A stretch of DNA of 64,000 nucleotides from a virus, in the IMG/VR virus record IMGVR_UViG_3300027396_000022, positions 1 to 64,000 of that record. One strand, written 5' to 3'. The notes under the pieces are model-generated. The model ran no database searches. It worked only from the letters and a program-made list of their open reading frames with translations, and was not told where the DNA came from. The position numbers were made by a program, and so were the translations under genes. Shown here piece by piece: positions 1-64,000 of the stretch (positions are counted from its first letter, which is position 1; each line of letters begins with the position of its first letter).

Positions 1-2
1 AA

Positions 3-341
3 CGCAATTGGGCAGAATGTCGCCGGATTGGCTACCATCTCACCGCATCGTTTGATGGCTGGCAGAATACTGCGAATCTTGCAATCTGCCGCGATGCATT
101 AAAGAATGGCGTGAATGTCGCCGCTGCGTTCAATCTAAAGAAGGGGCAAGATTTGCCTACATTGGCAGAAGTGAGCACAATTGTAGGCGGCAATAGCCTC
201 ACTTTCTTGCCTGTTTGTGATGGTGACTTGACCGACTTCAGGCCTTCTGATCCTACTGGCGGCCACATCATCGGCCTACGCTTCAAGCTACCCCACGGCA
301 TCGCCTACACTGACGCCGAAAAATCAGCCTTCTGTATGTAG
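3..341 (+). CDS. Phage protein, Gp88-like, 5'-truncated by window edge
   Basis: Frame open from nt 3: YHLTASFDG...GVNVAAAF...VCDGDLTDFRPSDP...IIGLRFK. Confidence 0.55.
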   Translation, partial: RNWAECRRIGYHLTASFDGWQNTANLAICRDALKNGVNVAAAFNLKKGQDLPTLAEVSTIVGGNSLTFLPVCDGDLTDFRPSDPTGGHIIGLRFKLPHGIAYTDAEKSAFCM

Positions 342-392
342 CCTGCAGGGCCGCAATTGCGGCCCCATTGTTTACCCTCTCACAATTGCACA

Positions 393-587
393 ATGTTCCA
401 CATCACAACCACAGAATACGGCCAAACTTTCAACGCCGAAACATTCGCCACGTTTGATGAGGCCTGCGACTTTCTGAACATGCTAGAAATCTCTCAGGAA
501 GATGCCTACAGTTTCGAGCGTGAATGTTCCATTGCTGAGCTTAAGCAGCAGATCCTAGATCTTATGACTGAGAATCAAGAACCCTAA
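393..587 (+). CDS. Small acidic hypothetical protein
   Basis: ORF MFHITTTEYGQTF..., follows previous gene. Confidence 0.6.
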   Translation: MFHITTTEYGQTFNAETFATFDEACDFLNMLEISQEDAYSFERECSIAELKQQILDLMTENQEP

Positions 588-723
588 GAGGCCCCCACAA
601 GCTCCCACAAGCGGCCAAAACCTAGCCCGGTATGTTTCATCATGCCGGGCCTTTCTAGCGTCAGGATGCCGATCCTAGGAAGTGCTGGCGGCCAGTCCCG
701 GACTAGCTGTCCTGTAGGGATGA

Positions 724-788
724 GGGATTAACTTTCTCCACAGGGCTGTGGAAAACTAATCCCGACCTCCCAACTCGGGATTAACTTT
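724..788. repeat. Nested inverted repeats with DnaA-box-like 9-mers
   Basis: gggattaactttctccacag-gg-ctgtggaaaactaatccc, then taatcccga...tcgggatta; gggattaacttt occurs twice. Confidence 0.5.
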
Positions 789-955
789 TGCAACAATCCG
801 CCGTGTAACGTATTGTGACAAACGCTTGACATTTGCGCCGATCTAGCCTAGCCTGGAGCAGTAGAAGCTACGCCTGCGGTTTTGGGGCGGCGGTATACAC
901 CAAAAAAAGTGGCGCTATTTTTCACCTGGAAAATTCGACTTCTAAGTATAAATAC

Positions 956-1543
956 TCACCAATTACATAAATGCTCATTGGCTTTCATTTCGCGCCACCA
1001 AGCATGAGAACGTCCTTGTCCACGTTGACAGTCAAGTTGTTCTGGCCACCAATATGCATTCTTTTCAATATTCTGAGAAGCCTCTAGGACCATTAAGTTT
1101 GCTGGTACATGCAAGCCGCATACAAAATCGTTTTGCAAAGGAACAATATGGTCCACGTGAAATGGTGTTTCAATAATTTTTTCTAGCCATTCTGCATGAA
1201 GGTAGTGAGCTTGTATCTCTTTGCGAACAATACCTTTTTGTGCCCATGGAGGACAAGCATTAATTTTTTGTGCTTCTCTCATGCGTTTTATAGCACGAGC
1301 CTTGCCAGGGTTTTCTTTACGCCAACGTTTTACTCTTGCGCGAATCATATGAGCTTTGCGTTTGCCATAGTCACGATTGCGAATGCGTTCTTTTTCTCGA
1401 TTTGCCTCACGGTAGTTATGAGTTCTTGTTTTATCGCAAGTTGAACACCAATTCATTCGCCCGTCTTTATTAGATTTGACTTTATAAAAAGCATTAAAGG
1501 ACTGAAAAGTGCGACATATGGAACAAGCCTTGATTGCTGCCAT
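956..1543 (-). CDS. HNH homing endonuclease
   Basis: N-terminal CxxC...CxxC; HVDHIVPL...VCGLHVPANL...N motif. Confidence 0.9.
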   Translation of the reverse strand: MAAIKACSICRTFQSFNAFYKVKSNKDGRMNWCSTCDKTRTHNYREANREKERIRNRDYGKRKAHMIRARVKRWRKENPGKARAIKRMREAQKINACPPWAQKGIVRKEIQAHYLHAEWLEKIIETPFHVDHIVPLQNDFVCGLHVPANLMVLEASQNIEKNAYWWPEQLDCQRGQGRSHAWWREMKANEHLCNW

Positions 1544-1599
1544 AAATTTAAAAATGCTCCATGGAATATAGCCAGCAAAAAGCTAGTTGCCATACGCTG

Positions 1600-2060
1600 A
1601 AAGCAAGCCGTAGGCGCCGCTTGAAGCGTTTCTAGCAATAGGCAAGACTAATGGAGACGGCCCCAAGCCGTCGTAATGACGCACAAAATCGCGCATTTTC
1701 CTTTCCATCGTTTTTAGCAAGAAGGCGGCCCTCAAAGGCCGCCGTTCAAGCTTTTAAAGATAGAAAAAGCAATTTTTAAGCCCTGTCTGGCACCAAGCAC
1801 ATTTTTGGCGACTCATTACTTAGGAACTGAGTCAGCCTTTTTTGTATTTCGCCCCTCGTTGTGAAAGCTCCGTCCCTTTGGGGGGACTGCGCGGAGGAGA
1901 GCGTCGGGGCTTATCTAGCTTTTTTGTTTATCGTTCCGCGCTTGGGGCGCTTCACTAGCTAGAGACGCTCGGGAGGGGCTAAGCAAGGAGCTGAGTGATT
2001 TTTGACGGCACCTTGCCTACGGCTATCGTATCTCGGCCTGTGGCTCAAACGTGGCTTTTT
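1600..2060. ncRNA. Candidate large structured non-coding element
   Basis: No credible ORF; many nested helices and a perfect 10-bp long-range pair (1606-1615 with 2015-2024). Confidence 0.4.
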
Positions 2061-2206
2061 TCGTATCATGGCGATACAAAACCTTAAAAATCTTCACAAT
2101 CTTTTAAGCATTCATGGAAATCATGGTCGTTTGCTGAAGAATGTATTAAATAATGCATGTAGAGTTTGTAATAAGAACTAGCGTGGTAAAACTACGAACT
2201 ATTGTT

Positions 2207-2398
2207 ATGTTCGGTCTGCCAGAACGTCAGCCATTTAACTATGGTCCCTACAAGCTTTGGCCCTGTTTCAGCAGGCCAGAATTTCAATGGTTTGCAGCGA
2301 TAGACGGGGCTCCTCATTACTTTCGGAGTTTGAACGAGGCGAAGCTCTTCATTAAAGACCGTCTCTCCATGGAAGATGCTGAAAATCCTTGCGACTAA
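2207..2398 (+). CDS. Hypothetical protein
   Basis: MFGLPERQPF...YFRSLNEAKLFI; stop overlaps next ATG. Confidence 0.6.
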   Translation: MFGLPERQPFNYGPYKLWPCFSRPEFQWFAAIDGAPHYFRSLNEAKLFIKDRLSMEDAENPCD

Positions 2399-2538
2399 TG
2401 ACTGAAGAAGAAATGAAAGCTTTTGTCCATCGTTCCATCCGCGAGCATGAGCTGCGTGTGGCGCTATGGTCGGGCCTGCTTGGTGCTGCATTATTAGCTG
2501 GCACTTGGCATGCCATCAGGCTCTGTTATTTGCATTAA
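2398..2538 (+). CDS. 46-aa predicted membrane peptide (not in ORF track)
   Basis: MTEEEMKAFVHRSIREHELRVALWSGLLGAALLAGTWHAIRLCYLH; TAATG overlap. Confidence 0.6.
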   Translation: MTEEEMKAFVHRSIREHELRVALWSGLLGAALLAGTWHAIRLCYLH

Positions 2539-2615
2539 GAAGCATGTGGATAATGGCATTTGCGCTAGCCTTCCTAAGTTAATCGCCAGGGGGCAGCGCC
2601 CCCTTTTGTTGTCTC

Positions 2616-4067
2616 ATGGGACTTAAGGACAAGGCAAAATGTGAGCCAATTGCACGCACGGGAAGGGTTCAAGACTGGCTGGATAATTCCGAAAGTCGCC
2701 TGCCTGTTAGTTGCACGGTTTTCAACGTAGAAGATTCAATGGAGGGGCCAGATGGCATTGAAGCATCTTGGCGGTTTGTTAGCCACGGCTTGCGCAATGG
2801 TGCGGGGGTCGCTGTTCATTTGTCTTCTTTGCGTCCGAGGAATGCTGAAAATGGCAAAGGCTTGGTGGCAAGCGGACCAGTAAGTTTTGGCAAGATTTAT
2901 TCCACGCTTAATGAAATCTTGAGAAGGGGCGGTGTATACAAAAATGGTGCGATAGTGCTGCATCTTGACTATGACTGCCCTGATGCGCTGGAATTTATTA
3001 ATGCATCACGCAGTGAACTGCCTTGGGTGAAGCGTTGCATCAATGTAGATGAGAAGTTTATTGAGAATAGTTCTCAAGAATTTATTGATGCATTGCTGAA
3101 AGGAATTGGCAATGGTGATATTTGGTTGAACAAAATTCGTTTCAATGCAAAAGGCGAACGCATTCGGGCGAATGTATGTTTAGAAGTTTATCTTCCACAT
3201 CGCGGCACTTGTTTGCTGCAGCACGTCAATCTTGGCGCCTGTAGTTTTGAAAATTTGCAAGGTGCTTTCGTTGAAGGCATGACGCAACTTTGCGAGCTTC
3301 ATCCTTCTACTGGCGTTGGTGACACTGGAGAATATCTTTCTCCCACCATTGACAAACAAATTGGTCTGGGCGTGCTCGGCCTGGCTAATTTCCTGGCCAT
3401 CCATGGCATTAGCTACGAAGATTTTGGCTATGCATTGAATGCATTCCTTGCTGAGGATCCTCGTGCATGGTTTGAACAATGGAAAGACACCGTAGCTGGT
3501 GAAGCGGTGTGGCAAATGGATCAGGGTATTCAGAAAGCTGCTGAAATTGCCCGCGAGCATGGCATGGAGCGTGCGTTCTGTATTGCCCCCACTGCATCGT
3601 GCTCCTATCGCTATCTCGATACTCGCGGCTTTACCACTGCTCCTGAAATTGCCCCTCCCATTGGCCGCATTGTTGATCGTGACAGCGGCACGTTTGGCGT
3701 GGAAAGCTTTGATTATGGCGATGTGGAAATTGCTGCTGAAGTTGGCTGGGCGAACTATAAGCGCGTTGCTGATGGCATTGTTTCGCTTTATCAACGCACT
3801 GGGCTTTTCCATGGTTATTCGTTTAATTCATGGAGTGATATGGTCATTTACGACGAAGCATTCCTTCGTGATTGGCTAGAATCTTCACAGACGAGCCTCT
3901 ATTACAGCCTGCAAGTCCTGCCTGATACTCAGCGCAAGGACGATGCATACGCTGCATTGGACGACGATTTTAAGAGCATGTTTGGCTTAGACGAAGAGTC
4001 TGAAGCTGATGAATCTTCTGCGTCTTGCAATTTAGAGGCTGGCTTTTGCGCTGCTTGCGCTGAATAA
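2616..4067 (+). CDS. nrdA: Ribonucleotide reductase alpha subunit, minimal cyanophage class I type
   Basis: RLPVSC, ANVCLE finger loop, IAPTASCS, TSLYY, C-terminal CxxC. Confidence 0.9.
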   Translation: MGLKDKAKCEPIARTGRVQDWLDNSESRLPVSCTVFNVEDSMEGPDGIEASWRFVSHGLRNGAGVAVHLSSLRPRNAENGKGLVASGPVSFGKIYSTLNEILRRGGVYKNGAIVLHLDYDCPDALEFINASRSELPWVKRCINVDEKFIENSSQEFIDALLKGIGNGDIWLNKIRFNAKGERIRANVCLEVYLPHRGTCLLQHVNLGACSFENLQGAFVEGMTQLCELHPSTGVGDTGEYLSPTIDKQIGLGVLGLANFLAIHGISYEDFGYALNAFLAEDPRAWFEQWKDTVAGEAVWQMDQGIQKAAEIAREHGMERAFCIAPTASCSYRYLDTRGFTTAPEIAPPIGRIVDRDSGTFGVESFDYGDVEIAAEVGWANYKRVADGIVSLYQRTGLFHGYSFNSWSDMVIYDEAFLRDWLESSQTSLYYSLQVLPDTQRKDDAYAALDDDFKSMFGLDEESEADESSASCNLEAGFCAACAE

Positions 4068-4097
4068 AAAAGAAGGGGGCTTTAAGCCCCCTTTCTC
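4066..4097. terminator. Stem-loop, possible terminator
   Basis: aagaagggggc-tttaa-gccccctttct with A-run on the left. Confidence 0.55.
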
Positions 4098-4126
4098 CTC
4101 ACACACCACCGAATGATACTACGACC

Positions 4127-4861
4127 ATGACCGTGAAGAGCCCCTATCTGTCGATGATCGCCAAGAAACGGCCTTGGCAGGCGGTGCCTGTTAGCAAGGG
4201 CAAGCTAAAAGAAGGTGGCGAGGACACGATTTACAATTTGCTGGCTCTGCGTCATTTGGAACTGCCCGTGAAGGACTTCTTGGAGCAGGGGCTGCAGCGT
4301 GATCTTCCTTCCACGCCTGGCGTTATTGAAGCGCTGCGTCATAACCAAGACGATGAGCAGCGGCATGACGAGGCACTGAATTATGTGACGGCTGCCCACG
4401 GCACCAATGAGAAAGCTGAAAAGGAAGTGGCAAACATCCTCAAGGCATGGCAGGAGCATCCCGCTCATCCCATTTTGAAAGCTGCCATTTTGGAGCGGAG
4501 TATTTTCTTCGTTGCATTGCCATTTTTCCGTTTCAATGGAGATATTGGCATTCGCACTGTGGCGGCTGATATTAGTCGGGATGAGATTACGCACGTTGGC
4601 GTGCATAGTCTTGTTGCTCGGGAGCTGGGCGAAACTGCTGGTCAGAGCCTGAATAAACTGCGTCGGGCCACTGTATTGTGGGCTTTTGATGCGCTGCAGG
4701 CGAGCACGGATAAGTGGTTGAACAAGGATTTCTGGCTGCGTCAGAGTGATAGCTTGTTTGAGAAGGGCAAAGCTGAAGAGCTGAATGATACGGCTCGCAG
4801 TCGCATGCCTTCTTTCTTTGAAGCTGCTAACAATGATCTGCCCCAATACGGGCGGGCATGA
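4127..4861 (+). CDS. nrdB: Ribonucleotide reductase beta subunit (ferritin-like)
   Basis: DEQRH and DEITH ExxH motifs; adjacent to alpha subunit. Confidence 0.85.
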   Translation: MTVKSPYLSMIAKKRPWQAVPVSKGKLKEGGEDTIYNLLALRHLELPVKDFLEQGLQRDLPSTPGVIEALRHNQDDEQRHDEALNYVTAAHGTNEKAEKEVANILKAWQEHPAHPILKAAILERSIFFVALPFFRFNGDIGIRTVAADISRDEITHVGVHSLVARELGETAGQSLNKLRRATVLWAFDALQASTDKWLNKDFWLRQSDSLFEKGKAEELNDTARSRMPSFFEAANNDLPQYGRA

Positions 4862-4890
4862 TATAGTTAGCTAGTTCCCCCTCTCTTTTC

Positions 4891-4964
4891 GATGGGGCCT
4901 GGGAGGCTAAGACAGCGCTGAGCAGATAGCTCAGAAGAGCCAGGTGCAATTCCTGGCCCTCTCG
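4891..4964 (+). ncRNA. Degenerate tRNA-like cloverleaf (GAT at anticodon position)
   Basis: CTGAG-CAGATAG-CTCAG arm, CCAGG-TGCAATT-CCTGG T-arm, imperfect acceptor stem, 74 nt. Confidence 0.45.
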
Positions 4965-4978
4965 TTTTAATTCTTGTT

Positions 4979-5533
4979 ATGAGCGCGTTCGTCACGTCAG
5001 ACTTGCATCTTGGCCATATCAAGATGCTGAGCTTTTCCCGGCCTGATGGTGAGCTGCTAAGACCATTTTCCTCCATTGAAGAGATGCATGAAACGCTTGT
5101 AGAGCGTTGGAACAAAATGGTCCATGCAAAGGACAGAATTTACATCCTGGGAGACGTGGCTATTCCACGGTCTGGACTGAAAGTGTTAGAGCGTCTCAAC
5201 GGAAATAAAGTGTTAATTCGCGGAAATCATGATATTTTTAAAATTCAAGATTATCTTCCATATTTTGAGGACATTCGTGGTGCCTTCTATCGTGATGGGC
5301 TTATTTTTACGCACATCCCTGTGCATCCAGAAGGTTTAGACGGCAAGCGCTATGTTGGTAATGTGCATGGCCATTTACATTGCCATCGCGTGTTGAACGG
5401 CAATGGAGAAATAGACGAGCGTTATTTTAATGCGTGTGTGGAAGTGAATAATTTTTCTCCTGTAGCATTGGAACATATAAAGGCTTATTTTCAAGCCAAT
5501 GAACGAGCGCCGCACATTCAACACTCCCATTAG
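4979..5533 (+). CDS. Calcineurin-like metallophosphoesterase
   Basis: SDLHLGH, LGD, RGNHD, HIP, HGHLH motifs. Confidence 0.9.
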   Translation: MSAFVTSDLHLGHIKMLSFSRPDGELLRPFSSIEEMHETLVERWNKMVHAKDRIYILGDVAIPRSGLKVLERLNGNKVLIRGNHDIFKIQDYLPYFEDIRGAFYRDGLIFTHIPVHPEGLDGKRYVGNVHGHLHCHRVLNGNGEIDERYFNACVEVNNFSPVALEHIKAYFQANERAPHIQHSH

Positions 5534-5726
5534 GGAGCCATGGAACGCTCCTATTCATAATATTCTTAAAGCTATAGACGCTCACATGGCTTTATATTTT
5601 GTCCATCGTGATCCATGGCATTTAGAGAAGGCGGCCATGCTTAGAGCTTATCTTCATGAACTAAAATCTTACATTCATCGACAAGAAGCAAATGTGGCGA
5701 GTGTGGGCAAAAGCGCTGGGGAGTAA
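5499..5726 (+). CDS. Small phage protein, homolog of 60841..61035
   Basis: TP.R.PWN..IH..LKA.D.H...DPWH pattern shared with the phage B ORF. Confidence 0.8.
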   Translation: MNERRTFNTPIREPWNAPIHNILKAIDAHMALYFVHRDPWHLEKAAMLRAYLHELKSYIHRQEANVASVGKSAGE

Positions 5727-5883
5727 GGAGAGCAATTGTGACAAGGAAGCGGACAAAGTGGCAATTGTCCGCACGCTTATTTTTGCTTCTTATTTGATCA
5801 CTAATATTGCAATTGTTGCTAATGCCTGGCGGCATTGGAATGACAACGAATGTATCCCACAGGCTACAAAAAAGGGGCCTTGA
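5692..5883 (+). CDS. Small membrane protein
   Basis: MWRVWAKALGSK...ADKVAIVRT...IVANAWRHW. Confidence 0.7.
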   Translation: MWRVWAKALGSKESNCDKEADKVAIVRTLIFASYLITNIAIVANAWRHWNDNECIPQATKKGP

Positions 5884-5891
5884 GGCCCCTT
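5868..5891 (-). terminator. Intrinsic terminator of minus-strand micropeptide transcript
   Basis: aggggcc-ttga-ggcccct preceded by an A-run (U-run on minus strand). Confidence 0.75.
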
Positions 5892-5900
5892 ACTTAATGC

Positions 5901-6020
5901 TTAGAACCAGTGAGGCTTGGGTACGTAGGCAACGCCACGATAGACAAGCGAAGCCATTTGAGCTTCACGCAGACGCGCAGCTTTCTCAAGCTGCTGCTTG
6001 ATGAGAGCGAGGGGGTTCAT
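5901..6020 (-). CDS. 39-aa DUF4278-like (YRG motif) micropeptide (not in ORF track)
   Basis: MNPLALIKQQLEKAARLREAQMASLVYRGVAYVPKPHWF. Confidence 0.75.
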   Translation of the reverse strand: MNPLALIKQQLEKAARLREAQMASLVYRGVAYVPKPHWF

Positions 6021-6036
6021 GATGGTTCCCGATGAT

Positions 6037-6092
6037 GCGCGGTCCCGTTCCGTACCGTGCGAGTCATGCACTCCATCGCTGGAGCGAACGTC
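6037..6092 (-). promoter_or_regulatory. Glutamine-II (Downstream-peptide) riboswitch-like element
   Basis: Minus strand CGTTC-GCTCC AGCGAT GGAGT-GCA...GCACGGT-AC-GGAACG-GG-ACCGCGC: P1, P2 and pseudoknot directly upstream of a YRG peptide. Confidence 0.7.
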
Positions 6093-6109
6093 CTTTCAGC
6101 TTAGCATGA

Positions 6110-6199
6110 TGCCCTTGGTGGGATTTGAACCCACATGGGAAAGACTGTGTTCCCTACGGCTTTTAAGGCCGTTGCATAAACCAGTTCTGCTACAAGGGC
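6110..6199 (-). tRNA. tRNA-Leu(UAA), no intron, CCA not encoded
   Basis: GCCCTTG/CAAGGGC acceptor, ACGGC-CTTAAAA-GCCGT anticodon arm, long variable arm, GTGGG-TTCAAAT-CCCAC T-arm. Confidence 0.92.
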
Positions 6200-6202
6200 G
6201 TG

Positions 6203-6345
6203 AGGAGCGAAGGTACTGAGAGCGGAGCTTCAATCCGCCGTTATACAGCTTTTAACCATGGGTCGGCCCATGGCCTTTGCTCCATTGTGGCAACGAACAG
6301 CATCCCCCGATACTGTCCTTTAAAACGCTGGCCAGCGTGCTTCGC
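6203..6345 (-). ncRNA. Candidate structured RNA upstream of tRNA
   Basis: GGAGCAAAGG/CCTTCGCTCC stem enclosing CCATGGG-CCGA-CCCATGG and GCGGA-TTGAAGC-TCCGC hairpins; further hairpins 5'. Confidence 0.4.
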
Positions 6346-6375
6346 GAAAGCTTTGAAATCATAACACGACGATAG

Positions 6376-6639
6376 TCAGGCGTCATATTCTCTTAAGCTT
6401 TCATCGCCATGATGATCTGGCATGTAGTCATCAGTGGTGGCGTCTGCTTCCCAAGAGCGCTCCAGTTGCTCCTCTTCTTTCAGGCGCTTGGCATGAGCCT
6501 TGAGTTTTGGAAGCAATGTAGGAATATATAAGTGTTCAGCAGCAAGAAGCTGGAGAGAAGTTTGCTTGCTAGTAGGAGCATTTTCAAGCAATGCAACAAG
6601 AAACTTCGTTTCCTGCATGGTTAATTTGCAATAAGTCAC
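6376..6639 (-). CDS. Hypothetical protein
   Basis: ORF downstream of TerL on the same strand. Confidence 0.6.
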   Translation of the reverse strand: MTYCKLTMQETKFLVALLENAPTSKQTSLQLLAAEHLYIPTLLPKLKAHAKRLKEEEQLERSWEADATTDDYMPDHHGDESLREYDA

Positions 6640-6670
6640 TTCATGACAGAACTATTGTTTGAAAATCATA

Positions 6671-8041
6671 CTAGGAGATTAGGCTTTCGATCCAGCCAAT
6701 GTCATCATCTTTACTTGCGGCGAGAATGGCACCGGCCATGGCAAATGCTAAGTCGTCAATACCAGTGGCCTTGCCACCAGTCACACTCCATTGCCCGCTT
6801 GGTTTATAGACCACAGTTAGATTTTTGAGCTGCATGATTGCCTTTTCGTGGCGATAGATATTGATTTGCCCTGCATTAAAAAGCTCTCGCATTTTGCTGA
6901 AAGCTTTCATTTTTGAACTGACGGTCCAAGTGAGTTCTGTGATGGGAAGGTCACTGGCCAAGCTTTGAATGGTGCCAGCGCTATTGAACTGGTCCATCAC
7001 AATGGTGTCAAAAATATATAGGCGGTGTTGTTCTTTAATCCAATCTTCTACTGCATTGATATTGACTTCCATCCGTCCGTTGATTTCAAAATCAGCAACG
7101 AAAGAATGGAACTTGTCAACAACCAAAGTGCCGTTCTCATAGTGAACAATGCAAGCAGTGTAGTCGTCGCGGCCAACGCCACCACGGGCGGGGTCAAGGG
7201 CAAGGACGTAAGCTCCTTGGAATTCAGGACGTGGTGGTAGTGCTGCACGGCGATCATCAATACAGGCATCAATTACATCACTATTCACCAGCGCGGAAAG
7301 ATTGCTAGCGAATTGGGCTCCATACTCAACTTTAAATTTTTCGGGATCACGCTGTCTCTCTGTGTCAAGAAACTCTTGCGAAATATTTGGGTTCATCTCC
7401 CACGTTGGGAGATTCACTGCCTGCATGAAAGGGAAACGGCCTGATGATGCTTCTTTGAAATGCTGGTAGAAGATACCGTCAGTTAGCCACGGGGAGGACA
7501 GTTCAAGGATGCGCCCCTTTCCTCCAAACTGAGCGATGGCAGGAGACAATGCGTCATAAATGCCACGGCCTCCACTGTTTGCATCGCCTTCGGTGGCAAA
7601 TGCAAGCTCGTCGAAAACTGCTCCGGCGCAAGCAAGGCCACGAGCAGCCCGGCCAGAAGTGGGGATGGCCTTAAACACGCAATTATTGCTCAGCTCAATG
7701 ATGTCGGCGGTTTCGCGGACAATTTCTTGAGCAAAGGGACTCTCAATGATTAGCTGACGGATGTTGTTTAAAGCAATGCGAGCTTGATCCTGGCTGTTTG
7801 CCACTGTCACCACATACCATCGCTCCCCTTTTCTGACTTTGCGGCGATATTCCTCTTCTAAAACGAAGCACATATAGAGACATGCCACGGCAGCCATCAA
7901 AGTTTTGCCGCTTCTTCGCCCTAATGCCCATACTGCATGCGACTTTCCTGGCTGGAAGAATTCATCCAGAATGCGAGCCTGTGCCGGATAAAGCTCTAGC
8001 TTGAGAGCGTGCTTTGCAAATTGGCTGCAAGTAAGGTTCAC
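6671..8041 (-). CDS. terL: Terminase large subunit (phage A)
   Basis: GRRSGKT Walker A, AVFDE Walker B, ALDPA...DD nuclease acidic residues. Confidence 0.92.
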   Translation of the reverse strand: MNLTCSQFAKHALKLELYPAQARILDEFFQPGKSHAVWALGRRSGKTLMAAVACLYMCFVLEEEYRRKVRKGERWYVVTVANSQDQARIALNNIRQLIIESPFAQEIVRETADIIELSNNCVFKAIPTSGRAARGLACAGAVFDELAFATEGDANSGGRGIYDALSPAIAQFGGKGRILELSSPWLTDGIFYQHFKEASSGRFPFMQAVNLPTWEMNPNISQEFLDTERQRDPEKFKVEYGAQFASNLSALVNSDVIDACIDDRRAALPPRPEFQGAYVLALDPARGGVGRDDYTACIVHYENGTLVVDKFHSFVADFEINGRMEVNINAVEDWIKEQHRLYIFDTIVMDQFNSAGTIQSLASDLPITELTWTVSSKMKAFSKMRELFNAGQINIYRHEKAIMQLKNLTVVYKPSGQWSVTGGKATGIDDLAFAMAGAILAASKDDDIGWIESLIS

Positions 8042-8550
8042 TTGTATTTCAATCGAGATAGAGACTTTAATTCGTCTTTAGGAACAAAATATGCAGGGCG
8101 TCCTCCTGCTGGATCTTTCTTCCATTGTTCCTTCATTGCATCAGCAGCTTGTATCCAACCATGGATGAGCGTAATGCGATTTTCAATTGTGACGAGCACC
8201 AATATCTTATCTGGGCTTTCATCAAGCTGCACTATTAAATCGTAATAATGACGGGAGCGAGTTTTAACATCGATATTGGGAGGAAGATCTGCGGAACCGC
8301 GTTTTGCTTCTGTTTCTTGATAGAGCTTATCTTCCATACCGAGCATGACTGCTACTGCCATTTCGCCTGCAGCGCCGAGCATGTGATAGCGGAGCGCCAG
8401 TTCGCCTTTTTCCGCTTTTTCCCCACCATTGTTCCGGCTTTTTCTGCATTGCTGCTCATTGAGGGCCTGCCTGCGAAAGGCTTCAGTGCGAGCGCGTTGC
8501 CGCTGATCAGCGCTAAAGGCGAAGGTCAGTGGAGGCGCCAGGAAGTCCAT
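8038..8550 (-). CDS. Putative PD-(D/E)xK nuclease-like protein
   Basis: GAAGE...D...IDVKT pattern; overlaps terL start. Confidence 0.5.
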   Translation of the reverse strand: MDFLAPPLTFAFSADQRQRARTEAFRRQALNEQQCRKSRNNGGEKAEKGELALRYHMLGAAGEMAVAVMLGMEDKLYQETEAKRGSADLPPNIDVKTRSRHYYDLIVQLDESPDKILVLVTIENRITLIHGWIQAADAMKEQWKKDPAGGRPAYFVPKDELKSLSRLKYK

Positions 8551-8618
8551 AGTGTGCAGTTTCTACGGACAATGTATACAGGAATTAGACTGAATGCAAT
8601 ACAACTTAGCCATTAGCG

Positions 8619-10496
8619 TTGGTTATGGAAGGCGAAGCAATTGATTTAGGGCATGCCACTGCAGGTGGAGTGCGTGCAGATGGCCTTCAGAACGTACTGA
8701 TTGGCATGGGAACTGGCCGCGACAAGAGCCAGTACACCAAAACCACTGCGACTGTTTTCCTGCCGCAAGAAGATCTTGAAAATCTCTATGGCGAATGGTT
8801 ACCTCGCCGCATTGTCGATATTTATGCAGATCAAGCCACGCGAAAAGGTTTTAAGGTGCTGTTTGGTGGTGAAGGCGTAAGAGCCGAAGAAGTACAGGGC
8901 ATTGAGCAAACAATTGAAGATCTTTATATTCTTGAAAATTTAAATCTTGCAGCAAAAAATTCCCGCCTTTACGGAGGAGCTTGTCTGTTGCTCTTTATTG
9001 ACGATGGGCGTCCCGCTTATATGCCTGTCGATAAACGTAACATCCGTCGCATTGAAGAAATTGAATGTCTCGATCGATGGCAAATTGCCCCAGTTATCAA
9101 CGAAGAAAACTTATACGACTATTCAAAAGCCACGTATTATCAGATTATTTCTGGAGATCTAATTAACGAACAAACGCTGTCTTACATTCATAAGGATAGG
9201 ATTTTGCGTTTTGATGGAGACTGGCTCCCTTATCGCGTGAGGCAGCGTAATTATGGATGGGGTATGAGCAGTTTACAAACTATTTATGACAGCTTCCGTC
9301 ATTATTGGACTGGCCTTAATTCTGCAGCAACGCTTCTCACTGAGTTTGATATTTTTGTTCACAAGGTGAGGGGCTTGGCGGCAATGCTTGCTGCTGGCAA
9401 GGAAAGCTCCATTCGTGATCGTTTGCAAGTGAACGATATGAGCAAGAGCATCTATCGCGGCTATGCGATTGATGCAGAGAAGGAAGAGCTGGAATTTATT
9501 AGTCGTAACTTTGGCGGCATTGGAGAAGTGTTGGAGAAGCTGCGCGTTGACATTATTGGCGCTAGCAAAATTCCCCATACCGTGCTGTTTGGCGAAAGCC
9601 CTGGTGGGCTTGGCTCCACTGGTCGCAGCGAAGAACGTGATTTTGCGAAGACGCTGGCCGATTATCAGAGCGTGCATTTCAAGCGGCCAATGAAGAAGCT
9701 GATGGAATACATCATGCTGAGCAAAGAAGGTCCGACACAAGGAAAACTGCCTGAGTCATGGCGCATCTCCTTCAATCCATTGTTTGAATTGAATGAGCGT
9801 GAAATGGCTGACGTGCGTGCGCGTGTGGCAGCCGTGGATGGTCGTTACATCCAGCTTGGCGTGCTGAGTCCCAAGGAAGTAGCTGATGCACGTTATGGGG
9901 GCTCTGAGTGGTCAATGGAGCTTACTTTGGATCCGACTGTTGTTCGCGAGCTGCCCCAAGCCGCAGGTTCCACTCAAGGTGGGGGTGGCTCCACCCAAGG
10001 ACGGGGTGGTTTTGCTGTTCCTCCAGGTGGGCGTGATCCATTAGACGAGGAAAACGGCACACTTCCCATGGATGGCAGCAGGGATGTTGAAGATAGTGCA
10101 GGTCTTTATCTCCCACGCGATCTGGAGAAGATCCGTGGAGACGTGGAATTTACGGACAAAGACTTACACCAGCAGGCAATTGCATCAGCAAAGGCCAAAT
10201 TCAAAGAATGGCCAAGTGCAGTTGCAGGAGCTTATGTGACGCGCAAGTACAAAGACTTATACAAGCGTAAGCATGGCTCTATGGAAGGTGCATTCAAGGG
10301 CAAGAAAACTACCGCCGAATATTTCAAGGAGGATGCGATTGATCCACTAAAAACCAGTGGTCTTATTCTTGCTGATATTGACGAGGCTTCTCTCATTGAC
10401 GAAGAAGACATTTCTGCTGCATTGAATCAGTGGAAAGAAGAAGCGCCTGAGCGTTTCAAAGATATCTTGGAGGCAGAGGATGTCCAGCCTCAATGA
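8619..10496 (+). CDS. Portal protein, DUF1073-like, with C-terminal extension
   Basis: SRLYGG, IHKDRILRF, IPHTVLFGESPGGL.STG motifs. Confidence 0.88.
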   Translation: MVMEGEAIDLGHATAGGVRADGLQNVLIGMGTGRDKSQYTKTTATVFLPQEDLENLYGEWLPRRIVDIYADQATRKGFKVLFGGEGVRAEEVQGIEQTIEDLYILENLNLAAKNSRLYGGACLLLFIDDGRPAYMPVDKRNIRRIEEIECLDRWQIAPVINEENLYDYSKATYYQIISGDLINEQTLSYIHKDRILRFDGDWLPYRVRQRNYGWGMSSLQTIYDSFRHYWTGLNSAATLLTEFDIFVHKVRGLAAMLAAGKESSIRDRLQVNDMSKSIYRGYAIDAEKEELEFISRNFGGIGEVLEKLRVDIIGASKIPHTVLFGESPGGLGSTGRSEERDFAKTLADYQSVHFKRPMKKLMEYIMLSKEGPTQGKLPESWRISFNPLFELNEREMADVRARVAAVDGRYIQLGVLSPKEVADARYGGSEWSMELTLDPTVVRELPQAAGSTQGGGGSTQGRGGFAVPPGGRDPLDEENGTLPMDGSRDVEDSAGLYLPRDLEKIRGDVEFTDKDLHQQAIASAKAKFKEWPSAVAGAYVTRKYKDLYKRKHGSMEGAFKGKKTTAEYFKEDAIDPLKTSGLILADIDEASLIDEEDISAALNQWKEEAPERFKDILEAEDVQPQ

Positions 10497-11160
10497 TCTC
10501 TCTCAATTCTCTGAAACTATTGTTCGTTTTGATGAATCATCCTGGCGCTTCGACCCTATTAGTGGTCGGTATCGCGGCGCCAATGGACGCTTTCTCAGCG
10601 CTCGTGCAGTGGAAGCATTGGTGGATGGTCGAATTAACAAGCTTGGCGCTGAGTTACGGCGTTTTACACGTATGCTTAGCAATGGCGATATTACGCTCGA
10701 TCAATGGCAAGGAAGCGTAAGAGAAGCTCTTAAGCTTGTTCACGTACAGACAGCGATCATTGGCAATGGTGGCAGGGAAACAATGGGAGCCACGGAATGG
10801 GGGCGCATCGGGCAACGTCTCCGTTTGGAATATGCTTTCTTACAGGGCTTTGCTCGCGATCTTTTGGATGGGCGTGTTTCTTATCCCATGGCTGCTGCTC
10901 GTATCGGGCTGTATGCTCAGAGCGTGCGAGGTAGTTTTTGGGAAGGCGCCAGTATTCGTCAAGAAAAGCAAGGATATTCCTTGATGCGACGAGTGCTTGA
11001 TTCACAAGCAAAGCATTGTCAAGACTGCTTAGATTATGCAGCTCGCGGAATGGTTCCAATTGGCAGCGTGCCGCTTCCTGGGCAGCGTTGCGCATGCCGT
11101 TCAAACTGTCGGTGCAGCGTAAAATACTTCCGACAACAAGCGCCGACTGTGGCAGTTTGA
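10480..11160 (+). CDS. Head morphogenesis / minor capsid protein
   Basis: Follows portal; HCQDC...C.CRSNCRC terminus. Confidence 0.7.
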   Translation: MSSLNDLSQFSETIVRFDESSWRFDPISGRYRGANGRFLSARAVEALVDGRINKLGAELRRFTRMLSNGDITLDQWQGSVREALKLVHVQTAIIGNGGRETMGATEWGRIGQRLRLEYAFLQGFARDLLDGRVSYPMAAARIGLYAQSVRGSFWEGASIRQEKQGYSLMRRVLDSQAKHCQDCLDYAARGMVPIGSVPLPGQRCACRSNCRCSVKYFRQQAPTVAV

Positions 11161-11161
11161 G

Positions 11162-11887
11162 ATGGATGTTTTAGTGGGCAGCACTGGCCTGATTGGCACC
11201 GTGCTTCGTGAGCACCATGATTTTGACTGCCGTTTCAATTCCGAAAACATCCACCTAGCTCCATTGTTGAAAGAGGATATTGATACGCTTTACCTGGCGT
11301 GCTTACCGGCGGAGAAATGGAAGGCAAATCAGGCGCCAATGGCTGATTTTGACAATATGTACCACGTGTTGTCAAAGATGAGACTATGGAAACCGAAGGA
11401 GATTATTCTCTATTCGACTATTGATATTTATAGTCAAACCTATAAATACGTGCAAGATTTTCCGGAACTGCATGCTATTGATTATGGCTCTGTTCGCTAC
11501 ATCTTTGAGCTACTAGTGAAGCAAACATTTCCCGACGCCATTGTTACCATTATTCGCCTTCCGGCGTTGTTTCATAGGCGCATTAAAAAGAATGCTTTAT
11601 TTGACTTGTTGAATCGGCACAATGTAGAGAAAATTAACGCTAATTCTTGTTATCAATGGTACGACTTAAGTGATCTGTGGACAGATACCGAAGCATGCGA
11701 AAAAGGACGAAACCACCAATGGTTTTCGTCTCCCATCGAAACATTAGAAATTATTGACAAATGGTTCCCATGGGCCAGAACAGAAGTTGATTGCAGCACT
11801 CGCATTGAATACAATTACGGGCCTTATTTTGCTAGCAAGGAAACAATTATGAAAAAGATGGAGGCTTTTATTAATGCTTGGAATTAG
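11162..11887 (+). CDS. NAD-dependent epimerase/dehydratase-like protein
   Basis: GSTGLIG Rossmann motif, STID.Y, IIRLPALF. Confidence 0.8.
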   Translation: MDVLVGSTGLIGTVLREHHDFDCRFNSENIHLAPLLKEDIDTLYLACLPAEKWKANQAPMADFDNMYHVLSKMRLWKPKEIILYSTIDIYSQTYKYVQDFPELHAIDYGSVRYIFELLVKQTFPDAIVTIIRLPALFHRRIKKNALFDLLNRHNVEKINANSCYQWYDLSDLWTDTEACEKGRNHQWFSSPIETLEIIDKWFPWARTEVDCSTRIEYNYGPYFASKETIMKKMEAFINAWN

Positions 11888-12614
11888 TGCTATCGGCTGG
11901 AACGATGAAGAAGAAGAGCAAATTTTGAGCGCTAATGCTGGCGCTTTTAATGTACTGGAAATCATTCCGGCTCGCATTTTTGCTCAAAACAAAGACTACG
12001 CAGATATGGCCAAAGAATATAGAGAGCGCTATGGACTATGGGCGTATTCAGCGCAAGCATTATTCTTTCAAAGCAATGTGCAAAGCTTTGAAGACACGAC
12101 TGCTGTGTCCGAGCATTTATTGCGCGTGATTAGCCTTGGTTCTCTGATGGGGATCAAACGTTTTGTTTTGGGAAGCCCGAATTTGCGCAAGGGGAGTCCA
12201 TCATGCTTGATGAATGTTTTAAAGCGCATGGATGCAGTGCTGGAAGCGAACGATGCCATCCTTTGCATTGAACCTGTAGCAAGATGCTATGGAGGATCTT
12301 ATTTCTTTACAGTCAGCGAGATTGTTAATCATATTGATTTCTGTAATCTCAAGAACGTTAAAACAATGCTAGACACAAATAATGCATGGTTACAAGGAGA
12401 CAGTCCCAAGAAACTTTTAAATCATTACTGGCCTTACATTGCCCATGTTCATATTAGTGATACAGACAACGGACCCCTATTAAATAAATACGAGCACATG
12501 CAAATTAAGAAGATGCTCGATGGAATTAATTATGAAGGCGCTATTGTTCGTGAGCTGTTTCAAGCGAAAAAGTATATGCGCGATTATCCATTGTTCCGGA
12601 GCATTTACGCTTGA
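11874..12614 (+). CDS. Sugar-phosphate isomerase/epimerase (xylose-isomerase-like TIM barrel)
   Basis: VLGSP..R, CIEP, LDT, HVHISD motifs. Confidence 0.8.
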   Translation: MLGISAIGWNDEEEEQILSANAGAFNVLEIIPARIFAQNKDYADMAKEYRERYGLWAYSAQALFFQSNVQSFEDTTAVSEHLLRVISLGSLMGIKRFVLGSPNLRKGSPSCLMNVLKRMDAVLEANDAILCIEPVARCYGGSYFFTVSEIVNHIDFCNLKNVKTMLDTNNAWLQGDSPKKLLNHYWPYIAHVHISDTDNGPLLNKYEHMQIKKMLDGINYEGAIVRELFQAKKYMRDYPLFRSIYA

Positions 12615-13585
12615 TCTAGTGCATCATTTACCATTTTTTCAATGGTATAAATACCTTGAATTTTGCCGGTATAAAACGAGAGAAGATTGCCATGCTGCCT
12701 AAAAATTGGCGTACGTTGAGCGCTGGCATTCTTACTTTTAGCTTTAATCGATACCACCGGAAAAACATATTTTAAGTGATCTTCGAAATCAGGCCAATAA
12801 CGCACCACGTGATCTTCCATTAATTGACGGTGGGTGGTGAGCTTGCCGTAATTATTACCGAAAGAATGAACATTTTTTGTTTCTATAACACCAAGACTTA
12901 CATGGCTTAAAGAAAACATCGATGAGCCATATGGATAGATGGAGAATAGATTGCCATCAATGAAAGTAATAGCGCCAAATGGGAGCGTTTTAAGGGGGCG
13001 ATAAATAAACATTACAACTGCTTCAAAATAATCACCGTCCCTAGGGGGCAGCAAAGCATTATTAGTGCAATCAAAAACAAAGTCATAGTCTTGCTGCAAT
13101 AATTCCAATGAGCCATTGCTAATTTCTTCGCGCCGAACAATGGGAAGCAATAATTCGTCAAAATGTTTTCCAGTGGCCGTTGGCGAAATGTATTTCTCAA
13201 TAGTGTGCATCACCATGGACGTGTGATTTAGCAAGCCTGCGTCTGCTTCTGCATGAGGCCAGTCTTTAAAAATCAAGCGAATAGTGTCTGCATCCAACAG
13301 GCTCTCATCTTCTGAAACTGCATAGAAATTATTATTGATGTTTTCTGTTAGATGGCCGTAGTCCATCATGAAGCGTTCAAATGTATTTTTACACAGCATG
13401 CGCGTGGCATGATTTCTGGCATAGTGGTAGCCATAGTGCAGTCTATTTTGATTGATAAGCGATGTTTCAGAAATGAGCGTTTCATTGCGCTCAAATAATG
13501 TCACATCAGCTTCATTCATAAAGCGCGAAGCCAAATGGCATCCAGTCCATCCGCCGCCAATAATTGCAATCTTGAGCGCCATCAA
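12605..13585 (-). CDS. FAD-dependent oxidoreductase (DAO-like)
   Basis: IIGGGWTG, NQNRLH.GYHY.R, GKI. Confidence 0.85.
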   Translation of the reverse strand: MMALKIAIIGGGWTGCHLASRFMNEADVTLFERNETLISETSLINQNRLHYGYHYARNHATRMLCKNTFERFMMDYGHLTENINNNFYAVSEDESLLDADTIRLIFKDWPHAEADAGLLNHTSMVMHTIEKYISPTATGKHFDELLLPIVRREEISNGSLELLQQDYDFVFDCTNNALLPPRDGDYFEAVVMFIYRPLKTLPFGAITFIDGNLFSIYPYGSSMFSLSHVSLGVIETKNVHSFGNNYGKLTTHRQLMEDHVVRYWPDFEDHLKYVFPVVSIKAKSKNASAQRTPIFRQHGNLLSFYTGKIQGIYTIEKMVNDALDQA

Positions 13586-14271
13586 ATGTCAATACAAAGC
13601 GTTGGCTGTACTCCTTGCCAATTTGACTTGGCTTTAAACAGGTCCAACTGTGGGAAGTATTCTATGCGCCGAGACATGCCAGTTCCATACATATCAGCAT
13701 GCCCTTGATAATTCCATTCATCAGGGCCATGCTTATCGGGGTGGTAAAGGCCGGCAGGTGAATCCTGTAGCTTCCAAAGCATGTAGTCTTCATTCGGCAC
13801 TCCCCATTGCTTCCATGCTTGCAACGCCGGTGGCGAGCTGTCCATGTTCTTAATTGCCGTGAGACGGTCTTTGTGGCGCATGAGATAGTCCATGCCGTAA
13901 AGGCCAATGCTCATTGATGGTGTGTGCTTCATCGCCACCTTCTCAAAGCCTTCCGGAGGTTCATAGACCAGACTTTTAAACGCTGGTCCAGCAATGCACG
14001 TGTCATGCAAGAGAAACCAGAAGGAACTAGTCAACTTATGCTCAACAATTTCAATGAGCGGAGTATATTCAAAGGAATTTTGTGGGGTGCAGATCATTGG
14101 TACATCACCATAATGATCAATGCGCCAGTCCTCGCATCCACCATTGACGATCAAAATTTCGCTTGTACCAATACCAGCGCGAGTAAGAGAAGGGATAATG
14201 ACGGGAAGTGTATAAGCTGCAAAACGCTGGCATGTACTGATACAAAAGCGCACAGAAGATGGTGGTAGCAT
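13582..14271 (-). CDS. Putative glycosyltransferase (GT-A-like)
   Basis: ILIVNGG, NSFEY, WFLLHDT; cluster context. Confidence 0.5.
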   Translation of the reverse strand: MLPPSSVRFCISTCQRFAAYTLPVIIPSLTRAGIGTSEILIVNGGCEDWRIDHYGDVPMICTPQNSFEYTPLIEIVEHKLTSSFWFLLHDTCIAGPAFKSLVYEPPEGFEKVAMKHTPSMSIGLYGMDYLMRHKDRLTAIKNMDSSPPALQAWKQWGVPNEDYMLWKLQDSPAGLYHPDKHGPDEWNYQGHADMYGTGMSRRIEYFPQLDLFKAKSNWQGVQPTLCIDI

Positions 14272-14333
14272 GATTCTCTCCTTGTGCCGTAAGTATAGAA
14301 GCTGTTTATGATGACGAAGATTTCTGGGAAACC

Positions 14334-15557
14334 ATGGCAAAAATTCTTTATTGCGGAGACGCTTTTGTAGAAACTGGTTTTGGGCGGGTCGCTCAGTATT
14401 TGCTGCCGGCGCTAGCCAAGGAACATGATGTGGCGGTGCTAGCAGTCAATTACCATGGCGACCCGCATTCAGAAGCACAGAAATACAGGGTATATCCTGC
14501 AATGTTGCATGGTTCCGATCCATTTGGTTCTCATCGGATTAATGAAATTATTCAAAGAGAAAAGCCAGACCTGGTTTGGGTGACGAATGATATTTGGATT
14601 GCCATTAGCCTTTGGCAGAAAGCCAAATCCTTGCAAGAACAAATCCCTTTCAAGTGGTTTGTTTATACGCCCATTGATTCTTATGGTCTATTTCCTGAGC
14701 TGAAAAGCCAGATGGAAGGGTGGGATGGTCTTGCCACATACACGCAATTTGCCGAAAAAGAACTTCGTCTAATGGGATATGATAAGCCCATTGATATTAT
14801 TGGGCATGGTACTGATTTTGATAAATTTTTCCCACTTGATAAGCAGCAATGCCGAAAAGATTTAGGGATTCCCGCTGATGCATTTGTTGTTTTCAATGGG
14901 AACAGGAATCAGCCACGCAAGCGCATTGATTTGACAATCAAGGCATTTATCAAGTTTGCCAAAGACAAGGACGATGCTCGCCTTTGGTTGAATATGGGCA
15001 GCAAAGACATGGGATGGGACTTAATTCCATTATTTAAGCGGGTAGCTCGCGACGAAGGGTTTGACGCCACCGGGAAACTGATTATTACTAGCCCTCATTT
15101 CTCCACTGAAAACTGCCTGCCAGTTGAGCAATTAAATAAAGTGTATAACGCAGTTGACATTGGCTTGAATACATGCATTGGTGAAGGTTGGGGGTTGGTT
15201 AATACAGAACATGGATCAGTGGGTGTGACGCAAGTTGTACCAGATCATACAAGCCTGGCGGAGATCTTTGATGAGCTTCCCCGTATTCAGTGCAATGCTT
15301 ACGAAACAGACAGAAACTATGGTCTTGAGCGTCCTCTTCCTGACCCGGAAAGTGCTGCAGAGATTTTGTCTTATTACTATGAGAACCGCGATGCACTGAG
15401 AAAGGATGGGAAATGGTGCTACAAGCGTCTGCGAGAAGATTTCTGCACGTGGCCTTATATTCAAGGGCAATTGCTTGACGCGGTAGAACGCACTCTTAAT
15501 ACAAAGTCTGCCGCGACTGAATTCAAAGGTTTTGATACTCCTGCAAAAATTATTTGA
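14334..15557 (+). CDS. Glycosyltransferase family 4
   Basis: TGFGRV, HG.D, NRNQPRKR, GEGWGL..E. Confidence 0.9.
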   Translation: MAKILYCGDAFVETGFGRVAQYLLPALAKEHDVAVLAVNYHGDPHSEAQKYRVYPAMLHGSDPFGSHRINEIIQREKPDLVWVTNDIWIAISLWQKAKSLQEQIPFKWFVYTPIDSYGLFPELKSQMEGWDGLATYTQFAEKELRLMGYDKPIDIIGHGTDFDKFFPLDKQQCRKDLGIPADAFVVFNGNRNQPRKRIDLTIKAFIKFAKDKDDARLWLNMGSKDMGWDLIPLFKRVARDEGFDATGKLIITSPHFSTENCLPVEQLNKVYNAVDIGLNTCIGEGWGLVNTEHGSVGVTQVVPDHTSLAEIFDELPRIQCNAYETDRNYGLERPLPDPESAAEILSYYYENRDALRKDGKWCYKRLREDFCTWPYIQGQLLDAVERTLNTKSAATEFKGFDTPAKII

Positions 15558-16276
15558 TTATGCAAATTTCACAAATCTTTCTTTCCACTGATCCAACGGA
15601 AAAGCTTAGTCCATTTTTGGAACACGCCACGGGCACTATTGATGCTTGTTTCCCTGAAGCAAAGCATGTTATTTACAACAATGATTCGCTTCGCGCTTTC
15701 ATTGCTGATAATTACGAAGAAGAAGTGTTGTGGGCATATGATACGCTTAAGCCCTTCTCTTACAAGGCAGATCTTGGTCGTTTTTGTTTGTTGAACAAGC
15801 TGGGCGGCTGGTATTTTGATATTGGCATTAGGGCCTTTAATGCAGTGGAACTTGGCGATCGTATTAAGTTTCTTGCTTTCCGTGATATTCAGCGCTTTAG
15901 TTACACAAGCTGGGCGTGTGCAACTACAGTGCTTTATTCTCAGCCCGACAATCCCGCTTTGCAAACTGCCATTGAGATGATTGTGGCAAATTGCGTAGAA
16001 CAATACTATGGCATCACTCCATTGTGCCCCACTGGTCCTACATTGTTAGGTAAAGCCTTGGCGGCGAACGGAAGCCAAGCTGATTTTATCTATGGCGATT
16101 ATCTTGAACTAACGCCTACGCATGGACAAAAGAATAGGGCCTTTGTGCTTCCCGATGGCACAATCATGGCATGGAGTAAGCCTGCTGGTGGTGGTGACTT
16201 AACTGGACTTGGCGCCAAGGGCGTCAACAATTACAATGAGCTGTGGCAGGCCCGCAAGGTGTATGGCGATGGTTGA
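15554..16276 (+). CDS. Glycosyltransferase GT32 / OCH1-like
   Basis: KADLGR..LL...GGWYFD, TGP.LL. Confidence 0.85.
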   Translation: MIMQISQIFLSTDPTEKLSPFLEHATGTIDACFPEAKHVIYNNDSLRAFIADNYEEEVLWAYDTLKPFSYKADLGRFCLLNKLGGWYFDIGIRAFNAVELGDRIKFLAFRDIQRFSYTSWACATTVLYSQPDNPALQTAIEMIVANCVEQYYGITPLCPTGPTLLGKALAANGSQADFIYGDYLELTPTHGQKNRAFVLPDGTIMAWSKPAGGGDLTGLGAKGVNNYNELWQARKVYGDG

Positions 16277-16979
16277 TAGCACCATTTATGCGGTATGCAT
16301 CCCAGGGGAGAAAGTGCGTTACACGGCCAGGTCTCGCATTGTTCCCATTATGGGAGGAAGCCACGTGCTGAGCAAAGAAGAGCGCGAAAGTCTTCGTGCC
16401 GAAGGTTATGCTTTTGACGATGAAAATGCCGTGCTGTCTCCATTAAATGATCGATGGGGAGAGCTTTCGTGCGTGCATTGGATGATTCTTAATGCAAAAG
16501 AAAACAATATTGGCAATGCTCAATATCGGCGCAATTGGCTAGAACCGGAAGATCAATGGTATTGCCCAGAAACTTTGTATGTGCCAGAACCAGCTCAATT
16601 TTCTTGTACGCTTGAACAACAGTTTTATGGTGGCCATTCTGCTTTTGATGCACCAGTAATTACGCGCAAATTAGCAGACGAAGGCAAGTGGATTTTTACT
16701 CGCGAAGAAATTGATAAAATCTGGGCGCAATCTTCTTTCATCGGCTGCAATATGGCACGCGGACCGAGGCAGGCCTACCTGCGCTTCATGACAACACTAT
16801 TTGCTGGACTTGCACCAATTTGGCGCGAACACAAAGAACACTTTCTTTCCATTGAAGGCTATGACAAACGTGCAATTGCGTTCATTGCCGAACGCTTGAT
16901 TACTGGTATGGTTTTATGCAGAGACAGGATTTTTCCTGGCGTAAAAATTGCCACTGCTCCGATAGGATTTATTAATTGA
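16269..16979 (+). CDS. DUF4422-like glycosyltransferase-associated protein
   Basis: N..WGELS..W, QYRR, CNM, R..AF..ERL. Confidence 0.65.
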   Translation: MVDSTIYAVCIPGEKVRYTARSRIVPIMGGSHVLSKEERESLRAEGYAFDDENAVLSPLNDRWGELSCVHWMILNAKENNIGNAQYRRNWLEPEDQWYCPETLYVPEPAQFSCTLEQQFYGGHSAFDAPVITRKLADEGKWIFTREEIDKIWAQSSFIGCNMARGPRQAYLRFMTTLFAGLAPIWREHKEHFLSIEGYDKRAIAFIAERLITGMVLCRDRIFPGVKIATAPIGFIN

Positions 16980-16993
16980 TCGGCTGCAAATCG

Positions 16994-17683
16994 ATGGAAT
17001 GTCCATTAGAAATTATTGACGCTAGTGCAAACAAAACAAATCATCGCTTTGCCATTGCTAATGCAATGCTTGGGCCAGCTAATCCATCGCTACCCAACAC
17101 TGCTTATTGGCAAGAACTAGCTAAACGTTGGGAAGTTGGCCTGTCAGATGCCTTGGCTCGTCGATGCAATAATTGCGAGCATTACATTGATACTGCAGTC
17201 ATTCAGAATTGCATTCAAAGGCATGGTCGGTTTGATATTACTAGTCTTGGTTCCGAATTTAAAGACATGAAAGATGCAAGTGGCTATTGCACGTTGTATC
17301 ACATTACTTGTACAGCCAGTCGTGTATGTGTAGACTGGGAAGAAGGCGGTCCAATTACAACTACCAAAGAAGGTGCCATGGCTATCGAAAATGAAGGGCG
17401 CGAAGACGCTAAAAAAATGAGCGCGAAGCAAAAGAAAATTGCAAAAGTGATGCGCGAATTTAAGGCTGGTACTTTGAAGGGCAGTGACAAAAAGCCAATC
17501 AAGAATAAAAAACAAGCCATTGCTATTGCCCTCTCGGAAGCTGGCATGAGTCGCATGAACAAAAGCGATGAGTATTGGGATGCCTATGTTGACACCATGA
17601 TGTGCATGGAAGTTGAAGACCCTGAAGAAGAAGGCATGGGAAGCATGAAAACTGAAGACGGTTCCTGCGGAAAAAAGCGCTAA
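16994..17683 (+). CDS. Head-associated multidomain protein (Cys-rich domain + DUF6496-like)
   Basis: RRCNNC/GYC...C domain; KIAKVMREFKAGTL...KQAIAIALSEAG. Confidence 0.7.
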   Translation: MECPLEIIDASANKTNHRFAIANAMLGPANPSLPNTAYWQELAKRWEVGLSDALARRCNNCEHYIDTAVIQNCIQRHGRFDITSLGSEFKDMKDASGYCTLYHITCTASRVCVDWEEGGPITTTKEGAMAIENEGREDAKKMSAKQKKIAKVMREFKAGTLKGSDKKPIKNKKQAIAIALSEAGMSRMNKSDEYWDAYVDTMMCMEVEDPEEEGMGSMKTEDGSCGKKR

Positions 17684-18030
17684 GGGGTGATGCTGGAAGC
17701 TTTGCCCCTCCTGCTGCTGTTCGATCTGCTGCCCGTCGTGGCTTAGAGCTACGCAAGAAATATGGCAAAGGAGGCTTGACGACGCAAGAAGCGGGCAAGC
17801 AGGGCATTGGCAGTGGCGTGGCGAGAGCTACAAGTCTGGCCAATGGAGAGAATGTGAGCTATGAGACAATCAAGCGCATGGCCGCATTCTTCTCTCGCCA
17901 TGAAAAGAATAAGAGTGGCGAAGAAGATGATGCTGGAAAAATTGCATGGGATTTATGGGGCGGCGATGCTGGTAGGGCGTGGGCAAATCGCATTATTAAG
18001 ATGGTAGAAAATCGCAAAAAAGACCAATGA
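17671..18030 (+). CDS. -1 frameshift extension of the 16994 protein
   Basis: A-AAA-AAG at 17671-17677, hairpin 17683-17709, open -1 frame coding PPAAVRSAARRGLELR...TIKRMAAFFSRHE. Confidence 0.7.
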   Translation, partial: KKALRGDAGSFAPPAAVRSAARRGLELRKKYGKGGLTTQEAGKQGIGSGVARATSLANGENVSYETIKRMAAFFSRHEKNKSGEEDDAGKIAWDLWGGDAGRAWANRIIKMVENRKKDQ

Positions 18031-18338
18031 GCGAATATGTGCGCGTCATCGAAGAAGAGGACGAAGGTATTGGTCTTTTAAAGGCGCTTTCAATTCTTTC
18101 TGCCAATGAACATCGCAATACTTCACGATGGGAATTGGTCGAAAAGCAATGCTTCAAAAATGGTCGGCTAGATGAAACACACATTTATGTGATGAGCGTT
18201 TACGAGAAGCCCGACCCTCATTTTGAGCCGACAAAGTTCTTGACTTTTGAAATTGAGGCAATGGCAAAGTCCTACATTATGGAAGACATTGAGCATCAAC
18301 TTGCCAGTATTCGCGGCGAAGACGACGACGAGGATTGA
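18027..18338 (+). CDS. Acidic hypothetical protein
   Basis: ATGA overlap with the upstream frame. Confidence 0.65.
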   Translation: MSEYVRVIEEEDEGIGLLKALSILSANEHRNTSRWELVEKQCFKNGRLDETHIYVMSVYEKPDPHFEPTKFLTFEIEAMAKSYIMEDIEHQLASIRGEDDDED

Positions 18339-18376
18339 TTATTACGTTTCTCAATAAGTGCTGTTTATTGAGAAAA

Positions 18377-18655
18377 CTAATTGATTTTTGCGATGAAAGA
18401 TGGATAGCCCATCAGCCACAACACGCTAATTCCATAGAGACCACTGAGAGTGCGAATCTGTACGCAATCTGGCGGGGCGGTGCCCTTCTCAATGCGGCAA
18501 TAAGAACTTTGACTGATGTGCAGTTCTTTTGCCACATCATGCTGAGTGAGTCCGGCATTTAGCCGGGCTTCTTTAATGCGACCAGCAATAAGAATGCGTG
18601 CTTCCTGGTGGGGAAGTTTAAGAGCATCCGTTGCACTACGCGCCAAAAACATCAC
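18377..18655 (-). CDS. XRE-family HTH regulator
   Basis: RIKEARLNAGLTQ..VA..L.ISQS.Y.RIEKG. Confidence 0.88.
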   Translation of the reverse strand: MMFLARSATDALKLPHQEARILIAGRIKEARLNAGLTQHDVAKELHISQSSYCRIEKGTAPPDCVQIRTLSGLYGISVLWLMGYPSFIAKIN

Positions 18656-18720
18656 AAGCTTTTATTCCGTTTTGCATAAGCTTACAAAGTATAACATTCG
18701 CTTCTTGATAAAGTATGAAT

Positions 18721-19914
18721 ATGAGCACCATTTCTTGCCGATACGATTTCTCTCCTATTGAGAAATACGAACTCACGCCAGAAGGTTATCTTCGGGCATG
18801 GGCTTCTATCGCACGCACTGGCATCCAGCATTACACAGATAGTGATGGTTCCATTCGTCGCGAATATCGTCCCGAGACAGAAGTGGCGTCTCCCGAAAGC
18901 CTTGCTTCATTTGCGGGCAAGGCAATCACTTCGGAACACCCCCCTGTGCTTCTCGATTCCGAGAATACTAAAGACTACCAAGTAGGATTTAGTGGCACTG
19001 AAGTGGTATACGACAATGGTTTCGTGAAGGCAGTGATGACAATCACTGACGAAGATACCATTAAGCGCATCATGAAGGGGGATGCTCGTGAGGTAAGCGC
19101 GGGCTATAGGGTGAATTATGATCCCACGCCCGGCGTTACAGAAAACGGCGAACATTACGATGGTATCCAAAAAGAAATCATCGGTAATCACATCGCTGTT
19201 GTCCGCCGGGGCCGCGCTGGCCCGCAAGTGAAGCTCCATCTTGATCGCCAAGATGCTGCTGACCCATCTTTAATCTCTAATACAGGAGACCATCTAATGA
19301 CTGCAAAAGTCGTTTTTGATGGCGCCGAGTTTGAAGTGACGGAGAGCGTTGCTCTTGCGATCACTAAAGAACGTGAAGACGCCAAGATGTCCTACGAGGA
19401 CATGAAGAAAAAGTACGACGAACTGCAGGCCGCTGCCGATTCCATGAAGTCCGAAATGGATGCTATGGGAAAGGAAATGCAAGGCAAGTGCGATTCCGCT
19501 GAGGGTCGTGCTGATGCACTGGCTGAGCAGATCGAAGAACTGAAGACTGAACTGGCTGCCGCCAAGGAAATCAATCTTGATTCCCTGGTTAAAGAGCGCG
19601 TGGCTCTCGTTGAGAAAGCCAAGCCTGTTCTGGATAGCGCCTATGAATTCGCTGGCAAAACTGCCCGTGAAGTGATGGTTGATTCCATCAAGGCAGTGCG
19701 TGGTGATGAGCTTGATCTCTCTGAGAAGAGCGATGACTACGTGCAGGCAATGTTTGACACTCTCTCTGAGGGCCGTTCTGACTCTGCCACCACCGACGAG
19801 CTGCGCAAAGCCGTAGCTTCCATTGCTTCTCCTGTTTCTGCACCCTCTGCCTATATGGACATGCTGCAGAATGCATGGAAGAAGCCCCTTTCCATCTCCA
19901 AGGAGGCTAAGTAA
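18721..19914 (+). CDS. DUF2213 protein (putative prohead protease + scaffold)
   Basis: TPEGYL, ARTGIQ.Y, EVSAGY, NHIAVV..GRAG; coiled-coil C-terminus. Confidence 0.85.
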   Translation: MSTISCRYDFSPIEKYELTPEGYLRAWASIARTGIQHYTDSDGSIRREYRPETEVASPESLASFAGKAITSEHPPVLLDSENTKDYQVGFSGTEVVYDNGFVKAVMTITDEDTIKRIMKGDAREVSAGYRVNYDPTPGVTENGEHYDGIQKEIIGNHIAVVRRGRAGPQVKLHLDRQDAADPSLISNTGDHLMTAKVVFDGAEFEVTESVALAITKEREDAKMSYEDMKKKYDELQAAADSMKSEMDAMGKEMQGKCDSAEGRADALAEQIEELKTELAAAKEINLDSLVKERVALVEKAKPVLDSAYEFAGKTAREVMVDSIKAVRGDELDLSEKSDDYVQAMFDTLSEGRSDSATTDELRKAVASIASPVSAPSAYMDMLQNAWKKPLSISKEAK

Positions 19915-19916
19915 TC

Positions 19917-20477
19917 ATGGCCGTAACTTTCTCTGCTTCGGGCACTGCCTCCGCTGGTGGCGTGCAACAGAGCTACGCTCTGGAGCACACCGCACTGCTG
20001 GAAGGTCAACTGTCCGATATTCGCAGCAACACCATTGGCACTAGCGTCAATGAAACTGGTGCTGTCGTGGCTTTTGGTAACGTTGTTGTTTATAACAACG
20101 CTGGTACTGTTGAAAATTCCGCTTGCACTATCTCGGGCGCTTCCGATACCGTGCTTGGCGTAAACGTGCTCACCTATGTTGATGAAACCGCCCTGGACAC
20201 CAATAGCCGTCCTGGCGTGAAGAATCAGCAGGTGATGAACGTGGCCAACGAAGGCGCAGTGGCCGTCTATGTGACCGGCGCTGTAACTCCTAAGAGCCCC
20301 GTGCGTGTGCTGTATTCCGCCAGTGGCACTGGCAAGGCTGGTCAGTTTTCGCATGCTTTTGCTTCTGGCAAGACCGTTCGCCTCGCTGGCGCACGCTTCC
20401 TGAGCACCACCACTTCCAGCGGCATTGCAATTCTGGAGCTGAATGGCCCCAGCTTTACTCTTTCCGCTGATTCTTGA
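19917..20477 (+). CDS. Capsid decoration/cement protein
   Basis: Position between DUF2213 and MCP; small beta-rich protein. Confidence 0.65.
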   Translation: MAVTFSASGTASAGGVQQSYALEHTALLEGQLSDIRSNTIGTSVNETGAVVAFGNVVVYNNAGTVENSACTISGASDTVLGVNVLTYVDETALDTNSRPGVKNQQVMNVANEGAVAVYVTGAVTPKSPVRVLYSASGTGKAGQFSHAFASGKTVRLAGARFLSTTTSSGIAILELNGPSFTLSADS

Positions 20478-20492
20478 TAGGAGGCCCTAACA

Positions 20493-21401
20493 ATGTCTGA
20501 ATTCCGTATGGATGACGCGGGTCTGTTCCTTGAGCGTCAGCTTGAGTACATCCGCCCCCAAGTGTTTGAAGTGCAGTATGCGGATATTAAGTATCCGACC
20601 ATTCTGCCTGTTACCAGTGAAGCTGGCCCTGGCGCTCAGACCTTCACTTACCGCATCATGGACTCCACTGGTGAGTTCAAGCTGATCGCTGATGCTGCTG
20701 ATGATCTGCCCCGTGCTGACATCAGCCAGACCGAGAAGAGCATCAACATCCGCTCCTTCGGTGGTTCCTTCGGTTATACCGTGCAGGAACTGCGTGCCGC
20801 TCAGATGGCCAACATCGCTCTGGAGCAGCGTCGTGCTGCTGCTGTGCGTCGTGCCTATGAAGAGAAGGTGGAAGAAGTGGCCCTGTTCGGTGAGAGCACC
20901 GTGGGTCTTTCCGGTTTCTTCAACAACTCCACCGTGGATGTTGTGGCCGCTGATAAGTGGTTCACCACTGCAAGCATCACCGCCCAGGAAATGCTTGAGC
21001 TGCTGAACTATGGCGTGACTGCCATTATCAATGGCTCCAAAATGAAGGAGCAGCCCGACACTATCCTCATGGCTTATGAGGATTACAACAAGGTGAGCAC
21101 CACTCGCAACTCCGACTCCTCGGATGTGACCGTGCTGGAATACTTCCTGCGCACCAACCCCTACATCCGCAATGTTGAGCCCATCAACCAACTGGATGCT
21201 GATAACAGCGTGCTGAACACCAACCGCATGGTTGTGTATAAGCGCGATCCCGAGAAAGTGCAACTGCACATTCCTCAGCCCCTGGAACTCTTCCCGCCCC
21301 AACAGCGCGGCCTTGAGTTCATCGTTCCCGCTCATGCTCGCGTGGGTGGCGTGGCTCTGTACTATCCCAAGAGCGTTATCTACGTTCAGGCTTCTAGCTG
21401 A
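20493..21401 (+). CDS. Major capsid protein, DUF2184 / linocin-like HK97 fold
   Basis: FLERQLEYI, DLPR.D, GY...ELRAA, GGV..YYP; strong codon bias. Confidence 0.88.
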   Translation: MSEFRMDDAGLFLERQLEYIRPQVFEVQYADIKYPTILPVTSEAGPGAQTFTYRIMDSTGEFKLIADAADDLPRADISQTEKSINIRSFGGSFGYTVQELRAAQMANIALEQRRAAAVRRAYEEKVEEVALFGESTVGLSGFFNNSTVDVVAADKWFTTASITAQEMLELLNYGVTAIINGSKMKEQPDTILMAYEDYNKVSTTRNSDSSDVTVLEYFLRTNPYIRNVEPINQLDADNSVLNTNRMVVYKRDPEKVQLHIPQPLELFPPQQRGLEFIVPAHARVGGVALYYPKSVIYVQASS

Positions 21402-21456
21402 GGATAGTTAATCAAGGGAGGGACGTTAAGCTATGAACAATTGTTTTTTTTGAACA

Positions 21457-21843
21457 ATGCTAATTGCTTATCGTCCCGAACTTGAAAACCCGCCCCGTGA
21501 AGGCGGGTTTGGCATTATTACGCAAACAGGTATGATCCAACTCACGCCTGGTCTTAATCAAGATATTCCAGAACATCAATGGAAAGTGGCTCGTGAGAAT
21601 AAGGCAGTAAAACGCCTTATGAACATTGGAGCCATTGAGGAAGTGCGAGAGCAGATCATGGTGGAAGACATTCCGCAAGATGTGCAAACGCTTTCTCAGA
21701 TGCCAATGGTGGAAGCCATCCGCATGATTGAACTCATTCATGATCCAGATCAATTGAATGGCTGGAAAAAGATTGAAGGCCGCGTGCGCGTGCGCAATGC
21801 CATTAATAAGCGCATTGAAAACATTCGCATTGGGAAAGCCTGA
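21457..21843 (+). CDS. Hypothetical virion-associated protein
   Basis: Follows MCP; E.RVRVRNAI.KR tail. Confidence 0.6.
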   Translation: MLIAYRPELENPPREGGFGIITQTGMIQLTPGLNQDIPEHQWKVARENKAVKRLMNIGAIEEVREQIMVEDIPQDVQTLSQMPMVEAIRMIELIHDPDQLNGWKKIEGRVRVRNAINKRIENIRIGKA

Positions 21844-21845
21844 TT

Positions 21846-22157
21846 ATGGCCGTTACTTATGCGAGTTTTCTTGAGCGGTTCCCTGAATTCACTCCCCATC
21901 CATCGGGAATTGTGAATGGCGCCATCTCTGAAGCCACCTACGATGCTTCTGCAGACGTGTTTGGGGAACAAACTGATAGAGCAGTTAAATTTCTTGCTGC
22001 TCATATCATTGCCATCCAACTTGCACAAATGGGCATTCAAATTGGTGCCACTGAAGGCAAGGTGTATGGTGAGGGGCTAGATGCCACTCAATACGGTCAA
22101 GAGTTTAAGCGTATGCTGAATACGCTGCCTTCTTCTTCTGTTGGTTTCGTTGTATGA
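21846..22157 (+). CDS. Head-tail adaptor, DUF4054-like
   Basis: F.ERFPEF, LAAH, T.YGQEF. Confidence 0.75.
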   Translation: MAVTYASFLERFPEFTPHPSGIVNGAISEATYDASADVFGEQTDRAVKFLAAHIIAIQLAQMGIQIGATEGKVYGEGLDATQYGQEFKRMLNTLPSSSVGFVV

Positions 22158-22543
22158 GCAATTTTCTGGAGCCACTTGCCAATTCCACACTGGTATGGTC
22201 GGTGGCTTCAGGCTATGCACTTGATAGCGAAACTGGAAATTACGTTGCCGTTGCAACAGGCGTCACTTATTACGCCACGTTAAGGCAGAAGCGTAATCCT
22301 CAGTACGATTATTTGCTTGGTGCAGATCAAACTGCTGTCTACATGGAGGGGCGTCTCACTTCTCCATTAACGCTTTCCGGCGTAACGCCTGGTGATTCTG
22401 CTCAAGCAACGATCAATGGAAGAGAAGGGCGCTTTGAACTGTTGCCAAACGAGGAGATTGCTATTCATTATTGGCAGTTCCTCGGCACGCCAATTAGAGG
22501 AATTTTTAGACTAATTGGCAAAGGAAGCGTTGATAACGCTTAA
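22154..22543 (+). CDS. Putative head-closure protein
   Basis: Synteny. Confidence 0.5.
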   Translation: MSNFLEPLANSTLVWSVASGYALDSETGNYVAVATGVTYYATLRQKRNPQYDYLLGADQTAVYMEGRLTSPLTLSGVTPGDSAQATINGREGRFELLPNEEIAIHYWQFLGTPIRGIFRLIGKGSVDNA

Positions 22544-22575
22544 TCACTTTTCTTTCCATTGCTGAGGATCTTCTC

Positions 22576-23154
22576 ATGCTTTACCATCCCACAGAACTGG
22601 TGAAGAGCCAAGACGTGATTGTGCGTGTTGGCTCGATCAGTGGCACCAGCCGCCCCGTAATCACCCAGAGCGGCGCCACCTTCAGCGTAAGCGGCGCTCC
22701 CACTCTTTACACTCTGCAAGCTGCTACCACGGCTTCTGTTGCCTTCAATGATGGCAATACTGAGTTCTACCTGCTTGGCGGCGGTGGTTTTGCTGATAGC
22801 GTAATTGTTACCAGCCAAGCCACTGCATCCATTACTTCCTATTTCCAAAAGGATGTTGATGGCACCGTGTTTGTGCCGAATAGCTTTGACGAGGCTTTCC
22901 AGGTGATCAGCTCGGCTCGTTATGACAAGAACGCTGAGGTGTACGTGGAAATCAACAAGCAGCTTGGCGCTTCAGGCACCACTTATTACTATGACCGAGT
23001 GGCTTACGTGGGTCGCGTGATGAACTACAACGAGAGCTATCCTGCTGATAACCTCGTGGAATGCACCTTCGATCTGATTAGCCGTGGTCGCATTGGCATT
23101 CATCAGAATGCCTCCGAGACTGGCTCGATCATCCCGACTGCTCCTAATAGCTGA
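22576..23154 (+). CDS. Major tail tube protein
   Basis: Ser/Thr/Gly rich, biased codons, NLVECTFDLISRG end, followed by a terminator. Confidence 0.7.
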   Translation: MLYHPTELVKSQDVIVRVGSISGTSRPVITQSGATFSVSGAPTLYTLQAATTASVAFNDGNTEFYLLGGGGFADSVIVTSQATASITSYFQKDVDGTVFVPNSFDEAFQVISSARYDKNAEVYVEINKQLGASGTTYYYDRVAYVGRVMNYNESYPADNLVECTFDLISRGRIGIHQNASETGSIIPTAPNS

Positions 23155-23177
23155 TTCATCTTTCCATAGATCTTTGC

Positions 23178-23207
23178 TAGCCTTCCCTTACGGGGAGGCT
23201 ATTTTAT
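23178..23207 (+). terminator. Intrinsic terminator
   Basis: tagccttccc-ttac-ggggaggcta then ttttatt. Confidence 0.7.
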
Positions 23208-23208
23208 T

Positions 23209-23619
23209 GTGAACATTGCACAACTTCGGGAAGTGGTTACTGAGCTACTTTCCGCATCGCCTAATTTAATTGGCACTTATACATTGCCAAATAATTCAAC
23301 GCTTCCTGCTGTTTACGTAGTGGGAAGGCAAAGCGTGCCGCACGAATGGAAAGTGAAGGGACTGGAAGTGACAATGAGAGAGTTTCCAATCCTTAATCCT
23401 GGCTCTCCATTGGGAGGCACTGTAAAAGTGAGTCAAGTATGGGAAGTGGTTTTAACTCAATTTACACCCAGTAGCAATACGCTCGCTACAGCGATGGACA
23501 GAATGGTTAGACGTTTTCCTGATGCCACGCCAAGATATTTTCAGGGAGATGATATTGCCTATGAGCGCTGTCGATTTTTGATTCCAGATTTAATTCTCCG
23601 TAATTTAATTGCGCCATGA
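23209..23619 (+). CDS. Putative tail terminator/completion protein
   Basis: Synteny and size. Confidence 0.5.
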   Translation: MNIAQLREVVTELLSASPNLIGTYTLPNNSTLPAVYVVGRQSVPHEWKVKGLEVTMREFPILNPGSPLGGTVKVSQVWEVVLTQFTPSSNTLATAMDRMVRRFPDATPRYFQGDDIAYERCRFLIPDLILRNLIAP

Positions 23620-24068
23620 GTGGAATCATCAATGGAGGCTCAATTATTAACGGAAAAATTCTTGAGCAAAAATTAGCGCAAGCTTTTGAAACTTGGGCAC
23701 GTTTTGATGCGAACGATTATTTTCGCGGACAATTTACGGAAGACAAGTGGAACTATCCTGGAGAGACAGAAAGGAAAAGCGGAGAACTTGCCAGGGATCC
23801 ACGTAATATTTTCGATCTTGGCGATCTTTATAGAAGTGGTAGGGATAGCTTTAAAATTACGCAAGGAAGCATAGATATCACTGCATCGTGGGATTGGGAT
23901 GCAAAGAATAGTTCAGGAAGAGGCTATGCGTGGTATGTTCATGAAGGACTGTCAACTAATTTGGCGCCAAGGCAGTGGACAGACGTGTTTCAGCAGCGCG
24001 ATCTATTTGCAAGTAGCAATGTAAGCAAGGAGCTAAGATCGCGAATACGTAAAGCATTGGGCAAATGA
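23616..24068 (+). CDS. Putative neck/tail completion protein
   Basis: PRNI.DLG.L..S, YA.YVHEG, PR.WT motifs. Confidence 0.55.
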   Translation: MSGIINGGSIINGKILEQKLAQAFETWARFDANDYFRGQFTEDKWNYPGETERKSGELARDPRNIFDLGDLYRSGRDSFKITQGSIDITASWDWDAKNSSGRGYAWYVHEGLSTNLAPRQWTDVFQQRDLFASSNVSKELRSRIRKALGK

Positions 24069-24322
24069 ACATCGATTATCTATGGAACCAGGATAATACT
24101 GTGCATGCCATTAATTGCGAGCTTAACGGCATGGCTCTAGACGTTGGCATATTATGCCTTATTTCTTGCCGGGAAGAGACGCTTAGAATAAGCAACGAAA
24201 ATCATTCAATGCTGGTTGAAGTGCCTAAGGAATTTCGCTCTAACAGCGAAAGAGTGAAGGTGTTCAACGCATTGTTAAACGTTCTTGATCATGAGCAAAT
24301 ACAGCTTCCTTCTGCAAACTAA
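24065..24322 (+). CDS. Hypothetical protein
   Basis: Overlapping operon ORF. Confidence 0.55.
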   Translation: MNIDYLWNQDNTVHAINCELNGMALDVGILCLISCREETLRISNENHSMLVEVPKEFRSNSERVKVFNALLNVLDHEQIQLPSAN

Positions 24323-24827
24323 AGCTGAAGATTATTGTGAGCTTCTTCCCGAAATTCGACTCAAGAAATACGGTGGTTGGCTTGTGGCCGAAGCCATTGA
24401 ACAGGAAGAAATTAGTAAACTGCAAAGCCAAGCTACTATTAAAGCTGTGCAACTGGCTAAGCGTATTGCCACTGCAAAGGACATCCCATTAGACGAAGCT
24501 TTCGGTTTACTTCAAGGCGGTGGCGGCTCTATTACTGAGGCTGAGCTTCTTTCCGAATACACGGAAGAAACCCTCAGTATGATTACCAGCGGCTCTTCAG
24601 TGGAAAGCACTAACGCTCGTATGGTTACTGCCTTTATTCGCTCTCGCGGTCAAGGCTTAATTGACGGGGAATGGCAAGACCTTTCTGATTGGGAATTGGA
24701 TGATACCAAAAATCTGCCTCGCAAAGCCATTGCCAAAGTGGTTGAATTTATTGCCGAAGAACAAAATGCTGAGACGCAGGAGGCAGTGGCCGCAAAAAAA
24801 GCAACGAAGAGGAATTCTCCTCAGTAG
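24291..24827 (+). CDS. Tail assembly chaperone (gpG-like)
   Basis: Two ORFs before the TMP; slippery A-AAA-AAA at 24794-24800. Confidence 0.75.
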   Translation: MSKYSFLLQTKAEDYCELLPEIRLKKYGGWLVAEAIEQEEISKLQSQATIKAVQLAKRIATAKDIPLDEAFGLLQGGGGSITEAELLSEYTEETLSMITSGSSVESTNARMVTAFIRSRGQGLIDGEWQDLSDWELDDTKNLPRKAIAKVVEFIAEEQNAETQEAVAAKKATKRNSPQ

Positions 24828-25267
24828 CAGAAATGCTGGAAGCGCGAGCGCGTAACCAGTTAAAGGGACTGACAGATTGGAATGAAATTTATTTCCGACT
24901 TTCTGCGTCGGATTTTCATGATAGACGATGGCATGCTGATCAATTTGGTCGGCAGCCATTGTCTGACATTAAGCGTGCATTGAAATATTTAGACAAACAC
25001 GACATTGCAAAATACAATGTGCAGAGCGTTGCTATTGCAAAGCTTGGCACTATGGCCGCTGGCATGATGGTAGGACGCAAGTCTAAAATTAAGCCGGAAG
25101 ACTTTCTGCCCTTTGACACTAAAGCCATCAAGAAAGATACTGGCGTTACTGATGCCAGCTTGATTGTTCTTCAACGTTTAATGAAGACAAGAAAAATGGA
25201 CGGCAGGGTGATTGCATTGCTCGCCGATGATTTAAAAGCTTTTTCTGGGCGTAATCAAGAGCAATGA
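24794..25267 (+). CDS. Tail assembly chaperone gpT-like (-1 frame)
   Basis: -1 frame open from the slippery site (KKSNEEEFSSVAEMLEAR...). Confidence 0.7.
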   Translation, partial: KKSNEEEFSSVAEMLEARARNQLKGLTDWNEIYFRLSASDFHDRRWHADQFGRQPLSDIKRALKYLDKHDIAKYNVQSVAIAKLGTMAAGMMVGRKSKIKPEDFLPFDTKAIKKDTGVTDASLIVLQRLMKTRKMDGRVIALLADDLKAFSGRNQEQ

Positions 25268-25301
25268 TTATTGAATGAAGGGAATGTGATTAGAAAGCAA
25301 G

Positions 25302-28300
25302 ATGGCAGCTCAAGACGCCGAATTGAAGCTTAAGGTAAGTCTTGACCTGGCATTTTTCAGGCAGCAATTAGCAGGGCTTGGACAAGCTGCTGCTGGCACT
25401 CCATTGCCAGTGCAAATTAGATTTGATAGGCGTAGTGTGCAAAACGAGCTTAATGCTCTTGGCGCAAATATTAGACGCAGAAATTATACGCTTAATGTTA
25501 ACACTAATTTAAAGGCTGAAATTGAGAATGCGTCTAAATTGGCTAAAGCTCTGAATGAGCTAGGAAGATCCAGAGGCACCGCTCAGCAAGGGATCAATCA
25601 ACAGCTTGGGCTTGGTCAATTGTTAAAAGGCCCACAATCTGGGGGTATTGGCAGTAAAGATGTAGAAAGGCTTTATCGTGCAGCGGCTAGGGCTGGCATC
25701 CTTGAATACAGCAAAGAAGTAGCGAGAACAAAAGCTTCTGCGGTGGCAGCACTAGAAGAGGTTGGCAGCGATAGCGTAAAAGGTCTTCTTAATGGCCTTA
25801 AGAGCGAAGACGAAAAGTTGAGAGCAGCAGCCGAATATCTTGGAGAGTCTTTAATTAAGACGGTAAAGAATGTTCTTGGCATTGCATCGCCTTCTCGTGA
25901 ATTTAAGAAGATTGGCCAAAATGTAGGCGAAGGTTTCCAGCAGGGCATGATGTCCTCGATGGATAAAGCCTTCGATGCAGTAGAAGGGCTAATGCGGGCA
26001 CGCATGAAAGTGCTCGATACTATTGCTCGCGGCATGTTCCGCATGGCAGGCATTGACCCTGCTGCTATCAGGGCCGAAGCTGCTCAACGCCGCGCATTGC
26101 CTGGCGTTAATTTCCCTGCGACAGTGCCGCCTCGCAATGTTTCAATTGGTCCGTCTGGAACAGGTAGAGCATTGCCGCCTGGAGCCATTCCTTCTGCATT
26201 GCCTGGCACTGCATTTGGTGCGCAACGTTATTTACCTACTGCATTAAGTGACGAGCTGAAAACAATTTTACGTGGAGCCGCATTTGCTTTTGTTGACTCT
26301 CTTAAGCAGCAAGTAAGAAGCACTCGCATTGGCCTTGGAGCAACACAACAGCCTTTACTTGGGGCCAGTCGTATTGCTGGCTTACTTCCCGCTGGCGTTG
26401 GTCGTGCTCCCAGCGTTTATTCAACAGGTGCAGTTGGCGGCGAAACCCGCGCAGAAATGATGGCGCGTCGCGAACGTGAAGCCCGCATGCGCTCGGATTT
26501 ACGTGGCATGGATGTAATCGGAGGTGGGGCTGGTCGCACTCCTTCTCCTTACAGCTATGCGTATCGCGGGGCGCGTCCCACTAGCGCCATTGTTCCCTAT
26601 GCAACTGGAGGGGCAATTGTACCTCAGCCGTCGATGGCGGGAGGCGGTGCGCAGCCTCCTGCCGGCGGCGGTGGTGGACGATTTGGTGGCTTTGGTGGCA
26701 TGATTCCAGGCGCTGGTGATTTTGGTCGCGCCATTGGAGGAGTGAATCTACCTGGCACTGGAACAATTAGAGAGCTTGGACAGGAGTTTGGTTTTGCCGC
26801 TAAGCAAGTTGTGTTGTTTGGCCAGGCGTATAAATTACTTGCATTCATTCAAAATCTTCCAGCGCAAGTGGGTGCAGCAGTTGGACAATTACAAAGTTTT
26901 AGGAATACATTAAATGCAGTCACTCCTTCCACTGAAGAGGCTCGGGCGTCTAATGAGCTTTTGCTCGGACTCATGGAGAAATATAACGTGCCTTTGCAAT
27001 CAGCACGTGATGGCTTTACTAAGCTATACGCTTCCATGGCTCCCGCTGGTTTCAGTGGAAACGAAATCAGAGACTTATTCACCGGCATTACAAAAGCTGC
27101 GGCCACGTTTGGCATGAGCGCAGATAAAGTTGATCGCGTTAACTATGCCTTTGCTCAGATGGCTAGTAAGGGGCAAGTGATGAGCGAAGAACTTAAAGGT
27201 CAGTTGGGCGATGTTCTGCCTGGTGCAATGGCTTTGTTTGCTGAAGCAGCAGGATTTAAAGGGCCTAAGGCCATTCAAGACTTTTCCGCTGCCTTGGAAG
27301 ATGGCGCCTATAAAGGAGAGGCAATGGTTGCATTGCTGAAAAATGTAACTGTTGTAATGAATAAAGAGTTTGGTCCTGGCGCTGAAGGCGCGGCGCGAAC
27401 TTTCCAGGGCGTAATGAACCGCATGCAAAACTCAATGGCTCTTTTCTATGAGAGCTTTGAACCTGTTGCAGTGGGATTCTTGAATAGCGTTGTTGCCCCG
27501 ATGACGGACGGCATCAAACAGCTTACCGATGGACTTAATGCCTTTTTTACTGGTACAGCAGCAAAAACAGCAGGAGGATTTGCTATTGCTCAAGAGCTGG
27601 AGCGGCTGCGTCCGGCATTTGATGGCATTGGACAAAACGTGTCTACTTTTGTTGTTCAATTGGGAGAACTTGCAAGAGTTGCTCTTGATGTTGGCAAGGT
27701 ATTCTTGCAAATTGCTGGCAATCCAATTGTTGGTTATCTTGCAAAGCTTTATGCGATTGCTCTTCCCATCAATATTGCGCTTGGCGTGATGCGTGGATTG
27801 TGGGCTGCTAATGCATTGCAACTGTTAATTTTCAATGCAAGAGTTGCTTCTGGTACTTCGACTTTATCAGCGTTCAGGGGGATGATGGCTGCAACAGGCG
27901 CTACAGCGCAAACTACTGCAGCTTCCATCCGCACTGCTGGTATCACCTTGCGCACTTTCTTCGCGACAACTGGCGTTGGCTTGGTTGTTGTTGGTATCAG
28001 TATGCTCATTGAGAAATTCCTGACAATGAACCAGGCACTGGCTGATACCAAAGCAAAGGCGATGGGTGCGGTGCAGGCTATTCGCTCAATGTCACAAACG
28101 GAAGCTCGCGCAGCCGAACAGCAGGCGCAGTCGGCCTATCAAACAATTGGAGCGATTGCAGGGCGTGGTGGTACTCAGCAACCAGGCGGAGATCGTCTTG
28201 TTCCCGTGAGCGAAAGAGAACTTAAGCAACTTCAGGGACTTGGCGCCATTCGCTCGCAACAGACCCCAGGTGGCCCGATCTACGTGAAGAGAAGCGAGGT

Positions 28301-29918
28301 AATGGCTTTGGCTCCTCAAGCGCAGCGACTTCAAGCAGAGGCGGCCTTTAGGCAGCGGCAAATTAAAGCAGAAGAACAGTTGGCGCAAACCCCTGCTGTA
28401 CTTGGTGCAATTCCACCTAGCGAAGGAGAAGGAAAGAAAAAGAAAGGGAAAGAACTTGATGAATATAATAGAAGTCAGCTCGATTTTATTAAGCAGCGTT
28501 TTGATAAAGAAAAACAAGTATTAGATCAGCAATTGCAAGCCAATTTGGTTTCAAAAACTTCTTACGATATTAAACTTGCTGAATTGACACTTGAAACTGA
28601 AAGAGCTGAGTTACAGGAAAGATTCCGATTGGAATCAGAGAAAATCCAAAAGGATAATTTAAGTGCCGCCGATAAAGCTTTAGCGATTAAAGATCAAGAA
28701 GTGAAACTCGCCAATGGCTTGGCTATTGCCGAAAAACAGCGTGATATTGCGGTAAAGGGCGCCAAATTAGAACTGCGCCAGCCCTTCATCGAATCGCTGC
28801 GCAGCGAAAATATGGAAATTGACAAGCAAAATGCATTGATTGAAAGATTGAAAAAGGGATATAGCGATTTAACACCTGAACAAGAAGCATCATTTATCAT
28901 TGAAGAAAAAGTTGCAAGATTAAAGGCAGATGAACAAAAACTGATTCAAACAGATATCGATAATTTAAAACAGCAAATCCAATTACGCATTGAAAACGCA
29001 AAGCTTTTAGAAAAAGAGCAAGGTTTGCAGTCGGCGCGACAAGGCTTAAACCTGATAGGAGCTGGTATGCAAGCGGGCTTCGCAGGAAGCGCGGCTAATG
29101 TTTTTGAAAGGACAATGGAACAATATGGAGATAGAAATTATGCCGCCCAATTGGCTGAAATTGAGACGGCAGCGATGAAACTTCGTAGTGTATTTGAGGG
29201 ATTGCAGGGCGCCATTCAAAGCATTAGCGGAGCTTTTGCCAATGTTTTGACAGAGGGTGTGGCGGGAATGATTGCAGGCACTGCCACTGCAAAAGAAGTA
29301 TTTGCCAACTTCTTGCAAAGCGTTGCGCAAGCACTGTCTCAAGCAGCAGCGCAAATGATTGCCACTTACATTGCTATTGGTGTTGCAAAAATGTTTGCAG
29401 GAATGGGAGGAGGCTCAAACGCTGACATGTCAAAAACGGGCATCAGCGAAGGAACTCTTGCTCCCATGCGTCAGTATTCAATGGAGGGTCCCTTGACTGG
29501 CATGACTGGCATTGCGAATGGCGGATTCCTCTCTGGCGGTTTCCAAGCATTCGCCAACGGCGGCATGGTTGCTGGTCCCACTCTTGGACTCGTTGGCGAA
29601 GGCGGCGAAAGCGAATTTGTCATCCCATCTTCCAAGATGGAAGGTGCAATGAAGCGTTACAATGCAGGCGCACGAGGGGCTGGTGTGATTCCCGCTGGAA
29701 GGGATGTATCCTCCATGGAAACTGGTGGAATAATGGTTACAAGCCCAATCGACGTGAGATACACTGTAGAGCGTATCAATAGCATTGATTACGTCACTGC
29801 CGATCAATTCCAGCAAGGCATGTCTCGCGCAGTGCAGCAAGGCGCTTTACAGGGTGAACAGCGCACACTCCGCAAGCTTCGTAATTCACAAACCACTCGT
29901 TCTCGTGTTGGGATTTAA
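25302..29918 (+). CDS. Tape measure protein
   Basis: 1538 aa, Ala/Gly/Gln helical; LGIASPSR, QMASKGQVMSEEL, FANGG.V.GPTLGLVGEGG.E. Confidence 0.93.
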   Translation: MAAQDAELKLKVSLDLAFFRQQLAGLGQAAAGTPLPVQIRFDRRSVQNELNALGANIRRRNYTLNVNTNLKAEIENASKLAKALNELGRSRGTAQQGINQQLGLGQLLKGPQSGGIGSKDVERLYRAAARAGILEYSKEVARTKASAVAALEEVGSDSVKGLLNGLKSEDEKLRAAAEYLGESLIKTVKNVLGIASPSREFKKIGQNVGEGFQQGMMSSMDKAFDAVEGLMRARMKVLDTIARGMFRMAGIDPAAIRAEAAQRRALPGVNFPATVPPRNVSIGPSGTGRALPPGAIPSALPGTAFGAQRYLPTALSDELKTILRGAAFAFVDSLKQQVRSTRIGLGATQQPLLGASRIAGLLPAGVGRAPSVYSTGAVGGETRAEMMARREREARMRSDLRGMDVIGGGAGRTPSPYSYAYRGARPTSAIVPYATGGAIVPQPSMAGGGAQPPAGGGGGRFGGFGGMIPGAGDFGRAIGGVNLPGTGTIRELGQEFGFAAKQVVLFGQAYKLLAFIQNLPAQVGAAVGQLQSFRNTLNAVTPSTEEARASNELLLGLMEKYNVPLQSARDGFTKLYASMAPAGFSGNEIRDLFTGITKAAATFGMSADKVDRVNYAFAQMASKGQVMSEELKGQLGDVLPGAMALFAEAAGFKGPKAIQDFSAALEDGAYKGEAMVALLKNVTVVMNKEFGPGAEGAARTFQGVMNRMQNSMALFYESFEPVAVGFLNSVVAPMTDGIKQLTDGLNAFFTGTAAKTAGGFAIAQELERLRPAFDGIGQNVSTFVVQLGELARVALDVGKVFLQIAGNPIVGYLAKLYAIALPINIALGVMRGLWAANALQLLIFNARVASGTSTLSAFRGMMAATGATAQTTAASIRTAGITLRTFFATTGVGLVVVGISMLIEKFLTMNQALADTKAKAMGAVQAIRSMSQTEARAAEQQAQSAYQTIGAIAGRGGTQQPGGDRLVPVSERELKQLQGLGAIRSQQTPGGPIYVKRSEVMALAPQAQRLQAEAAFRQRQIKAEEQLAQTPAVLGAIPPSEGEGKKKKGKELDEYNRSQLDFIKQRFDKEKQVLDQQLQANLVSKTSYDIKLAELTLETERAELQERFRLESEKIQKDNLSAADKALAIKDQEVKLANGLAIAEKQRDIAVKGAKLELRQPFIESLRSENMEIDKQNALIERLKKGYSDLTPEQEASFIIEEKVARLKADEQKLIQTDIDNLKQQIQLRIENAKLLEKEQGLQSARQGLNLIGAGMQAGFAGSAANVFERTMEQYGDRNYAAQLAEIETAAMKLRSVFEGLQGAIQSISGAFANVLTEGVAGMIAGTATAKEVFANFLQSVAQALSQAAAQMIATYIAIGVAKMFAGMGGGSNADMSKTGISEGTLAPMRQYSMEGPLTGMTGIANGGFLSGGFQAFANGGMVAGPTLGLVGEGGESEFVIPSSKMEGAMKRYNAGARGAGVIPAGRDVSSMETGGIMVTSPIDVRYTVERINSIDYVTADQFQQGMSRAVQQGALQGEQRTLRKLRNSQTTRSRVGI

Positions 29919-29921
29919 CAA

Positions 29922-30452
29922 ATGACTGCTCGCGACTACCCATTCTTCAGTGATCGTTTAGCTCTCGCTCAATATGTCACTTTTTACGAAGTGGCCAAAA
30001 ATGGCTCTTTAAATGGAGTTTATAGAGGGCAAAATTTCTTTATTAACGAGCAAGTAGATTACGATAATGGCAATGGAGGGCAAGCTAAATACAACTTTGT
30101 ACCTTTTGCTTTTACTGGCGTTACTGTTTCTAGGAACGGTGATAACGAAAGCACATCCTTAATTTTTCCTAACAATGCAGTGGTCCGAGTCTGGACAACT
30201 GCTTTACTAGGAGCAGGAAGAAGATGGGTGGCACAAGTGGACACGTTAATTGTTGACCCTGATAATAGTGCAAAAAACAATCGCCTTTCTTCATACACAG
30301 GACAAGTAATTAGCGCGGGATGGGCTGGGCCACGATTGGAGATTCAACTCGGTTCAGTATTGGATGCTGTTGGAGCTGATGTGCCTCGCAGAAGAATTAC
30401 AGAAGGAGCTTTTGGACCATTGCCAACCACTGCTTCCATCCGTATGGCATGA
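29922..30452 (+). CDS. Minor tail protein (gpL-like)
   Basis: Follows TMP; F.PFAF.G, L.SVLDAVG..VP.R. Confidence 0.6.
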   Translation: MTARDYPFFSDRLALAQYVTFYEVAKNGSLNGVYRGQNFFINEQVDYDNGNGGQAKYNFVPFAFTGVTVSRNGDNESTSLIFPNNAVVRVWTTALLGAGRRWVAQVDTLIVDPDNSAKNNRLSSYTGQVISAGWAGPRLEIQLGSVLDAVGADVPRRRITEGAFGPLPTTASIRMA

Positions 30453-30838
30453 CAATCTCGCCTTCATCCCTAATTGGGCGCCCATATAAGCTCGGTGCAG
30501 ATGGAAGCGGAACTGAAATTGATTGCATTCATTTGGTATATGCCACTTGGCGTTATCTTGGTATTCCTTCGCCAGCGTTTGAAAATCAATGGTATGTGGC
30601 ATCAAATAGGTATATAGCGAAAGCAATTTTGCGATGGGGCGCTAGGATACAAGCACCCTACCAGGACGGGGATTTATTGCTGCTACCAGACAAAACACAC
30701 GTTTTTGCCGTGGTGTGGCAATCAGGCATCCTTTACATTAATAGAGACTTAGGAGCTGTTTCTTGGTGTCCATTGAGCGCAATTCCTCCATGTCACGTTT
30801 TTCGATGCCGATCCTGCCTTACGAAAGGCAGCTCATAG
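30449..30838 (+). CDS. NlpC/P60-like tail assembly protein
   Basis: LIG.PY.LG.DG....IDCI.LV. Confidence 0.7.
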   Translation: MTISPSSLIGRPYKLGADGSGTEIDCIHLVYATWRYLGIPSPAFENQWYVASNRYIAKAILRWGARIQAPYQDGDLLLLPDKTHVFAVVWQSGILYINRDLGAVSWCPLSAIPPCHVFRCRSCLTKGSS

Positions 30839-33800
30839 AATTACTTGGCTGTAGCCCTGAGGAATATTGCGCTTTTAAAGAAGAAGTGATGCTGCGCTCC
30901 AAAGAGCGTCCAGCAGCGTACGAAGGCATCCCTGATATTGTCAATGGTGAAACGGCGTGGATTATTGCATCAATTATTATTTCCATTGGCAGCACTGCAG
31001 CGAGTTATTTTCTTGCTCCAAAACCTCCCGAAGCCGGTGGAACAAAACAACGAAATAGACAGCTAGATAGCATTGTCGGGCGTGATAGATTTGCTCCCAC
31101 TTTTGGTTTTCAAGCGGGACAAGATATTTCTCGCTACGGCGAATCCATCCCCATTGTTTTTACAAAGCATTTTTATCAAGGATTCCTGCGTCAATACATT
31201 GGCGGGGTAATGATTAGCCCCAAGCTTGTATGGTCTCGTTCTTATAGCTGGGGACGTTTTCAAAGCATCGATATGATGTTCTTAGCAGGGCAAGGCCAAA
31301 TGGGGCGTGGCCCTTATTCCACTGCAGCAGAAATTGCAGAAGATCGAGCTGGTGTTTATATTGGGCAGTCTCCCATTGATTCCCTTCTTCCTTCTGATTA
31401 TCGATGGTTTTATTATCAGGGAGCTGCTGCAAATAGTAATGGCATTGGCTATGCAAATGATAGTAGGCTTGTTGCGACGCACCATCGCCATGGAGATTGG
31501 GGGGATGATGGTCCTCCTAATTCTGCGTTCTATGCCCCGTCTTTTGCTGGTGGTGACGCAGCCGGCTTTAGTCACTGTTTTTCTCCTTCTACGCAGCTTC
31601 AATTTGGCGTATATGGAGCTATTCCTAATGGCACACCTTTACGCTTAAATTGGCAAATTATAAGCAACATTGATGACTACACAGACGAAACAAGAGATAG
31701 CAATAGGGCTAAGCGTGTGATGATTTGTGGCAATACCAGCATGAATGGCATTGGCAGGAATTATCCGAGGCAAATTGGAATTGTATTGCATAATAATTAC
31801 GCCACTTCATTCACTGGAGACAACGGGGAATATAGAACTATTCAAAAAGGAGATACTATTACTCTTATATATAATGCGCAGCGGCTTCAAAGACAGTTTT
31901 ACGCAGAAAGTTATATCGATGAAGACAACATAGATACGCGGGGCCTTGATAACACTGAAATAATCACAACATCGCAGTCTGAGCTTGAAAAATACGACGA
32001 GGTGTTGCAGCGTGGCACTTATTTCTTCGTGGGCAATTGTAAATTTATTGTCGACTCAAGAACACCAGCAGATGAAATTTATAATAAGCGCACCAGGAAG
32101 GCATTTTCTATCAAATTAAAATGTGTTGAAGTTTATCCAGATAAACTTGGCTTTGGCCGCATTGGCATTTGCAATCCATCATATGTCAATAGCACCACTC
32201 CACTTCCGCGCAGCAGGGCTGCAGTCGGTACAGATATTGGGGCTCCATGGTTTCCCTTGTGTCAGGCAGAGGTGGCTTCGTTCCAGAACACTCGCAAGTG
32301 TCAATACACGGAAATAGGGATTAAGTCTAATGTTTGGTTGCGTTTCAATAATTTATGTAACTTTACAAACCTTCCAGAACCGGAGGCTCTTGATAACTTT
32401 GATAGCAAAAATATTATACTGTCTGCTGGTACATTACAAACATATACCACAAGGGCTTCGTTTTTCTTTATTTACGTAAAGCCCGCCAATGCTTCTTCTT
32501 CTCAAGACTGGCATTTGATTACTGACATCCCATTTTGCGTCACAGGTTCATCTCCTCAGGATAAATTTAACTTTATTCGCATTGCCCATAATTTTGATCA
32601 GTTTGAGTATCAATTGCGCCCAGTATCATCTTCTGAAATTGTTCATATTATTGGGCGAGATCAATATTGTTTCAGGCTTAACGCCGAGGCGTCATTCTTG
32701 CCTCAAGAAACAAAGCAGACGCCTTATGGTCCCTTCACTGTTTATACCAAGGGAACAAAGGATCAAATAAGCAGCTTTGCTACTAATGATGAATTGATTA
32801 ATACAAATATTGATAAGGATGCTCAGTATTATACGGATACCGAAATTGGCGTAAAATTTGTTCGCGCAACATTGCTTAGCAACGGAAGTACGGCATCTCC
32901 AAACCAATTAAGCAACGCAATTAGCAAGGCTATTAATAAGGACGCCGATCCAAATGCTTCTGAACAGGGATTTCCCGATATCCCATGGGGAGGCATTGGC
33001 GAGGGCAGTATTTACACTTTCACAAATCCAGAAGCAAACTTGTTTAGTGTTGCCCTTTCTAAGAGTGGCCTCTCCAAGGAAATGTCATTAAAAATGGACA
33101 TTCAAGTGTATAAAGGAACTGCGTCAGGTGACAGAGATTTGTTTTGGCGCATTGTTGATATTCGGCCAATTAATGTCACATCTGATAATAATTTTAAGTG
33201 GAGCAAGGGAGACGTATTTACGATTACAAAATCACTAATCAATCCTATTGATTCTGTTGTTTTTCATTTTGAAGTTACTCGTGGCATCTCTGGAAAGCTG
33301 CCTAATGCAACCGTGGCACCTGGGCAGTACGAACGTATTTTTGAAGGTAATTCTGCCATCGCTGAAGTTTCGCACTATGGAGATTTAATTAGCAGGAGTT
33401 GCGACAATGGCCCGGAGCATGAAGTGGTATATGTAAATGAAAGCCTTACGCCAACAAATATTCCCACTTATGAAGGATGCGCAATGGCCGGTCTTCGCAT
33501 TCGCAGCGGACGCAACATGAGCCAGTTGGAGCAGCTTCATTTATATCAAAAGAATGGCATTCAAGTGGAGCTTGTAAGGAGCACTGGAAAGCCTTACGCG
33601 GTTGGTCCGTCGAATATATTTACGGATCTTGTGTATTATTTGCTGACCAACAAGCAAGCTGGCATGGGAGGATTAGTTGGTGATTCAGTGGTTGATGTAG
33701 AGAGTTTTCAAGAAACCGCAAAATTTCTTGAAAGTAATTATTTGTATTACGACGATGTAATTACGGAGCCTAAAAATCTTAGGGATTTTATTGCTTCCAT

Positions 33801-34665
33801 CGTCCCATCATTACTATGCACATTGTCCACTCGCAATGGGAAGATTGCTATTACTCCGGCATTACCCGCTCAGCGCACTGGATCTATTGAACCATTGGTA
33901 AGCGTGCCAATTCGTGCAATGTTTACTGATGGCAATATTATTGAAGACTCCTTTGAGCTGCAGCACATTTCTGCTGACGACAGAAAACCATTCAAGGCGT
34001 CCATTCGTTATAGGCAAGAAAAGACGAATCAATTCCCGGAAGAAAAAAATATTGTCGTCTACTACAACGACCAAGCTGATGCTCCTATTGAGCAATTTGA
34101 TTTCACTCACATTACTTCACGCATCCATGCAGAGCAGGCAGCCAAGTATTTGTTGAGTTCACGCAGAAATATTACGCATACTATTAGCTTCAAGGCTGTG
34201 CCATATGGCATTGCATTGGCTCCAGGCGATTACATTCGCGTTGTAACGCAAAGTAATATTTTTGATCCCGATGCAAATAATGGCGTCATCTTAGACGATC
34301 AAGATGACAATGCAAATGATCCGCGCAAAGGTAACTTTGCTGGTGGCACCATTGTTTCTTTTGAGCCAATTCCAGATGGAAACCACCCGGTGTTTTTATG
34401 GGACAGGACAAATCAAGATGTGCAGGATACAACTATTTTGGTAAAGGATGGAATGGCTTTTAATCAGCGCAATGCCATGTTCTGTCTTCGCAAAGACATT
34501 AATAGGGAAGAAGTGTACACGGTTGAATCTCTTCAGTTAGATGAAGATGGAATGGTAATGATTACTGCCAGTTATTTTCCTCTTTATGGCGGCACAGATT
34601 ACAGTAAAATTGCATATGAGGTGGTACGCGGTGGACAAATTGGTTTCACCGTCGAAGCAAACTAA
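30790..34665 (+). CDS. Tail tip / host specificity protein (gpJ-like)
   Basis: ~1290 aa; YGE.IPIVF N-terminus, LAPGDYI.V C-terminal motif. Confidence 0.8.
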   Translation: MSRFSMPILPYERQLIELLGCSPEEYCAFKEEVMLRSKERPAAYEGIPDIVNGETAWIIASIIISIGSTAASYFLAPKPPEAGGTKQRNRQLDSIVGRDRFAPTFGFQAGQDISRYGESIPIVFTKHFYQGFLRQYIGGVMISPKLVWSRSYSWGRFQSIDMMFLAGQGQMGRGPYSTAAEIAEDRAGVYIGQSPIDSLLPSDYRWFYYQGAAANSNGIGYANDSRLVATHHRHGDWGDDGPPNSAFYAPSFAGGDAAGFSHCFSPSTQLQFGVYGAIPNGTPLRLNWQIISNIDDYTDETRDSNRAKRVMICGNTSMNGIGRNYPRQIGIVLHNNYATSFTGDNGEYRTIQKGDTITLIYNAQRLQRQFYAESYIDEDNIDTRGLDNTEIITTSQSELEKYDEVLQRGTYFFVGNCKFIVDSRTPADEIYNKRTRKAFSIKLKCVEVYPDKLGFGRIGICNPSYVNSTTPLPRSRAAVGTDIGAPWFPLCQAEVASFQNTRKCQYTEIGIKSNVWLRFNNLCNFTNLPEPEALDNFDSKNIILSAGTLQTYTTRASFFFIYVKPANASSSQDWHLITDIPFCVTGSSPQDKFNFIRIAHNFDQFEYQLRPVSSSEIVHIIGRDQYCFRLNAEASFLPQETKQTPYGPFTVYTKGTKDQISSFATNDELINTNIDKDAQYYTDTEIGVKFVRATLLSNGSTASPNQLSNAISKAINKDADPNASEQGFPDIPWGGIGEGSIYTFTNPEANLFSVALSKSGLSKEMSLKMDIQVYKGTASGDRDLFWRIVDIRPINVTSDNNFKWSKGDVFTITKSLINPIDSVVFHFEVTRGISGKLPNATVAPGQYERIFEGNSAIAEVSHYGDLISRSCDNGPEHEVVYVNESLTPTNIPTYEGCAMAGLRIRSGRNMSQLEQLHLYQKNGIQVELVRSTGKPYAVGPSNIFTDLVYYLLTNKQAGMGGLVGDSVVDVESFQETAKFLESNYLYYDDVITEPKNLRDFIASIVPSLLCTLSTRNGKIAITPALPAQRTGSIEPLVSVPIRAMFTDGNIIEDSFELQHISADDRKPFKASIRYRQEKTNQFPEEKNIVVYYNDQADAPIEQFDFTHITSRIHAEQAAKYLLSSRRNITHTISFKAVPYGIALAPGDYIRVVTQSNIFDPDANNGVILDDQDDNANDPRKGNFAGGTIVSFEPIPDGNHPVFLWDRTNQDVQDTTILVKDGMAFNQRNAMFCLRKDINREEVYTVESLQLDEDGMVMITASYFPLYGGTDYSKIAYEVVRGGQIGFTVEAN

Positions 34666-34667
34666 TC

Positions 34668-35048
34668 ATGAGTCTTCCAGACATCACGCCCACTTCTCGA
34701 TCACTAAATCTTGGTCCATGGCCGCTTAAAACTTTCCGTCTCAATAATGGAGCTGAAATTCGGCGTCTTTATGGCAATAGGCGAAATAATTTAGAGCTTG
34801 AACTTACCTACGAAAACTTACCAGACAGCGTGGCAAATCAATTTAGAGAGAAATATGATGATACAAAGGGAGGGTTTGATACATTTCGACTTCCAGGCAA
34901 TACATTTGCTGGGTGGACAAGTGACTCTGGCACCTATATTGGACCCACTGCCAACGTTTGGAGATATAAAGAGCCTCCCACTATTACCAATGTAAAAAGA
35001 GGTGTTAGCACTGTGCAGGTGGTCTTAATTAGCGTGTTTGTTCAATAA
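34668..35048 (+). CDS. Minor/distal tail protein
   Basis: P.ITPTSR, GAE.R..YG, WRY..PP. Confidence 0.6.
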   Translation: MSLPDITPTSRSLNLGPWPLKTFRLNNGAEIRRLYGNRRNNLELELTYENLPDSVANQFREKYDDTKGGFDTFRLPGNTFAGWTSDSGTYIGPTANVWRYKEPPTITNVKRGVSTVQVVLISVFVQ

Positions 35049-35090
35049 GACACGTTGGAACAATTAGACTAATTAGTAGGTGACTGTGCT

Positions 35091-35531
35091 ATGACTTATT
35101 TCACTGGACGAAATGGGAAAATGGTGGTCGGTGGTTCTACCATCGCCAAGGTTACATCATGGTCCATGAACGCAGACTTGGACCTTTTGGAAACCACTGC
35201 ATTAAATGATGCCAATAAAAGTTTTGTAGCCAATCTTCCTACTTATACTGGTAGTGCCACAATTTTATATTACAAAGATGCTGCTGGCGCCTTTGAAACT
35301 GATGGCATTTTTGGCAGATTATTAAGGCGAAACGCATCACTAGCAACTGCTACTTTGCGGCTACAAATAGCGGACGGTAACACTGTGCGAGAAGTAGTTT
35401 TAGAAGCATTTATTACATCATTAGCCATTGGAAGTTCTGTGGGAGAAATCGTATCAGCAGATATTAATTTCCAGGCAACGGGAGACCTTGCCGATCCTAC
35501 GGCTCAAGCACCTGCTGGTGTTGCATTGTAA
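35091..35531 (+). CDS. Tail-tube-like protein
   Basis: G..G.....V.SWS......ETT.L.D; GEIVSA.I.FQ.TG. Confidence 0.6.
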   Translation: MTYFTGRNGKMVVGGSTIAKVTSWSMNADLDLLETTALNDANKSFVANLPTYTGSATILYYKDAAGAFETDGIFGRLLRRNASLATATLRLQIADGNTVREVVLEAFITSLAIGSSVGEIVSADINFQATGDLADPTAQAPAGVAL

Positions 35532-35533
35532 TC

Positions 35534-36454
35534 ATGAGTGTTTATCTTGGACATCGAGGGCGAATTGAACTGCAGCGCACTGGGCAGTCAAAGATTGTCA
35601 CCAATGTATTGGCTAATCATGTCAATGCCGATTTAGATCGGCTTCAATTGGATTTTGGTCAAGAGAACGGAGTGGATTTATTATGCCCTTTTAATAATGG
35701 CGATGAGATAGAATTTCGCGGGCCAATAAACGCCGCAGGAAATCGCACATTATTATCTTTTGTATCGGCTAGTGGCTGGTCAGATGGCAATCAGCATGGC
35801 TCTGGAAAATGGTTTGTTAATGTTGATGACCTAGGTGGAATACGCCTTTATTCAAGTTTTGAGGCAAGTCTGGCTGGAGATACTGGTACGTCTATTCCAT
35901 TGGAAACACTTGCTAATGATATTGACAATGTAGAACTAGAGCTTGCAAATAATATCCCGCGCATACTAGGCAGGGCTATTTCTTGGGAATTAAATACAAC
36001 CAGGGAGAATGTTGATACGACTGTATTAATGGATCAATTCAGGAGTCAATGGTCGAGTTTGATGTCTGGAAGTGGGCGAATTAATGCTCAATGGAATTAC
36101 AGAGAAGAAGTTGGAGAAACCGGAATTGATATTTCCAATTATTTTCTACAGCTAGCTTTGCGTACTGAAATTGGGGCTCAGTTTAAGGCTCAATTGTTCC
36201 TTAAAACTCCTGGAGCTGGAGGCTTAAATCCAGACGGCACTGACGACGCGCTTTGGTATGACATTTCTGGAGTGGTTACGCAAGCGGGGGTGCAAGTGTC
36301 GCCAGATGCATTGATAGAAGTTGGAATAGATTTTATTACAACGGGACCAATTAAATTACTTGCTCGTACTATTCCATTGGATGTTATCTTGCAGGAAAAT
36401 GGAGATGATCTTTTGTTAGATGGTTTAGTTGCTGGCCGCCTCTTGCTAGAGTGA
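35534..36454 (+). CDS. Structural tail protein with tube-like C-terminal half
   Basis: SWELNT.RE.VDTT.L.D...SGSG; I.FITTG. Confidence 0.6.
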   Translation: MSVYLGHRGRIELQRTGQSKIVTNVLANHVNADLDRLQLDFGQENGVDLLCPFNNGDEIEFRGPINAAGNRTLLSFVSASGWSDGNQHGSGKWFVNVDDLGGIRLYSSFEASLAGDTGTSIPLETLANDIDNVELELANNIPRILGRAISWELNTTRENVDTTVLMDQFRSQWSSLMSGSGRINAQWNYREEVGETGIDISNYFLQLALRTEIGAQFKAQLFLKTPGAGGLNPDGTDDALWYDISGVVTQAGVQVSPDALIEVGIDFITTGPIKLLARTIPLDVILQENGDDLLLDGLVAGRLLLE

Positions 36455-36482
36455 GGCATAGCGTAAAAAGCAGCGCTGAATT

Positions 36483-38807
36483 ATGGCCGACCTTAAAATT
36501 TCTCAACTTACAGAACTTGCTGCCGCTGATTTGGCAAGCGATGATGTGTTGGCTGTTGTTAATCTTGGCACTGGAGAAACGCGAAAAATCAAGGCCACTT
36601 CATTAATTAATAGAAGCGTAATTTTTCTTTCTGGCAGTACCATTTCTGGAAGTGCTGTTAATTTTAGTAGCGTTACTATTAGTGGAACATCTTTAGCAAG
36701 CGGCACAGTTTCGTCTGGTAATATTGCGTTTAATTCAATTACTGCTCAATTATTGGCAGACAATAGCGTCAATGTAGTAGACAGCGCTCTGCCAGCGTCT
36801 GGTGAATTTTTAGGGCAATTTGCTACTACAACTGGAGATGATTTTATTTATGCATGGGATGGATCATCTTGGTCTCCTATTAAAGCGGCTGGATCTATTG
36901 CTTCTGTTAGTGGTGTAGCATCTGGCATTGTAAATATTGCTTCTATTACAACTAGCGGAAATGCCGTCATTAGTGGTTATTTATCTGCCACTACTTCCGG
37001 CTCTCAATTCCTAGCTGGGCCGACTGGAGCTGGAGGATCAGTATATTATCGCCCTATTGAATCTTCCGATCTTCCCATTGCTACCACGGCCCAAGCGGGA
37101 GCTGTCATTATCAATGGAAATGGCCTGACGCTAAGTGGCAACACTGTTGCCATTGACAATTTTATTTCCACTGCTTCTGGCTTTTTAGGCGTTGCAGTTA
37201 ATGAATATGGCTTGATTACTCATACCAGGGCTGTTGTTGGAGCGGATCTCCCCATTGCTCAATCTGGAATTACTGGAGCGGTTCAGCCCGGTACTGGCCT
37301 TGATGTGGATGGTGTGGGAACTATTGGCCATTCCAACTCCATTGCATCTGGAGTGGTAAACGGCATTACATTTGATACTGAAGGGCACATTACAAATGCC
37401 ATCCCATTAATTGCAGCAGATATTCCAAATCTTGATGCCAGCAAGATAACGACTGGCACCCTTGACAATGCGCGCATAGCTGCTCAAAGTATTGTGGGCG
37501 CCAAACTGGCCGATAGGTCTACGGCGCAATTCGGTGATAATCAACCCACTGCAGAATATATTGGCCAGCTTTATTTTAATAGCCTTTCACGAGATATTTA
37601 TATTTGGGACGGCAACGTTTGGCAGCCGATTGGTATTTCAGTTGGTGAAATTGTATTCGCCGGTACATACGATGCAGGTACCAATTTAGTTGCTTCTGTG
37701 ACCAGCGATGGTTCTGCTGTTGGCTTAGTAGTTGGACAAGCACTGCCTGCTGCCGCCACTGCAAATAATAGATATTATCTTGTTGTTTCGGAAGCAGGCA
37801 CTGGCACTGGTAATGCACCAAATGTAGCGCTTGCACCTCCAGATATTATTCTTTCCAATGGAAGCGCATGGACTGAAATTGACGTTAGTCAAACTCTTAC
37901 TAACGTAACAGCAAACCAAGTTTCCTATACGCCCGCTGGAAACATTGCTGCAACAAATGTACAAGCGGCATTGGATGAATTAGATAATGAAAAGCTTGCC
38001 GTAAGCGGCGGGACAGTTACGGGAGTAATTACCCTTAGCAATACAAGTAGTGGCATTGCTTTTGAAGGCACTACTGATAATGCTTTTGAGACTTTACTCA
38101 ATGCTGTAGATCCAACCGCCGACAATACAATATTATTACCAAACCTTAGTGGCACATTAATTACCACCGGAGATACGGCCACAATTAGTGGTGTCATGAT
38201 TGCTAGTGGCACTATTACTAACGCCAAAATCAGTCCAACTGCGGCTATTGACGGAGCAAAAATTCAAGCAGCAAGCACGACGACGAGTGGCGTTGTTGTG
38301 TTAGTGGATTCAACTAGCAGCACAAGCACGTCTACTGCCGCCACTCCGAATTCAGTTAAGACTGCTTATGATCTAGCAAATGCAGCGCTACCATCATCTG
38401 GTGGCACAATGACAGGAGCAATTACATTTGCCTCTGGACAAACTATTAGCGGATATGCACAACTAGCGAGTGCGCAAAGCTTTACTGCGGCTCAGCGGGG
38501 TTCAGTTGTTAGCGTTGCTGGAAGCGGAACTGTAACGCTTAATTTAGCATTGGGCAATAATTTTGCTGCCACATTGAGTGGAACCACTACTTATGCATTG
38601 CCGTCTGGAATGACTGCGGGCCAAAGCGGGGCTTTAGTGCTAACGCAAGATGGCACAGGAAGTCGCCTGGTTTCCTTCTCTGGATGGAAATTCCCTGGCG
38701 GGACAGCTCCAACTGCCACTACAACGGCATCGGGAGTTGACGTGGTTGTTTATTACGTCGAAAGTGCTTCTAGAATTAGCGCTCGCATGGTTAATGATGT
38801 GAAGTAG
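36483..38807 (+). CDS. Long tail fibre / fibre-base protein
   Basis: MADLKISQLT start, Ser/Thr/Gly/Ala repeats, AATPNSVKTAYDLA, QDGTGSR C-terminal domain. Confidence 0.85.
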   Translation: MADLKISQLTELAAADLASDDVLAVVNLGTGETRKIKATSLINRSVIFLSGSTISGSAVNFSSVTISGTSLASGTVSSGNIAFNSITAQLLADNSVNVVDSALPASGEFLGQFATTTGDDFIYAWDGSSWSPIKAAGSIASVSGVASGIVNIASITTSGNAVISGYLSATTSGSQFLAGPTGAGGSVYYRPIESSDLPIATTAQAGAVIINGNGLTLSGNTVAIDNFISTASGFLGVAVNEYGLITHTRAVVGADLPIAQSGITGAVQPGTGLDVDGVGTIGHSNSIASGVVNGITFDTEGHITNAIPLIAADIPNLDASKITTGTLDNARIAAQSIVGAKLADRSTAQFGDNQPTAEYIGQLYFNSLSRDIYIWDGNVWQPIGISVGEIVFAGTYDAGTNLVASVTSDGSAVGLVVGQALPAAATANNRYYLVVSEAGTGTGNAPNVALAPPDIILSNGSAWTEIDVSQTLTNVTANQVSYTPAGNIAATNVQAALDELDNEKLAVSGGTVTGVITLSNTSSGIAFEGTTDNAFETLLNAVDPTADNTILLPNLSGTLITTGDTATISGVMIASGTITNAKISPTAAIDGAKIQAASTTTSGVVVLVDSTSSTSTSTAATPNSVKTAYDLANAALPSSGGTMTGAITFASGQTISGYAQLASAQSFTAAQRGSVVSVAGSGTVTLNLALGNNFAATLSGTTTYALPSGMTAGQSGALVLTQDGTGSRLVSFSGWKFPGGTAPTATTTASGVDVVVYYVESASRISARMVNDVK

Positions 38808-38817
38808 GAGAAAACTA

Positions 38818-38961
38818 ATGATTCCAGGAAATATTAATTCTTTACTGCTTGCTGCCGATGCAGCGCCTACTGGTTATAGTATCTCACGTTCACTGCGGTT
38901 CAACAGTAGTGACAGTGACTTGTGGCAAAACCTTTGTAATACACAGGAGGCAGCAAAATGA
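38818..38961 (+). pseudogene. Truncated tail-fibre N-terminal stub (47 aa)
   Basis: MIPGNINSLLLAADAAPTGYSISRSLRFNSSDS-DLWQNLCNTQEAAK*; RBS ggag; N-terminus homologous to next gene. Confidence 0.7.
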
Positions 38962-40487
38962 CTATCCCAGGAAGCGCAATATCTCTTCTTCTTGCAGGCG
39001 CAGCTACCGACCCTAACCTTGTCGAGATCTACGCCTGGGGCGGTGGCGGTGGGAGCGGCTATGCAGGTGGATCAGGTGCTGGCGGAGGCGGTGGTGCGGT
39101 TTACGCAACTGCTGTAATAAGCCCATCTCAGGTTTACAACGTCATTGTCGGTGGCGGCGGTTTAACAATGGCACCCAATGCAGGCACGGGCGGCACCGTG
39201 TCCGGCGGCGGTGGATTAGCTGGCACAAGTGGCTATGGCGGCCAAGGCGGCGGATATTCAGGGATTTTTATTGGCGCTGCAGCAACCCAAAATGCCGCGC
39301 TTGTTATTGCCGGTGGTGGTGGTGGTGGCGCTTATGAAGGTGCTGCCGGTGGCGCTGGTGGTGGATCTACAGGTGCCGCAGGAGGCAGCGGAGCTGCTGC
39401 TGGTGGCGGAGGCGGAACGCAAAGTGCAGGTGGCACCTCTTCGCATTCGGGTGTTGGCACTGCGCTGAAAGGAGGCGATTGCGGAACATCGGGAGACGGT
39501 GGAGGCGGCGGCGGTGGAGGCGGCGGTTATTGGGGCGGCGGTGCTGGCTCTGGAGCAAACCCTGGCTCAGCCGGTGGTGGCGGTTCTGGGTATATCAACA
39601 CGCTGCAAACACTAACCGGCACGCTTTACGCAGGTTCTGGTGCTACTCCAGGAAATAGCGGCAGTTCTTTTAGAGGAAGCTATGGCAATGGCGGGGCCAG
39701 CGGCGCGAACAACGGCTTGCAAGGTGTTGTTATTATTCGCTATCAAGGCACACCGCGCTATACAGGCGGGACGATCACTCAATCTGGCGGGTACACAACA
39801 CATACATTTACAGCAAATGGCTATCTAAATCTGAATACGGTTCTTTTGATGCCATTCAAGACATCGGCAACTGCAGACCATTCCCCCATTCCAAAGACAG
39901 TCACCATGAACGGTACTGTCACGATTTCATCGACTCAGTCAAAGTATTATGGTGCTAGCGCCTATTTCTCCAATGGAAACTGGCTGTCTGTCGCCGCTTC
40001 AAACGATTTTCTTTTTGCAGCTAATGATTTTACGATGGAATTGTGGATTTACCCAACCACAAACGCTTATGATATCTTTGGTGCTCTGGGGGGAAAACTT
40101 GCGCTTGGCTTGATTATTGGCAATTCATATAACTTTTCCAGGGCCGATGGAACAATCACTTTTGCCGACGACGGCTCGGGCGGCATTGTTACTAATTACC
40201 CGAATCAAAACTCAGTGAGCGGGCCAATGGTGGTCAACCAATGGCAGCACCTTGCGTTTGTCCGCAGTGGCACGTCATTTTTGATATTTAGAGACGGTCA
40301 GCTTTTAAGCACCACAACTGTCAGCTCTTCCAATAATAACGTCGGCAGCAGTTCTCTCGCCATGGGAATTGGGCGTTTAACTGGATCAACCAATAGGCCA
40401 GTCACTGGATACATCCAAGATCTTGCTGTTTATAAGGGTTATGCAAAATACACCGGAACGTTTACGCCTCCAGGTCCCCTTACATAA
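38958..40487 (+). CDS. Receptor-binding/tail fibre protein, glycine-rich + LamG/ConA-like domain
   Basis: GGGGG repeats; FTMELWIYP...NQWQHLAFVRSG...GYIQD..VYKG.AKYT. Confidence 0.85.
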   Translation: MTIPGSAISLLLAGAATDPNLVEIYAWGGGGGSGYAGGSGAGGGGGAVYATAVISPSQVYNVIVGGGGLTMAPNAGTGGTVSGGGGLAGTSGYGGQGGGYSGIFIGAAATQNAALVIAGGGGGGAYEGAAGGAGGGSTGAAGGSGAAAGGGGGTQSAGGTSSHSGVGTALKGGDCGTSGDGGGGGGGGGGYWGGGAGSGANPGSAGGGGSGYINTLQTLTGTLYAGSGATPGNSGSSFRGSYGNGGASGANNGLQGVVIIRYQGTPRYTGGTITQSGGYTTHTFTANGYLNLNTVLLMPFKTSATADHSPIPKTVTMNGTVTISSTQSKYYGASAYFSNGNWLSVAASNDFLFAANDFTMELWIYPTTNAYDIFGALGGKLALGLIIGNSYNFSRADGTITFADDGSGGIVTNYPNQNSVSGPMVVNQWQHLAFVRSGTSFLIFRDGQLLSTTTVSSSNNNVGSSSLAMGIGRLTGSTNRPVTGYIQDLAVYKGYAKYTGTFTPPGPLT

Positions 40488-40500
40488 GGCATGTCAATTC

Positions 40501-40524
40501 TTCAATTACGCCCGCGCCCGCTGA
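40501..40524 (+). pseudogene. Orphan C-terminal remnant of another fibre gene (FNYARAR*)
   Basis: ttc aat tac gcc cgc gcc cgc tga; resembles a fibre C-terminus that I recall from related phages. Confidence 0.45.
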
Positions 40525-40542
40525 CCCCACTAGAGAACAAGG

Positions 40543-41397
40543 TTAAAGCGTCGGCATTTCATAGTCCTGCGTTGTATTGCAGTAGTGCTTCCAAATAACC
40601 TCAGCCGTATTGCCGGCCCACTTTGCGACTTGCGCCACGGGTATTCCTGCCTCAATCCACCGGCTGATTGCTGTGTGGCGCAGATCGTAAGGCCGGTAAC
40701 GGTGACTCGTTAATCCAGCAGTGTGCAATTCCTTGGCTCTGTCATAGAAAAAACTCTGGAACGCATACCTGTTGTACGGGAAAATATATTCATTGTCCTT
40801 GTCTACGGAATCAAGAATTTCTAAACACTTTTCGTTTAAAGGTACAACACGTTTCTTGTTTGTTTTTGTAGAAAACTTCAGGCCATGCGTAAGGGTGTAA
40901 TTGCAATGGATCAATAACTTCCCATCCTTTAGGTCAGTCCACTTGGCAGCGCGAACTTCACCTGTACGCATTGCTGTCTGGAGCATAAATTCAGAGTAAG
41001 CCGACCAACGTGCGCCACATTTTGTTTGGCGAGCTTCTAGAGCAGTGAGTAAAAGCGCTACTTCGCTGCGTGGAATTACGATGATTTCTTCATCCATCTG
41101 GGGCGCCTTAGGCATCCGAAAACTGGCAATCGGATTTTTAGGCAGGTAGGCAATGTCTTCGCTGCTGGCCCAGCGATAAAGGGCCTTGACATACATAGCC
41201 ACCCTGCGGCTGGACTTGACGGGCTGCTGGCTCAAAACCCATGTAAGAACCTGCCTGCCTTGCTCCAGTTCTGTAACCGGACAGCGACCGATCCACTTGT
41301 CGACTTGCCTGTAGTCCGCCATGAGACTGGTGGGACACAAGACAGCAGAACGCTCTGCGTGGAACTCGGCCCATGCGCTTTGGAGGGTGTGTGGCAC
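40543..41397 (-). CDS. Tyrosine recombinase/integrase
   Basis: TAMRTGE (R), KT.K.R.VPL, YDLRHT (Y in place of H in HxxR), AGN.......HY. Confidence 0.9.
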   Translation of the reverse strand: MPHTLQSAWAEFHAERSAVLCPTSLMADYRQVDKWIGRCPVTELEQGRQVLTWVLSQQPVKSSRRVAMYVKALYRWASSEDIAYLPKNPIASFRMPKAPQMDEEIIVIPRSEVALLLTALEARQTKCGARWSAYSEFMLQTAMRTGEVRAAKWTDLKDGKLLIHCNYTLTHGLKFSTKTNKKRVVPLNEKCLEILDSVDKDNEYIFPYNRYAFQSFFYDRAKELHTAGLTSHRYRPYDLRHTAISRWIEAGIPVAQVAKWAGNTAEVIWKHYCNTTQDYEMPTL

Positions 41398-41461
41398 AGT
41401 AGTCGCCTACAGGGCCGAGTAAAGTACCGCTATACGTGCCTCCTGTCTAGGTCCAGTACAG

Positions 41462-41971
41462 ATGTTCCTGTTAGACGGCAAGCCACTGAGCCCAGATGTG
41501 GCGTTCACCCACGACGGTGTTCAGTACCCCGCCAACTGGCTCCGGCTTGCTACTCCCGAGCAGCGTGCAGCGATCGGCATCACCGAGGTGCCCGATCCCG
41601 CTCCAGTCGATCAGCGCTTCTACTGGGATACAGGCATCCCCAAGGACCACACCCAACTGGTCGAGCAGTGGACGCAGCAGACCCGCACCACCGCCAACAC
41701 CCTGCTGGCACCAACGGATTGGATCATCATCCGCGAGGCTGACAACGGCAAACCTGCTGATCCCGTGCTACGCACCTGGCGCGAGGAAATCCGCCTTGCA
41801 TCAGGCAGCAAGGTCTACGAAATCAAGCAGACAGCTGACACCGCTGCACTAGCTGCTTACATTACCGGCGCCGACTACCCAGCTTGGCCCAGTGATCCCT
41901 ACGCTCCTGCTCAGCCTGCTCCTACTGATGGGGTGGAGTTTTCTGGCAATGGCGTCACTAGCGGATTCTGA
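41462..41971 (+). CDS. Tail fibre assembly/chaperone-like protein
   Basis: YPANWLRL, LLAPTDW.I.R..D, WR..IR. Confidence 0.75.
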   Translation: MFLLDGKPLSPDVAFTHDGVQYPANWLRLATPEQRAAIGITEVPDPAPVDQRFYWDTGIPKDHTQLVEQWTQQTRTTANTLLAPTDWIIIREADNGKPADPVLRTWREEIRLASGSKVYEIKQTADTAALAAYITGADYPAWPSDPYAPAQPAPTDGVEFSGNGVTSGF

Positions 41972-41973
41972 TC

Positions 41974-42111
41974 ATGGCGGTAAAAAGTAAAACAGCTCTT
42001 GGGCGCGTCGAGCACAAAGCCGGACGTCCAAAAACAACTTCACAAGGTTTTGGTCAGCACAGCCGTCCACGCCGTCGCGGCAAGAAAAAGCTGGTCGGCC
42101 AAGGGCGCTAA
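41974..42111 (+). CDS. 45-aa basic peptide (not in ORF track)
   Basis: MAVKSKTALGRVEHKAGRPKTTSQGFGQHSRPRRRGKKKLVGQGR. Confidence 0.6.
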   Translation: MAVKSKTALGRVEHKAGRPKTTSQGFGQHSRPRRRGKKKLVGQGR

Positions 42112-42142
42112 ATTAGTAAAAAGGTCGGCGGTATGCCTCGCA

Positions 42143-42394
42143 ATGGAACACCACGAGGAAGTACATTCCGCCGCACCACAACAACCTAGTCTGATCAATC
42201 AGGCTGTACCGGCATTGCTTGCTACGGCTGTGGTGGGCTTAGCCGGTCTTTTTATGCAAGTTGCCAAGCTGGATCAATCGGTAAACACGGTTGCCGCCGA
42301 TATTCAGGAGTTAAAAAACGACAGCAAGGAACGGCTATCGGACCTTGAAGGTAGGGTTAGGTACATTGAAATGTCGATTGGCAAGAGCAAATAA
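42143..42394 (+). CDS. Membrane-anchored coiled-coil protein (lysis module)
   Basis: One TM segment then coiled coil. Confidence 0.6.
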   Translation: MEHHEEVHSAAPQQPSLINQAVPALLATAVVGLAGLFMQVAKLDQSVNTVAADIQELKNDSKERLSDLEGRVRYIEMSIGKSK

Positions 42395-42426
42395 CAGCTT
42401 TACACTGAAGGAAACGCGATTCCGCC

Positions 42427-42564
42427 ATGGATCCGACCACTGCTGCTGTCATTGCCATCATCATCGCTGCTGGGTCTGAAATCATCAGCCTGCTGCCGAT
42501 CAAAGAGAACGGGTGGATTCAACTCATTCTTAAGGCGCTTAAGGTGCTATTCCCAAAGCGCTGA
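42427..42564 (+). CDS. 45-aa holin-like membrane protein (not in ORF track)
   Basis: MDPTTAAVIAIIIAAGSEIISLLPIKENGWIQLILKALKVLFPKR; upstream of endolysin. Confidence 0.65.
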   Translation: MDPTTAAVIAIIIAAGSEIISLLPIKENGWIQLILKALKVLFPKR

Positions 42565-42842
42565 AAGCTGACACGGTATGGCTGGCGCGATTTGGCCAGA
42601 AAACTTGGCGTGATCAACTGCGTAAGGCTGCGCAAGATTACAAGTTTGAAAAAACGCTGGGTCCACGGCTAGATCGCGCTGAGGCCGATTGGCATAAGGC
42701 ACAACCACAGGAACCGGCGCCTGTCATCGTGCATGAACTACCCGATCCTGAGCTACAGACTGGTGATAGCCGTTTGCTTGGCGGCGCCATGAGTATTCAC
42801 GCACCTTGGAGCGATGACGCAAAACGCAATCAGGCTGATTGA
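42552..42842 (+). CDS. -1 frameshift extension of holin-like protein
   Basis: C-CCA-AAG slippery site; 96-codon open -1 frame without an early start codon. Confidence 0.6.
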   Translation, partial: PKALKADTVWLARFGQKTWRDQLRKAAQDYKFEKTLGPRLDRAEADWHKAQPQEPAPVIVHELPDPELQTGDSRLLGGAMSIHAPWSDDAKRNQAD

Positions 42843-43863
42843 TCTGTTTCGGTATTACAAGGCATTACCGCATCAGATGGCTGCAATTACGGAATTGGAA
42901 TCCGTGATTTCAAAGGCGAATCCGCATATCTTTAGCCGTGATCAGAGCTGGTTCAAAACGTGGAGTCAAAGCGGAAAACAGGAAGACAATGATCTACAGC
43001 CAGCACTGGAGCTGATTAAGAAATTTGAAGGTTCCAGGCTTGAGGCGTATTTATGTCCGGCGAATGTCTGGACAATCGGTTATGGCCACACTGGCCCGAA
43101 CGTAAAGCCTGGGCTGAAGATCACGCAGGCAGATGCAGAGGCGTTATTGCTGTCTGATGTTGAGCGCTTTGCGCGTGCTGTTGATACGTGGATCAAGGTA
43201 AAACTGAGCAATAATCAACGTTGCGCCCTGATTAGTTTTACGTTCAATGTGGGCATTGGTGCGCTGCAGGAAAGCACACTGCGTAAGCGTTTGAACAACG
43301 GCGAGGATGCCGTCAAGGTGGCAATGGAAGAGCTGCCACGGTGGAACAAAGGTGACAGCAAGATCCTTGAGGGTTTGGTGCGGCGTCGCAAGGCAGAGGT
43401 TGATTTGTTTTGCCGTGGCGTGAAGCCTTTGACTGATGATGTGAAGTTAACGCCCAATAAGCCGTTTAGCTTTAAGGTGACGCCACACATTGCCTATGGC
43501 GAGCTGGCATTAAATGAAGAGGCCAGACGTTTTACTAAGCAACATCAGTGCGATACGGCGATTGTTCTGTGTAATTTTCTTGAAAAGGCTCGCGTTGCGT
43601 TTGGCAATAAACCCATTGTGATTACCAGTGGATATAGACCGCCGAAGGTAAATGCATCTGTAGGCGGTGCATCTAGATCGGAACATCTTTACGATGCGCC
43701 TGATACTGGAGCTGTTGATTTTTACATTGAAGGCGTCAATATTTACGATCTTCAGGAATGGTGCAAGGCTCACTGGCCGTTCAGCTTGGGGCTAGGTGCG
43801 CCAAAAGGTTTCGTCCACTGTGGAATCCGCCCCGGTCGGCCTAAAGTCGTTTGGATTTATTGA
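42814..43863 (+). CDS. Endolysin: GH24 lysozyme + peptidase M15A
   Basis: IKKFEG...AYLCPA.VWTIGYGHT, GL.RRR..E; ITSGYR...N..VGGA..S.H...A.D, FVH. Confidence 0.9.
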   Translation: MTQNAIRLIDLFRYYKALPHQMAAITELESVISKANPHIFSRDQSWFKTWSQSGKQEDNDLQPALELIKKFEGSRLEAYLCPANVWTIGYGHTGPNVKPGLKITQADAEALLLSDVERFARAVDTWIKVKLSNNQRCALISFTFNVGIGALQESTLRKRLNNGEDAVKVAMEELPRWNKGDSKILEGLVRRRKAEVDLFCRGVKPLTDDVKLTPNKPFSFKVTPHIAYGELALNEEARRFTKQHQCDTAIVLCNFLEKARVAFGNKPIVITSGYRPPKVNASVGGASRSEHLYDAPDTGAVDFYIEGVNIYDLQEWCKAHWPFSLGLGAPKGFVHCGIRPGRPKVVWIY

Positions 43864-43869
43864 TGCCTC

Positions 43870-44421
43870 GTGCTGCTGCCTGATTCTGAGATCCGTGCCC
43901 TGTGCCAATCTCACGCTCTGATTCATCCGTTCAATCCTGATCGCCTAAATCCTGCCAGCTATGACGTGGCGCTAGGGGACAACATCATGATTGAGGTGGC
44001 CGAAACCCCCGAGCTGATCAGGCACAGCATTAAGACGCACACCAAGGAGGATCCGTACTGGCTGCAGCCTGGTGAATTCATCCTTGCCGAAACACAGGAG
44101 ATTTTCAACCTGCCTGATAGCCCGGCGATTGCCGCTCAGTTTGTACTGAAATCAAGTCGTGCGCGCTCTGGTATTCAGCATATGTTGGCCGGATTTTGTG
44201 ATCCTGGCTGGCATGGCAGCAGGCTGACACTGGAATTAAAGAATGTGCGGCGAAAGCATCGTGTTGGTGTTTGGCCGGGTTTGCTAATTGGTCAGATGGT
44301 CTTTATGCCACTCAGCGATGACCCTGAAAAGTCTTACGCTGAGGTTGGGCACTACAACCGACACGAAACCGTAATGCCATCTTGGGAAACATTTAAGACT
44401 TTCCCGAGCGTTAATGCTTAG
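43870..44421 (+). CDS. dcd: dCTP deaminase
   Basis: LNPASYD, KSSRAR.G, AGF.DPGW.G..LTLEL. Confidence 0.9.
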   Translation: MLLPDSEIRALCQSHALIHPFNPDRLNPASYDVALGDNIMIEVAETPELIRHSIKTHTKEDPYWLQPGEFILAETQEIFNLPDSPAIAAQFVLKSSRARSGIQHMLAGFCDPGWHGSRLTLELKNVRRKHRVGVWPGLLIGQMVFMPLSDDPEKSYAEVGHYNRHETVMPSWETFKTFPSVNA

Positions 44422-44446
44422 CCTGTAAAAGGAGAGATGGGGATCA

Positions 44447-44478
44447 CCGCTCAGTGCCAAGGCTGGGCGGTTTTTTAT
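44447..44478 (+). terminator. Intrinsic terminator
   Basis: accgctcag-tgccaagg-ctgggcggt followed by a T-run. Confidence 0.7.
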
Positions 44479-44481
44479 TGC

Positions 44482-44652
44482 CTAATGATCTGGCCCTTGT
44501 TGACGCCTTAGAAAGCAAGGCACATCAGGATCCTGCAGCATATGCAGGCTGAACTCATCGGCATAACGATCAGCGCACCATTTCTGAGCGCCGCCTACGG
44601 TGCGGAATGGTCCGACTCGTGTTCCGTCAGGAAGCTTGACGTAATAAGTCAT
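44482..44652 (-). CDS. 56-aa hypothetical protein
   Basis: MTYYVKLPDGTRVGPFRT... Confidence 0.5.
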   Translation of the reverse strand: MTYYVKLPDGTRVGPFRTVGGAQKWCADRYADEFSLHMLQDPDVPCFLRRQQGPDH

Positions 44653-44696
44653 TTTCGTTGTAGTAGCTACCGTTTAGAGAACCAAGCGGTCGCCTG

Positions 44697-45008
44697 GTGG
44701 TTGAACACATTGACGGTACAGAGCTTGTACGCAAGCACGAAGCAAAACGCCGTTTCCGTGATCAGATCCTGTTGCATTTCAATTATCACTGCGCTTATTG
44801 CTTTGAGCCGTTAGGGCGTTCCCCAACACTTGATCATGTAATCCCAAAAATCAAGGGCGGCACCAGTGCAATGAATAATTTGGTTGCCTGTTGTTTTGGG
44901 TGCAATATGTCAAAAGGACATAAGGACTGGCGAGTTTGGTACAGAAATCTGCCGTTTTGGTCGGAGATTGGGGAGGCAAGAATTATGGATTGGATTAACA
45001 GGGATTAA
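44697..45008 (+). CDS. HNH endonuclease
   Basis: CAYC...TLDHVIPK.KGG....NLV.CC..CN.SKG. Confidence 0.9.
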   Translation: MVEHIDGTELVRKHEAKRRFRDQILLHFNYHCAYCFEPLGRSPTLDHVIPKIKGGTSAMNNLVACCFGCNMSKGHKDWRVWYRNLPFWSEIGEARIMDWINRD

Positions 45009-47300
45009 GGGCAAGTCATCTGATGAAGATAAATTTCAGCTTGCCAGAGATCAGAGGTATAACGACAAACTCCTTTGTAACAAGTGCGGTAATACATTTC
45101 TCCACCTTCCGCAGGTTCTAGAACTTCGATGTAACTACCGTCTTCAAAATCAGTCCGGCTCAAAATTGTCGGTTCCATCGTTGTACAGGCTGCATTGATT
45201 AGCAAAACGACCGTTCGGGAAGCTCTTGGCCTCAGGAAAACCAAGCGAGCAGCCGTTTCCTCCATTGTGGGTCAGGGTTGGTGCCCATTGAATGCAATCC
45301 CAGCAACGAAGGCCTGTAGGTTCAGGATCTTCTAATGGTTCAAGCTTTTCACCGGCTCTGAAGGCTTGATAAATGTTGTTGGCCCGCACAAAGGCAAGCC
45401 GTAATTCTTTGGTGTGAAGATCCACCTCTACCTGTTGCTCTGGCCGTGGGCCAAGGCGTATACGACAGCGCCAGTTCTCAAACAGCTTGTGCCGTTCAAG
45501 GATCAGTCTGTTATTGAAGAGGTGGATCACGATCAGTCTTCCTCGCCGTAGGAAGGCATATGGAAGAGGCGTTCAAGGTTGAAATGATCCGGTGGCATTT
45601 CATCTGGCGCCTGGCCTTCACGGAACGGATCGTTTAGATCACGCACGATGTAGGTAACAGGTGTGTGGCGCAGACGGATTTGAATGGTTCCGACCCGAGG
45701 GCTTTTGGCCAGCACTCTGAAACACCAGTTTTCAAAGCGATTAAGGAAAGGAACTTTGATGGCCATGTTCAGGGTTTTGGCGGAACCAAATACGTTGTTA
45801 GAAGGGTGATAGCAACATCAGCGTACCGATTAGCCAGCTCGCTGTCAGTACCACCAACAGCACGGATGAGATCAGAACGGAAAACGTTGTAATCAAGGTC
45901 ACGTAGGTTGCTGGCGACTTCACGAGAAAATTCATCCCAAAGGCCGGTGTAAAGCTGATCGTTGCGGCCTTTGCGTTGGTAAATCATGTCCATGAAATCA
46001 GCACGGCGTTGGTCAAGTTCAATGGCGGTCAGCATAGTTTTTAGCGATTGCAAGGGCTTGGGAACGGGTATCGCAGAGCGGGCCGTACCAGACTGAATTG
46101 CCATCCCAGCACCAAGGCTGAAAGGCAGACATGACACCGTAACCAACCCAATCAGCTCCATAGCAGTGATGCCGTGGACTGTCATATCGGTTGGCTTCCG
46201 CTTTGATCGGTGCCATTGGCTATTGGGCAGTTTGCCGTTTGATAGCGAATAAACGGCTGAAGCGCAGCGTACATACGAACACAGTCGTCAATCGTGTGAT
46301 TGTTGAACCGTGGCGCCCAGTATTCAGCAAGGCATTCAATCAGTACAGCTTGGATTTCGCTGGTAGAGGTGACAGGCTGCTGCGAAGGATGGTTCATCTA
46401 TGGCCTCGGGGAAGCCGTAGGAACATTCACCGTGACGAAATTCCGCACAGTTTGTACAGAGTTTGGCGCGGGCGACGTAATCACGGCGGACTGATTCTTT
46501 GACGCGGACTGGAATACGTGGAATTTTAGGGGCAATGTCTGTCCATGATTTTCCGTTGCGTATTAAGGAAATCGCCTGCCGAGTTACATCTAATTGATCA
46601 GCCAGCTCTTGATTGGTTTGAGTTGACTGCAGGATGTAAATGATCTTGGCAGGCGTGAGCTTTGTTTTATTGGTACGCGCCATTGAGTGTGGGTAGTTTT
46701 ACCTCACTGTGCTTGTCGGGTGTGATCCAGCGAAGGTCGTTATAGACCGGTCCCCATGTTTCAAAGGCGAGTTGTTTGGCTTCAGGAAAGCCACAGGCCA
46801 CCACCCAGTCGTAGACGTTGATGGATGGAATGGTGAAATAAAAACGACGTGGTTGTGGTTGCATGATCAGCGGGTTTCGATGGGTCGTTTGGAGAGGTAA
46901 AGCTGTGAGACTTGATAAGTTGCGCCTGTGGCAAAGCTTTGAACGAGGTAAGTGGGCCATGAGCAGCCTTCTACCTTGCTGATGACTGTTGCTTCAACCT
47001 GAGGCCAGCCACGGACATAGCAAGGCATTCCGGGATAGAAACGCCACAGGTCACGCTCAACTCTGACGCCGCGTGCATTGGGCGACATTTTGTAGACCTT
47101 TTGACCGGTTGGGATGACAGGTGCCACCATGCCGGAGCACTGAGCAGTGAGAACAACGAGGCTCATTTTGTGGTGGTGTAGACGGCGTGTTGAGTACCGC
47201 TGTGGTGAGCGGTTTTAAGAGTTAGGCCATCGTGAATGATGGCGCCGAAGATAAGGCCAGGGATCAGGATTTGCAGGATCCCGCAGAGGCAATTTTTCAT
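45005..47300 (-). other. Cluster of about ten small leftward hypothetical ORFs (e.g. 45005-45178, 45150-45530, 45533-45766, 45769-46035, 46182-46397, 46867-47166)
   Basis: Tightly overlapping ORFs downstream of the leftward promoter at ~47370. Confidence 0.65.
46336..46683 (-). CDS. HTH + Cys-rich protein
   Basis: ELADQLDVTRQAISLIRNGKSW; C..C......C..GFPEA shared with 45150..45530. Confidence 0.7.
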   Translation of the reverse strand: MARTNKTKLTPAKIIYILQSTQTNQELADQLDVTRQAISLIRNGKSWTDIAPKIPRIPVRVKESVRRDYVARAKLCTNCAEFRHGECSYGFPEAIDEPSFAAACHLYQRNPSCTD

Positions 47301-47367
47301 GGTGTGGTGTGGGTTGTCGGTTGGCCGGATCGCTCCGGTTGGGTGAATGGTAGCGACTATTCGGGCG

Positions 47368-47397
47368 GAGTAAACCCCTAAATTCATGGTGTTGCAA
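47368..47397 (-). promoter_or_regulatory. Leftward sigma70-like promoter
   Basis: TTGCAA-17-TTTACT within motif TTTAGGGGTTTACTC. Confidence 0.55.
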
Positions 47398-47447
47398 TTC
47401 GTTACCTTGCCCCGTGTCTACCGTGAATGTGATATGCACTTCAAACC

Positions 47448-47675
47448 ATGGACAACGAAGCCTGGCGGTGGATGCAACTCAAGCCAGATGCCACTAGCGC
47501 CTTTCAAGTCGAAAAAGAAGCCCGGCGCCTAGAGAACACCCCAAACGCCGGGCCTATTGCTGCTCAGTTGTATCGCGCTTGGTCTATGCAGCAGACCTTG
47601 CTACAGCAGGCCACCAACCGTATTGCAGCTTTAGAGCTGCAGTTGATGAAGACAGGCAATCAGGCAGACACCTGA
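47448..47675 (+). CDS. Hypothetical protein
   Basis: Ends LLQQAT.RIA.LE. Confidence 0.65.
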   Translation: MDNEAWRWMQLKPDATSAFQVEKEARRLENTPNAGPIAAQLYRAWSMQQTLLQQATNRIAALELQLMKTGNQADT

Positions 47676-48007
47676 ACATCCTTCCACGTCTTGCCGTATT
47701 TGATCAGGTTGACTGTGGTGACATGTACGCCGTAATCGTTGGCGATCTTTTGCGCTGATTCATTGCCAGCAGCAAGACGGCGTTTGATTTCAGCCACCTT
47801 GTCAGGATTTAGGGCTCCGCGCTTGCGCTTGGCCTTACGACGCTTGCTAGTCAGGGCGGTTGGCTGATCGTGCTCGGTTACAGCTTTGGGCTGTGCGGCG
47901 CCGCCAGCTTTGATGACCTGCGCTGATTCGATCAACCGTTGGATCTGGCCAATGCGGTTGTTCAGTTCGACGACTTGAGAATCGGTAAGGATGATCATGG
48001 AATCCAT
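47660..48007 (-). CDS. HTH DNA-binding protein
   Basis: KIANDYGVHVTTVNLIKYGKTW. Confidence 0.75.
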   Translation of the reverse strand: MDSMIILTDSQVVELNNRIGQIQRLIESAQVIKAGGAAQPKAVTEHDQPTALTSKRRKAKRKRGALNPDKVAEIKRRLAAGNESAQKIANDYGVHVTTVNLIKYGKTWKDVQVSA

Positions 48008-48288
48008 CAGAAGAGATCGGTTTGGGCTTTGGGACGATATTCGCTGATTGCCATTTTTAGGTATTCACGACCGGATTGTTCGGCTGTGCGAGGCATCAGG
48101 CTGGCGCGAATTTTTACACACGATTCGCCGCGTTGGTTTTGCACTGGATTTTGCTTGAGTGCCCAGTTGTAAAGCTTCTCAAGTTGATCCACTGGGATTT
48201 CAGCGATTGACCAGTAATTACCTGGCTTATCTTCGCTGGGCATACAGTTGAACCACAGTGTGAATTCGTTTTGCGGGTAATCAGCCAT
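48007..48288 (-). CDS. Putative ssDNA-binding-like protein
   Basis: Downstream of SSAP; ends DLF. Confidence 0.45.
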   Translation of the reverse strand: MADYPQNEFTLWFNCMPSEDKPGNYWSIAEIPVDQLEKLYNWALKQNPVQNQRGESCVKIRASLMPRTAEQSGREYLKMAISEYRPKAQTDLF

Positions 48289-48463
48289 TGTTTGTAAGGA
48301 AGCTTGAGATGATGTGACGCAAGGCTTGATTGATGTTCTGACCTGATTTGGCGCAGTACACCTTCAGTTGCCGGTAGGTATCAGGCGGAAGTTTGGCCGC
48401 AACGATGGTGCGGTTTTTTCTCCGATTGATTTCCTCTTGTGTTTTGGGCCGTCGCCCTGTCAT
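48281..48463 (-). CDS. Ribbon-helix-helix-like protein
   Basis: VAAKLP...Y..LK.YC......INQALR. Confidence 0.55.
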   Translation of the reverse strand: MTGRRPKTQEEINRRKNRTIVAAKLPPDTYRQLKVYCAKSGQNINQALRHIISSFLTNNG

Positions 48464-49176
48464 GCGGGATTGTCAGCGATGTACTTGGCAATGAACTCCT
48501 TATGTTCAGGGAACTGGATGCGGTCAGCGATACGCGGCGCCATGATCTTGAACTGCTTTTTGAAGGCAGTAATCAGATCATCACGTTTTTCGTAACCCTT
48601 GACCCAACCCTTGATTTCCTCAACCTCTTCATCGGTCAGAAAAACGACCTTTGATTCAGCCTTGGATTCGGTCTTGGTCTTTGCCTTGGGTTGAGTGTCC
48701 TGCACTTGGGACGGTTGCGCCTTGGGCGTGTCCTGCTGCAGGGCTGGCTTGGTCGGTTCTTCGCGGTGCGGGTTTTCTATGGCTTCCCGTGCCCAGAGTT
48801 GCCATGCAAGGCCGAATTGCGCGGCTGCAGCAGTACAGAGGCAACGCCGATGAGCATCAGTGAGATCACGGGCAGTGACCTTTTCAAACGCGATGGCGTT
48901 GTTGCGGTTATCCATGATCGCCTGCGGGAATGGCGGCGTATCGGATCCGTTGACGTGTTCAAAACACCCGACCACATAAGCGGTTCCGTCGGGAGACTTC
49001 CAGACATGGCCGGTTTCTGGGTGAGCCTTGAGCGCAAACTGCCAGCCAGGCGCATGATCATGGAGTAGGTGGGCAACACGGCACCAGTTGACGTAATCAG
49101 CGGCGTAGGAGCCGGTTCCTTTGGTTGATACGTCTTGCTGCGTAATGATGCCCCCAAGATTGGGGTAATCGGTCAT
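48460..49176 (-). CDS. Single-strand annealing protein, DUF1071/Sak3-like
   Basis: YVNW, IMDNRN.AI, RR.LC...A..FGL...LW. Confidence 0.7.
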   Translation of the reverse strand: MTDYPNLGGIITQQDVSTKGTGSYAADYVNWCRVAHLLHDHAPGWQFALKAHPETGHVWKSPDGTAYVVGCFEHVNGSDTPPFPQAIMDNRNNAIAFEKVTARDLTDAHRRCLCTAAAAQFGLAWQLWAREAIENPHREEPTKPALQQDTPKAQPSQVQDTQPKAKTKTESKAESKVVFLTDEEVEEIKGWVKGYEKRDDLITAFKKQFKIMAPRIADRIQFPEHKEFIAKYIADNPA

Positions 49177-49231
49177 AGGGATTGCGCGGGTTGTGTGGTG
49201 ATCGGTTGAGGACGGGCTTCGGACCCATCAA

Positions 49232-49261
49232 GAGTATACCCTTAAATGCAAGGGCTGTCTA
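49232..49261 (-). promoter_or_regulatory. Leftward sigma70-like promoter
   Basis: TAGACA-17-TATACT. Confidence 0.65.
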
Positions 49262-50002
49262 GATCCTTTCAAATCTGTATCCGGCAGTCTTATGTCCTTT
49301 GTCAACCGCCCGCGCAATGCACTGCCTTACAACAAATACATCACGAGCAGCGGCTCCCATGCTTGGGTAGATCTTGCCAGTTTCAATACAGCGCACACGT
49401 TTTTGTTTCCATTGCCGATCCGGTCGTTTCGGGTACTTCCGCAAGATTTCCTTTGCCCATCGTGAATCTTCTAGCAACATCTGAAGGCCAACCTCATTAG
49501 CCCCGCCAAGACGTGAAGGATGATGGCGTGCAAAATCCTTGAACATCTTGGTCGTTACATAATTAAACGTTTTCCTTTTGCTGTCGCGTCGGTATGTTTC
49601 AAGTGGATAATCCTTAAGACGCTTCCAACCCGCAATGGTGTCTCTGGATAGCCCAAGCATCTGGCCAAGTTTCATAAATGTATAAAACTCAACTGTTGGC
49701 CGGTTGGAATAGCCAAGCGTTCTAAGTTTTTTATCTATTGCGTGTTTGCTGCGATCAGGTAGCCCATTAACACGTGCCCATAAATTAAACGAACGAACAA
49801 GCCGTGACAGCGGCATCGTATTGACGTGATCAATTAGCCAATCTGTTTCTTCCTGCGTCCATAGCCGGACCCGTGTTCGTGGCTTATTGGCGCAGCTACT
49901 ACTGCAGGTTTTTCGCGTTGACGGCCTGCCATTACGCAGGATTTTGATGTCAAATGCAGTGCCGCAAATCTTGCAAATGCGGACGTATTTTGATGCGTTC
50001 AC
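49259..50002 (-). CDS. DNA-binding protein with Zn-ribbon and NUMOD1-like C-terminus
   Basis: CKICG..F...TCS.SC; V.CIETGKIYPS...AAR. Confidence 0.6.
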   Translation of the reverse strand: MNASKYVRICKICGTAFDIKILRNGRPSTRKTCSSSCANKPRTRVRLWTQEETDWLIDHVNTMPLSRLVRSFNLWARVNGLPDRSKHAIDKKLRTLGYSNRPTVEFYTFMKLGQMLGLSRDTIAGWKRLKDYPLETYRRDSKRKTFNYVTTKMFKDFARHHPSRLGGANEVGLQMLLEDSRWAKEILRKYPKRPDRQWKQKRVRCIETGKIYPSMGAAARDVFVVRQCIARAVDKGHKTAGYRFERI

Positions 50003-50409
50003 AGTTTGTTAAGAGTGATCAGGGCTCCTGGTAATTCGCCTTCGTTGGCGTACTGTTTTGTGGCTATCAACGTCACGACCTGTGAATCGTCTTTGATCAA
50101 CACATTTGTAATCCCGTCCAAAGTTGAGCGGCAAAGCTTATCAAGATCAGGTTTAGTGAACTTGTAAAACGGCGCCTTAGGCTTGATTTCGCCTTTGCTG
50201 TTGTAATGCGCTTTTGGGCGGCTGAACAGAAAGGTAATCAATACGCTGACAGGTTCATCAATCAATGCCTCGCCGGTTTCAAGCGCTGCCTGGCTGACGG
50301 CAAAACGCCATGGCTTGACCTTCTTTGATGCTTCTACCATGCGGCCATTGCCAACATGTCGCTTGCTGCCCTGAGGCGCTGGCTCAATGCCCTGAACGGC
50401 AAACTTCAT
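49999..50409 (-). CDS. rusA: RusA-like Holliday junction resolvase
   Basis: P.PQGSK, KPDLDKL.R..LD......DDSQV. Confidence 0.88.
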   Translation of the reverse strand: MKFAVQGIEPAPQGSKRHVGNGRMVEASKKVKPWRFAVSQAALETGEALIDEPVSVLITFLFSRPKAHYNSKGEIKPKAPFYKFTKPDLDKLCRSTLDGITNVLIKDDSQVVTLIATKQYANEGELPGALITLNKL

Positions 50410-50535
50410 TTCGTATGCGTCAGACAACGATTCAGGTGTTCAACTGGCGTGCTCAGTGTGATGCCTTGAACGTCAGGGCGCATGGATAGCAACCAAAACA
50501 GAAACCGCGTCTGCCAAGTCAGGTTGTAAGGGTTG

Positions 50536-51248
50536 TCAATCATTCGATTGCATCAAACAATTTTCAAGATGTTTTTTTTGTGGAATGGACTGGTAGTACA
50601 GACTTTTGCGTTCGTCTTTCGGGTCAACGGTCAGCAGGTACTGCACCAGCTCTGCCACGGCGTTTGTGTATTGCTCTGGATCCCATAGGTCGTACTTGGC
50701 CAAGATGGCTTCAATGCGGTCGTCTACGGGAGAGCCAGCCATCAGAACTCTGCCTTTGGCAGCGTCACTCTCCAATATTCTGTTTCGCGCTTGGTGGCGA
50801 CGCCTTCAAACTGCTCTAGCTGCTGCAGTTCCTTGACGGCATTGCTGTATTGCCAACTCGTGCGCGTGCAGCGGGATACCTTGATGCCGTGAAGGGCAAG
50901 GTTGCCTTCGTCATCTTTGATGTCGTCTAGGTCGCCTGCGGTGTACATCAGGGCAAGGTCATCCATGAGGCGATCAAGGATTTCCTGATGACGGGCGATT
51001 TCTTTTTTGGTGCTGGCGATGACGCCGAGCAGGGTGTTGGGGTTGGTCATGGTGAAGAAAAGGCCCCATACGGGGCCACGAGATCAGAACAGGAGGCCGA
51101 GGCAGAAGCTCACGGCTGCAATCCAAAGAGCAACAGTGATCTGTTCTTTTGATTCGTTCACCTGTTGTTCAAGGGTTGAAGTGGTGTCGGCTTGCTGCTG
51201 TAGCAGGTCGATTAACTGCGCCTTGGTGGTACGGGTCAGGTTGGTCAT
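50536..51248 (-). other. Three small leftward ORFs (50536-50742, 50742-51050, 51084-51248)
   Basis: Adjacent ORFs downstream of the promoter at ~51285. Confidence 0.6.
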
Positions 51249-51283
51249 GGCGTTTCGTGTCGTGGTGGCATCGCTGCCATAGG

Positions 51284-51313
51284 GAGTATACCCCTAAACA
51301 GAGGCCGTGGCAA
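51284..51313 (-). promoter_or_regulatory. Leftward sigma70-like promoter
   Basis: TTGCCA-17-TATACT. Confidence 0.7.
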
Positions 51314-51319
51314 CCCGCC

Positions 51320-52054
51320 TCAAAACTCCGGTTGGTTCAGCATCAGGAACGCATCACGGGCGCCCTGCCACTCGATCACCGCCTCGTCAACGTCCACCTT
51401 TTGCAACGTCGTACTGCCAGGTCGGCTCCACAGCACCCCAGCCTTCTGCACATACAGCTTCGGCCAGTGCAGGCTCAGCATTCCCAAGTACCCGCCCAAC
51501 TGTGGGCTCACGTCATACGGGCTGGCATCGGCCTTGCCCTGCGTTTTCAAATCCACCAGCACAAGCTGTTCGTAATCATCCTTACGCCGCAGCAGGCAAT
51601 CGAAGCTGCCCGCAATGTTGCGTTCTAAATCCGCCAACCGATATTCACAGGCCACTGCCTCATACGTATTCCAAACGGAATGTTCAAGCAGCGGCTCAAC
51701 CCATTCGCTGTAGTCAGCCGGATACACCCCTGGCTCACCAGTCGTCAGAAAGTTTTCCAACGCCAAATGAACTGCCTTCCCACGCGGTTCCCAAATGTGT
51801 TTGGTCTCCATAATCCGTTTCATCGCCCACGCATCCTTCGTGCCCTTGCACACCTGCGTTACTGAATGATTCAGCCACTGACCCGTGGGCTGCCATTGGT
51901 AGCGGTGCGCTTCCTCGTTGAACAGGATCGGCAGCGGCGGTAACCACCGGGAAGTCTCTTGGATCTGTGATTTGGACTCGTTCGGCTGGTGTGGGCTCAT
52001 CTCTGAGGGGATTACGGAAGACGGGCGGTGTAAAACCGGGAATGCGTTTGGCAT
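51320..52054 (-). CDS. PD-(D/E)xK exonuclease-like protein (start uncertain)
   Basis: F.EE.HRY, SVT, RG..VH, E....AGSFD, DLKT, QL..Y. Confidence 0.8.
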   Translation of the reverse strand: MPNAFPVLHRPSSVIPSEMSPHQPNESKSQIQETSRWLPPLPILFNEEAHRYQWQPTGQWLNHSVTQVCKGTKDAWAMKRIMETKHIWEPRGKAVHLALENFLTTGEPGVYPADYSEWVEPLLEHSVWNTYEAVACEYRLADLERNIAGSFDCLLRRKDDYEQLVLVDLKTQGKADASPYDVSPQLGGYLGMLSLHWPKLYVQKAGVLWSRPGSTTLQKVDVDEAVIEWQGARDAFLMLNQPEF

Positions 52055-52175
52055 CCTCCATTGTGATGACCCAGCCGCGTGATGGCACGTCTAGGTCTTG
52101 CAAGGTCCAATGTCCGGCTTCAATGCCACGTCTAAGCAGACGGCAAACCTCGGCGGCATCAAATGCTGGTTTCAT
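51735..52175 (-). CDS. Hypothetical protein (N-terminal part likely real)
   Basis: MKPAFD...LLRRGI..G.WTL.DLD.PS.GW. Confidence 0.5.
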   Translation of the reverse strand: MKPAFDAAEVCRLLRRGIEAGHWTLQDLDVPSRGWVITMEDAKRIPGFTPPVFRNPLRDEPTPAERVQITDPRDFPVVTAAADPVQRGSAPLPMAAHGSVAESFSNAGVQGHEGCVGDETDYGDQTHLGTAWEGSSFGVGKLSDDW

Positions 52176-53104
52176 GCCTCGCTTGGTTTGAATTGTTGAC
52201 ACTCAGCAAGCAACTTTGCAGCCATATCAGGCCGCAACAGACCCATCTCCCTAGCTGAATAAACGATCAAATCCCAGTCATAGGCGACATAACAAGCAAT
52301 CGGAACATTCTTTCCGGTTTTGGTCGGAAACAGCAACGGAAATCCACGGCTATGGCGTTTTTCGCTCAAATATCCGTTGCTGTATTCAGGATCTTTGTCG
52401 TAACGGAGTCTGTAAGCCGCCTTGGTTCGTTTGCCTAATTCTGCTTCACGATTGGTGACTAACTTTGTAAGATTTGAATCGTTAAGTTGCAGGAAAAACT
52501 CGGTTACGCCAATGGGTATTTCAGGGTCAACAACGACACCCATAAAACGCGGCAGTTTGTCTAATGGCGAGAGAACCGATGACGTACCGGGCAGCATTCC
52601 GGTTGCCGATTGAACCGCAACAGATTTAAGAAGCAAAAGATCGCGCTTAAGCTCAATCTCCATGCGGGCATCAATAAGTCCCGGCGTATGTGTTGCGATC
52701 ATTTGATGTATGTCGCAAACAATCTTTGCGGCGGTTCCAATAGTTTCTATTGGACTTAAAGCCAGTGGTTGATTGTCTTGCGCCAGTGATTTGCGTTCAA
52801 GTTCTTCCAAAAACCATTTATCCATCCACACGGCAAATGGTGCATTTATCCAACGCGCCAAATCAACAGCTACTTGAGGATGAATCCATGTCTCGTTGCC
52901 ATGGCGTACCTGCACAAGTTGAGAGATGGGAATCTGCGTCTCTTCAAAAAGCGCTTCCGCGTATTCGCCAGCGCGATCAGTCCGCCAGTAATCGGCCCAT
53001 CGTTTGTCGTTGGCTTTGCACATCGCAGTTGCGTTGACAAAACCGTCTGTAGTGCGACGGGCAATGGGCGTGCCATTCCAGGCACGAGTGACCAAATCGG
53101 GCAT
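52172..53104 (-). CDS. KilA-N domain protein
   Basis: R..DGFVNATAMCKA..K....Y, TWIHPQVAVDLARW. Confidence 0.9.
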   Translation of the reverse strand: MPDLVTRAWNGTPIARRTTDGFVNATAMCKANDKRWADYWRTDRAGEYAEALFEETQIPISQLVQVRHGNETWIHPQVAVDLARWINAPFAVWMDKWFLEELERKSLAQDNQPLALSPIETIGTAAKIVCDIHQMIATHTPGLIDARMEIELKRDLLLLKSVAVQSATGMLPGTSSVLSPLDKLPRFMGVVVDPEIPIGVTEFFLQLNDSNLTKLVTNREAELGKRTKAAYRLRYDKDPEYSNGYLSEKRHSRGFPLLFPTKTGKNVPIACYVAYDWDLIVYSAREMGLLRPDMAAKLLAECQQFKPSEA

Positions 53105-53337
53105 TTTTTTTGGGTGTAGACCCGATTCCTTGCTAGGGGGACCGGGATTTGGGGTGACGATAGAAGGTTTTGGGCGCTTTCGCAAGCCTTTGAATCCGAA
53201 GCCGGAGATAATTGCACTCAGTTGTGACTAGGTGCGTCAGCTTGCGCCAACGGGTGACAGCGAGTTAAGATTGTGTCGCTAGGGGGACCGCAAGGTCTTT
53301 GAAGGGGCGGGGCTTACGGGCTCTGCCCTTTCTGCTT

Positions 53338-53625
53338 TTAAATCTCCCTCCATAGCCGCTGCGTATCTGCCTTGTCTCGTTCTGACGCGGCCATGGGATG
53401 CAGGACGTAACGCGCTGCTAGCGGGCTCTTGGGGTCATCAGCGCCCACGTTCGGGCAGAAGGTCATGTACAAGCCCTGATCGTCGTACTTGCCCATCGGG
53501 TGCCCGTAGCAGGCATCAGGCGGTGCTGTGCGGGTCGTGGTGACGCTGTAGCTGACCTGCTTGGTCTTGGCATCAGCGGTCTGCCAGACGTACTTGCCCT
53601 TGTTTTCTGGTGCGTACAGTTTCAT
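53338..53625 (-). CDS. Hypothetical protein
   Basis: ORF after the replication gene. Confidence 0.55.
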   Translation of the reverse strand: MKLYAPENKGKYVWQTADAKTKQVSYSVTTTRTAPPDACYGHPMGKYDDQGLYMTFCPNVGADDPKSPLAARYVLHPMAASERDKADTQRLWREI

Positions 53626-53657
53626 GGTGAGTCTCAAATGAGCAATAAAAGGCAGGA

Positions 53658-54365
53658 TCAGTCGTCGTAAACCCAGCAGCGGTTTTCCTCGTCCCAATAT
53701 TTCCCGCCGCTCTGACGCTTGTGCTCTTCGAGATACACCTCGTATTTGCCATCACGAAGCCAGCGAAACAGGTCAGGAAGGCTGCCAACAAACTCCCCAA
53801 CGGTCTTTCTGCGCTTTTGCTCAGCAATGGCATTGTTGACCGCTCCAAGCAATCGTTCTTCGCCCTCGGCCTTCACCACCTTTTTCCATTCCTCAAACGC
53901 CTTCGGCTTGGACTGGGATGAGACTCGATCAGGTGCCGACTGATAGGTTTTCCACAGGAGCGCAAAGCCTTCGGAATACTCAACCTTTGCCGATTTTGCA
54001 ACCTTTTTATTGCCTATTTCTTTTTTTGTGTCCAATTCTTTTGGCAAGAAAGCCAAATCCAAACAGCCATCTGAACCAACAGCCGAAACAGCCTTCCCTT
54101 CGCTGGAAGGTTGCTGAGGCGTAGATTCTTGAACCTGCTTCGGTTGGGAGTTACCTAGAGGTGGTGTCCCCGCACCGACACGGTACGCGGGTAGCTTAGC
54201 CTCCCTGTCAATACCCACCTCTAGTAAAAAGGCGCAAAAGGTAGTCAGGGACAGGGTTCTCGGGCGAAAACGCTCCAAGTCTTCGACCAAATCGTCGGGT
54301 AATCGCAGGAAAATGGCCTTTGGCATTGCTTGCTGATTTTTGCTTGGTGCAACGAAAGCTTGCAA
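53658..54365 (-). CDS. Putative replication initiator
   Basis: YS..F..LW..Y...QSK.KAF..WK, PD.FRWLRDG.YE. Confidence 0.6.
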   Translation of the reverse strand: MQAFVAPSKNQQAMPKAIFLRLPDDLVEDLERFRPRTLSLTTFCAFLLEVGIDREAKLPAYRVGAGTPPLGNSQPKQVQESTPQQPSSEGKAVSAVGSDGCLDLAFLPKELDTKKEIGNKKVAKSAKVEYSEGFALLWKTYQSAPDRVSSQSKPKAFEEWKKVVKAEGEERLLGAVNNAIAEQKRRKTVGEFVGSLPDLFRWLRDGKYEVYLEEHKRQSGGKYWDEENRCWVYDD

Positions 54366-54522
54366 AGACTAGCCACGGTTTTCAGGCTGGCAAGTGCCCT
54401 CCGGCACACTTCCAAAAATCTTCAGGATCGCTTTTCCACAGCCTTGTCTGTCTCGTTCGCGTCTCATCCGCGCCATTCTCTCCTTTTGGGTTTATCCTTA
54501 TTTCATCGCTTTTATTTCAACC

Positions 54523-54840
54523 TTGGCGCGTTCTACCGCCGCTGAAGTCAACTTCCGTATTGACACCGTTTACGGTCTTCTGACCGAAGGAAAATCGCGT
54601 GGTCAGATTGTTCAGTTCGGCGCAGAACAGTGGAATGTAGATATTCGTCAAGTCGATAACTACATCAAACGCGCACGAATCCGCCTAGAAGAAGACGCCG
54701 CCATGACCCGGCCTTCATGGATTGCCGAAGCCCTAGGCCGTCTTCGTACCTACGAACAATCCGCCTACAAGCGCGGCCAAACGCAAGTCGCCCTGAATTC
54801 GGTCCAACTCCAAGCCAAACTGATCGGCCTTGAAATTTGA
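54523..54840 (+). CDS. terS: Putative terminase small subunit
   Basis: HTH-like W.V..RQ.D.YI..AR; upstream of TerL. Confidence 0.6.
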   Translation: MARSTAAEVNFRIDTVYGLLTEGKSRGQIVQFGAEQWNVDIRQVDNYIKRARIRLEEDAAMTRPSWIAEALGRLRTYEQSAYKRGQTQVALNSVQLQAKLIGLEI

Positions 54841-55472
54841 GCCTGCTCGCCCCTAGCTTTGCCTTTCGCTCCGTCACGGGCTACTATAAAGGAATGGCGA
54901 AGCTTACGACCGCGCAGTTCGTTGAACGCGCAAAGGCCGCCCATGGCGACCGCTTTGATTATTGCTGTTCTGATTACCAAGGCGCACTCACCAAAATCGC
55001 CATCATTTGCCCTTTTCACGGGTTGTTCATGCAATTGCCTACAAATCACTGGCGCGGAGCGGGCTGCAAGGAGTGTCGAAAAACAAGCAGCCCAGAAATT
55101 CGTCGCGCCAATGCAGCCAAAAGGCAAGCAAAATTGCGTGAGCGCCAGCGGCATACGCCTGAATACAAAATTGCCAATTTTTCCCGTGTTCGCCTTTACA
55201 AGGCTTTGTCTTCGCAGGGCATAAGAAAAAATTGTCGCACTGCCGATTGGCTTGGCTGTTCACCTGCCGAACTTCGTGATTACATTGCTGCCAAGTTTGA
55301 GGATGGTATGACTTGGGATAATTTTGGGCAATGGGAGGTTGACCACATTCGCCCTTGCGCCAGCTTTGATCTAACCGATCCCGTACAACGACTTGCTTGT
55401 TTTCATTTCACAAACCTTCAACCACTTTGGAGAAACGATAATCGCCGCAAAAGCGCCAAGATGCTGGAATGA
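54837..55472 (+). CDS. HNH homing endonuclease (probable start 54894)
   Basis: HGD.FDY...ICP.HG.F; GMTWDN.G.WEVDHI.P...HFTNLQPLW...N..K. Confidence 0.88.
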   Translation: MSLLAPSFAFRSVTGYYKGMAKLTTAQFVERAKAAHGDRFDYCCSDYQGALTKIAIICPFHGLFMQLPTNHWRGAGCKECRKTSSPEIRRANAAKRQAKLRERQRHTPEYKIANFSRVRLYKALSSQGIRKNCRTADWLGCSPAELRDYIAAKFEDGMTWDNFGQWEVDHIRPCASFDLTDPVQRLACFHFTNLQPLWRNDNRRKSAKMLE

Positions 55473-56794
55473 GCCCATCCATACTTGACGGCTGTCCTGG
55501 CGGCTTTCTGCTTGAAGCCCCGATTACAGTTTGCGACGAAAGGGATTGGACTCCGTTTGCGAGGCGCCTTTACGACTCTCTTACTCCTCCACAACGCGAG
55601 GTATGGGACGCGCCAGAACGCTTCAAACTTCTTTGTTCTGGTCGTCGCTTTGGTAAAACATACCTTTGTATTGCCCGTTTAGTCGCTTGGGCGATTGAGC
55701 ATCCAAATTCGCTCAATTGGTACTGCACTCAAACCTATAAATCGGCAAAACAAATCGCATGGCGTCAGCTTCGTGCCATGGTACCGCCCGAAATGTTTGC
55801 CAGAAAAAATGAATCCGAACTGTCGGTTGAATTAAGCAACGGCAGCGTGATCGCCTTGAAAGGCGCTGAATCAGCCGATGCCCTCCGTGGCGTGTCGCTT
55901 AGCAGCCTGATCGTTGACGAAGCCGCTTACGTCAAGCAGGAAGCATGGGAGATGGTGCTACGCCCAGCGCTGTCAGACCAAGGCGGTCCGGCATGGTTCA
56001 TTACAACGCCTGCTGGCCTCAACTGGTTTCACGACTTGTGGGAACAGGCGCAAGATCAGCCGGACTGGTCAACCTTCAGTTACACCACCATTGAAGGTGG
56101 CAACGTTCCTGAAGATGAAGTTGAAGCGGCACGCCGCACGCTTGACGACCGCACATTTCGGCAGGAATACCTCGCCAGCTTTGAAACCCTGTCCGGTCGT
56201 GTTTACCCAGACTTCAACGACGACAATATTTCTGATGAAGTGCGCGATACCGGCGGCCCGATCCTGTGGGGCACTGACTTCAACGTGAGCGTGCTGGCCG
56301 GTGTGCTTGGTAGCCGTGTTGGCGACACCCTCCATATATGGGATGAGGTGTCCGTGACGCAAACCAATACTGATGAGGTGTGCGCCATGCTGCGTGATCG
56401 GTTCAGGGATCGGAAGCTGATCGCTTACCCGGACCCAACCGGCAGTGCTCGTAAGACTTCATCGGCTGGCCGCACGGACCATGAGATCATTCGCCAATAC
56501 GGGTTCGGCTGCGTCAGTCCCAAGGCGCCGTGGTCGGTGAAGGACAAGATCAACGCCACCAACAGTTTGATCCGTAACGCCAACGGCCAGATCCGCCTGT
56601 TTGTCCATCCACGCTGCAAGAACACAATTAAGGCGCTGCGCAACGTGACCTACAAGCAGGGTGCTGACGATTACGTGATTGACAAGTCGGCCGGGATCGA
56701 GCACTGGACAGACGGGTTGGGGTATTTGGTCATGTCTGAGTTCAACCCGCTGTACGCCAACGCCGGCAAGGGCACGGGCATCAGGCTGTATTGA
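55469..56794 (+). CDS. terL: Terminase large subunit (phage B)
   Basis: GRRFGKT, LRG, VDEAA, TTP.G.NWF, G.DFN, YPDP.G, H..D.LGY. Confidence 0.95.
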   Translation: MSPSILDGCPGGFLLEAPITVCDERDWTPFARRLYDSLTPPQREVWDAPERFKLLCSGRRFGKTYLCIARLVAWAIEHPNSLNWYCTQTYKSAKQIAWRQLRAMVPPEMFARKNESELSVELSNGSVIALKGAESADALRGVSLSSLIVDEAAYVKQEAWEMVLRPALSDQGGPAWFITTPAGLNWFHDLWEQAQDQPDWSTFSYTTIEGGNVPEDEVEAARRTLDDRTFRQEYLASFETLSGRVYPDFNDDNISDEVRDTGGPILWGTDFNVSVLAGVLGSRVGDTLHIWDEVSVTQTNTDEVCAMLRDRFRDRKLIAYPDPTGSARKTSSAGRTDHEIIRQYGFGCVSPKAPWSVKDKINATNSLIRNANGQIRLFVHPRCKNTIKALRNVTYKQGADDYVIDKSAGIEHWTDGLGYLVMSEFNPLYANAGKGTGIRLY

Positions 56795-56877
56795 CCGTCA
56801 TGGGGTATACTCTCGATATCTACCGCTACCCTTGAATCGTTCCCGCTCTGCCTTGGCATCGGGCTGCGCTTTTTCTC

Positions 56878-57066
56878 ATGTCTGCACCTCTCTGGCACGA
56901 TCTTGAAGCCGCCTTCGATTCCGTTCAAGACAACGGCTCTTACGACTTCAACGAAGCCGCCTCAGCCATGCTCACCACCCTGCAGCAATGGCTTTACGAC
57001 AACGGCCTTGACGATGCCGGCGATGCCCTTGAAGACGAAATAACCTCAGCCGATCAGGCCGCGTAA
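56878..57066 (+). CDS. Small acidic protein
   Basis: ORF after the promoter motif at 56800-56812. Confidence 0.6.
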   Translation: MSAPLWHDLEAAFDSVQDNGSYDFNEAASAMLTTLQQWLYDNGLDDAGDALEDEITSADQAA

Positions 57067-57077
57067 ACTTTCACCTT

Positions 57078-57136
57078 GCCGGGTCGGTTCTAACCGTAAG
57101 GCTGAACGCCGTGTGTGGCGGTATCGGAGGCCCGGC
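57078..57136 (+). ncRNA. Candidate small structured RNA / leader
   Basis: GCCGGG/CCCGGC closing stem, CC-GTAA-GG and CGCC-GTGTGT-GGCG hairpins; TAAACT just upstream. Confidence 0.4.
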
Positions 57137-57182
57137 TTACATTTGCCCAATAGAATCAAACTACGGCTAAACGCGGCAGATC

Positions 57183-58667
57183 ATGTACACCGGTTTCAAC
57201 GCATACGACCGGCTTCTGACGCGCAAAGCCACGCAGGTGCAAGACCCCAATAACGCTTGGGCTGCACAGGAACCACATTGGATCTTGATTGAAGATCTGA
57301 TGGAAGGCACCTTCGGGATGCGCCGCAAGCATCGGCGTTACCTTCCGCAAGAACCACGCGAGCAAGACGAAAGTTACGACAACCGCCTAGCCCGTAGCGT
57401 TTGCCCGCCGTATTACCAGCGGCTTGAGCGGATGCTGGCCGGCATGTTGACCCGCAAGCCTGTACGCCTTGACGACGTACCTGATCTGATCCGCGAACAA
57501 CTGTTTGATGTAGACCTGCAAGGCAATGATCTAAACATTTTCGTTTACGAATTAGCCCGCAAGATTGTGCGTTACGGCCACGCTGGCGTGTTGGTTGATT
57601 TCCCGAGCCAAACAGACGATGAAATCCAAAACATCACGGATATTGCATCGTTGCGTCCCTACTGGTGTACTTATGTGCCACGCGACATTTTGGGTTGGCG
57701 CTCTGAACTGGTCAACGGCGCACAGAAGCTAACCATGCTGCGCTTGCGTGAGTTAATCGTTGTTCCCGACGGCGATTTTGGTGAGAAATACTTAGAGCAG
57801 ATCCGCGTACTTAAACCCGGCTCTTACGAACTGCACCGGCAATCGGATACCAAAGGTCAATACGAAATGGTGGCAGAAGGCACCACCAGCCTTGATTACA
57901 TTCCTTTTTCCGTTGCCTATTCCAACCGTGTTGGGCTGCTTGAATCGCGCCCGCCGCTGGAAGATATTGCCGAGCTGAACCTAAAGACTTACCAAATCCA
58001 GAGTGATCTGGACAACATGCTGCATATCAGCGGCGTGCCAATGCTTGCCTTCTACGGCTTCCCATCATCTGCCGAGGAAGTATCTGCCGGCCCTGGTGAA
58101 GCCATTGCCTTTCCTGCTGAAGGCCGTGCTGAGTACATCGAACCGGAAGGCAAGAGCTACGAAGCGCAGTTCCGCCGTCTTGAACAGCTTGCCGGACAAA
58201 TCAATGAACTTGGCCTGTCTGCTGTCCTAGGTCAAAAGCTCAGTGCTGAAACTGCCGAAGCCAAGCGGATCGACCGCAGCCAAGGCGACAGCACCATGAT
58301 GGTGATCGCACAGCAAGTGCAAGACCTGATTGATAACTGCCTGCGGTATCACGCTGATTACCTTGGTCAACAGCAATCAGGCAGCAGCTATGTCAATCGG
58401 GATTTTGTGGGCGCACGCCTTGAACCCGCCGAAATCCTTGCACTGTTGCAGCTCTACACCGCAGGCACCATCACACAGAAAACACTGTTGGATCAACTGG
58501 CGCAAGGTGAAGTGCTGGGTGATGACTTTGACGTAGAAGAGGAACTGGAGGGCACTCAATCGGGTGGCTTGATTGAGCTTGGTGGCCCTGAAAACCTTGG
58601 CGCTGAAGATGTAACTAGCGAAGAAATGATGGCTGAAAATAACGATGACGCTATTGCTGAACAATGA
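57183..58667 (+). CDS. Portal protein, DUF4055-like
   Basis: YLPQE..E....Y..RL, PPL.DIA.LN...YQ..SD, AETA. Confidence 0.9.
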   Translation: MYTGFNAYDRLLTRKATQVQDPNNAWAAQEPHWILIEDLMEGTFGMRRKHRRYLPQEPREQDESYDNRLARSVCPPYYQRLERMLAGMLTRKPVRLDDVPDLIREQLFDVDLQGNDLNIFVYELARKIVRYGHAGVLVDFPSQTDDEIQNITDIASLRPYWCTYVPRDILGWRSELVNGAQKLTMLRLRELIVVPDGDFGEKYLEQIRVLKPGSYELHRQSDTKGQYEMVAEGTTSLDYIPFSVAYSNRVGLLESRPPLEDIAELNLKTYQIQSDLDNMLHISGVPMLAFYGFPSSAEEVSAGPGEAIAFPAEGRAEYIEPEGKSYEAQFRRLEQLAGQINELGLSAVLGQKLSAETAEAKRIDRSQGDSTMMVIAQQVQDLIDNCLRYHADYLGQQQSGSSYVNRDFVGARLEPAEILALLQLYTAGTITQKTLLDQLAQGEVLGDDFDVEEELEGTQSGGLIELGGPENLGAEDVTSEEMMAENNDDAIAEQ

Positions 58668-59974
58668 CGCAATCAGGCGTAACACCTCGCCTGCTCAACG
58701 TTGAGCAATTCAAGCGGCGGATCAACCGCAAAGATCCTGTTGCCAACATCTACCGCAACGCCATTGATCTAAACCGTTTCAGTAACGCTGTCGCCGGTCA
58801 GATTGTTCGTGATTACAACAGCATCATCTTGAGTGCCGTTGACGATCTAAAACGTATTGACCTTGGCGTACCCACGGCAGGCGGTGGCATCGTCAGCCCA
58901 GCATCAGTTCAGGCGCAACGGCTTCGTGTCCTATTGGCTCAACTGAGGGAATCGCTGGATAGTTGGGCAGAACGAAGCACGGCATACGCAGCCACTGAAC
59001 TGCAGGGTCTAGCCGAGCTTCAAACAGAATTTGTCACTGATCAATTGCGGCTTGCTGTCGCTGGCGGTGAGGCTGGCGCTCGTGGCATTGAGCCAAGCGT
59101 TGTTGCTCAGCAGGCAGTCAACACCGTTGAAGTGGCACCAAACTTTGCCGCCACAGTGGCCACTGTTGATCCAACGGATATCAACTTCACGTTGCCTGGT
59201 ACAGGCGGCTTCAACCTTACGGCTGGCCAAGGTGCCGCGATCACGTTGCCGAATGGGCAGGTTATTGAGAAGACATTTCGCGGTTTAGCCGAATCGCAGG
59301 CGCAGCGTTTCAACACCACAATTAGAACAGGCATTCTTGCTGGCGAGCCAACACCACAGATTGCACGGCGTTTGATCGGTAACCTTGATTTCGGGCAACT
59401 GGCCAAGACCGCAAAACAGCAAGCCTTAGCCGGTGGCGAGCTGATCAAGATGGCTGACCATCAGGTATTGACCGTTGTGCGTACAAGTGTGCAGCAGGTG
59501 GCCAACACAGCCAGTCAAAATGTCTATCAAGCCAATCAAGACGTAACTAAGAAATACCGTTACGTTGCCACGCTGGATAGCCGCACCTCAGCAATTTGCC
59601 GCAGTCTTGACGGGAAGGAATACGTCTACGGCAAGGGACCACAACCGCCTGTTCATTTCAACTGCAGGTCAACAACCATCCCAATCGTTGATTACCGCGC
59701 CCTTGGTCTGCGTCCGCCAGAGGAAGTAATCGGTGAAGGCAAGCGTGCTGCAGAAGGTGGTCAAGTTTCAGCCAGTACAAACTACGGTCAGTGGCTACAG
59801 AAGCAACCAAAGGCATATCAGGAAGAGGTGCTCGGCAAATCACGCGCCGCCTACTTTGACCGTCTTAGCCAGAAGTTTGGCCCGCAACAGGCATTAAGCC
59901 GGATGGTGCGTGAAGACGGATCTGAAGTGCCACTTAAAGTGTTGCAAGAACGCTACGGTTCAAACAATGGCTAA
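58664..59974 (+). CDS. Head morphogenesis protein (SPP1 gp7 / Mu gpF family)
   Basis: YVATLDSRTS.IC..LDG, PP.HFNCRST. Confidence 0.9.
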   Translation: MTQSGVTPRLLNVEQFKRRINRKDPVANIYRNAIDLNRFSNAVAGQIVRDYNSIILSAVDDLKRIDLGVPTAGGGIVSPASVQAQRLRVLLAQLRESLDSWAERSTAYAATELQGLAELQTEFVTDQLRLAVAGGEAGARGIEPSVVAQQAVNTVEVAPNFAATVATVDPTDINFTLPGTGGFNLTAGQGAAITLPNGQVIEKTFRGLAESQAQRFNTTIRTGILAGEPTPQIARRLIGNLDFGQLAKTAKQQALAGGELIKMADHQVLTVVRTSVQQVANTASQNVYQANQDVTKKYRYVATLDSRTSAICRSLDGKEYVYGKGPQPPVHFNCRSTTIPIVDYRALGLRPPEEVIGEGKRAAEGGQVSASTNYGQWLQKQPKAYQEEVLGKSRAAYFDRLSQKFGPQQALSRMVREDGSEVPLKVLQERYGSNNG

Positions 59975-60152
59975 AAAGCCGACCAAGGCCGAAAAGAAGA
60001 TTGGCAAGGTAATGAAGGAATACAAGGAAGGCACGCTGCACAGCGGCAAGCCAGGAAAAGGCAAAGGCCCAACTGTTAAAAGTCGCAAACAGGCAATCGC
60101 CATTGCACTGAGCGAAGCCGGCAAGGCACGCAAACCCAAGGGTAAAAAGTGA
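59967..60152 (+). CDS. DUF6496-like basic protein
   Basis: KIGKVMKEYKEGTLHSGK...KQAIAIALSEA. Confidence 0.8.
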   Translation: MAKKPTKAEKKIGKVMKEYKEGTLHSGKPGKGKGPTVKSRKQAIAIALSEAGKARKPKGKK

Positions 60153-60382
60153 TGGCTATCGGTATCGGTTCCCGCGTTAGCTGGACTTATCAAGGCACCA
60201 CCACCTATGGCGTAGTCACCGGCAAGGCTGGGCGTCGCGCCAGTATCACCGGTCCATCCGGCGGCACTGTCACTCGTGTTGGCACTGACGATGACCCGGT
60301 ATTGCGGATTGAATCAGAATCAACCGGTAATCCTGTTTTGAAAAAGCGGTCAGAATTAAAAGAAGCGCCGAAGCGTAAATGA
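60152..60382 (+). CDS. DUF2945 / Tudor-like small protein
   Basis: GSRVSW......YG.V...DDP...I.S..TG..VLK..S.L. Confidence 0.6.
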   Translation: MAIGIGSRVSWTYQGTTTYGVVTGKAGRRASITGPSGGTVTRVGTDDDPVLRIESESTGNPVLKKRSELKEAPKRK

Positions 60383-60576
60383 AAGGCAAGATCTGGCAGG
60401 GCGGTTGCACTTACCTCAAGTGCTCGGATGGCATGATTGAGGGCCGTTTTGTCTTTCCTTGCCCAAATAGCCCTGAGGTGCTTGGCGCCTTAATGGGAAG
60501 ACTGGCTGAGGGCGTAGAAGTCATCACCTGTACCGAGGATGATGATGAAGACGACAACGAGGATGACGATGATTGA
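60379..60576 (+). CDS. Small protein with acidic tail
   Basis: Overlapping operon ORF. Confidence 0.55.
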   Translation: MKGKIWQGGCTYLKCSDGMIEGRFVFPCPNSPEVLGALMGRLAEGVEVITCTEDDDEDDNEDDDD

Positions 60577-60844
60577 GTATCGCGGCGAAAAGTTTGACGG
60601 CTACAACAAGCCCAAACGCACGCCTGACCATCCAACCAAGTCGCACGCTGTCTTGGCCAAGGAAGGCGACAAGGTAAAGCTGATTAGGTTCGGTCAGCAG
60701 GGCGTATCAGGCTCACCACCACGAAAATCAGAATCGGAATCAGACAAAATACGAAGGGCATCATTTAAGGCCAGGCACGCCAAGAACATCGCCAAAGGCA
60801 AGATGTCTGCCGCATTCTGGGCTGACCGCAGTAAATGGAGCTAA
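60569..60844 (+). CDS. Basic phage protein
   Basis: GYNKPKRTP.HP.KSH.VLAK....KLIRFGQQG...SFKARH. Confidence 0.75.
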   Translation: MIEYRGEKFDGYNKPKRTPDHPTKSHAVLAKEGDKVKLIRFGQQGVSGSPPRKSESESDKIRRASFKARHAKNIAKGKMSAAFWADRSKWS

Positions 60845-61035
60845 CTGTGTTCTTGTTTGTGAATCCAGTCCTTTAGGCCCATCACATACGCCCGCAATGC
60901 CTGCGCATTCCTTGCGTGCCACGGGTCACCCGTCGCCAAATACTCCATCATGTGCAGATCCACTGCCTTCAAACAGTGGTGAATAATTGGGTTCCATGGT
61001 CCGCGTACCGGTGTATCCCACTCGCGCCGTGACAT
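60841..61035 (-). CDS. Small phage protein, homolog of 5499..5726
   Basis: TPVRGPWNPIIHHCLKAVDLH...DPWH. Confidence 0.75.
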   Translation of the reverse strand: MSRREWDTPVRGPWNPIIHHCLKAVDLHMMEYLATGDPWHARNAQALRAYVMGLKDWIHKQEHS

Positions 61036-61092
61036 GACGTGACAAGGTGTAAACCTACCTATACACTCTGATCGTTACCCTACGGGTCATTC

Positions 61093-61788
61093 ATGTCTGA
61101 AGAGCAACTGCAGGAAGCTACGCCGACTGCATCCGGTGATGATCTTGACGCGCTTAAACGCAGCGTTGAGGCCCTAGAACGCAAAAACTTTGAGCTGATT
61201 GGCAAGCTTAAAGAAGCCAAAGAAAAAACGCCCAATTTGCCCGATGGTTTGAACGTTCAAGAACTTGTTGACTTCAAGCGAAAGAAGGAACAGGAAGAGC
61301 TTGAGTCGAAAGGCAAATACGACGAAGCCCTGAAACAATACGCTCAGCAATTTCAAGAGCGTGAAGACGGCTACAAAAAGCGTATTGCCGAGCTTGAATC
61401 ACAATTGACGGTCAATCAGCTTGATAATCGTGTCGTTGCAATTCTTGCTGAACAGGGTGCTCACAACCCACACGATGCGCTGCGCCTAGTGCGTGATCAG
61501 TTAAAGCTTGATGACAGCGGCAATCCCATTGCTGTTGATGGTTACAACGAAATTCCCATGGATCAGTGGGTCGAACGCCTTAAAGCTGAACGTGGCTATC
61601 TGTTCAAGGCCCCTAACGTCAAGGGCTCTGGCGCACCTGTCGGCACAAAGGTCAGCAGCACCGATATCCCGGTCGGTATCAAAAACCCATTCCTGCCCGA
61701 AAACTTCAACCTGACCGAGCAGTCACGCCTGTTCCGCACGGATCGTGATCTGTACGAAAAGTTGAAAACTGCAGCGGCTTCTGCTTAA
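61093..61788 (+). CDS. Capsid scaffolding protein
   Basis: Coiled coil, GSGAP, KNPF....NLTEQ.RL; upstream of MCP. Confidence 0.8.
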   Translation: MSEEQLQEATPTASGDDLDALKRSVEALERKNFELIGKLKEAKEKTPNLPDGLNVQELVDFKRKKEQEELESKGKYDEALKQYAQQFQEREDGYKKRIAELESQLTVNQLDNRVVAILAEQGAHNPHDALRLVRDQLKLDDSGNPIAVDGYNEIPMDQWVERLKAERGYLFKAPNVKGSGAPVGTKVSSTDIPVGIKNPFLPENFNLTEQSRLFRTDRDLYEKLKTAAASA

Positions 61789-61870
61789 GATGTAACCGTT
61801 AAACGCGAATGGTTACGCCGTTCCGTTATTGGGTTACGCCCGCAAACAGCAAATTCCCTGAGGATTCATC

Positions 61871-62893
61871 ATGGCGACTCTTCGCTCTGATGTCATCATC
61901 CCCGAGATTTTTACTCCGTATGTGATCGAGCAATCGACTCTGCGGAATCAGTTTCTTGCCAGCGGCGTTGTGCAGCCCATGGCGGAACTGAATGCAACCG
62001 AGGGTGGTGACTTCGTAAACGTGCCTTTCTGGAAGGCAAACCTGTCTGGCGACCTGGAAGTTCTTACCGATTCCACCAGCCTGACTCCTGGCAAAATCAC
62101 TGCTGACAAGCAAGTTGGCGTGATCCTGCACCGTGGTCGTGCCTTTGAGGCCCGTGACCTTGCTGCTCTGGCCGCAGGTTCTGACCCCATGGCTGCCATC
62201 GGTCAAAAAGTTGGTGAGTACGTTGCCAACCAACAGCAGGCCGACCTGTATAAGTGTCTGGAAGGTGTGTTCGGCAGCCTGACCGGCTCTGACTCCCCTG
62301 CTTTTGATGCTCTGCGTTTTGACACCAGCGGCGCAACTGCTCTTGGTCCCCGCCAGGTGGCTAAGGCTCGCGCAATCCTGGGTGATCAAGGCGACAAGCT
62401 GACCGCTGTGGCCATGCACTCGGCTTGCTACTACGACCTCGTGGAGCGCAAGGCGATTGACTACGTGACCAACACGGAAGCACGCCTGAGCACTGCTGCA
62501 ACTGGCGCCAGCACCATCAACGCTGTTGGCGGTTCTGTGGCTGCTGCCTACGGTGACGTTCGTGTTCCGACCTACATGGGTCTGAATGTGATTGTCTCTG
62601 ACGACATCAGCAACAGTGCCGGCAACTATGCCTGTTATTTCTTCACCTCTGGCGCTATTGCCTCCGGTGAGCAGGCTGCCATGCGTACTGAAACCGACCG
62701 CGATATCCTCGCCAAGTCGGATGCCATGTCGCTGGACATGCACTACATCTACCACCCGGTAGGTGCTAAGTGGGCCGTGACCACCACCAACCCGACCCGC
62801 GCACAGCTGGCCACCGTTGGTAACTGGTCGAAGGTGTACGAAACCAAGAACATTGGAATCGTGCGTGCCACCATCACTTCCAACTTTGATTGA
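61871..62893 (+). CDS. Major capsid protein (phage B)
   Basis: D.I.PE.F..Y, GG..VN.PFW, AGSDPMAAI, ETDRDIL; biased codons. Confidence 0.9.
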   Translation: MATLRSDVIIPEIFTPYVIEQSTLRNQFLASGVVQPMAELNATEGGDFVNVPFWKANLSGDLEVLTDSTSLTPGKITADKQVGVILHRGRAFEARDLAALAAGSDPMAAIGQKVGEYVANQQQADLYKCLEGVFGSLTGSDSPAFDALRFDTSGATALGPRQVAKARAILGDQGDKLTAVAMHSACYYDLVERKAIDYVTNTEARLSTAATGASTINAVGGSVAAAYGDVRVPTYMGLNVIVSDDISNSAGNYACYFFTSGAIASGEQAAMRTETDRDILAKSDAMSLDMHYIYHPVGAKWAVTTTNPTRAQLATVGNWSKVYETKNIGIVRATITSNFD

Positions 62894-62904
62894 GGTAATT
62901 AGTC

Positions 62905-63318
62905 ATGCCTTCCTCAATCTTTGAACTGACTTCTGACCTTGCTGTCCTGAACATCAAGGCTTCCCAGAAGACTGTTACTGCCGCCAGTAACGAAGCAACC
63001 ACCCTCACTGCTGCACAGTGTGTTGAGGGCGTTGTGACCATGACCCCTTCTACCGGTCGTGCTCTGACCACCCCCACGGGCGCTGAACTCAAGACCTTCT
63101 TTGGTGGGCAACTTGAAATCGGCACTAGCTTTGAGCTGACCGTGGTGAATGTGGCTGCCTCCACTCACGCAATCACCTTGACCGCTGCCGCTTCTGGCAT
63201 CACCCTGGGTGGCGTGGCTGGCATGGCCACTGTTGCTGCTGCTACCAGCGCAACTTATACGTTCGTTTGCACCGCAGTGGGCACCCCTGCCTTCACTGTG
63301 TACCGCAAGAACAGCTGA
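62905..63318 (+). CDS. Putative capsid decoration protein
   Basis: Ala/Thr rich, directly after MCP. Confidence 0.55.
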   Translation: MPSSIFELTSDLAVLNIKASQKTVTAASNEATTLTAAQCVEGVVTMTPSTGRALTTPTGAELKTFFGGQLEIGTSFELTVVNVAASTHAITLTAAASGITLGGVAGMATVAAATSATYTFVCTAVGTPAFTVYRKNS

Positions 63319-63524
63319 TGGGTATGCTCGCCTTTCGGCGGCTGCGTGAACAGGAGGCTCTGGCTACGGCTGGGGCCTCTTTTTCTAATGCAGAGCCTAC
63401 GCCTACACTTGAAGTAACAGAAGATCAGCCGCTGTCTACCGATGGCAATAACAATCGACGCAACGGTGGGCGGCGCAAACGCCAACAGCTATCTGACACT
63501 GGTAGCAGCGGAAGCGATCATTGA
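63318..63524 (+). CDS. Small hypothetical protein
   Basis: MGMLAFRRLREQEA; TGATG overlap. Confidence 0.45.
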   Translation: MGMLAFRRLREQEALATAGASFSNAEPTPTLEVTEDQPLSTDGNNNRRNGGRRKRQQLSDTGSSGSDH

Positions 63525-64000
63525 GGGTTTTGTTCAGGATGACGATGTAACCGCCTGGGCATCGGCCACCACTGATCAAAAAAACCGGGCGTTGTTTACT
63601 GCCGCGCAACGCCTTGATCGTGAGCGTTTTCTTGGTGCTCGGGCAACAGATACGCAGGCTTTGCAGTGGCCCCGTACTGGCGTGCGCAAGCCTGATACCT
63701 ATATCAATACTTATGCCGTCGGCTTTCCGTTCCGCATCACCACGGATTATTTCACCGACACCGAAATTCCAACGCAGATCAAATACGCACAATGCGTGCT
63801 GGCAACGTATTTGAACAACAACAAAGATGGGATGGCTCTGAGCGGACTGGAGGATTACAAGTCCGTGTCCATTGGCAGCCTTAGCGTCACCACTGCAGGC
63901 GCTAGCAGCACAGCCACTGGCGTTGATCGCATCCCGCCCATTGTGGAGCGGTATTTAACCGGTCTTAGAATCAGTGGACCGGGCAACATTGCTATTCGCC
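63442..64000 (+). CDS. Head-tail connector (DnaT-like family), runs off window
   Basis: MAITIDATVGGANANSY.T, QALQWPR, IP..IK.AQ..LA. Confidence 0.75.
   Translation, partial: MAITIDATVGGANANSYLTLVAAEAIIEGFVQDDDVTAWASATTDQKNRALFTAAQRLDRERFLGARATDTQALQWPRTGVRKPDTYINTYAVGFPFRITTDYFTDTEIPTQIKYAQCVLATYLNNNKDGMALSGLEDYKSVSIGSLSVTTAGASSTATGVDRIPPIVERYLTGLRISGPGNIAIR

Follow-up and report, generated by a model that had tools for sequence, protein, structure and literature searches.

Tailed phages are reportedly modular mosaics in which fiber and host-range modules are swapped between otherwise unrelated genomes. In lambda, the fiber genes are followed by a short spacer and a convergent integrase, and Int-promoted recombination between att sites gives rise to tandem lysogens. 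Among cultured cyanophages, S-CBS4 (NC_016766, 69,420 bp) and the siphovirus S-2L (MW334946, 45 kb) offer the comparisons used below. When co-existing viruses have highly similar regions, assemblers are documented to produce chimeric contigs, an error that was more common for metaSPAdes than for MEGAHIT (PMC5610896; Roux et al., 2017).

We analyzed positions 1-64,000 (the window) of the viral record IMGVR_UViG_3300027396_000022, whose full length is 78,772 b. The original prediction described two distinct phage genomes fused at a tail-fiber/integrase locus, either as a phage-in-phage cointegrate or through misassembly. Logan unitigs of four short-read river runs (X1, X2, X16, and X21) were compared with the record, and sequencing depths were taken from X1, X2, and X16.

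Two phage arms with different head modules

The left arm (1-38898, plus strand) is a fragment of an S-CBS4-like cyanosiphovirus, phage A, with genes for RNR, TerL, portal, a sugar cluster, protease/scaffold, capsid, tail, and fiber. These include TerL A (6671-8041, minus strand; phrog_2, E = 2.6e-33), portal A (8619-10496, plus strand; Phage_portal_3/DUF1073, E = 3.6e-63), a DUF2213 protein (18715-19914), major capsid protein A (20493-21401, plus strand; PF09950, E = 3.1e-59), and a 774-aa distal tail fiber (36483-38807, plus strand; Phage_fiber_2 repeat, E = 3.6e-12). The portal is 70% identical to that of S-CBS4 over 99% of its length, the head-tail-fiber order is the same in both phages, and the relatives are similar in size. 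The predicted head genes and gene order common to both place phage A with the S-CBS4-like cyanosiphoviruses. The river lineage differs from S-CBS4, which has no integrase annotated in the inspected part (20-69 kb), in that a tyrosine recombinase lies 3′ of the fiber genes in L213, G018, and G022.

The phage A ORFs are 60-95% identical to, and colinear with, those of the A-type genomes G005, G006, and G008; ORFs between 2616 and 38807 follow the order of G005 17742-56503 and G006 12106-47062. These comparisons used protein synteny, DNA-level comparison with A-type genomes being too weak for use. Sixty-nine of the 114 G005 ORFs (~35 kb) are unmatched in the record, and long contigs with relatives of portal A measure 64-77 kb. 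Judged from gene content, the record contains only about half of an A-type genome, with a predicted size of ~75 kb for the whole of phage A. In cultured S-CBS4, the arm missing from the record carries endolysin, thymidylate synthase, exonuclease, Sak, and RecA-family ATPase genes. The record holds the left arm of phage A only.

The right arm, phage B, runs on the plus strand from 40542 through the end of the window at 64000 and on to record position 78645. It carries lysis, nucleotide metabolism, early, packaging, and head genes, with the tail genes beyond the window. We identified an endolysin (42814-43863, plus strand) that combines a lysozyme domain (PF00959, E = 8.4e-45) with an M15 peptidase domain (PF08291, E = 6.2e-20), TerL B (55469-56794, plus strand; Terminase_6N, E = 8.6e-17), portal B (57183-58667, plus strand; DUF4055), a Mu-F protein (58664-59974), a scaffold protein (61093-61788), and a Gp13-like major capsid protein (61871-62893, plus strand). 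The best cultured match to TerL B is that of S-2L (51% identity). S-2L is similar to phage B in size, but the similarity is low and, within what was compared, the tail module of phage B resembles that of phage A and not that of S-2L. Phage B is syntenic with two B-type records, G010 and G012, the latter 39,534 b long with terminal repeats and a CheckV completeness of 100%. TerL B has 274 relatives on viral contigs, the longest of which are 38-41 kb; the B-type relatives seen measure 38-46 kb.

Thus 1-38898 holds one head-and-tail set and 40542-64000 a different one. Domain matches, together with BLASTP between the sets, bear out the earlier description of two TerL, portal, scaffold/protease, and major capsid protein sets. 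In pairwise BLASTP, portal, capsid, and scaffold of set A had no match in set B, and the two TerL proteins aligned over 228 aa only (24.6% identity). The view that the two phages are unrelated holds for the portal, capsid, and scaffold genes but not for the distal tail modules (29.5-38.8 kb versus record 69.4-78.6 kb), which are colinear and 36-50% identical at the protein level. Fiber A, for example, is 49% identical to the 809-aa fiber of phage B (record 76134-78563). The predicted composition shift near the fiber locus was also evident. GC content is 0.463 in 1-38898, 0.531 in 38899-40541, and 0.522 in 40542-78645, and tetranucleotide profiles change at the same place.

An identical tail-fiber cassette in different backbones

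The arms meet at a 1,643-b cassette (38899-40541, plus strand) that shows zero differences among its contexts in phage A, phage B, and a third phage, D. The fiber stub and recombinase placed at this locus by the original prediction are both present. The stub (38818-38961, plus strand) encodes 47 aa, the N terminus of a resident gene truncated after RFNSSDS. It is followed by a gene for a 509-aa glycine-rich protein (38958-40487, plus strand) with a C-terminal LamG domain (Laminin_G_3, E = 4.3e-16) and PHROG baseplate/tail matches, which is likely a receptor-binding tail protein. Next comes an orphan 3′ remnant of the resident gene that ends in FNYARAR and a stop codon (40501-40524, plus strand), recognized by its sequence. 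Intact resident genes of 804-818 aa (MIPG...RFNSSDSAYL...FNYARAR-stop) occupy the position of the stub in the relatives L220, L221, and L223, and in over 10 related loci the full-length gene ends in the same FNYARAR-stop C terminus. A megablast search with 36-46 kb found nothing similar in collections of cultured phages and of E. coli.

In X1, X2, and X16, the cassette is a single unitig that spans exactly 38899-40541; the X21 unitig extends to 41221. There are 0 mismatches between the cassette and positions 1-1643 of contig L213 in reverse complement (L213rc), and both ends of the phage D contig, G002 (~83-84 kb), are 127-mers of the cassette. The flanks are only 65-75% identical between backbones. 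The occurrence of the cassette at 100% identity in at least three very different cyanophage backbones of one river suggests that a host-range module was exchanged very recently, in keeping with the earlier corollary that a shared module would imply recent exchange between different phages.

Both borders of the cassette fall on short islands that all resident genes conserve. Site-specific insertion may have caused these sharp borders, but homologous exchange at the islands explains them without a dedicated site. The most likely route would be recombination at two islands, RFNSSDS on the 5′ side and FNYARAR-stop plus ~17 nt on the 3′ side. As in tailed-phage mosaicism, an identical receptor-binding cassette is found in at least three backbones, with short conserved islands at its borders. 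The present case differs in that the exchange is seen in place while all 1,643 b are still 100% identical, and in that the central part of a resident gene has given way to the cassette, so that only its 5′ stub and 3′ remnant are left.

Immediately beyond the cassette lies the phage B allele of a predicted 284-aa tyrosine recombinase (40543-41397, minus strand; PF00589, E = 8.5e-17; phrog_1 integrase), whose catalytic domain scores 61.9 bits against a Pfam cut-off of 27.1. The phage A allele, on L213rc, is 72.6% identical. A 169-aa ORF (41462-41971, plus strand; weak PHROG tail fiber assembly match, E = 1.8e-4) accompanies the recombinase, and its homologs adjoin the recombinase in A-type loci, B-type loci, and phage D. 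An invertible segment or shufflon was rejected (no convincing inverted repeats in 38-44 kb, the best being 23 nt at 78%), as was an integron-like locus (recombinase and cassette are convergent rather than divergent).

Like lambda, the locus has a convergent integrase right after the tail-fiber region, making a joint mechanistically conceivable. One could therefore imagine tandem prophages in one host chromosome, with a lambda-like attachment site just past the 3′ end of the recombinase gene. Side-by-side integration would set the phage A fiber and the cassette directly before the phage B recombinase; the fiber genes, short spacer, and convergent integrase match the lambda arrangement, and the spacer of ~17 nt between the resident-gene stop and the recombinase stop is kept in many loci. 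We consider this highly improbable. A search of one genome from each of 185,579 bacterial and archaeal species, by a method that detects close relatives only, found no relatives of the recombinase. Neither the record nor any exit listed for the cassette node shows host genes or a junction with host DNA. The sole tRNA, a tRNA-Leu at 6110-6199, is far from the recombinase, and none adjoins it. Unlike lambda, the recombinase yielded no lysogen, attachment site, or host junction, and the data do not require lambda-like joining.

Assembly signature, depths, and alternative junctions

We favor, with a probability of roughly 0.87, the reading that the record is a chimeric de Bruijn-graph path that joins two separate cyanosiphoviruses through their common cassette. 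What the data show directly is the signature of the graph, how large each arm is and which genes it holds, the pattern of depths, and the existence of alternative junctions. The suggestion that misassembly through a shared fiber module was at least as likely as a cointegrate gained support from the signature, the depths, and the junctions.

At its very end (78646-78772), the record repeats the 127 b of 38899-39025 exactly; in a self-BLAST, the repeat extends over 133 b with two mismatches, both in the first 6 b. Phage B thereby forms a circle of 39,747 b that is closed by the cassette, and the loop length is that of complete phage B relatives (38-41 kb). Phage B is most likely a complete ~39.7-kb cyanosiphovirus with an S-2L-like terminase. 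As a check on a cointegrate, the original prediction had proposed looking beyond 64 kb for a second copy of the site followed by phage A sequence. The copy exists but is exactly the terminal 127 b of the record, with no phage A DNA after it. Two contigs from the same campaign, G001 and G002, begin or end with the 127-mer at 38896-39022, and the opposite end of G002 is the 127-mer at 40419-40545. L213 starts exactly at 38899. At 1,643 b, the cassette repeat exceeds the span of short reads. As in virome benchmarks, distinct genomes are joined at an exact repeat that exceeds reads or inserts in length, and the record resembles a SPAdes-type k=127 assembly whose path closes on its own k-mer. In contrast to those benchmarks, the repeat is a 1.6-kb cassette in very different phages rather than strain-level similarity, and different phage lineages are joined.

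These ends also bear on a genuine hybrid phage, with the structural arm of A on the genome of B, propagated as one ~79-kb virus. The length of 78.8 kb is near A-type genome size, and CheckV rates the record 100% complete. However, such a virus would require two complete unrelated packaging/head sets and two homologous tail sets, and, as the terminal 127-mer shows, the right part of the record forms a closed circle by itself. We regard the hybrid as the least probable of the readings considered. The CheckV score is a coincidence of lengths, 78.8 kb being close to the size of an A-type genome.

We compared depths across the junction. The unitig of the phage A left arm terminates at 38928, with depths of 19.4, 18.6, and 14.9 in X1, X2, and X16. 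In the same runs, the cassette unitig had depths of 49.7, 62, and 56, and phage B had depths of 33.1, 35.7, and 29.7. Phage B was thus 1.7- to 2.0-fold deeper than the left arm of phage A, and the cassette depth was approximately the sum of A and B plus a small remainder. Such a coverage discontinuity (here 15-19x versus 30-36x in three runs), together with a lack of spanning long reads, had been named beforehand as a result that would speak against a real cointegrate. The unequal depths also argue against tandem prophages and against a hybrid phage.

A real cointegrate would have the order A-left, cassette, B, cassette, A-right, formed by homologous crossover inside the cassette, which is identical in both phages, or by exchange that the recombinase mediates at a site beside its gene. 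Every junction that it needs occurs in the data, homologous tyrosine recombinases adjoin the cassette in both phages, making a joining mechanism conceivable, and it predicts the observed cassette depth. As that depth fits separate genomes and an A::B cointegrate alike, the depths show only that at least about half of phage B is unlinked to phage A. Both routes to a cointegrate nonetheless seem very unlikely. A and B are not equally abundant, and the record stops 127 b into the second cassette copy, with no phage A DNA after B and so without recipient DNA on both sides of B. The molecule would be ~115 kb, compared with 64-77 kb for A-type and 38-46 kb for B-type relatives, and would presumably be unpackageable by either head, as it exceeds all relatives. 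None of 33 loci with this recombinase family is on a contig of cointegrate size; the largest contig, 83.5 kb, carries neither head set. The cointegrate proposal is therefore left unsupported, the second site being a graph overlap and the depths of A and B differing.

The assembler also made another join through the same node. In L211, from a sister sample, the tail end of phage D is joined to the cassette and the phage B recombinase. This join conflicts with the contig of phage D itself, both ends of which are cassette 127-mers, so that it closes on the cassette. Paths through the node are thus arbitrary, and the D-to-B join is a further point against a real cointegrate. Another exit from the cassette at 40542 leads to the lysis side of phage D. 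In L213rc, the identical cassette is followed by an A-type recombinase allele and then by right-arm genes that are colinear with those of the A-type genomes G022 (75-93% aa identity), G018, G005, G006, and G008. L213 comes from a different sister sample, and its origin in the record's own sample is not demonstrable. In both G018 and G022, an A-type portal and a recombinase of this family lie together on one contig of normal size, without a B terminase. Phage D was rejected as the missing right arm of phage A, as it shares almost no genes with A-type genomes. No contig was found that contains the 44-mer at 61-104 and would extend the first bases of the record leftward.

The chimeric path most likely arose as follows. 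Phage A (~75 kb), phage B (~39.7 kb), and phage D (~84 kb) coexist in one river community, and in the k=127 graph the cassette forms one common node with several entries and exits. The assembler would enter this node from the phage A fiber gene, exit by the most abundant route, the phage B recombinase side, circle the phage B map once, and halt on meeting the same 127-mer again. The true path of phage A would lead from the cassette to its own recombinase allele and the right-arm genes, which appear as a separate contig in the sister sample. We infer that no molecule links the left arm of phage A to phage B. There is a small chance, in our estimate, that the join is real in some molecules, either as A::B cointegrates or as tandem prophages at one host site.

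Consequences for the record and for cyanophage exchange

Read literally, the record describes a virus of 79 kb that is "100% complete" and has two head modules, which would mislead statistics on genome size, taxonomy, and gene content. Dividing it at 38899/40541 is advisable and gives one partial phage of the S-CBS4 type and one complete phage of 39.7 kb. Most likely, the shared cassette is the sole real biology behind the fused record. Such sharing is ordinary in kind, and this is a clean case; it explains assembly breaks and mis-joins at this locus in the river community. If the join were true, it would give natural phage lineages a direct way to trade whole genome arms.

Two head modules and a closed loop in one record

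The window covers the first 64,000 b of a record that is 78,772 b long and is classed in IMG/VR as linear, with a CheckV completeness of 100%. Pfam and PHROGs searches confirmed that it carries two distinct packaging and head sets. The first belongs to phage A, an S-CBS4-like cyanosiphovirus (1-38898), and consists of TerL (6671-8041, minus strand), a Phage_portal_3 portal (formerly DUF1073; 8619-10496), a DUF2213 protein (18715-19914), and the capsid (20493-21401), with tape measure, tail tip, and a 774-aa fibre downstream. The second belongs to phage B, a ~40-kb cyanophage (40542 onward), and comprises TerL (55469-56794), a DUF4055 portal (57183-58667), a Mu-F protein between portal and scaffold, the scaffold (61093-61788), and the capsid (61871-62893). 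Between the sets lie a 47-aa stub ORF (38818-38961), a 509-aa glycine-rich LamG protein (38958-40487), a convergent tyrosine recombinase (40543-41397, minus strand), two small ORFs, an endolysin, and a dCTP deaminase.

The original prediction called the two packaging and head sets unrelated. Between A and B, portal, capsid, and scaffold gave no BLASTP match, and the TerL proteins share 24.6% identity over 228 aa. The distal tail modules qualify this picture: eight homologous gene pairs stand in the same order in both phages, 36-50% identical in protein and, in places, 65-70% identical in DNA. These homologous modules differ in GC content (0.434 at 29922-38807, 0.523 at 69733-78563), while the heads are unrelated. 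The composition shift noted near the fibre locus was borne out: GC content is 0.463 in 1-38898, 0.531 in the tail-fibre cassette joining the phages (38899-40541), and 0.522 in 40542-78645, and the tetranucleotide profile changes at the same position.

Comparing the record with itself, we found that its last 133 b (78640-78772) match 38893-39025, with both mismatches within the first 6 b, so the final 127 b repeat 38899-39025 exactly. In SPAdes-type de Bruijn-graph output with a largest k of 127, a cyclic path that meets a used vertex again ends in an exact copy of an internal 127-mer. Sister contigs also end in exact 127-mers of the same node, which supports this reading. The record thus consists of a stem (1-38898) and, joined to it, a loop (38899-78645; 39,747 b). 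A second site copy, expected beyond 64 kb, is present, but only as a graph overlap with no phage A sequence after it. A propagating hybrid phage with two head sets is implausible, and the closed loop also contradicts it.

Half of one phage and the whole of another

The loop agrees in size with relatives carrying the B terminase (274 loci in IMG/VR), whose longest contigs are 38-41 kb; one of these, G012 (39,534 b), is a 100% complete genome with direct terminal repeats. The gene set of the loop is full, with lysis, nucleotide metabolism, a Sak-like annealing protein, early genes, packaging, head, and tail. The nearest match to its terminase is that of cyanophage S-2L (51%).

Relatives carrying the A portal (345 loci in IMG/VR) have long contigs of 64-77 kb, several scored as 100% complete. 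By ORF-level synteny, 2616-38807 aligns to 17.7-56.5 kb of G005, a 74.5-kb relative, and the record lacks any counterpart for 69 of the 114 G005 ORFs (~35 kb). In the nearest cultured phage, Synechococcus phage S-CBS4 (69.4 kb; portal 70% identical), the arm missing from the record encodes an endolysin, thymidylate synthase, exonuclease, Sak, and a RecA-family ATPase. From these sizes, the synteny, and the missing ORFs, the record is half of one phage plus all of another, and it scores as 100% complete only because the lengths happen to agree.

Phage A also carries a tRNA-Leu (6110-6199, minus strand; anticodon TAA) with the RNR region on one side and the terminase on the other. Within its head module, with the portal region on one side and the protease and capsid genes on the other, is a cluster with glycosyltransferase-like genes (11162-16979); four of its genes (11162-14340) occur in G005 and are absent from two other A-type relatives, G006 and G008, and the others occur in all three. 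The left end of the record (1-23) is another branch point. The phage A unitig in river run X1 spans 23-38928, so independent assemblies interrupt the left arm at nearly the same point.

Several phages meet at the cassette

An exact 40-mer of the repeat occurred in three further IMG/VR contigs. Two of these, G001 and G002, represent phage D, a third and largely unrelated phage, and both terminate in 127 b equal to 38896-39022. The opposite end of G002 (IMGVR_UViG_3300024496_000030; 83,116 b) is the 127 b 40419-40545, followed by D lysis genes. With cassette 127-mers at both ends of G002, the phage D map closes through the same cassette. Phage D has no recombinase adjoining the cassette; its homologue of the 169-aa ORF that accompanies the recombinase in the record precedes a short fibre-like gene, on its upstream side.

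Two more contigs, L213 and L211, emerged when metagenomes were scanned for a 40-mer of the right end. L213 begins exactly at 38899 and has no mismatches to 38899-40541 over 1,643 b. Past the cassette it encodes a recombinase 72.6% identical to that of B, a homologue of the 169-aa ORF, and genes colinear with A-type right arms (75-93% amino acid identity to G022; colinear also with G018, G005, G006, and G008). In both G018 (63,978 b) and G022 (70,300 b), a single normal-sized contig holds an A-type portal together with a member of this recombinase family and lacks the B terminase. L213 thus represents the sequence that follows the cassette in phage A itself. In L211 (Ga0255178_1003152; 3,734 b, from a sister sample), the D tail end (100% identical to G002) leads through the cassette into the B recombinase (99.96%). 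This join conflicts with D's own contig, which closes on the cassette; thus, assembler paths through the node are arbitrary and tend toward the B exit.

The junction region is present in 24 riverine runs, and we placed Logan contigs from four of them on 36-44 kb. The phage A unitig stops at 38928, which is 38899 plus k-1, with depths of 19.4, 18.6, and 14.9 in runs X1, X2, and X16. The cassette is a single 1,643-b unitig, exactly 38899-40541, at 49.7, 62, and 56, and the long phage B unitig to its right is at 33.1, 35.7, and 29.7. A and B thus differ 1.7- to 2.0-fold, and the cassette approximates their sum plus a small remainder, which fits a further exit at 40542 carrying phage D sequence. 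Contigs from all four runs also contain a form of the cassette gene lacking 171 b in frame (39332-39504) in the glycine-rich repeat region, and several loose ends fall at 39307-39526. Both have the appearance of length variants or alternative alleles of this region.

The original prediction offered a phage-in-phage cointegrate or a misassembly through a shared fibre module. A true cointegrate requires the same junctions and yields the same assembly graph. The coverage discontinuity, which the original prediction named as refuting evidence, contradicts it as the main form; the depths prove only that a large part of phage B is not linked to A, because cointegrate mixed with free B would give identical sums. 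A cointegrate would also measure ~115 kb, while the A-type relatives seen all measure 64-77 kb and the B-type ones 38-46 kb, and the record offers it no positive support. We consider it very unlikely. The closed loop, the conflicting L211 join, and the continuation of A in L213 favor misassembly, and we put the probability that the A-B fusion is not a real feature at roughly 0.87.

A recurrently replaced locus beside the recombinase

Published work describes integrases as rare among Synechococcus siphoviruses (PMC6157547). Here they occur in both an S-CBS4-like and a 40-kb lineage: the recombinase family (40543-41397; L220-L248) adjoins the fibre region in ~40-kb B-type phages and in 64-84-kb phages, including the A-type G018 and G022. 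Read by eye, two of its usual catalytic positions seem to depart from the canonical residues (YDLRH, AGN...KHY). Two prophages in tandem at a single host site would also put the cassette of A ahead of B's recombinase, provided that the attachment site adjoins the 3′ end of the recombinase gene, as in lambda. We consider this arrangement very unlikely too: none of 185,579 bacterial and archaeal species genomes yielded a relative of the recombinase, neither host DNA nor a host junction is seen, and no tRNA lies near the recombinase.

In three loci with recombinases 99% identical (L220, L221, and L223), a single 804-818-aa gene separates fibre from recombinase, starting MIPG...RFNSSDSAYL and finishing ...FNYARAR*. 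In the record the middle of this gene is replaced. The 5′ stub ends after RFNSSDS, a new ORF with a similar N terminus follows, and an orphan FNYARAR* (40501-40524) is left ahead of the recombinase stop. The B-type G014 (IMGVR_UViG_3300027467_000358; L219/L216, 587-1967) and its relatives carry a different replacement at the same place; in G014, a 41-aa stub ending just after RFNSSDS is followed by a 293-aa glycine-rich ORF, a 125-aa ORF, and the recombinase. The locus between fibre and recombinase is a recurrent replacement hotspot.

The tract of 100% identity starts within the conserved RFNSSDS codons and stops after the conserved 3′ end plus ~17 nt. Outside these two islands, the A, B, and D flanks are only ~65-80% identical. 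Both phage types encode Sak-like annealing proteins. Probably, the cassette was exchanged by recombination at the two islands; the borders would then coincide without any need for a dedicated site of insertion.

The record is best divided into its two phages. The predicted exchange of a fibre module between very different phages stands, given the 1,643 b at 100% identity in L213 and the closure of phage D through the same cassette. When unrelated phages swap fibre modules, the result is classical mosaicism. The shared cassette is a real feature, and as module exchange it is of an ordinary kind, seen here at 100% identity.

Follow-up and report, generated by a model that had tools for sequence, protein, structure and literature searches.

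Gene content of the fibre slot

The window analyzed here is a stretch of 64,000 nt, positions 1 to 64,000 of the 78,772-nt IMG/VR record IMGVR_UViG_3300027396_000022. A gene for a 774-aa tail fibre (36483-38807, plus strand; PF03406 Phage_fiber_2, E = 3.6e-12) is followed on the same strand by a stub ORF of 47 aa (38818-38961), which consists of the first 33 codons of a LamG/SPRY fibre gene, up to SRSLRFNSSDS, and 14 foreign codons. The TGA of the stub overlaps the start codon (ATGA) of an incoming fibre or adhesin gene of 509 aa (38958-40487, plus strand); its product is rich in glycine in the N-terminal half and carries a Laminin_G_3 domain at the C-terminus (PF13385, E = 4.3e-16), and its PHROG matches are tail and unknown-function families. 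Further downstream lie the short tail FNYARAR* (40500-40524, plus strand), the motif CCCCACTAGAGAACAAG (40525-40541), a gene for a 284-aa tyrosine recombinase (40543-41397, minus strand; GTG start, no arm-binding domain), whose stop codon the motif abuts, and a 169-aa ORF (41462-41971, plus strand). The five parts listed in a first-pass annotation of this DNA (stub, coupled fibre gene, FNYARAR*, antisense recombinase, fibre chaperone) were all found in that order, the last with a reservation: the 169-aa ORF may be a fibre assembly protein, and its homologues directly follow fibre genes in the related loci L139, L140 and L010 too, but its match to phrog_4912 ('tail fiber assembly', E = 1.8e-4) is weak. 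The resemblance proposed between the N-termini of the stub and the new gene also held, with 9 of 14 residues alike (E = 0.018, single comparison).

More than 100 IMG/VR relatives of the stub run on through ...RFNSSDSAYLSRTP... as ORFs of 775-1080 aa. Members of this resident family are conserved in a 5′ block (...RSLRFNSSDSAYLSRTP...) and at the 3′ end, after which (C)TAGWGAACAAG follows, whereas the body in between varies strongly. The 5′ block was found in 107 and the 3′ end in 56 distinct relatives. FNYARAR* is a genuine remnant, comprising the last 7 codons and the stop of the replaced gene, as ...AESPFxYARAR* terminates 56 full-length relatives. The stub thus represents the first part (N-terminal ...RSLRFNSSDSAYL... 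block) and the scar the last part (...YARAR*) of a family member, which bears out the earlier proposal that a fibre gene body was replaced and its 5′ stub and 3′ tail left behind. This LamG/SPRY-type family of virion fibres is common among aquatic phages; pelagiphages, cyanophage SS120-1, and others have virion proteins to which one full-length member (L105) is 32-40% identical.

All five versions of the stub retain the ORF and the ATGA overlap. In L140, a 76% identical homologue of the 509-aa gene likewise follows, with an ATGA overlap, its own diverged stub of equal length; the integrase of this locus is 4.4 kb away. The stub is now probably a leader ORF by which the new gene is coupled to the expression signals resident at the locus. 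A fusion of stub and fibre through a -1 frameshift was considered, as a lysine tRNA could slip at the AAA before the TGA; this reading was dropped by inspection, because the L140 counterpart (CAA TGA) could not slip.

A cassette shared by three unrelated phages

A unit of 1,644 nt (38899-40542, plus strand), comprising the last part of the stub, the 509-aa gene, and the 3′ scar, is letter-for-letter the same in three unrelated river phages, here termed A, B, and C, and its flanks are unrelated. Two of these phages are present in the record itself, which is a k=127 "lollipop" assembly fusing the genomes of A and B: the final 127 nt of the record are an exact copy of 38899-39025, and this length equals the largest word size of the assembly. 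The 'stick' of the path (1-38898) is phage A, with its own portal, sugar-gene cluster, tape measure, and distal tail module. The 'loop' is phage B (40543-64000 in the window), which together with the cassette and the stretch on to record position 78645 closes a circle of 39,747 nt; it encodes lysis genes, dCTP deaminase, HNH, a Sak annealing protein, terminase, portal, and MuF. DNA of A adjoins DNA of B in the window because the assembler took a single path through the common cassette. In their tail modules, A and B share just 40-60% protein identity, whereas from 38899 on they are 100% identical. On the phage A side, a Logan contig of 38.9 kb terminates at 38928. Phage C (83 kb, 97% complete) bears the first and last 127 nt of the cassette at its contig ends; it has no PF00589 match and no tyrosine recombinase.

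In four river runs, the cassette formed a single unitig of 1,643 nt (38899-40541) free of SNPs, with ~3x the depth of phage A and ~2.5x that of the integrase region, and with an alternative right flank that corresponds to phage C. Were the arrangement in the record real, phage B would have integrated into A at the cassette, leaving a cointegrate with a duplicated cassette. The steady depth ratio between A and the integrase region (~0.8 in all four runs) agrees with such an event, but the runs may stem from a single sampling campaign, and the cassette is at about three times rather than twice the depth of A, with a third phage also carrying it. Moreover, a terminal repeat of exactly 127 nt is the usual sign of a path re-entering a graph node, and GC content differs between the two parts (0.44-0.48 in A vs 0.52 in B). 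We consider a cointegrate very improbable.

An assembly artefact at the junction between stub and fibre gene was likewise rejected, because it recurs with upstream sequences of four kinds, both in Logan contigs and in contigs of several samples. In the locus L139, the cassette and the right scar are present with no integrase adjoining. The same module thus occurs in unrelated backbones, with the bounds of identity inside the conserved flanks, as in modular exchange of receptor-binding genes. That the replacement moves between phages, as had been suggested, was supported by the identical unit in A, B, and C, and the 100% identity of the copies indicates that the transfers are recent rather than ancient.

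Conserved motifs and breakpoints at the cassette edges

In all three phages, both edges of the cassette coincide exactly with a conserved 5′ element and a 3′ motif. The left crossover zone (38899-38924, plus strand) is a remnant of a 30-nt element, of which the first 19 nt are intact, followed by ACTTGT, with 3 nt missing. The element corresponds to ten codons (TTC AAY AGT AGT GAC AGT GCC TAC TTG TCC) whose synonymous sites are retained over 107 distinct relatives. In a codon-unbiased scan, eight of the ten were 92-99% fixed in codon choice (the others being AAC/AAT at 66:34 and TCC at 82%), while the conserved R, S, L, and R just 5′ of the element use 5-6 codons each. The left edge falls on a fixed site, as the first-pass annotation had claimed, and the sequence there shows nucleotide-level conservation. 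At the right crossover zone, CCCCACTAGAGAACAAG occurs in 24 loci whose flanks vary on either side, and many family genes carry related post-stop forms, (C)TAGWGAACAAG; the 3′ coding end of the family is just moderately fixed. A heptamer common to the 5′ element and the 3′ motif, GTAGTGA, was judged to be within chance (~0.05, a rough estimate).

Neither boundary folded unusually (z = 0.12, -1.16, and 0.36; the first value being that of the 30-nt element itself). No Rfam family was detected within 38000-42600, and promoter-like and terminator-like sites were in no excess over shuffles. The 30-nt element is present as a single copy per phage genome in the record, on the plus strand only (the second copy of the record is the assembly repeat). 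Among the loci of element-bearing relatives, 164 of 166 had one copy and none had an inverted copy, in agreement with the earlier statement that this is not a Gin/Cin-type invertible segment.

Other sequence features that had been taken to mark the break turned out to be ordinary. The word ACAGTAGT does occur both at the break and over the start codon of the integrase (41396-41403), each time near TGTGGCA, but both words are at chance level: for ACAGTAGT, 0.8 copies are expected in the window and two were seen (two or more also arose in 16 of 100 shuffles), and TGTGGCA was seen 16 times against 14.6 expected. The second ACAGTAGT, judged a chance match, persists in near-identical integrase loci alone, apart from partial retention in one 91% relative (L115), and is lost in relatives at 64-79% identity. 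Similarly, the inverted arms tcactg/cagtga are present only in the stub of phage A; B and C have other letters there, and the fold is not unusual (z = -1.16).

Breakpoints in relatives were assessed in 32 pairs of loci with like upstream and unlike downstream sequences. Divergence set in between +19 and +98, in most cases near +87, though these pairs are not independent of one another. Breakpoints are thus dispersed over the conserved 5′ block instead of falling on one nucleotide; this scatter is what homologous recombination predicts.

The recombinase and the mode of exchange

The recombinase, the sole one in the record, carries the catalytic domain of temperate-phage tyrosine integrases (PF00589, 61.9 bits vs a cut-off of 27.1 bits). 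It is not IntI-like (22.2 bits vs a cut-off of 220 bits for the NCBIfam XerA/integron integrase model), and XerC/D models scored 29-35 bits against a cut-off of ~330. Over its full length, it shares 65.5% identity with the integrase of Synechococcus phage S-LBS1 (MG271909), and it is most likely phage B's own integrase of this type. Both integrases have a putative function, stand beside a fibre gene, and belong to a freshwater cyanobacterial siphovirus setting; they differ in orientation and neighbours, and the S-LBS1 fibre, when compared as a possible member of the RFNSSDS family, was rejected. A search of the PDB with the integrase sequence gave no match, and no host junction of the phage was seen. 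A scan of 185,579 bacterial species genomes, which reaches close relatives only, returned one weak unrelated match, so that neither host nor attB was found. In integrase lineages at 72-79% identity, the integrase stop codon adjoins the fibre 3′ motif. The scan result and this adjacency also entered the weighing of homologous recombination, on the negative side.

It had been proposed that the adjoining recombinase swaps fibre genes in an integron-like manner at a fixed site, possibly excising a 2.5-kb circle of fibre gene and recombinase between the two ACAGTAGT copies. The position of the recombinase beside the fibre slot, its stop abutting the 3′ motif in diverged relatives, and the corresponding neighbourhood in S-LBS1, the closest cultured relative, fit this idea, as does ACAGTAG...CCTAC near the integrase start, which resembles the conserved 5′ element. 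Besides, lysogeny has never been demonstrated for the S-LBS1 integrase clade (PMC6157547). However, the recombinase is not part of the unit common to A, B, and C, which stops short of it at 40542, and the 3′ scar of the old gene separates the new fibre gene from the recombinase; the replaced unit was hence without recombinase, and the proposed circle would contain the old scar. Linkage of recombinase and stub did not hold up either: an integrase is nearby in only 3 of ~30 family loci with enough downstream DNA, and phage C lacks one. This absence of linkage and the scatter of breakpoints are the two outcomes that had been named beforehand as speaking against the proposal. With the second site at chance level and lost in diverged relatives, the S-LBS1 fibre outside the resident family, and the integron integrase model far below its cut-off, we regard recombinase-driven swapping as most improbable. 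The joints expected for the circle (41403/38911) and the empty site (38910/41404) were not listed in the four river runs, which is no evidence of absence, since these are stored as contigs and not as raw reads.

An alternative is a dedicated site-directed mover acting on the frozen 30-nt element and the (C)TAGWGAACAAG motif. Its enzyme, a recombinase or a homing-type nuclease, could act in trans, e.g. an S-LBS1-type integrase or the HNH genes found 2-4 kb downstream of the fibre slot in B and C. The fixed codon choice at the 5′ element compared with its conserved neighbours, the cassette edges lying exactly on both motifs in three phages, and a left homology too short for efficient ordinary recombination point in this direction, as would the shared GTAGTGA were it beyond chance. 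Against it, the breakpoints of relatives spread across the whole 85-nt block, fixation of the 3′ coding end is only moderate, the slot has no consistently linked enzyme, and the boundaries display no inverted-repeat or hairpin signature. Such a mover appears unlikely; a doubtful extension is that many freshwater phages exchange fibre cassettes through a system in which both motifs act as dedicated crossover sites, served in trans perhaps by S-LBS1-type 'integrases'.

We favour, with a probability of roughly 0.65, the reading that the locus is a receptor-binding tail-fibre slot whose contents are exchanged, and that the unit spread by short-homology recombination with the recombinase outside it; most likely, the cassette moves by recombination at the short conserved gene ends and not via the neighbouring recombinase. 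An illegitimate or microhomology event (ACTTGT is shared at the left joint) would first have swapped out the resident body for the foreign glycine-rich/LamG gene, which would have brought its own ribosome-binding site and left the 33-codon stub and the 7-codon scar. With the stub kept translated, the scar-to-scar unit would then have spread among unrelated co-occurring phages, likely by crossing over within both of the conserved ends that remained, of 19-25 nt at the left edge and ~43 nt at the right. Phage single-strand annealing proteins carry out short-homology recombination of this kind, and phage B encodes a Sak-type one. For homologous recombination, 19-25 nt make a very short left arm, and yet the joint to the cassette lies inside it in at least three backgrounds and in L141 (FNAGDS). 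The frozen synonymous sites of the 30-nt element at the joint are not accounted for by plain recombination, and a recombinase may act in trans during co-infection.

Exchange of tail-fibre or adhesin segments through recombination between conserved motifs has reportedly been described for gp37/gp38 of T-even phages and for the side tail fibres of P2 and lambdoid phages. Distantly related Alteromonas phages share host-recognition modules (PMC10579305). Common to these cases and the present one are a variable receptor-binding part between conserved ends, modules in unrelated backbones, and breakpoints in conserved blocks. Here, in contrast, the shell of the old gene encloses a complete foreign gene that has its own start codon, and what remains of the old gene is a scar and a stub that is translated; copies of the unit are 100% identical, and the anchors are very short, one of them with frozen synonymous sites. 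Like an integron (IntI, attI, attC), the locus combines a tyrosine recombinase beside the site with a promoterless gene plugged in behind resident signals, but it has no attC-type folded sites and no cassette array, the recombinase is either absent (in two of the three carriers) or outside the unit, and the whole integrase gene separates the right edge of the cassette from the integrase start. With Mu Gin, P1 Cin, and the R64 Rci shufflon, it shares a recombination site at the joint between constant and variable parts of an adhesin gene, and in the Rci shufflon a tyrosine recombinase adjoins the segments as here; these systems have at least two inverted copies of the crossover site, whereas here the element is single, lacks an inverted counterpart, and is not accompanied by alternative silent segments. 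No match to PF00078, and thus no diversity-generating retroelement, was detected in the 78.8-kb record.

By our analysis, the database record should be regarded as two phage genomes fused into one, and a 30-nt stretch is under nucleotide-level constraint in more than 100 phage contigs. If dedicated crossover sites were true, they would amount to a phage-borne, integron-like swapping of host specificity. The locus provides a nucleotide-precise and very recent case of one receptor-binding gene moved among three unrelated phages of the same waters. Host-range evolution is thought to proceed in this way, but 100% identical copies with exact edges are rarely caught, and the present case shows how a resident fibre slot can take up a foreign gene, for which a translated stub acts as leader.

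A replaced fibre gene and its remnants

The region 38818-41971 records a fibre-gene replacement that has recently spread across phages. The parts listed there by the first-pass annotation are real. A 47-codon ORF with a ribosome-binding site (38818-38961, + strand) is followed by a fibre ORF of 509 aa (38958-40487, + strand), whose ATG overlaps the TGA of the short ORF and whose N-terminus has 9 of 14 residues in common with it. The 509-aa product is glycine-rich in its first half and contains a Laminin_G_3 domain (E = 4.3e-16). After a gap of 55 nt follow an antisense Phage_integrase gene (40543-41397, 284 aa, 61.9 bits) and, as the last ORF, one of 169 aa that weakly matches 'tail fiber assembly' (E = 1.8e-4).

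In IMG/VR, the break-site 19-mer TTCAACAGTAGTGACAGTG had 101 exact matches, nearly all of which lie in a frame that stays open (...SDSAYLSRTPASAGNRKTWTW...) to give a gene of 775-1080 aa. Members of this LamG/SPRY-type family start with M.PGSANPLLL...RSLRFNSSDS and end in ...AESPFxYARAR*, after which a (C)TAGWGAACAAG motif is frequent. Their cultured relatives (32-40% identity) come from pelagiphages, cyanophage SS120-1, and Roseobacter and Methylophilales phages; they are virion proteins with SPRY, lectin or fibre annotations. In the window, the first 33 codons of the old gene (the stub) and its last 7 codons, stop and motif (40500-40541) are left; stub and orphan tail are two ends of one gene. 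Because this 3′ scar separates the new fibre gene from the integrase, replacement affected approximately 38919-40499 and not the integrase.

Some relatives (L105, L111-L114, L139) carry an optional small ORF of ~44 aa (M.R.YSELT...) between fibre gene and post-stop motif, its start overlapping the fibre stop (ATGA). The window counterpart (40491-40598) is a chimeric remnant of 35 aa that enters the integrase 3′ end on the other strand.

Two phages in one record and a shared cassette

The window covers 64 kb at the start of a virus record of 78,772 nt, whose final 127 nt are an exact copy of 38899-39025; just upstream of this repeat, the two copies are only ~65% identical. The largest word size of usual metaSPAdes settings is 127, and a path halting on re-entry to a node gives an exact repeat of that length, so the record consists of a stick, phage A (1-38898), and a loop, phage B (38899-78645; 39,747 nt). 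Apart from the cassette, they share solely a homologous distal-tail module (40-60% protein identity). Portals and head genes differ, and GC content is 0.44-0.48 in phage A vs 0.52 in phage B, which has a full gene set and holds the only recombinase of the record. The record is thus an assembly chimera. Its database label of '100% complete' applies to a 38.9-kb part of phage A plus a circular 39.7-kb phage B, joined through the common 1.6-kb cassette.

Four river metagenome runs, examined as Logan contigs, contain one unitig that spans exactly 38899-40541. Its depth was 19.9, 43.9, 38.1, and 56, compared with 5.7-7.0, 13.4, 13.2, and 14.9 on the phage A side and 7.5, 17.8, 16.3, and 17.9 in the integrase region. 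The unitig is free of SNPs, whereas the integrase region has two alleles. These alleles (41138-41329, 40561-40573) occurred together in three of the four runs and differ at 13 of 192 positions. In three runs, 171 nt of the glycine-rich repeat region (39332-39504) of the new fibre gene are missing from low-depth contigs, which could represent length variants or relatives.

After 40542, a second right-hand continuation was found in all four runs: the 83-kb contig of phage C, unrelated to phages A and B outside the cassette. At one end of the contig, a third, different stub precedes the first 127 nt of the cassette; at the other, the last 127 nt of the cassette lead into a holin-like gene and a lysozyme gene. 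Phage C (L010/L027, positions about 95 and 4940) has two tandem fibre slots of the family, the first with an intact gene and the second with stub and cassette, separated by a homologue of the 169-aa ORF. Further carriers are L141 (97% identical cassette, fourth stub reading FNAGDS) and L139 (95% identical, same right scar, no adjoining integrase).

Mode of movement

The three phages are identical from 38899 to 40542. Recipients with intact family genes would have offered 19-25 nt of homology on the left and ~43 nt on the right. In 32 pairs of relatives that share their upstream sequence but differ downstream, divergence sets in between +19 and +98 from the first base of a 30-nt element, mostly near +87, where a conserved 85-nt block ends. 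Such a spread is predicted by homologous recombination within a conserved anchor; the first-pass annotation had inferred exchange at a fixed site and named scattered breakpoints as refuting it. Sak-type annealing proteins work with short homologies, and phage B encodes one. The initial replacement looks illegitimate, as the left joint shares only ACTTGT.

A minority reading is that the cassette moves by a site-directed mechanism, which is kept alive by its left edge falling within the 30-nt element (38899-38928). A scan fixing only the amino acids FNSSDSAYLSRTP, with codons free, yielded 107 distinct sequences (loci L004-L225), in which the stretch is frozen: TTC (95%), AAC/AAT (66:34), AGT (94%), AGT (92%), GAC (99%), AGT (98%), GCC (97%), TAC (97%), TTG (99%), and TCC (82%). 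The conserved R, S, L, and R just upstream use 5-6 codons each (top codon 37-49%), and R, T, and P just downstream are varied (top codons 45%, 64%, and 53%), so the constraint on ~30 nt acts at the nucleotide level. The element occurs once per genome, showed no unusual fold, and matched no Rfam family (38000-42600 examined).

Downstream of the cassette, at 2-4 kb, phage B (44697-45008) and phage C (L227, 12234-12611) each encode an HNH endonuclease, in both cases distant from terminase genes; any homing-type role for it would be pure speculation.

The integrase and the stub

An integron-like system driven by the recombinase, as initially proposed, is not supported: the integrase lies outside the replaced segment, and phage C (97% complete) has no tyrosine recombinase. 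The 8-mer ACAGTAGT, cited as a repeated site, is at chance level. Conservation of its second copy, which overlaps the integrase GTG start, is limited to near-identical loci and, in part, a single 91% relative (L115); relatives at 64-79% identity lack it. Of about 30 family loci extending at least 2.5 kb downstream, only 3 contain the integrase. The integrase stop abuts the fibre 3′ motif in many relatives that have this gene (identities down to 72-79%) and lies at a distance of 1-2.6 kb in others; we take the adjacency as the conserved gene order of one phage lineage. Most likely, the integrase serves phage B itself. Its closest cultured relative is that of the freshwater Synechococcus phage S-LBS1 (65.5% identity), whose authors found no lysogens and described such integrases as common in freshwater viromes (PMC6157547). 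No close homologue was found in bacterial genomes by a scan reaching close relatives only, nor any homologue in PDB by sequence search. By eye, Y and N appear to occupy the places of the two histidines of many tyrosine recombinases (YDLRHT, WAGNT...KHY), as in the L140 homologue.

In L140, a homologue of the new fibre gene (76% identical) follows a diverged stub of equal length with the same ATGA overlap, and the integrase lies 4.4 kb off, past the lysis genes. This case shows that the stub-plus-gene arrangement predates the recent spread, and it also suggests that stub ORF and overlap are retained. The stub probably acts as a translated leader coupling the foreign gene to the expression signals of the slot.
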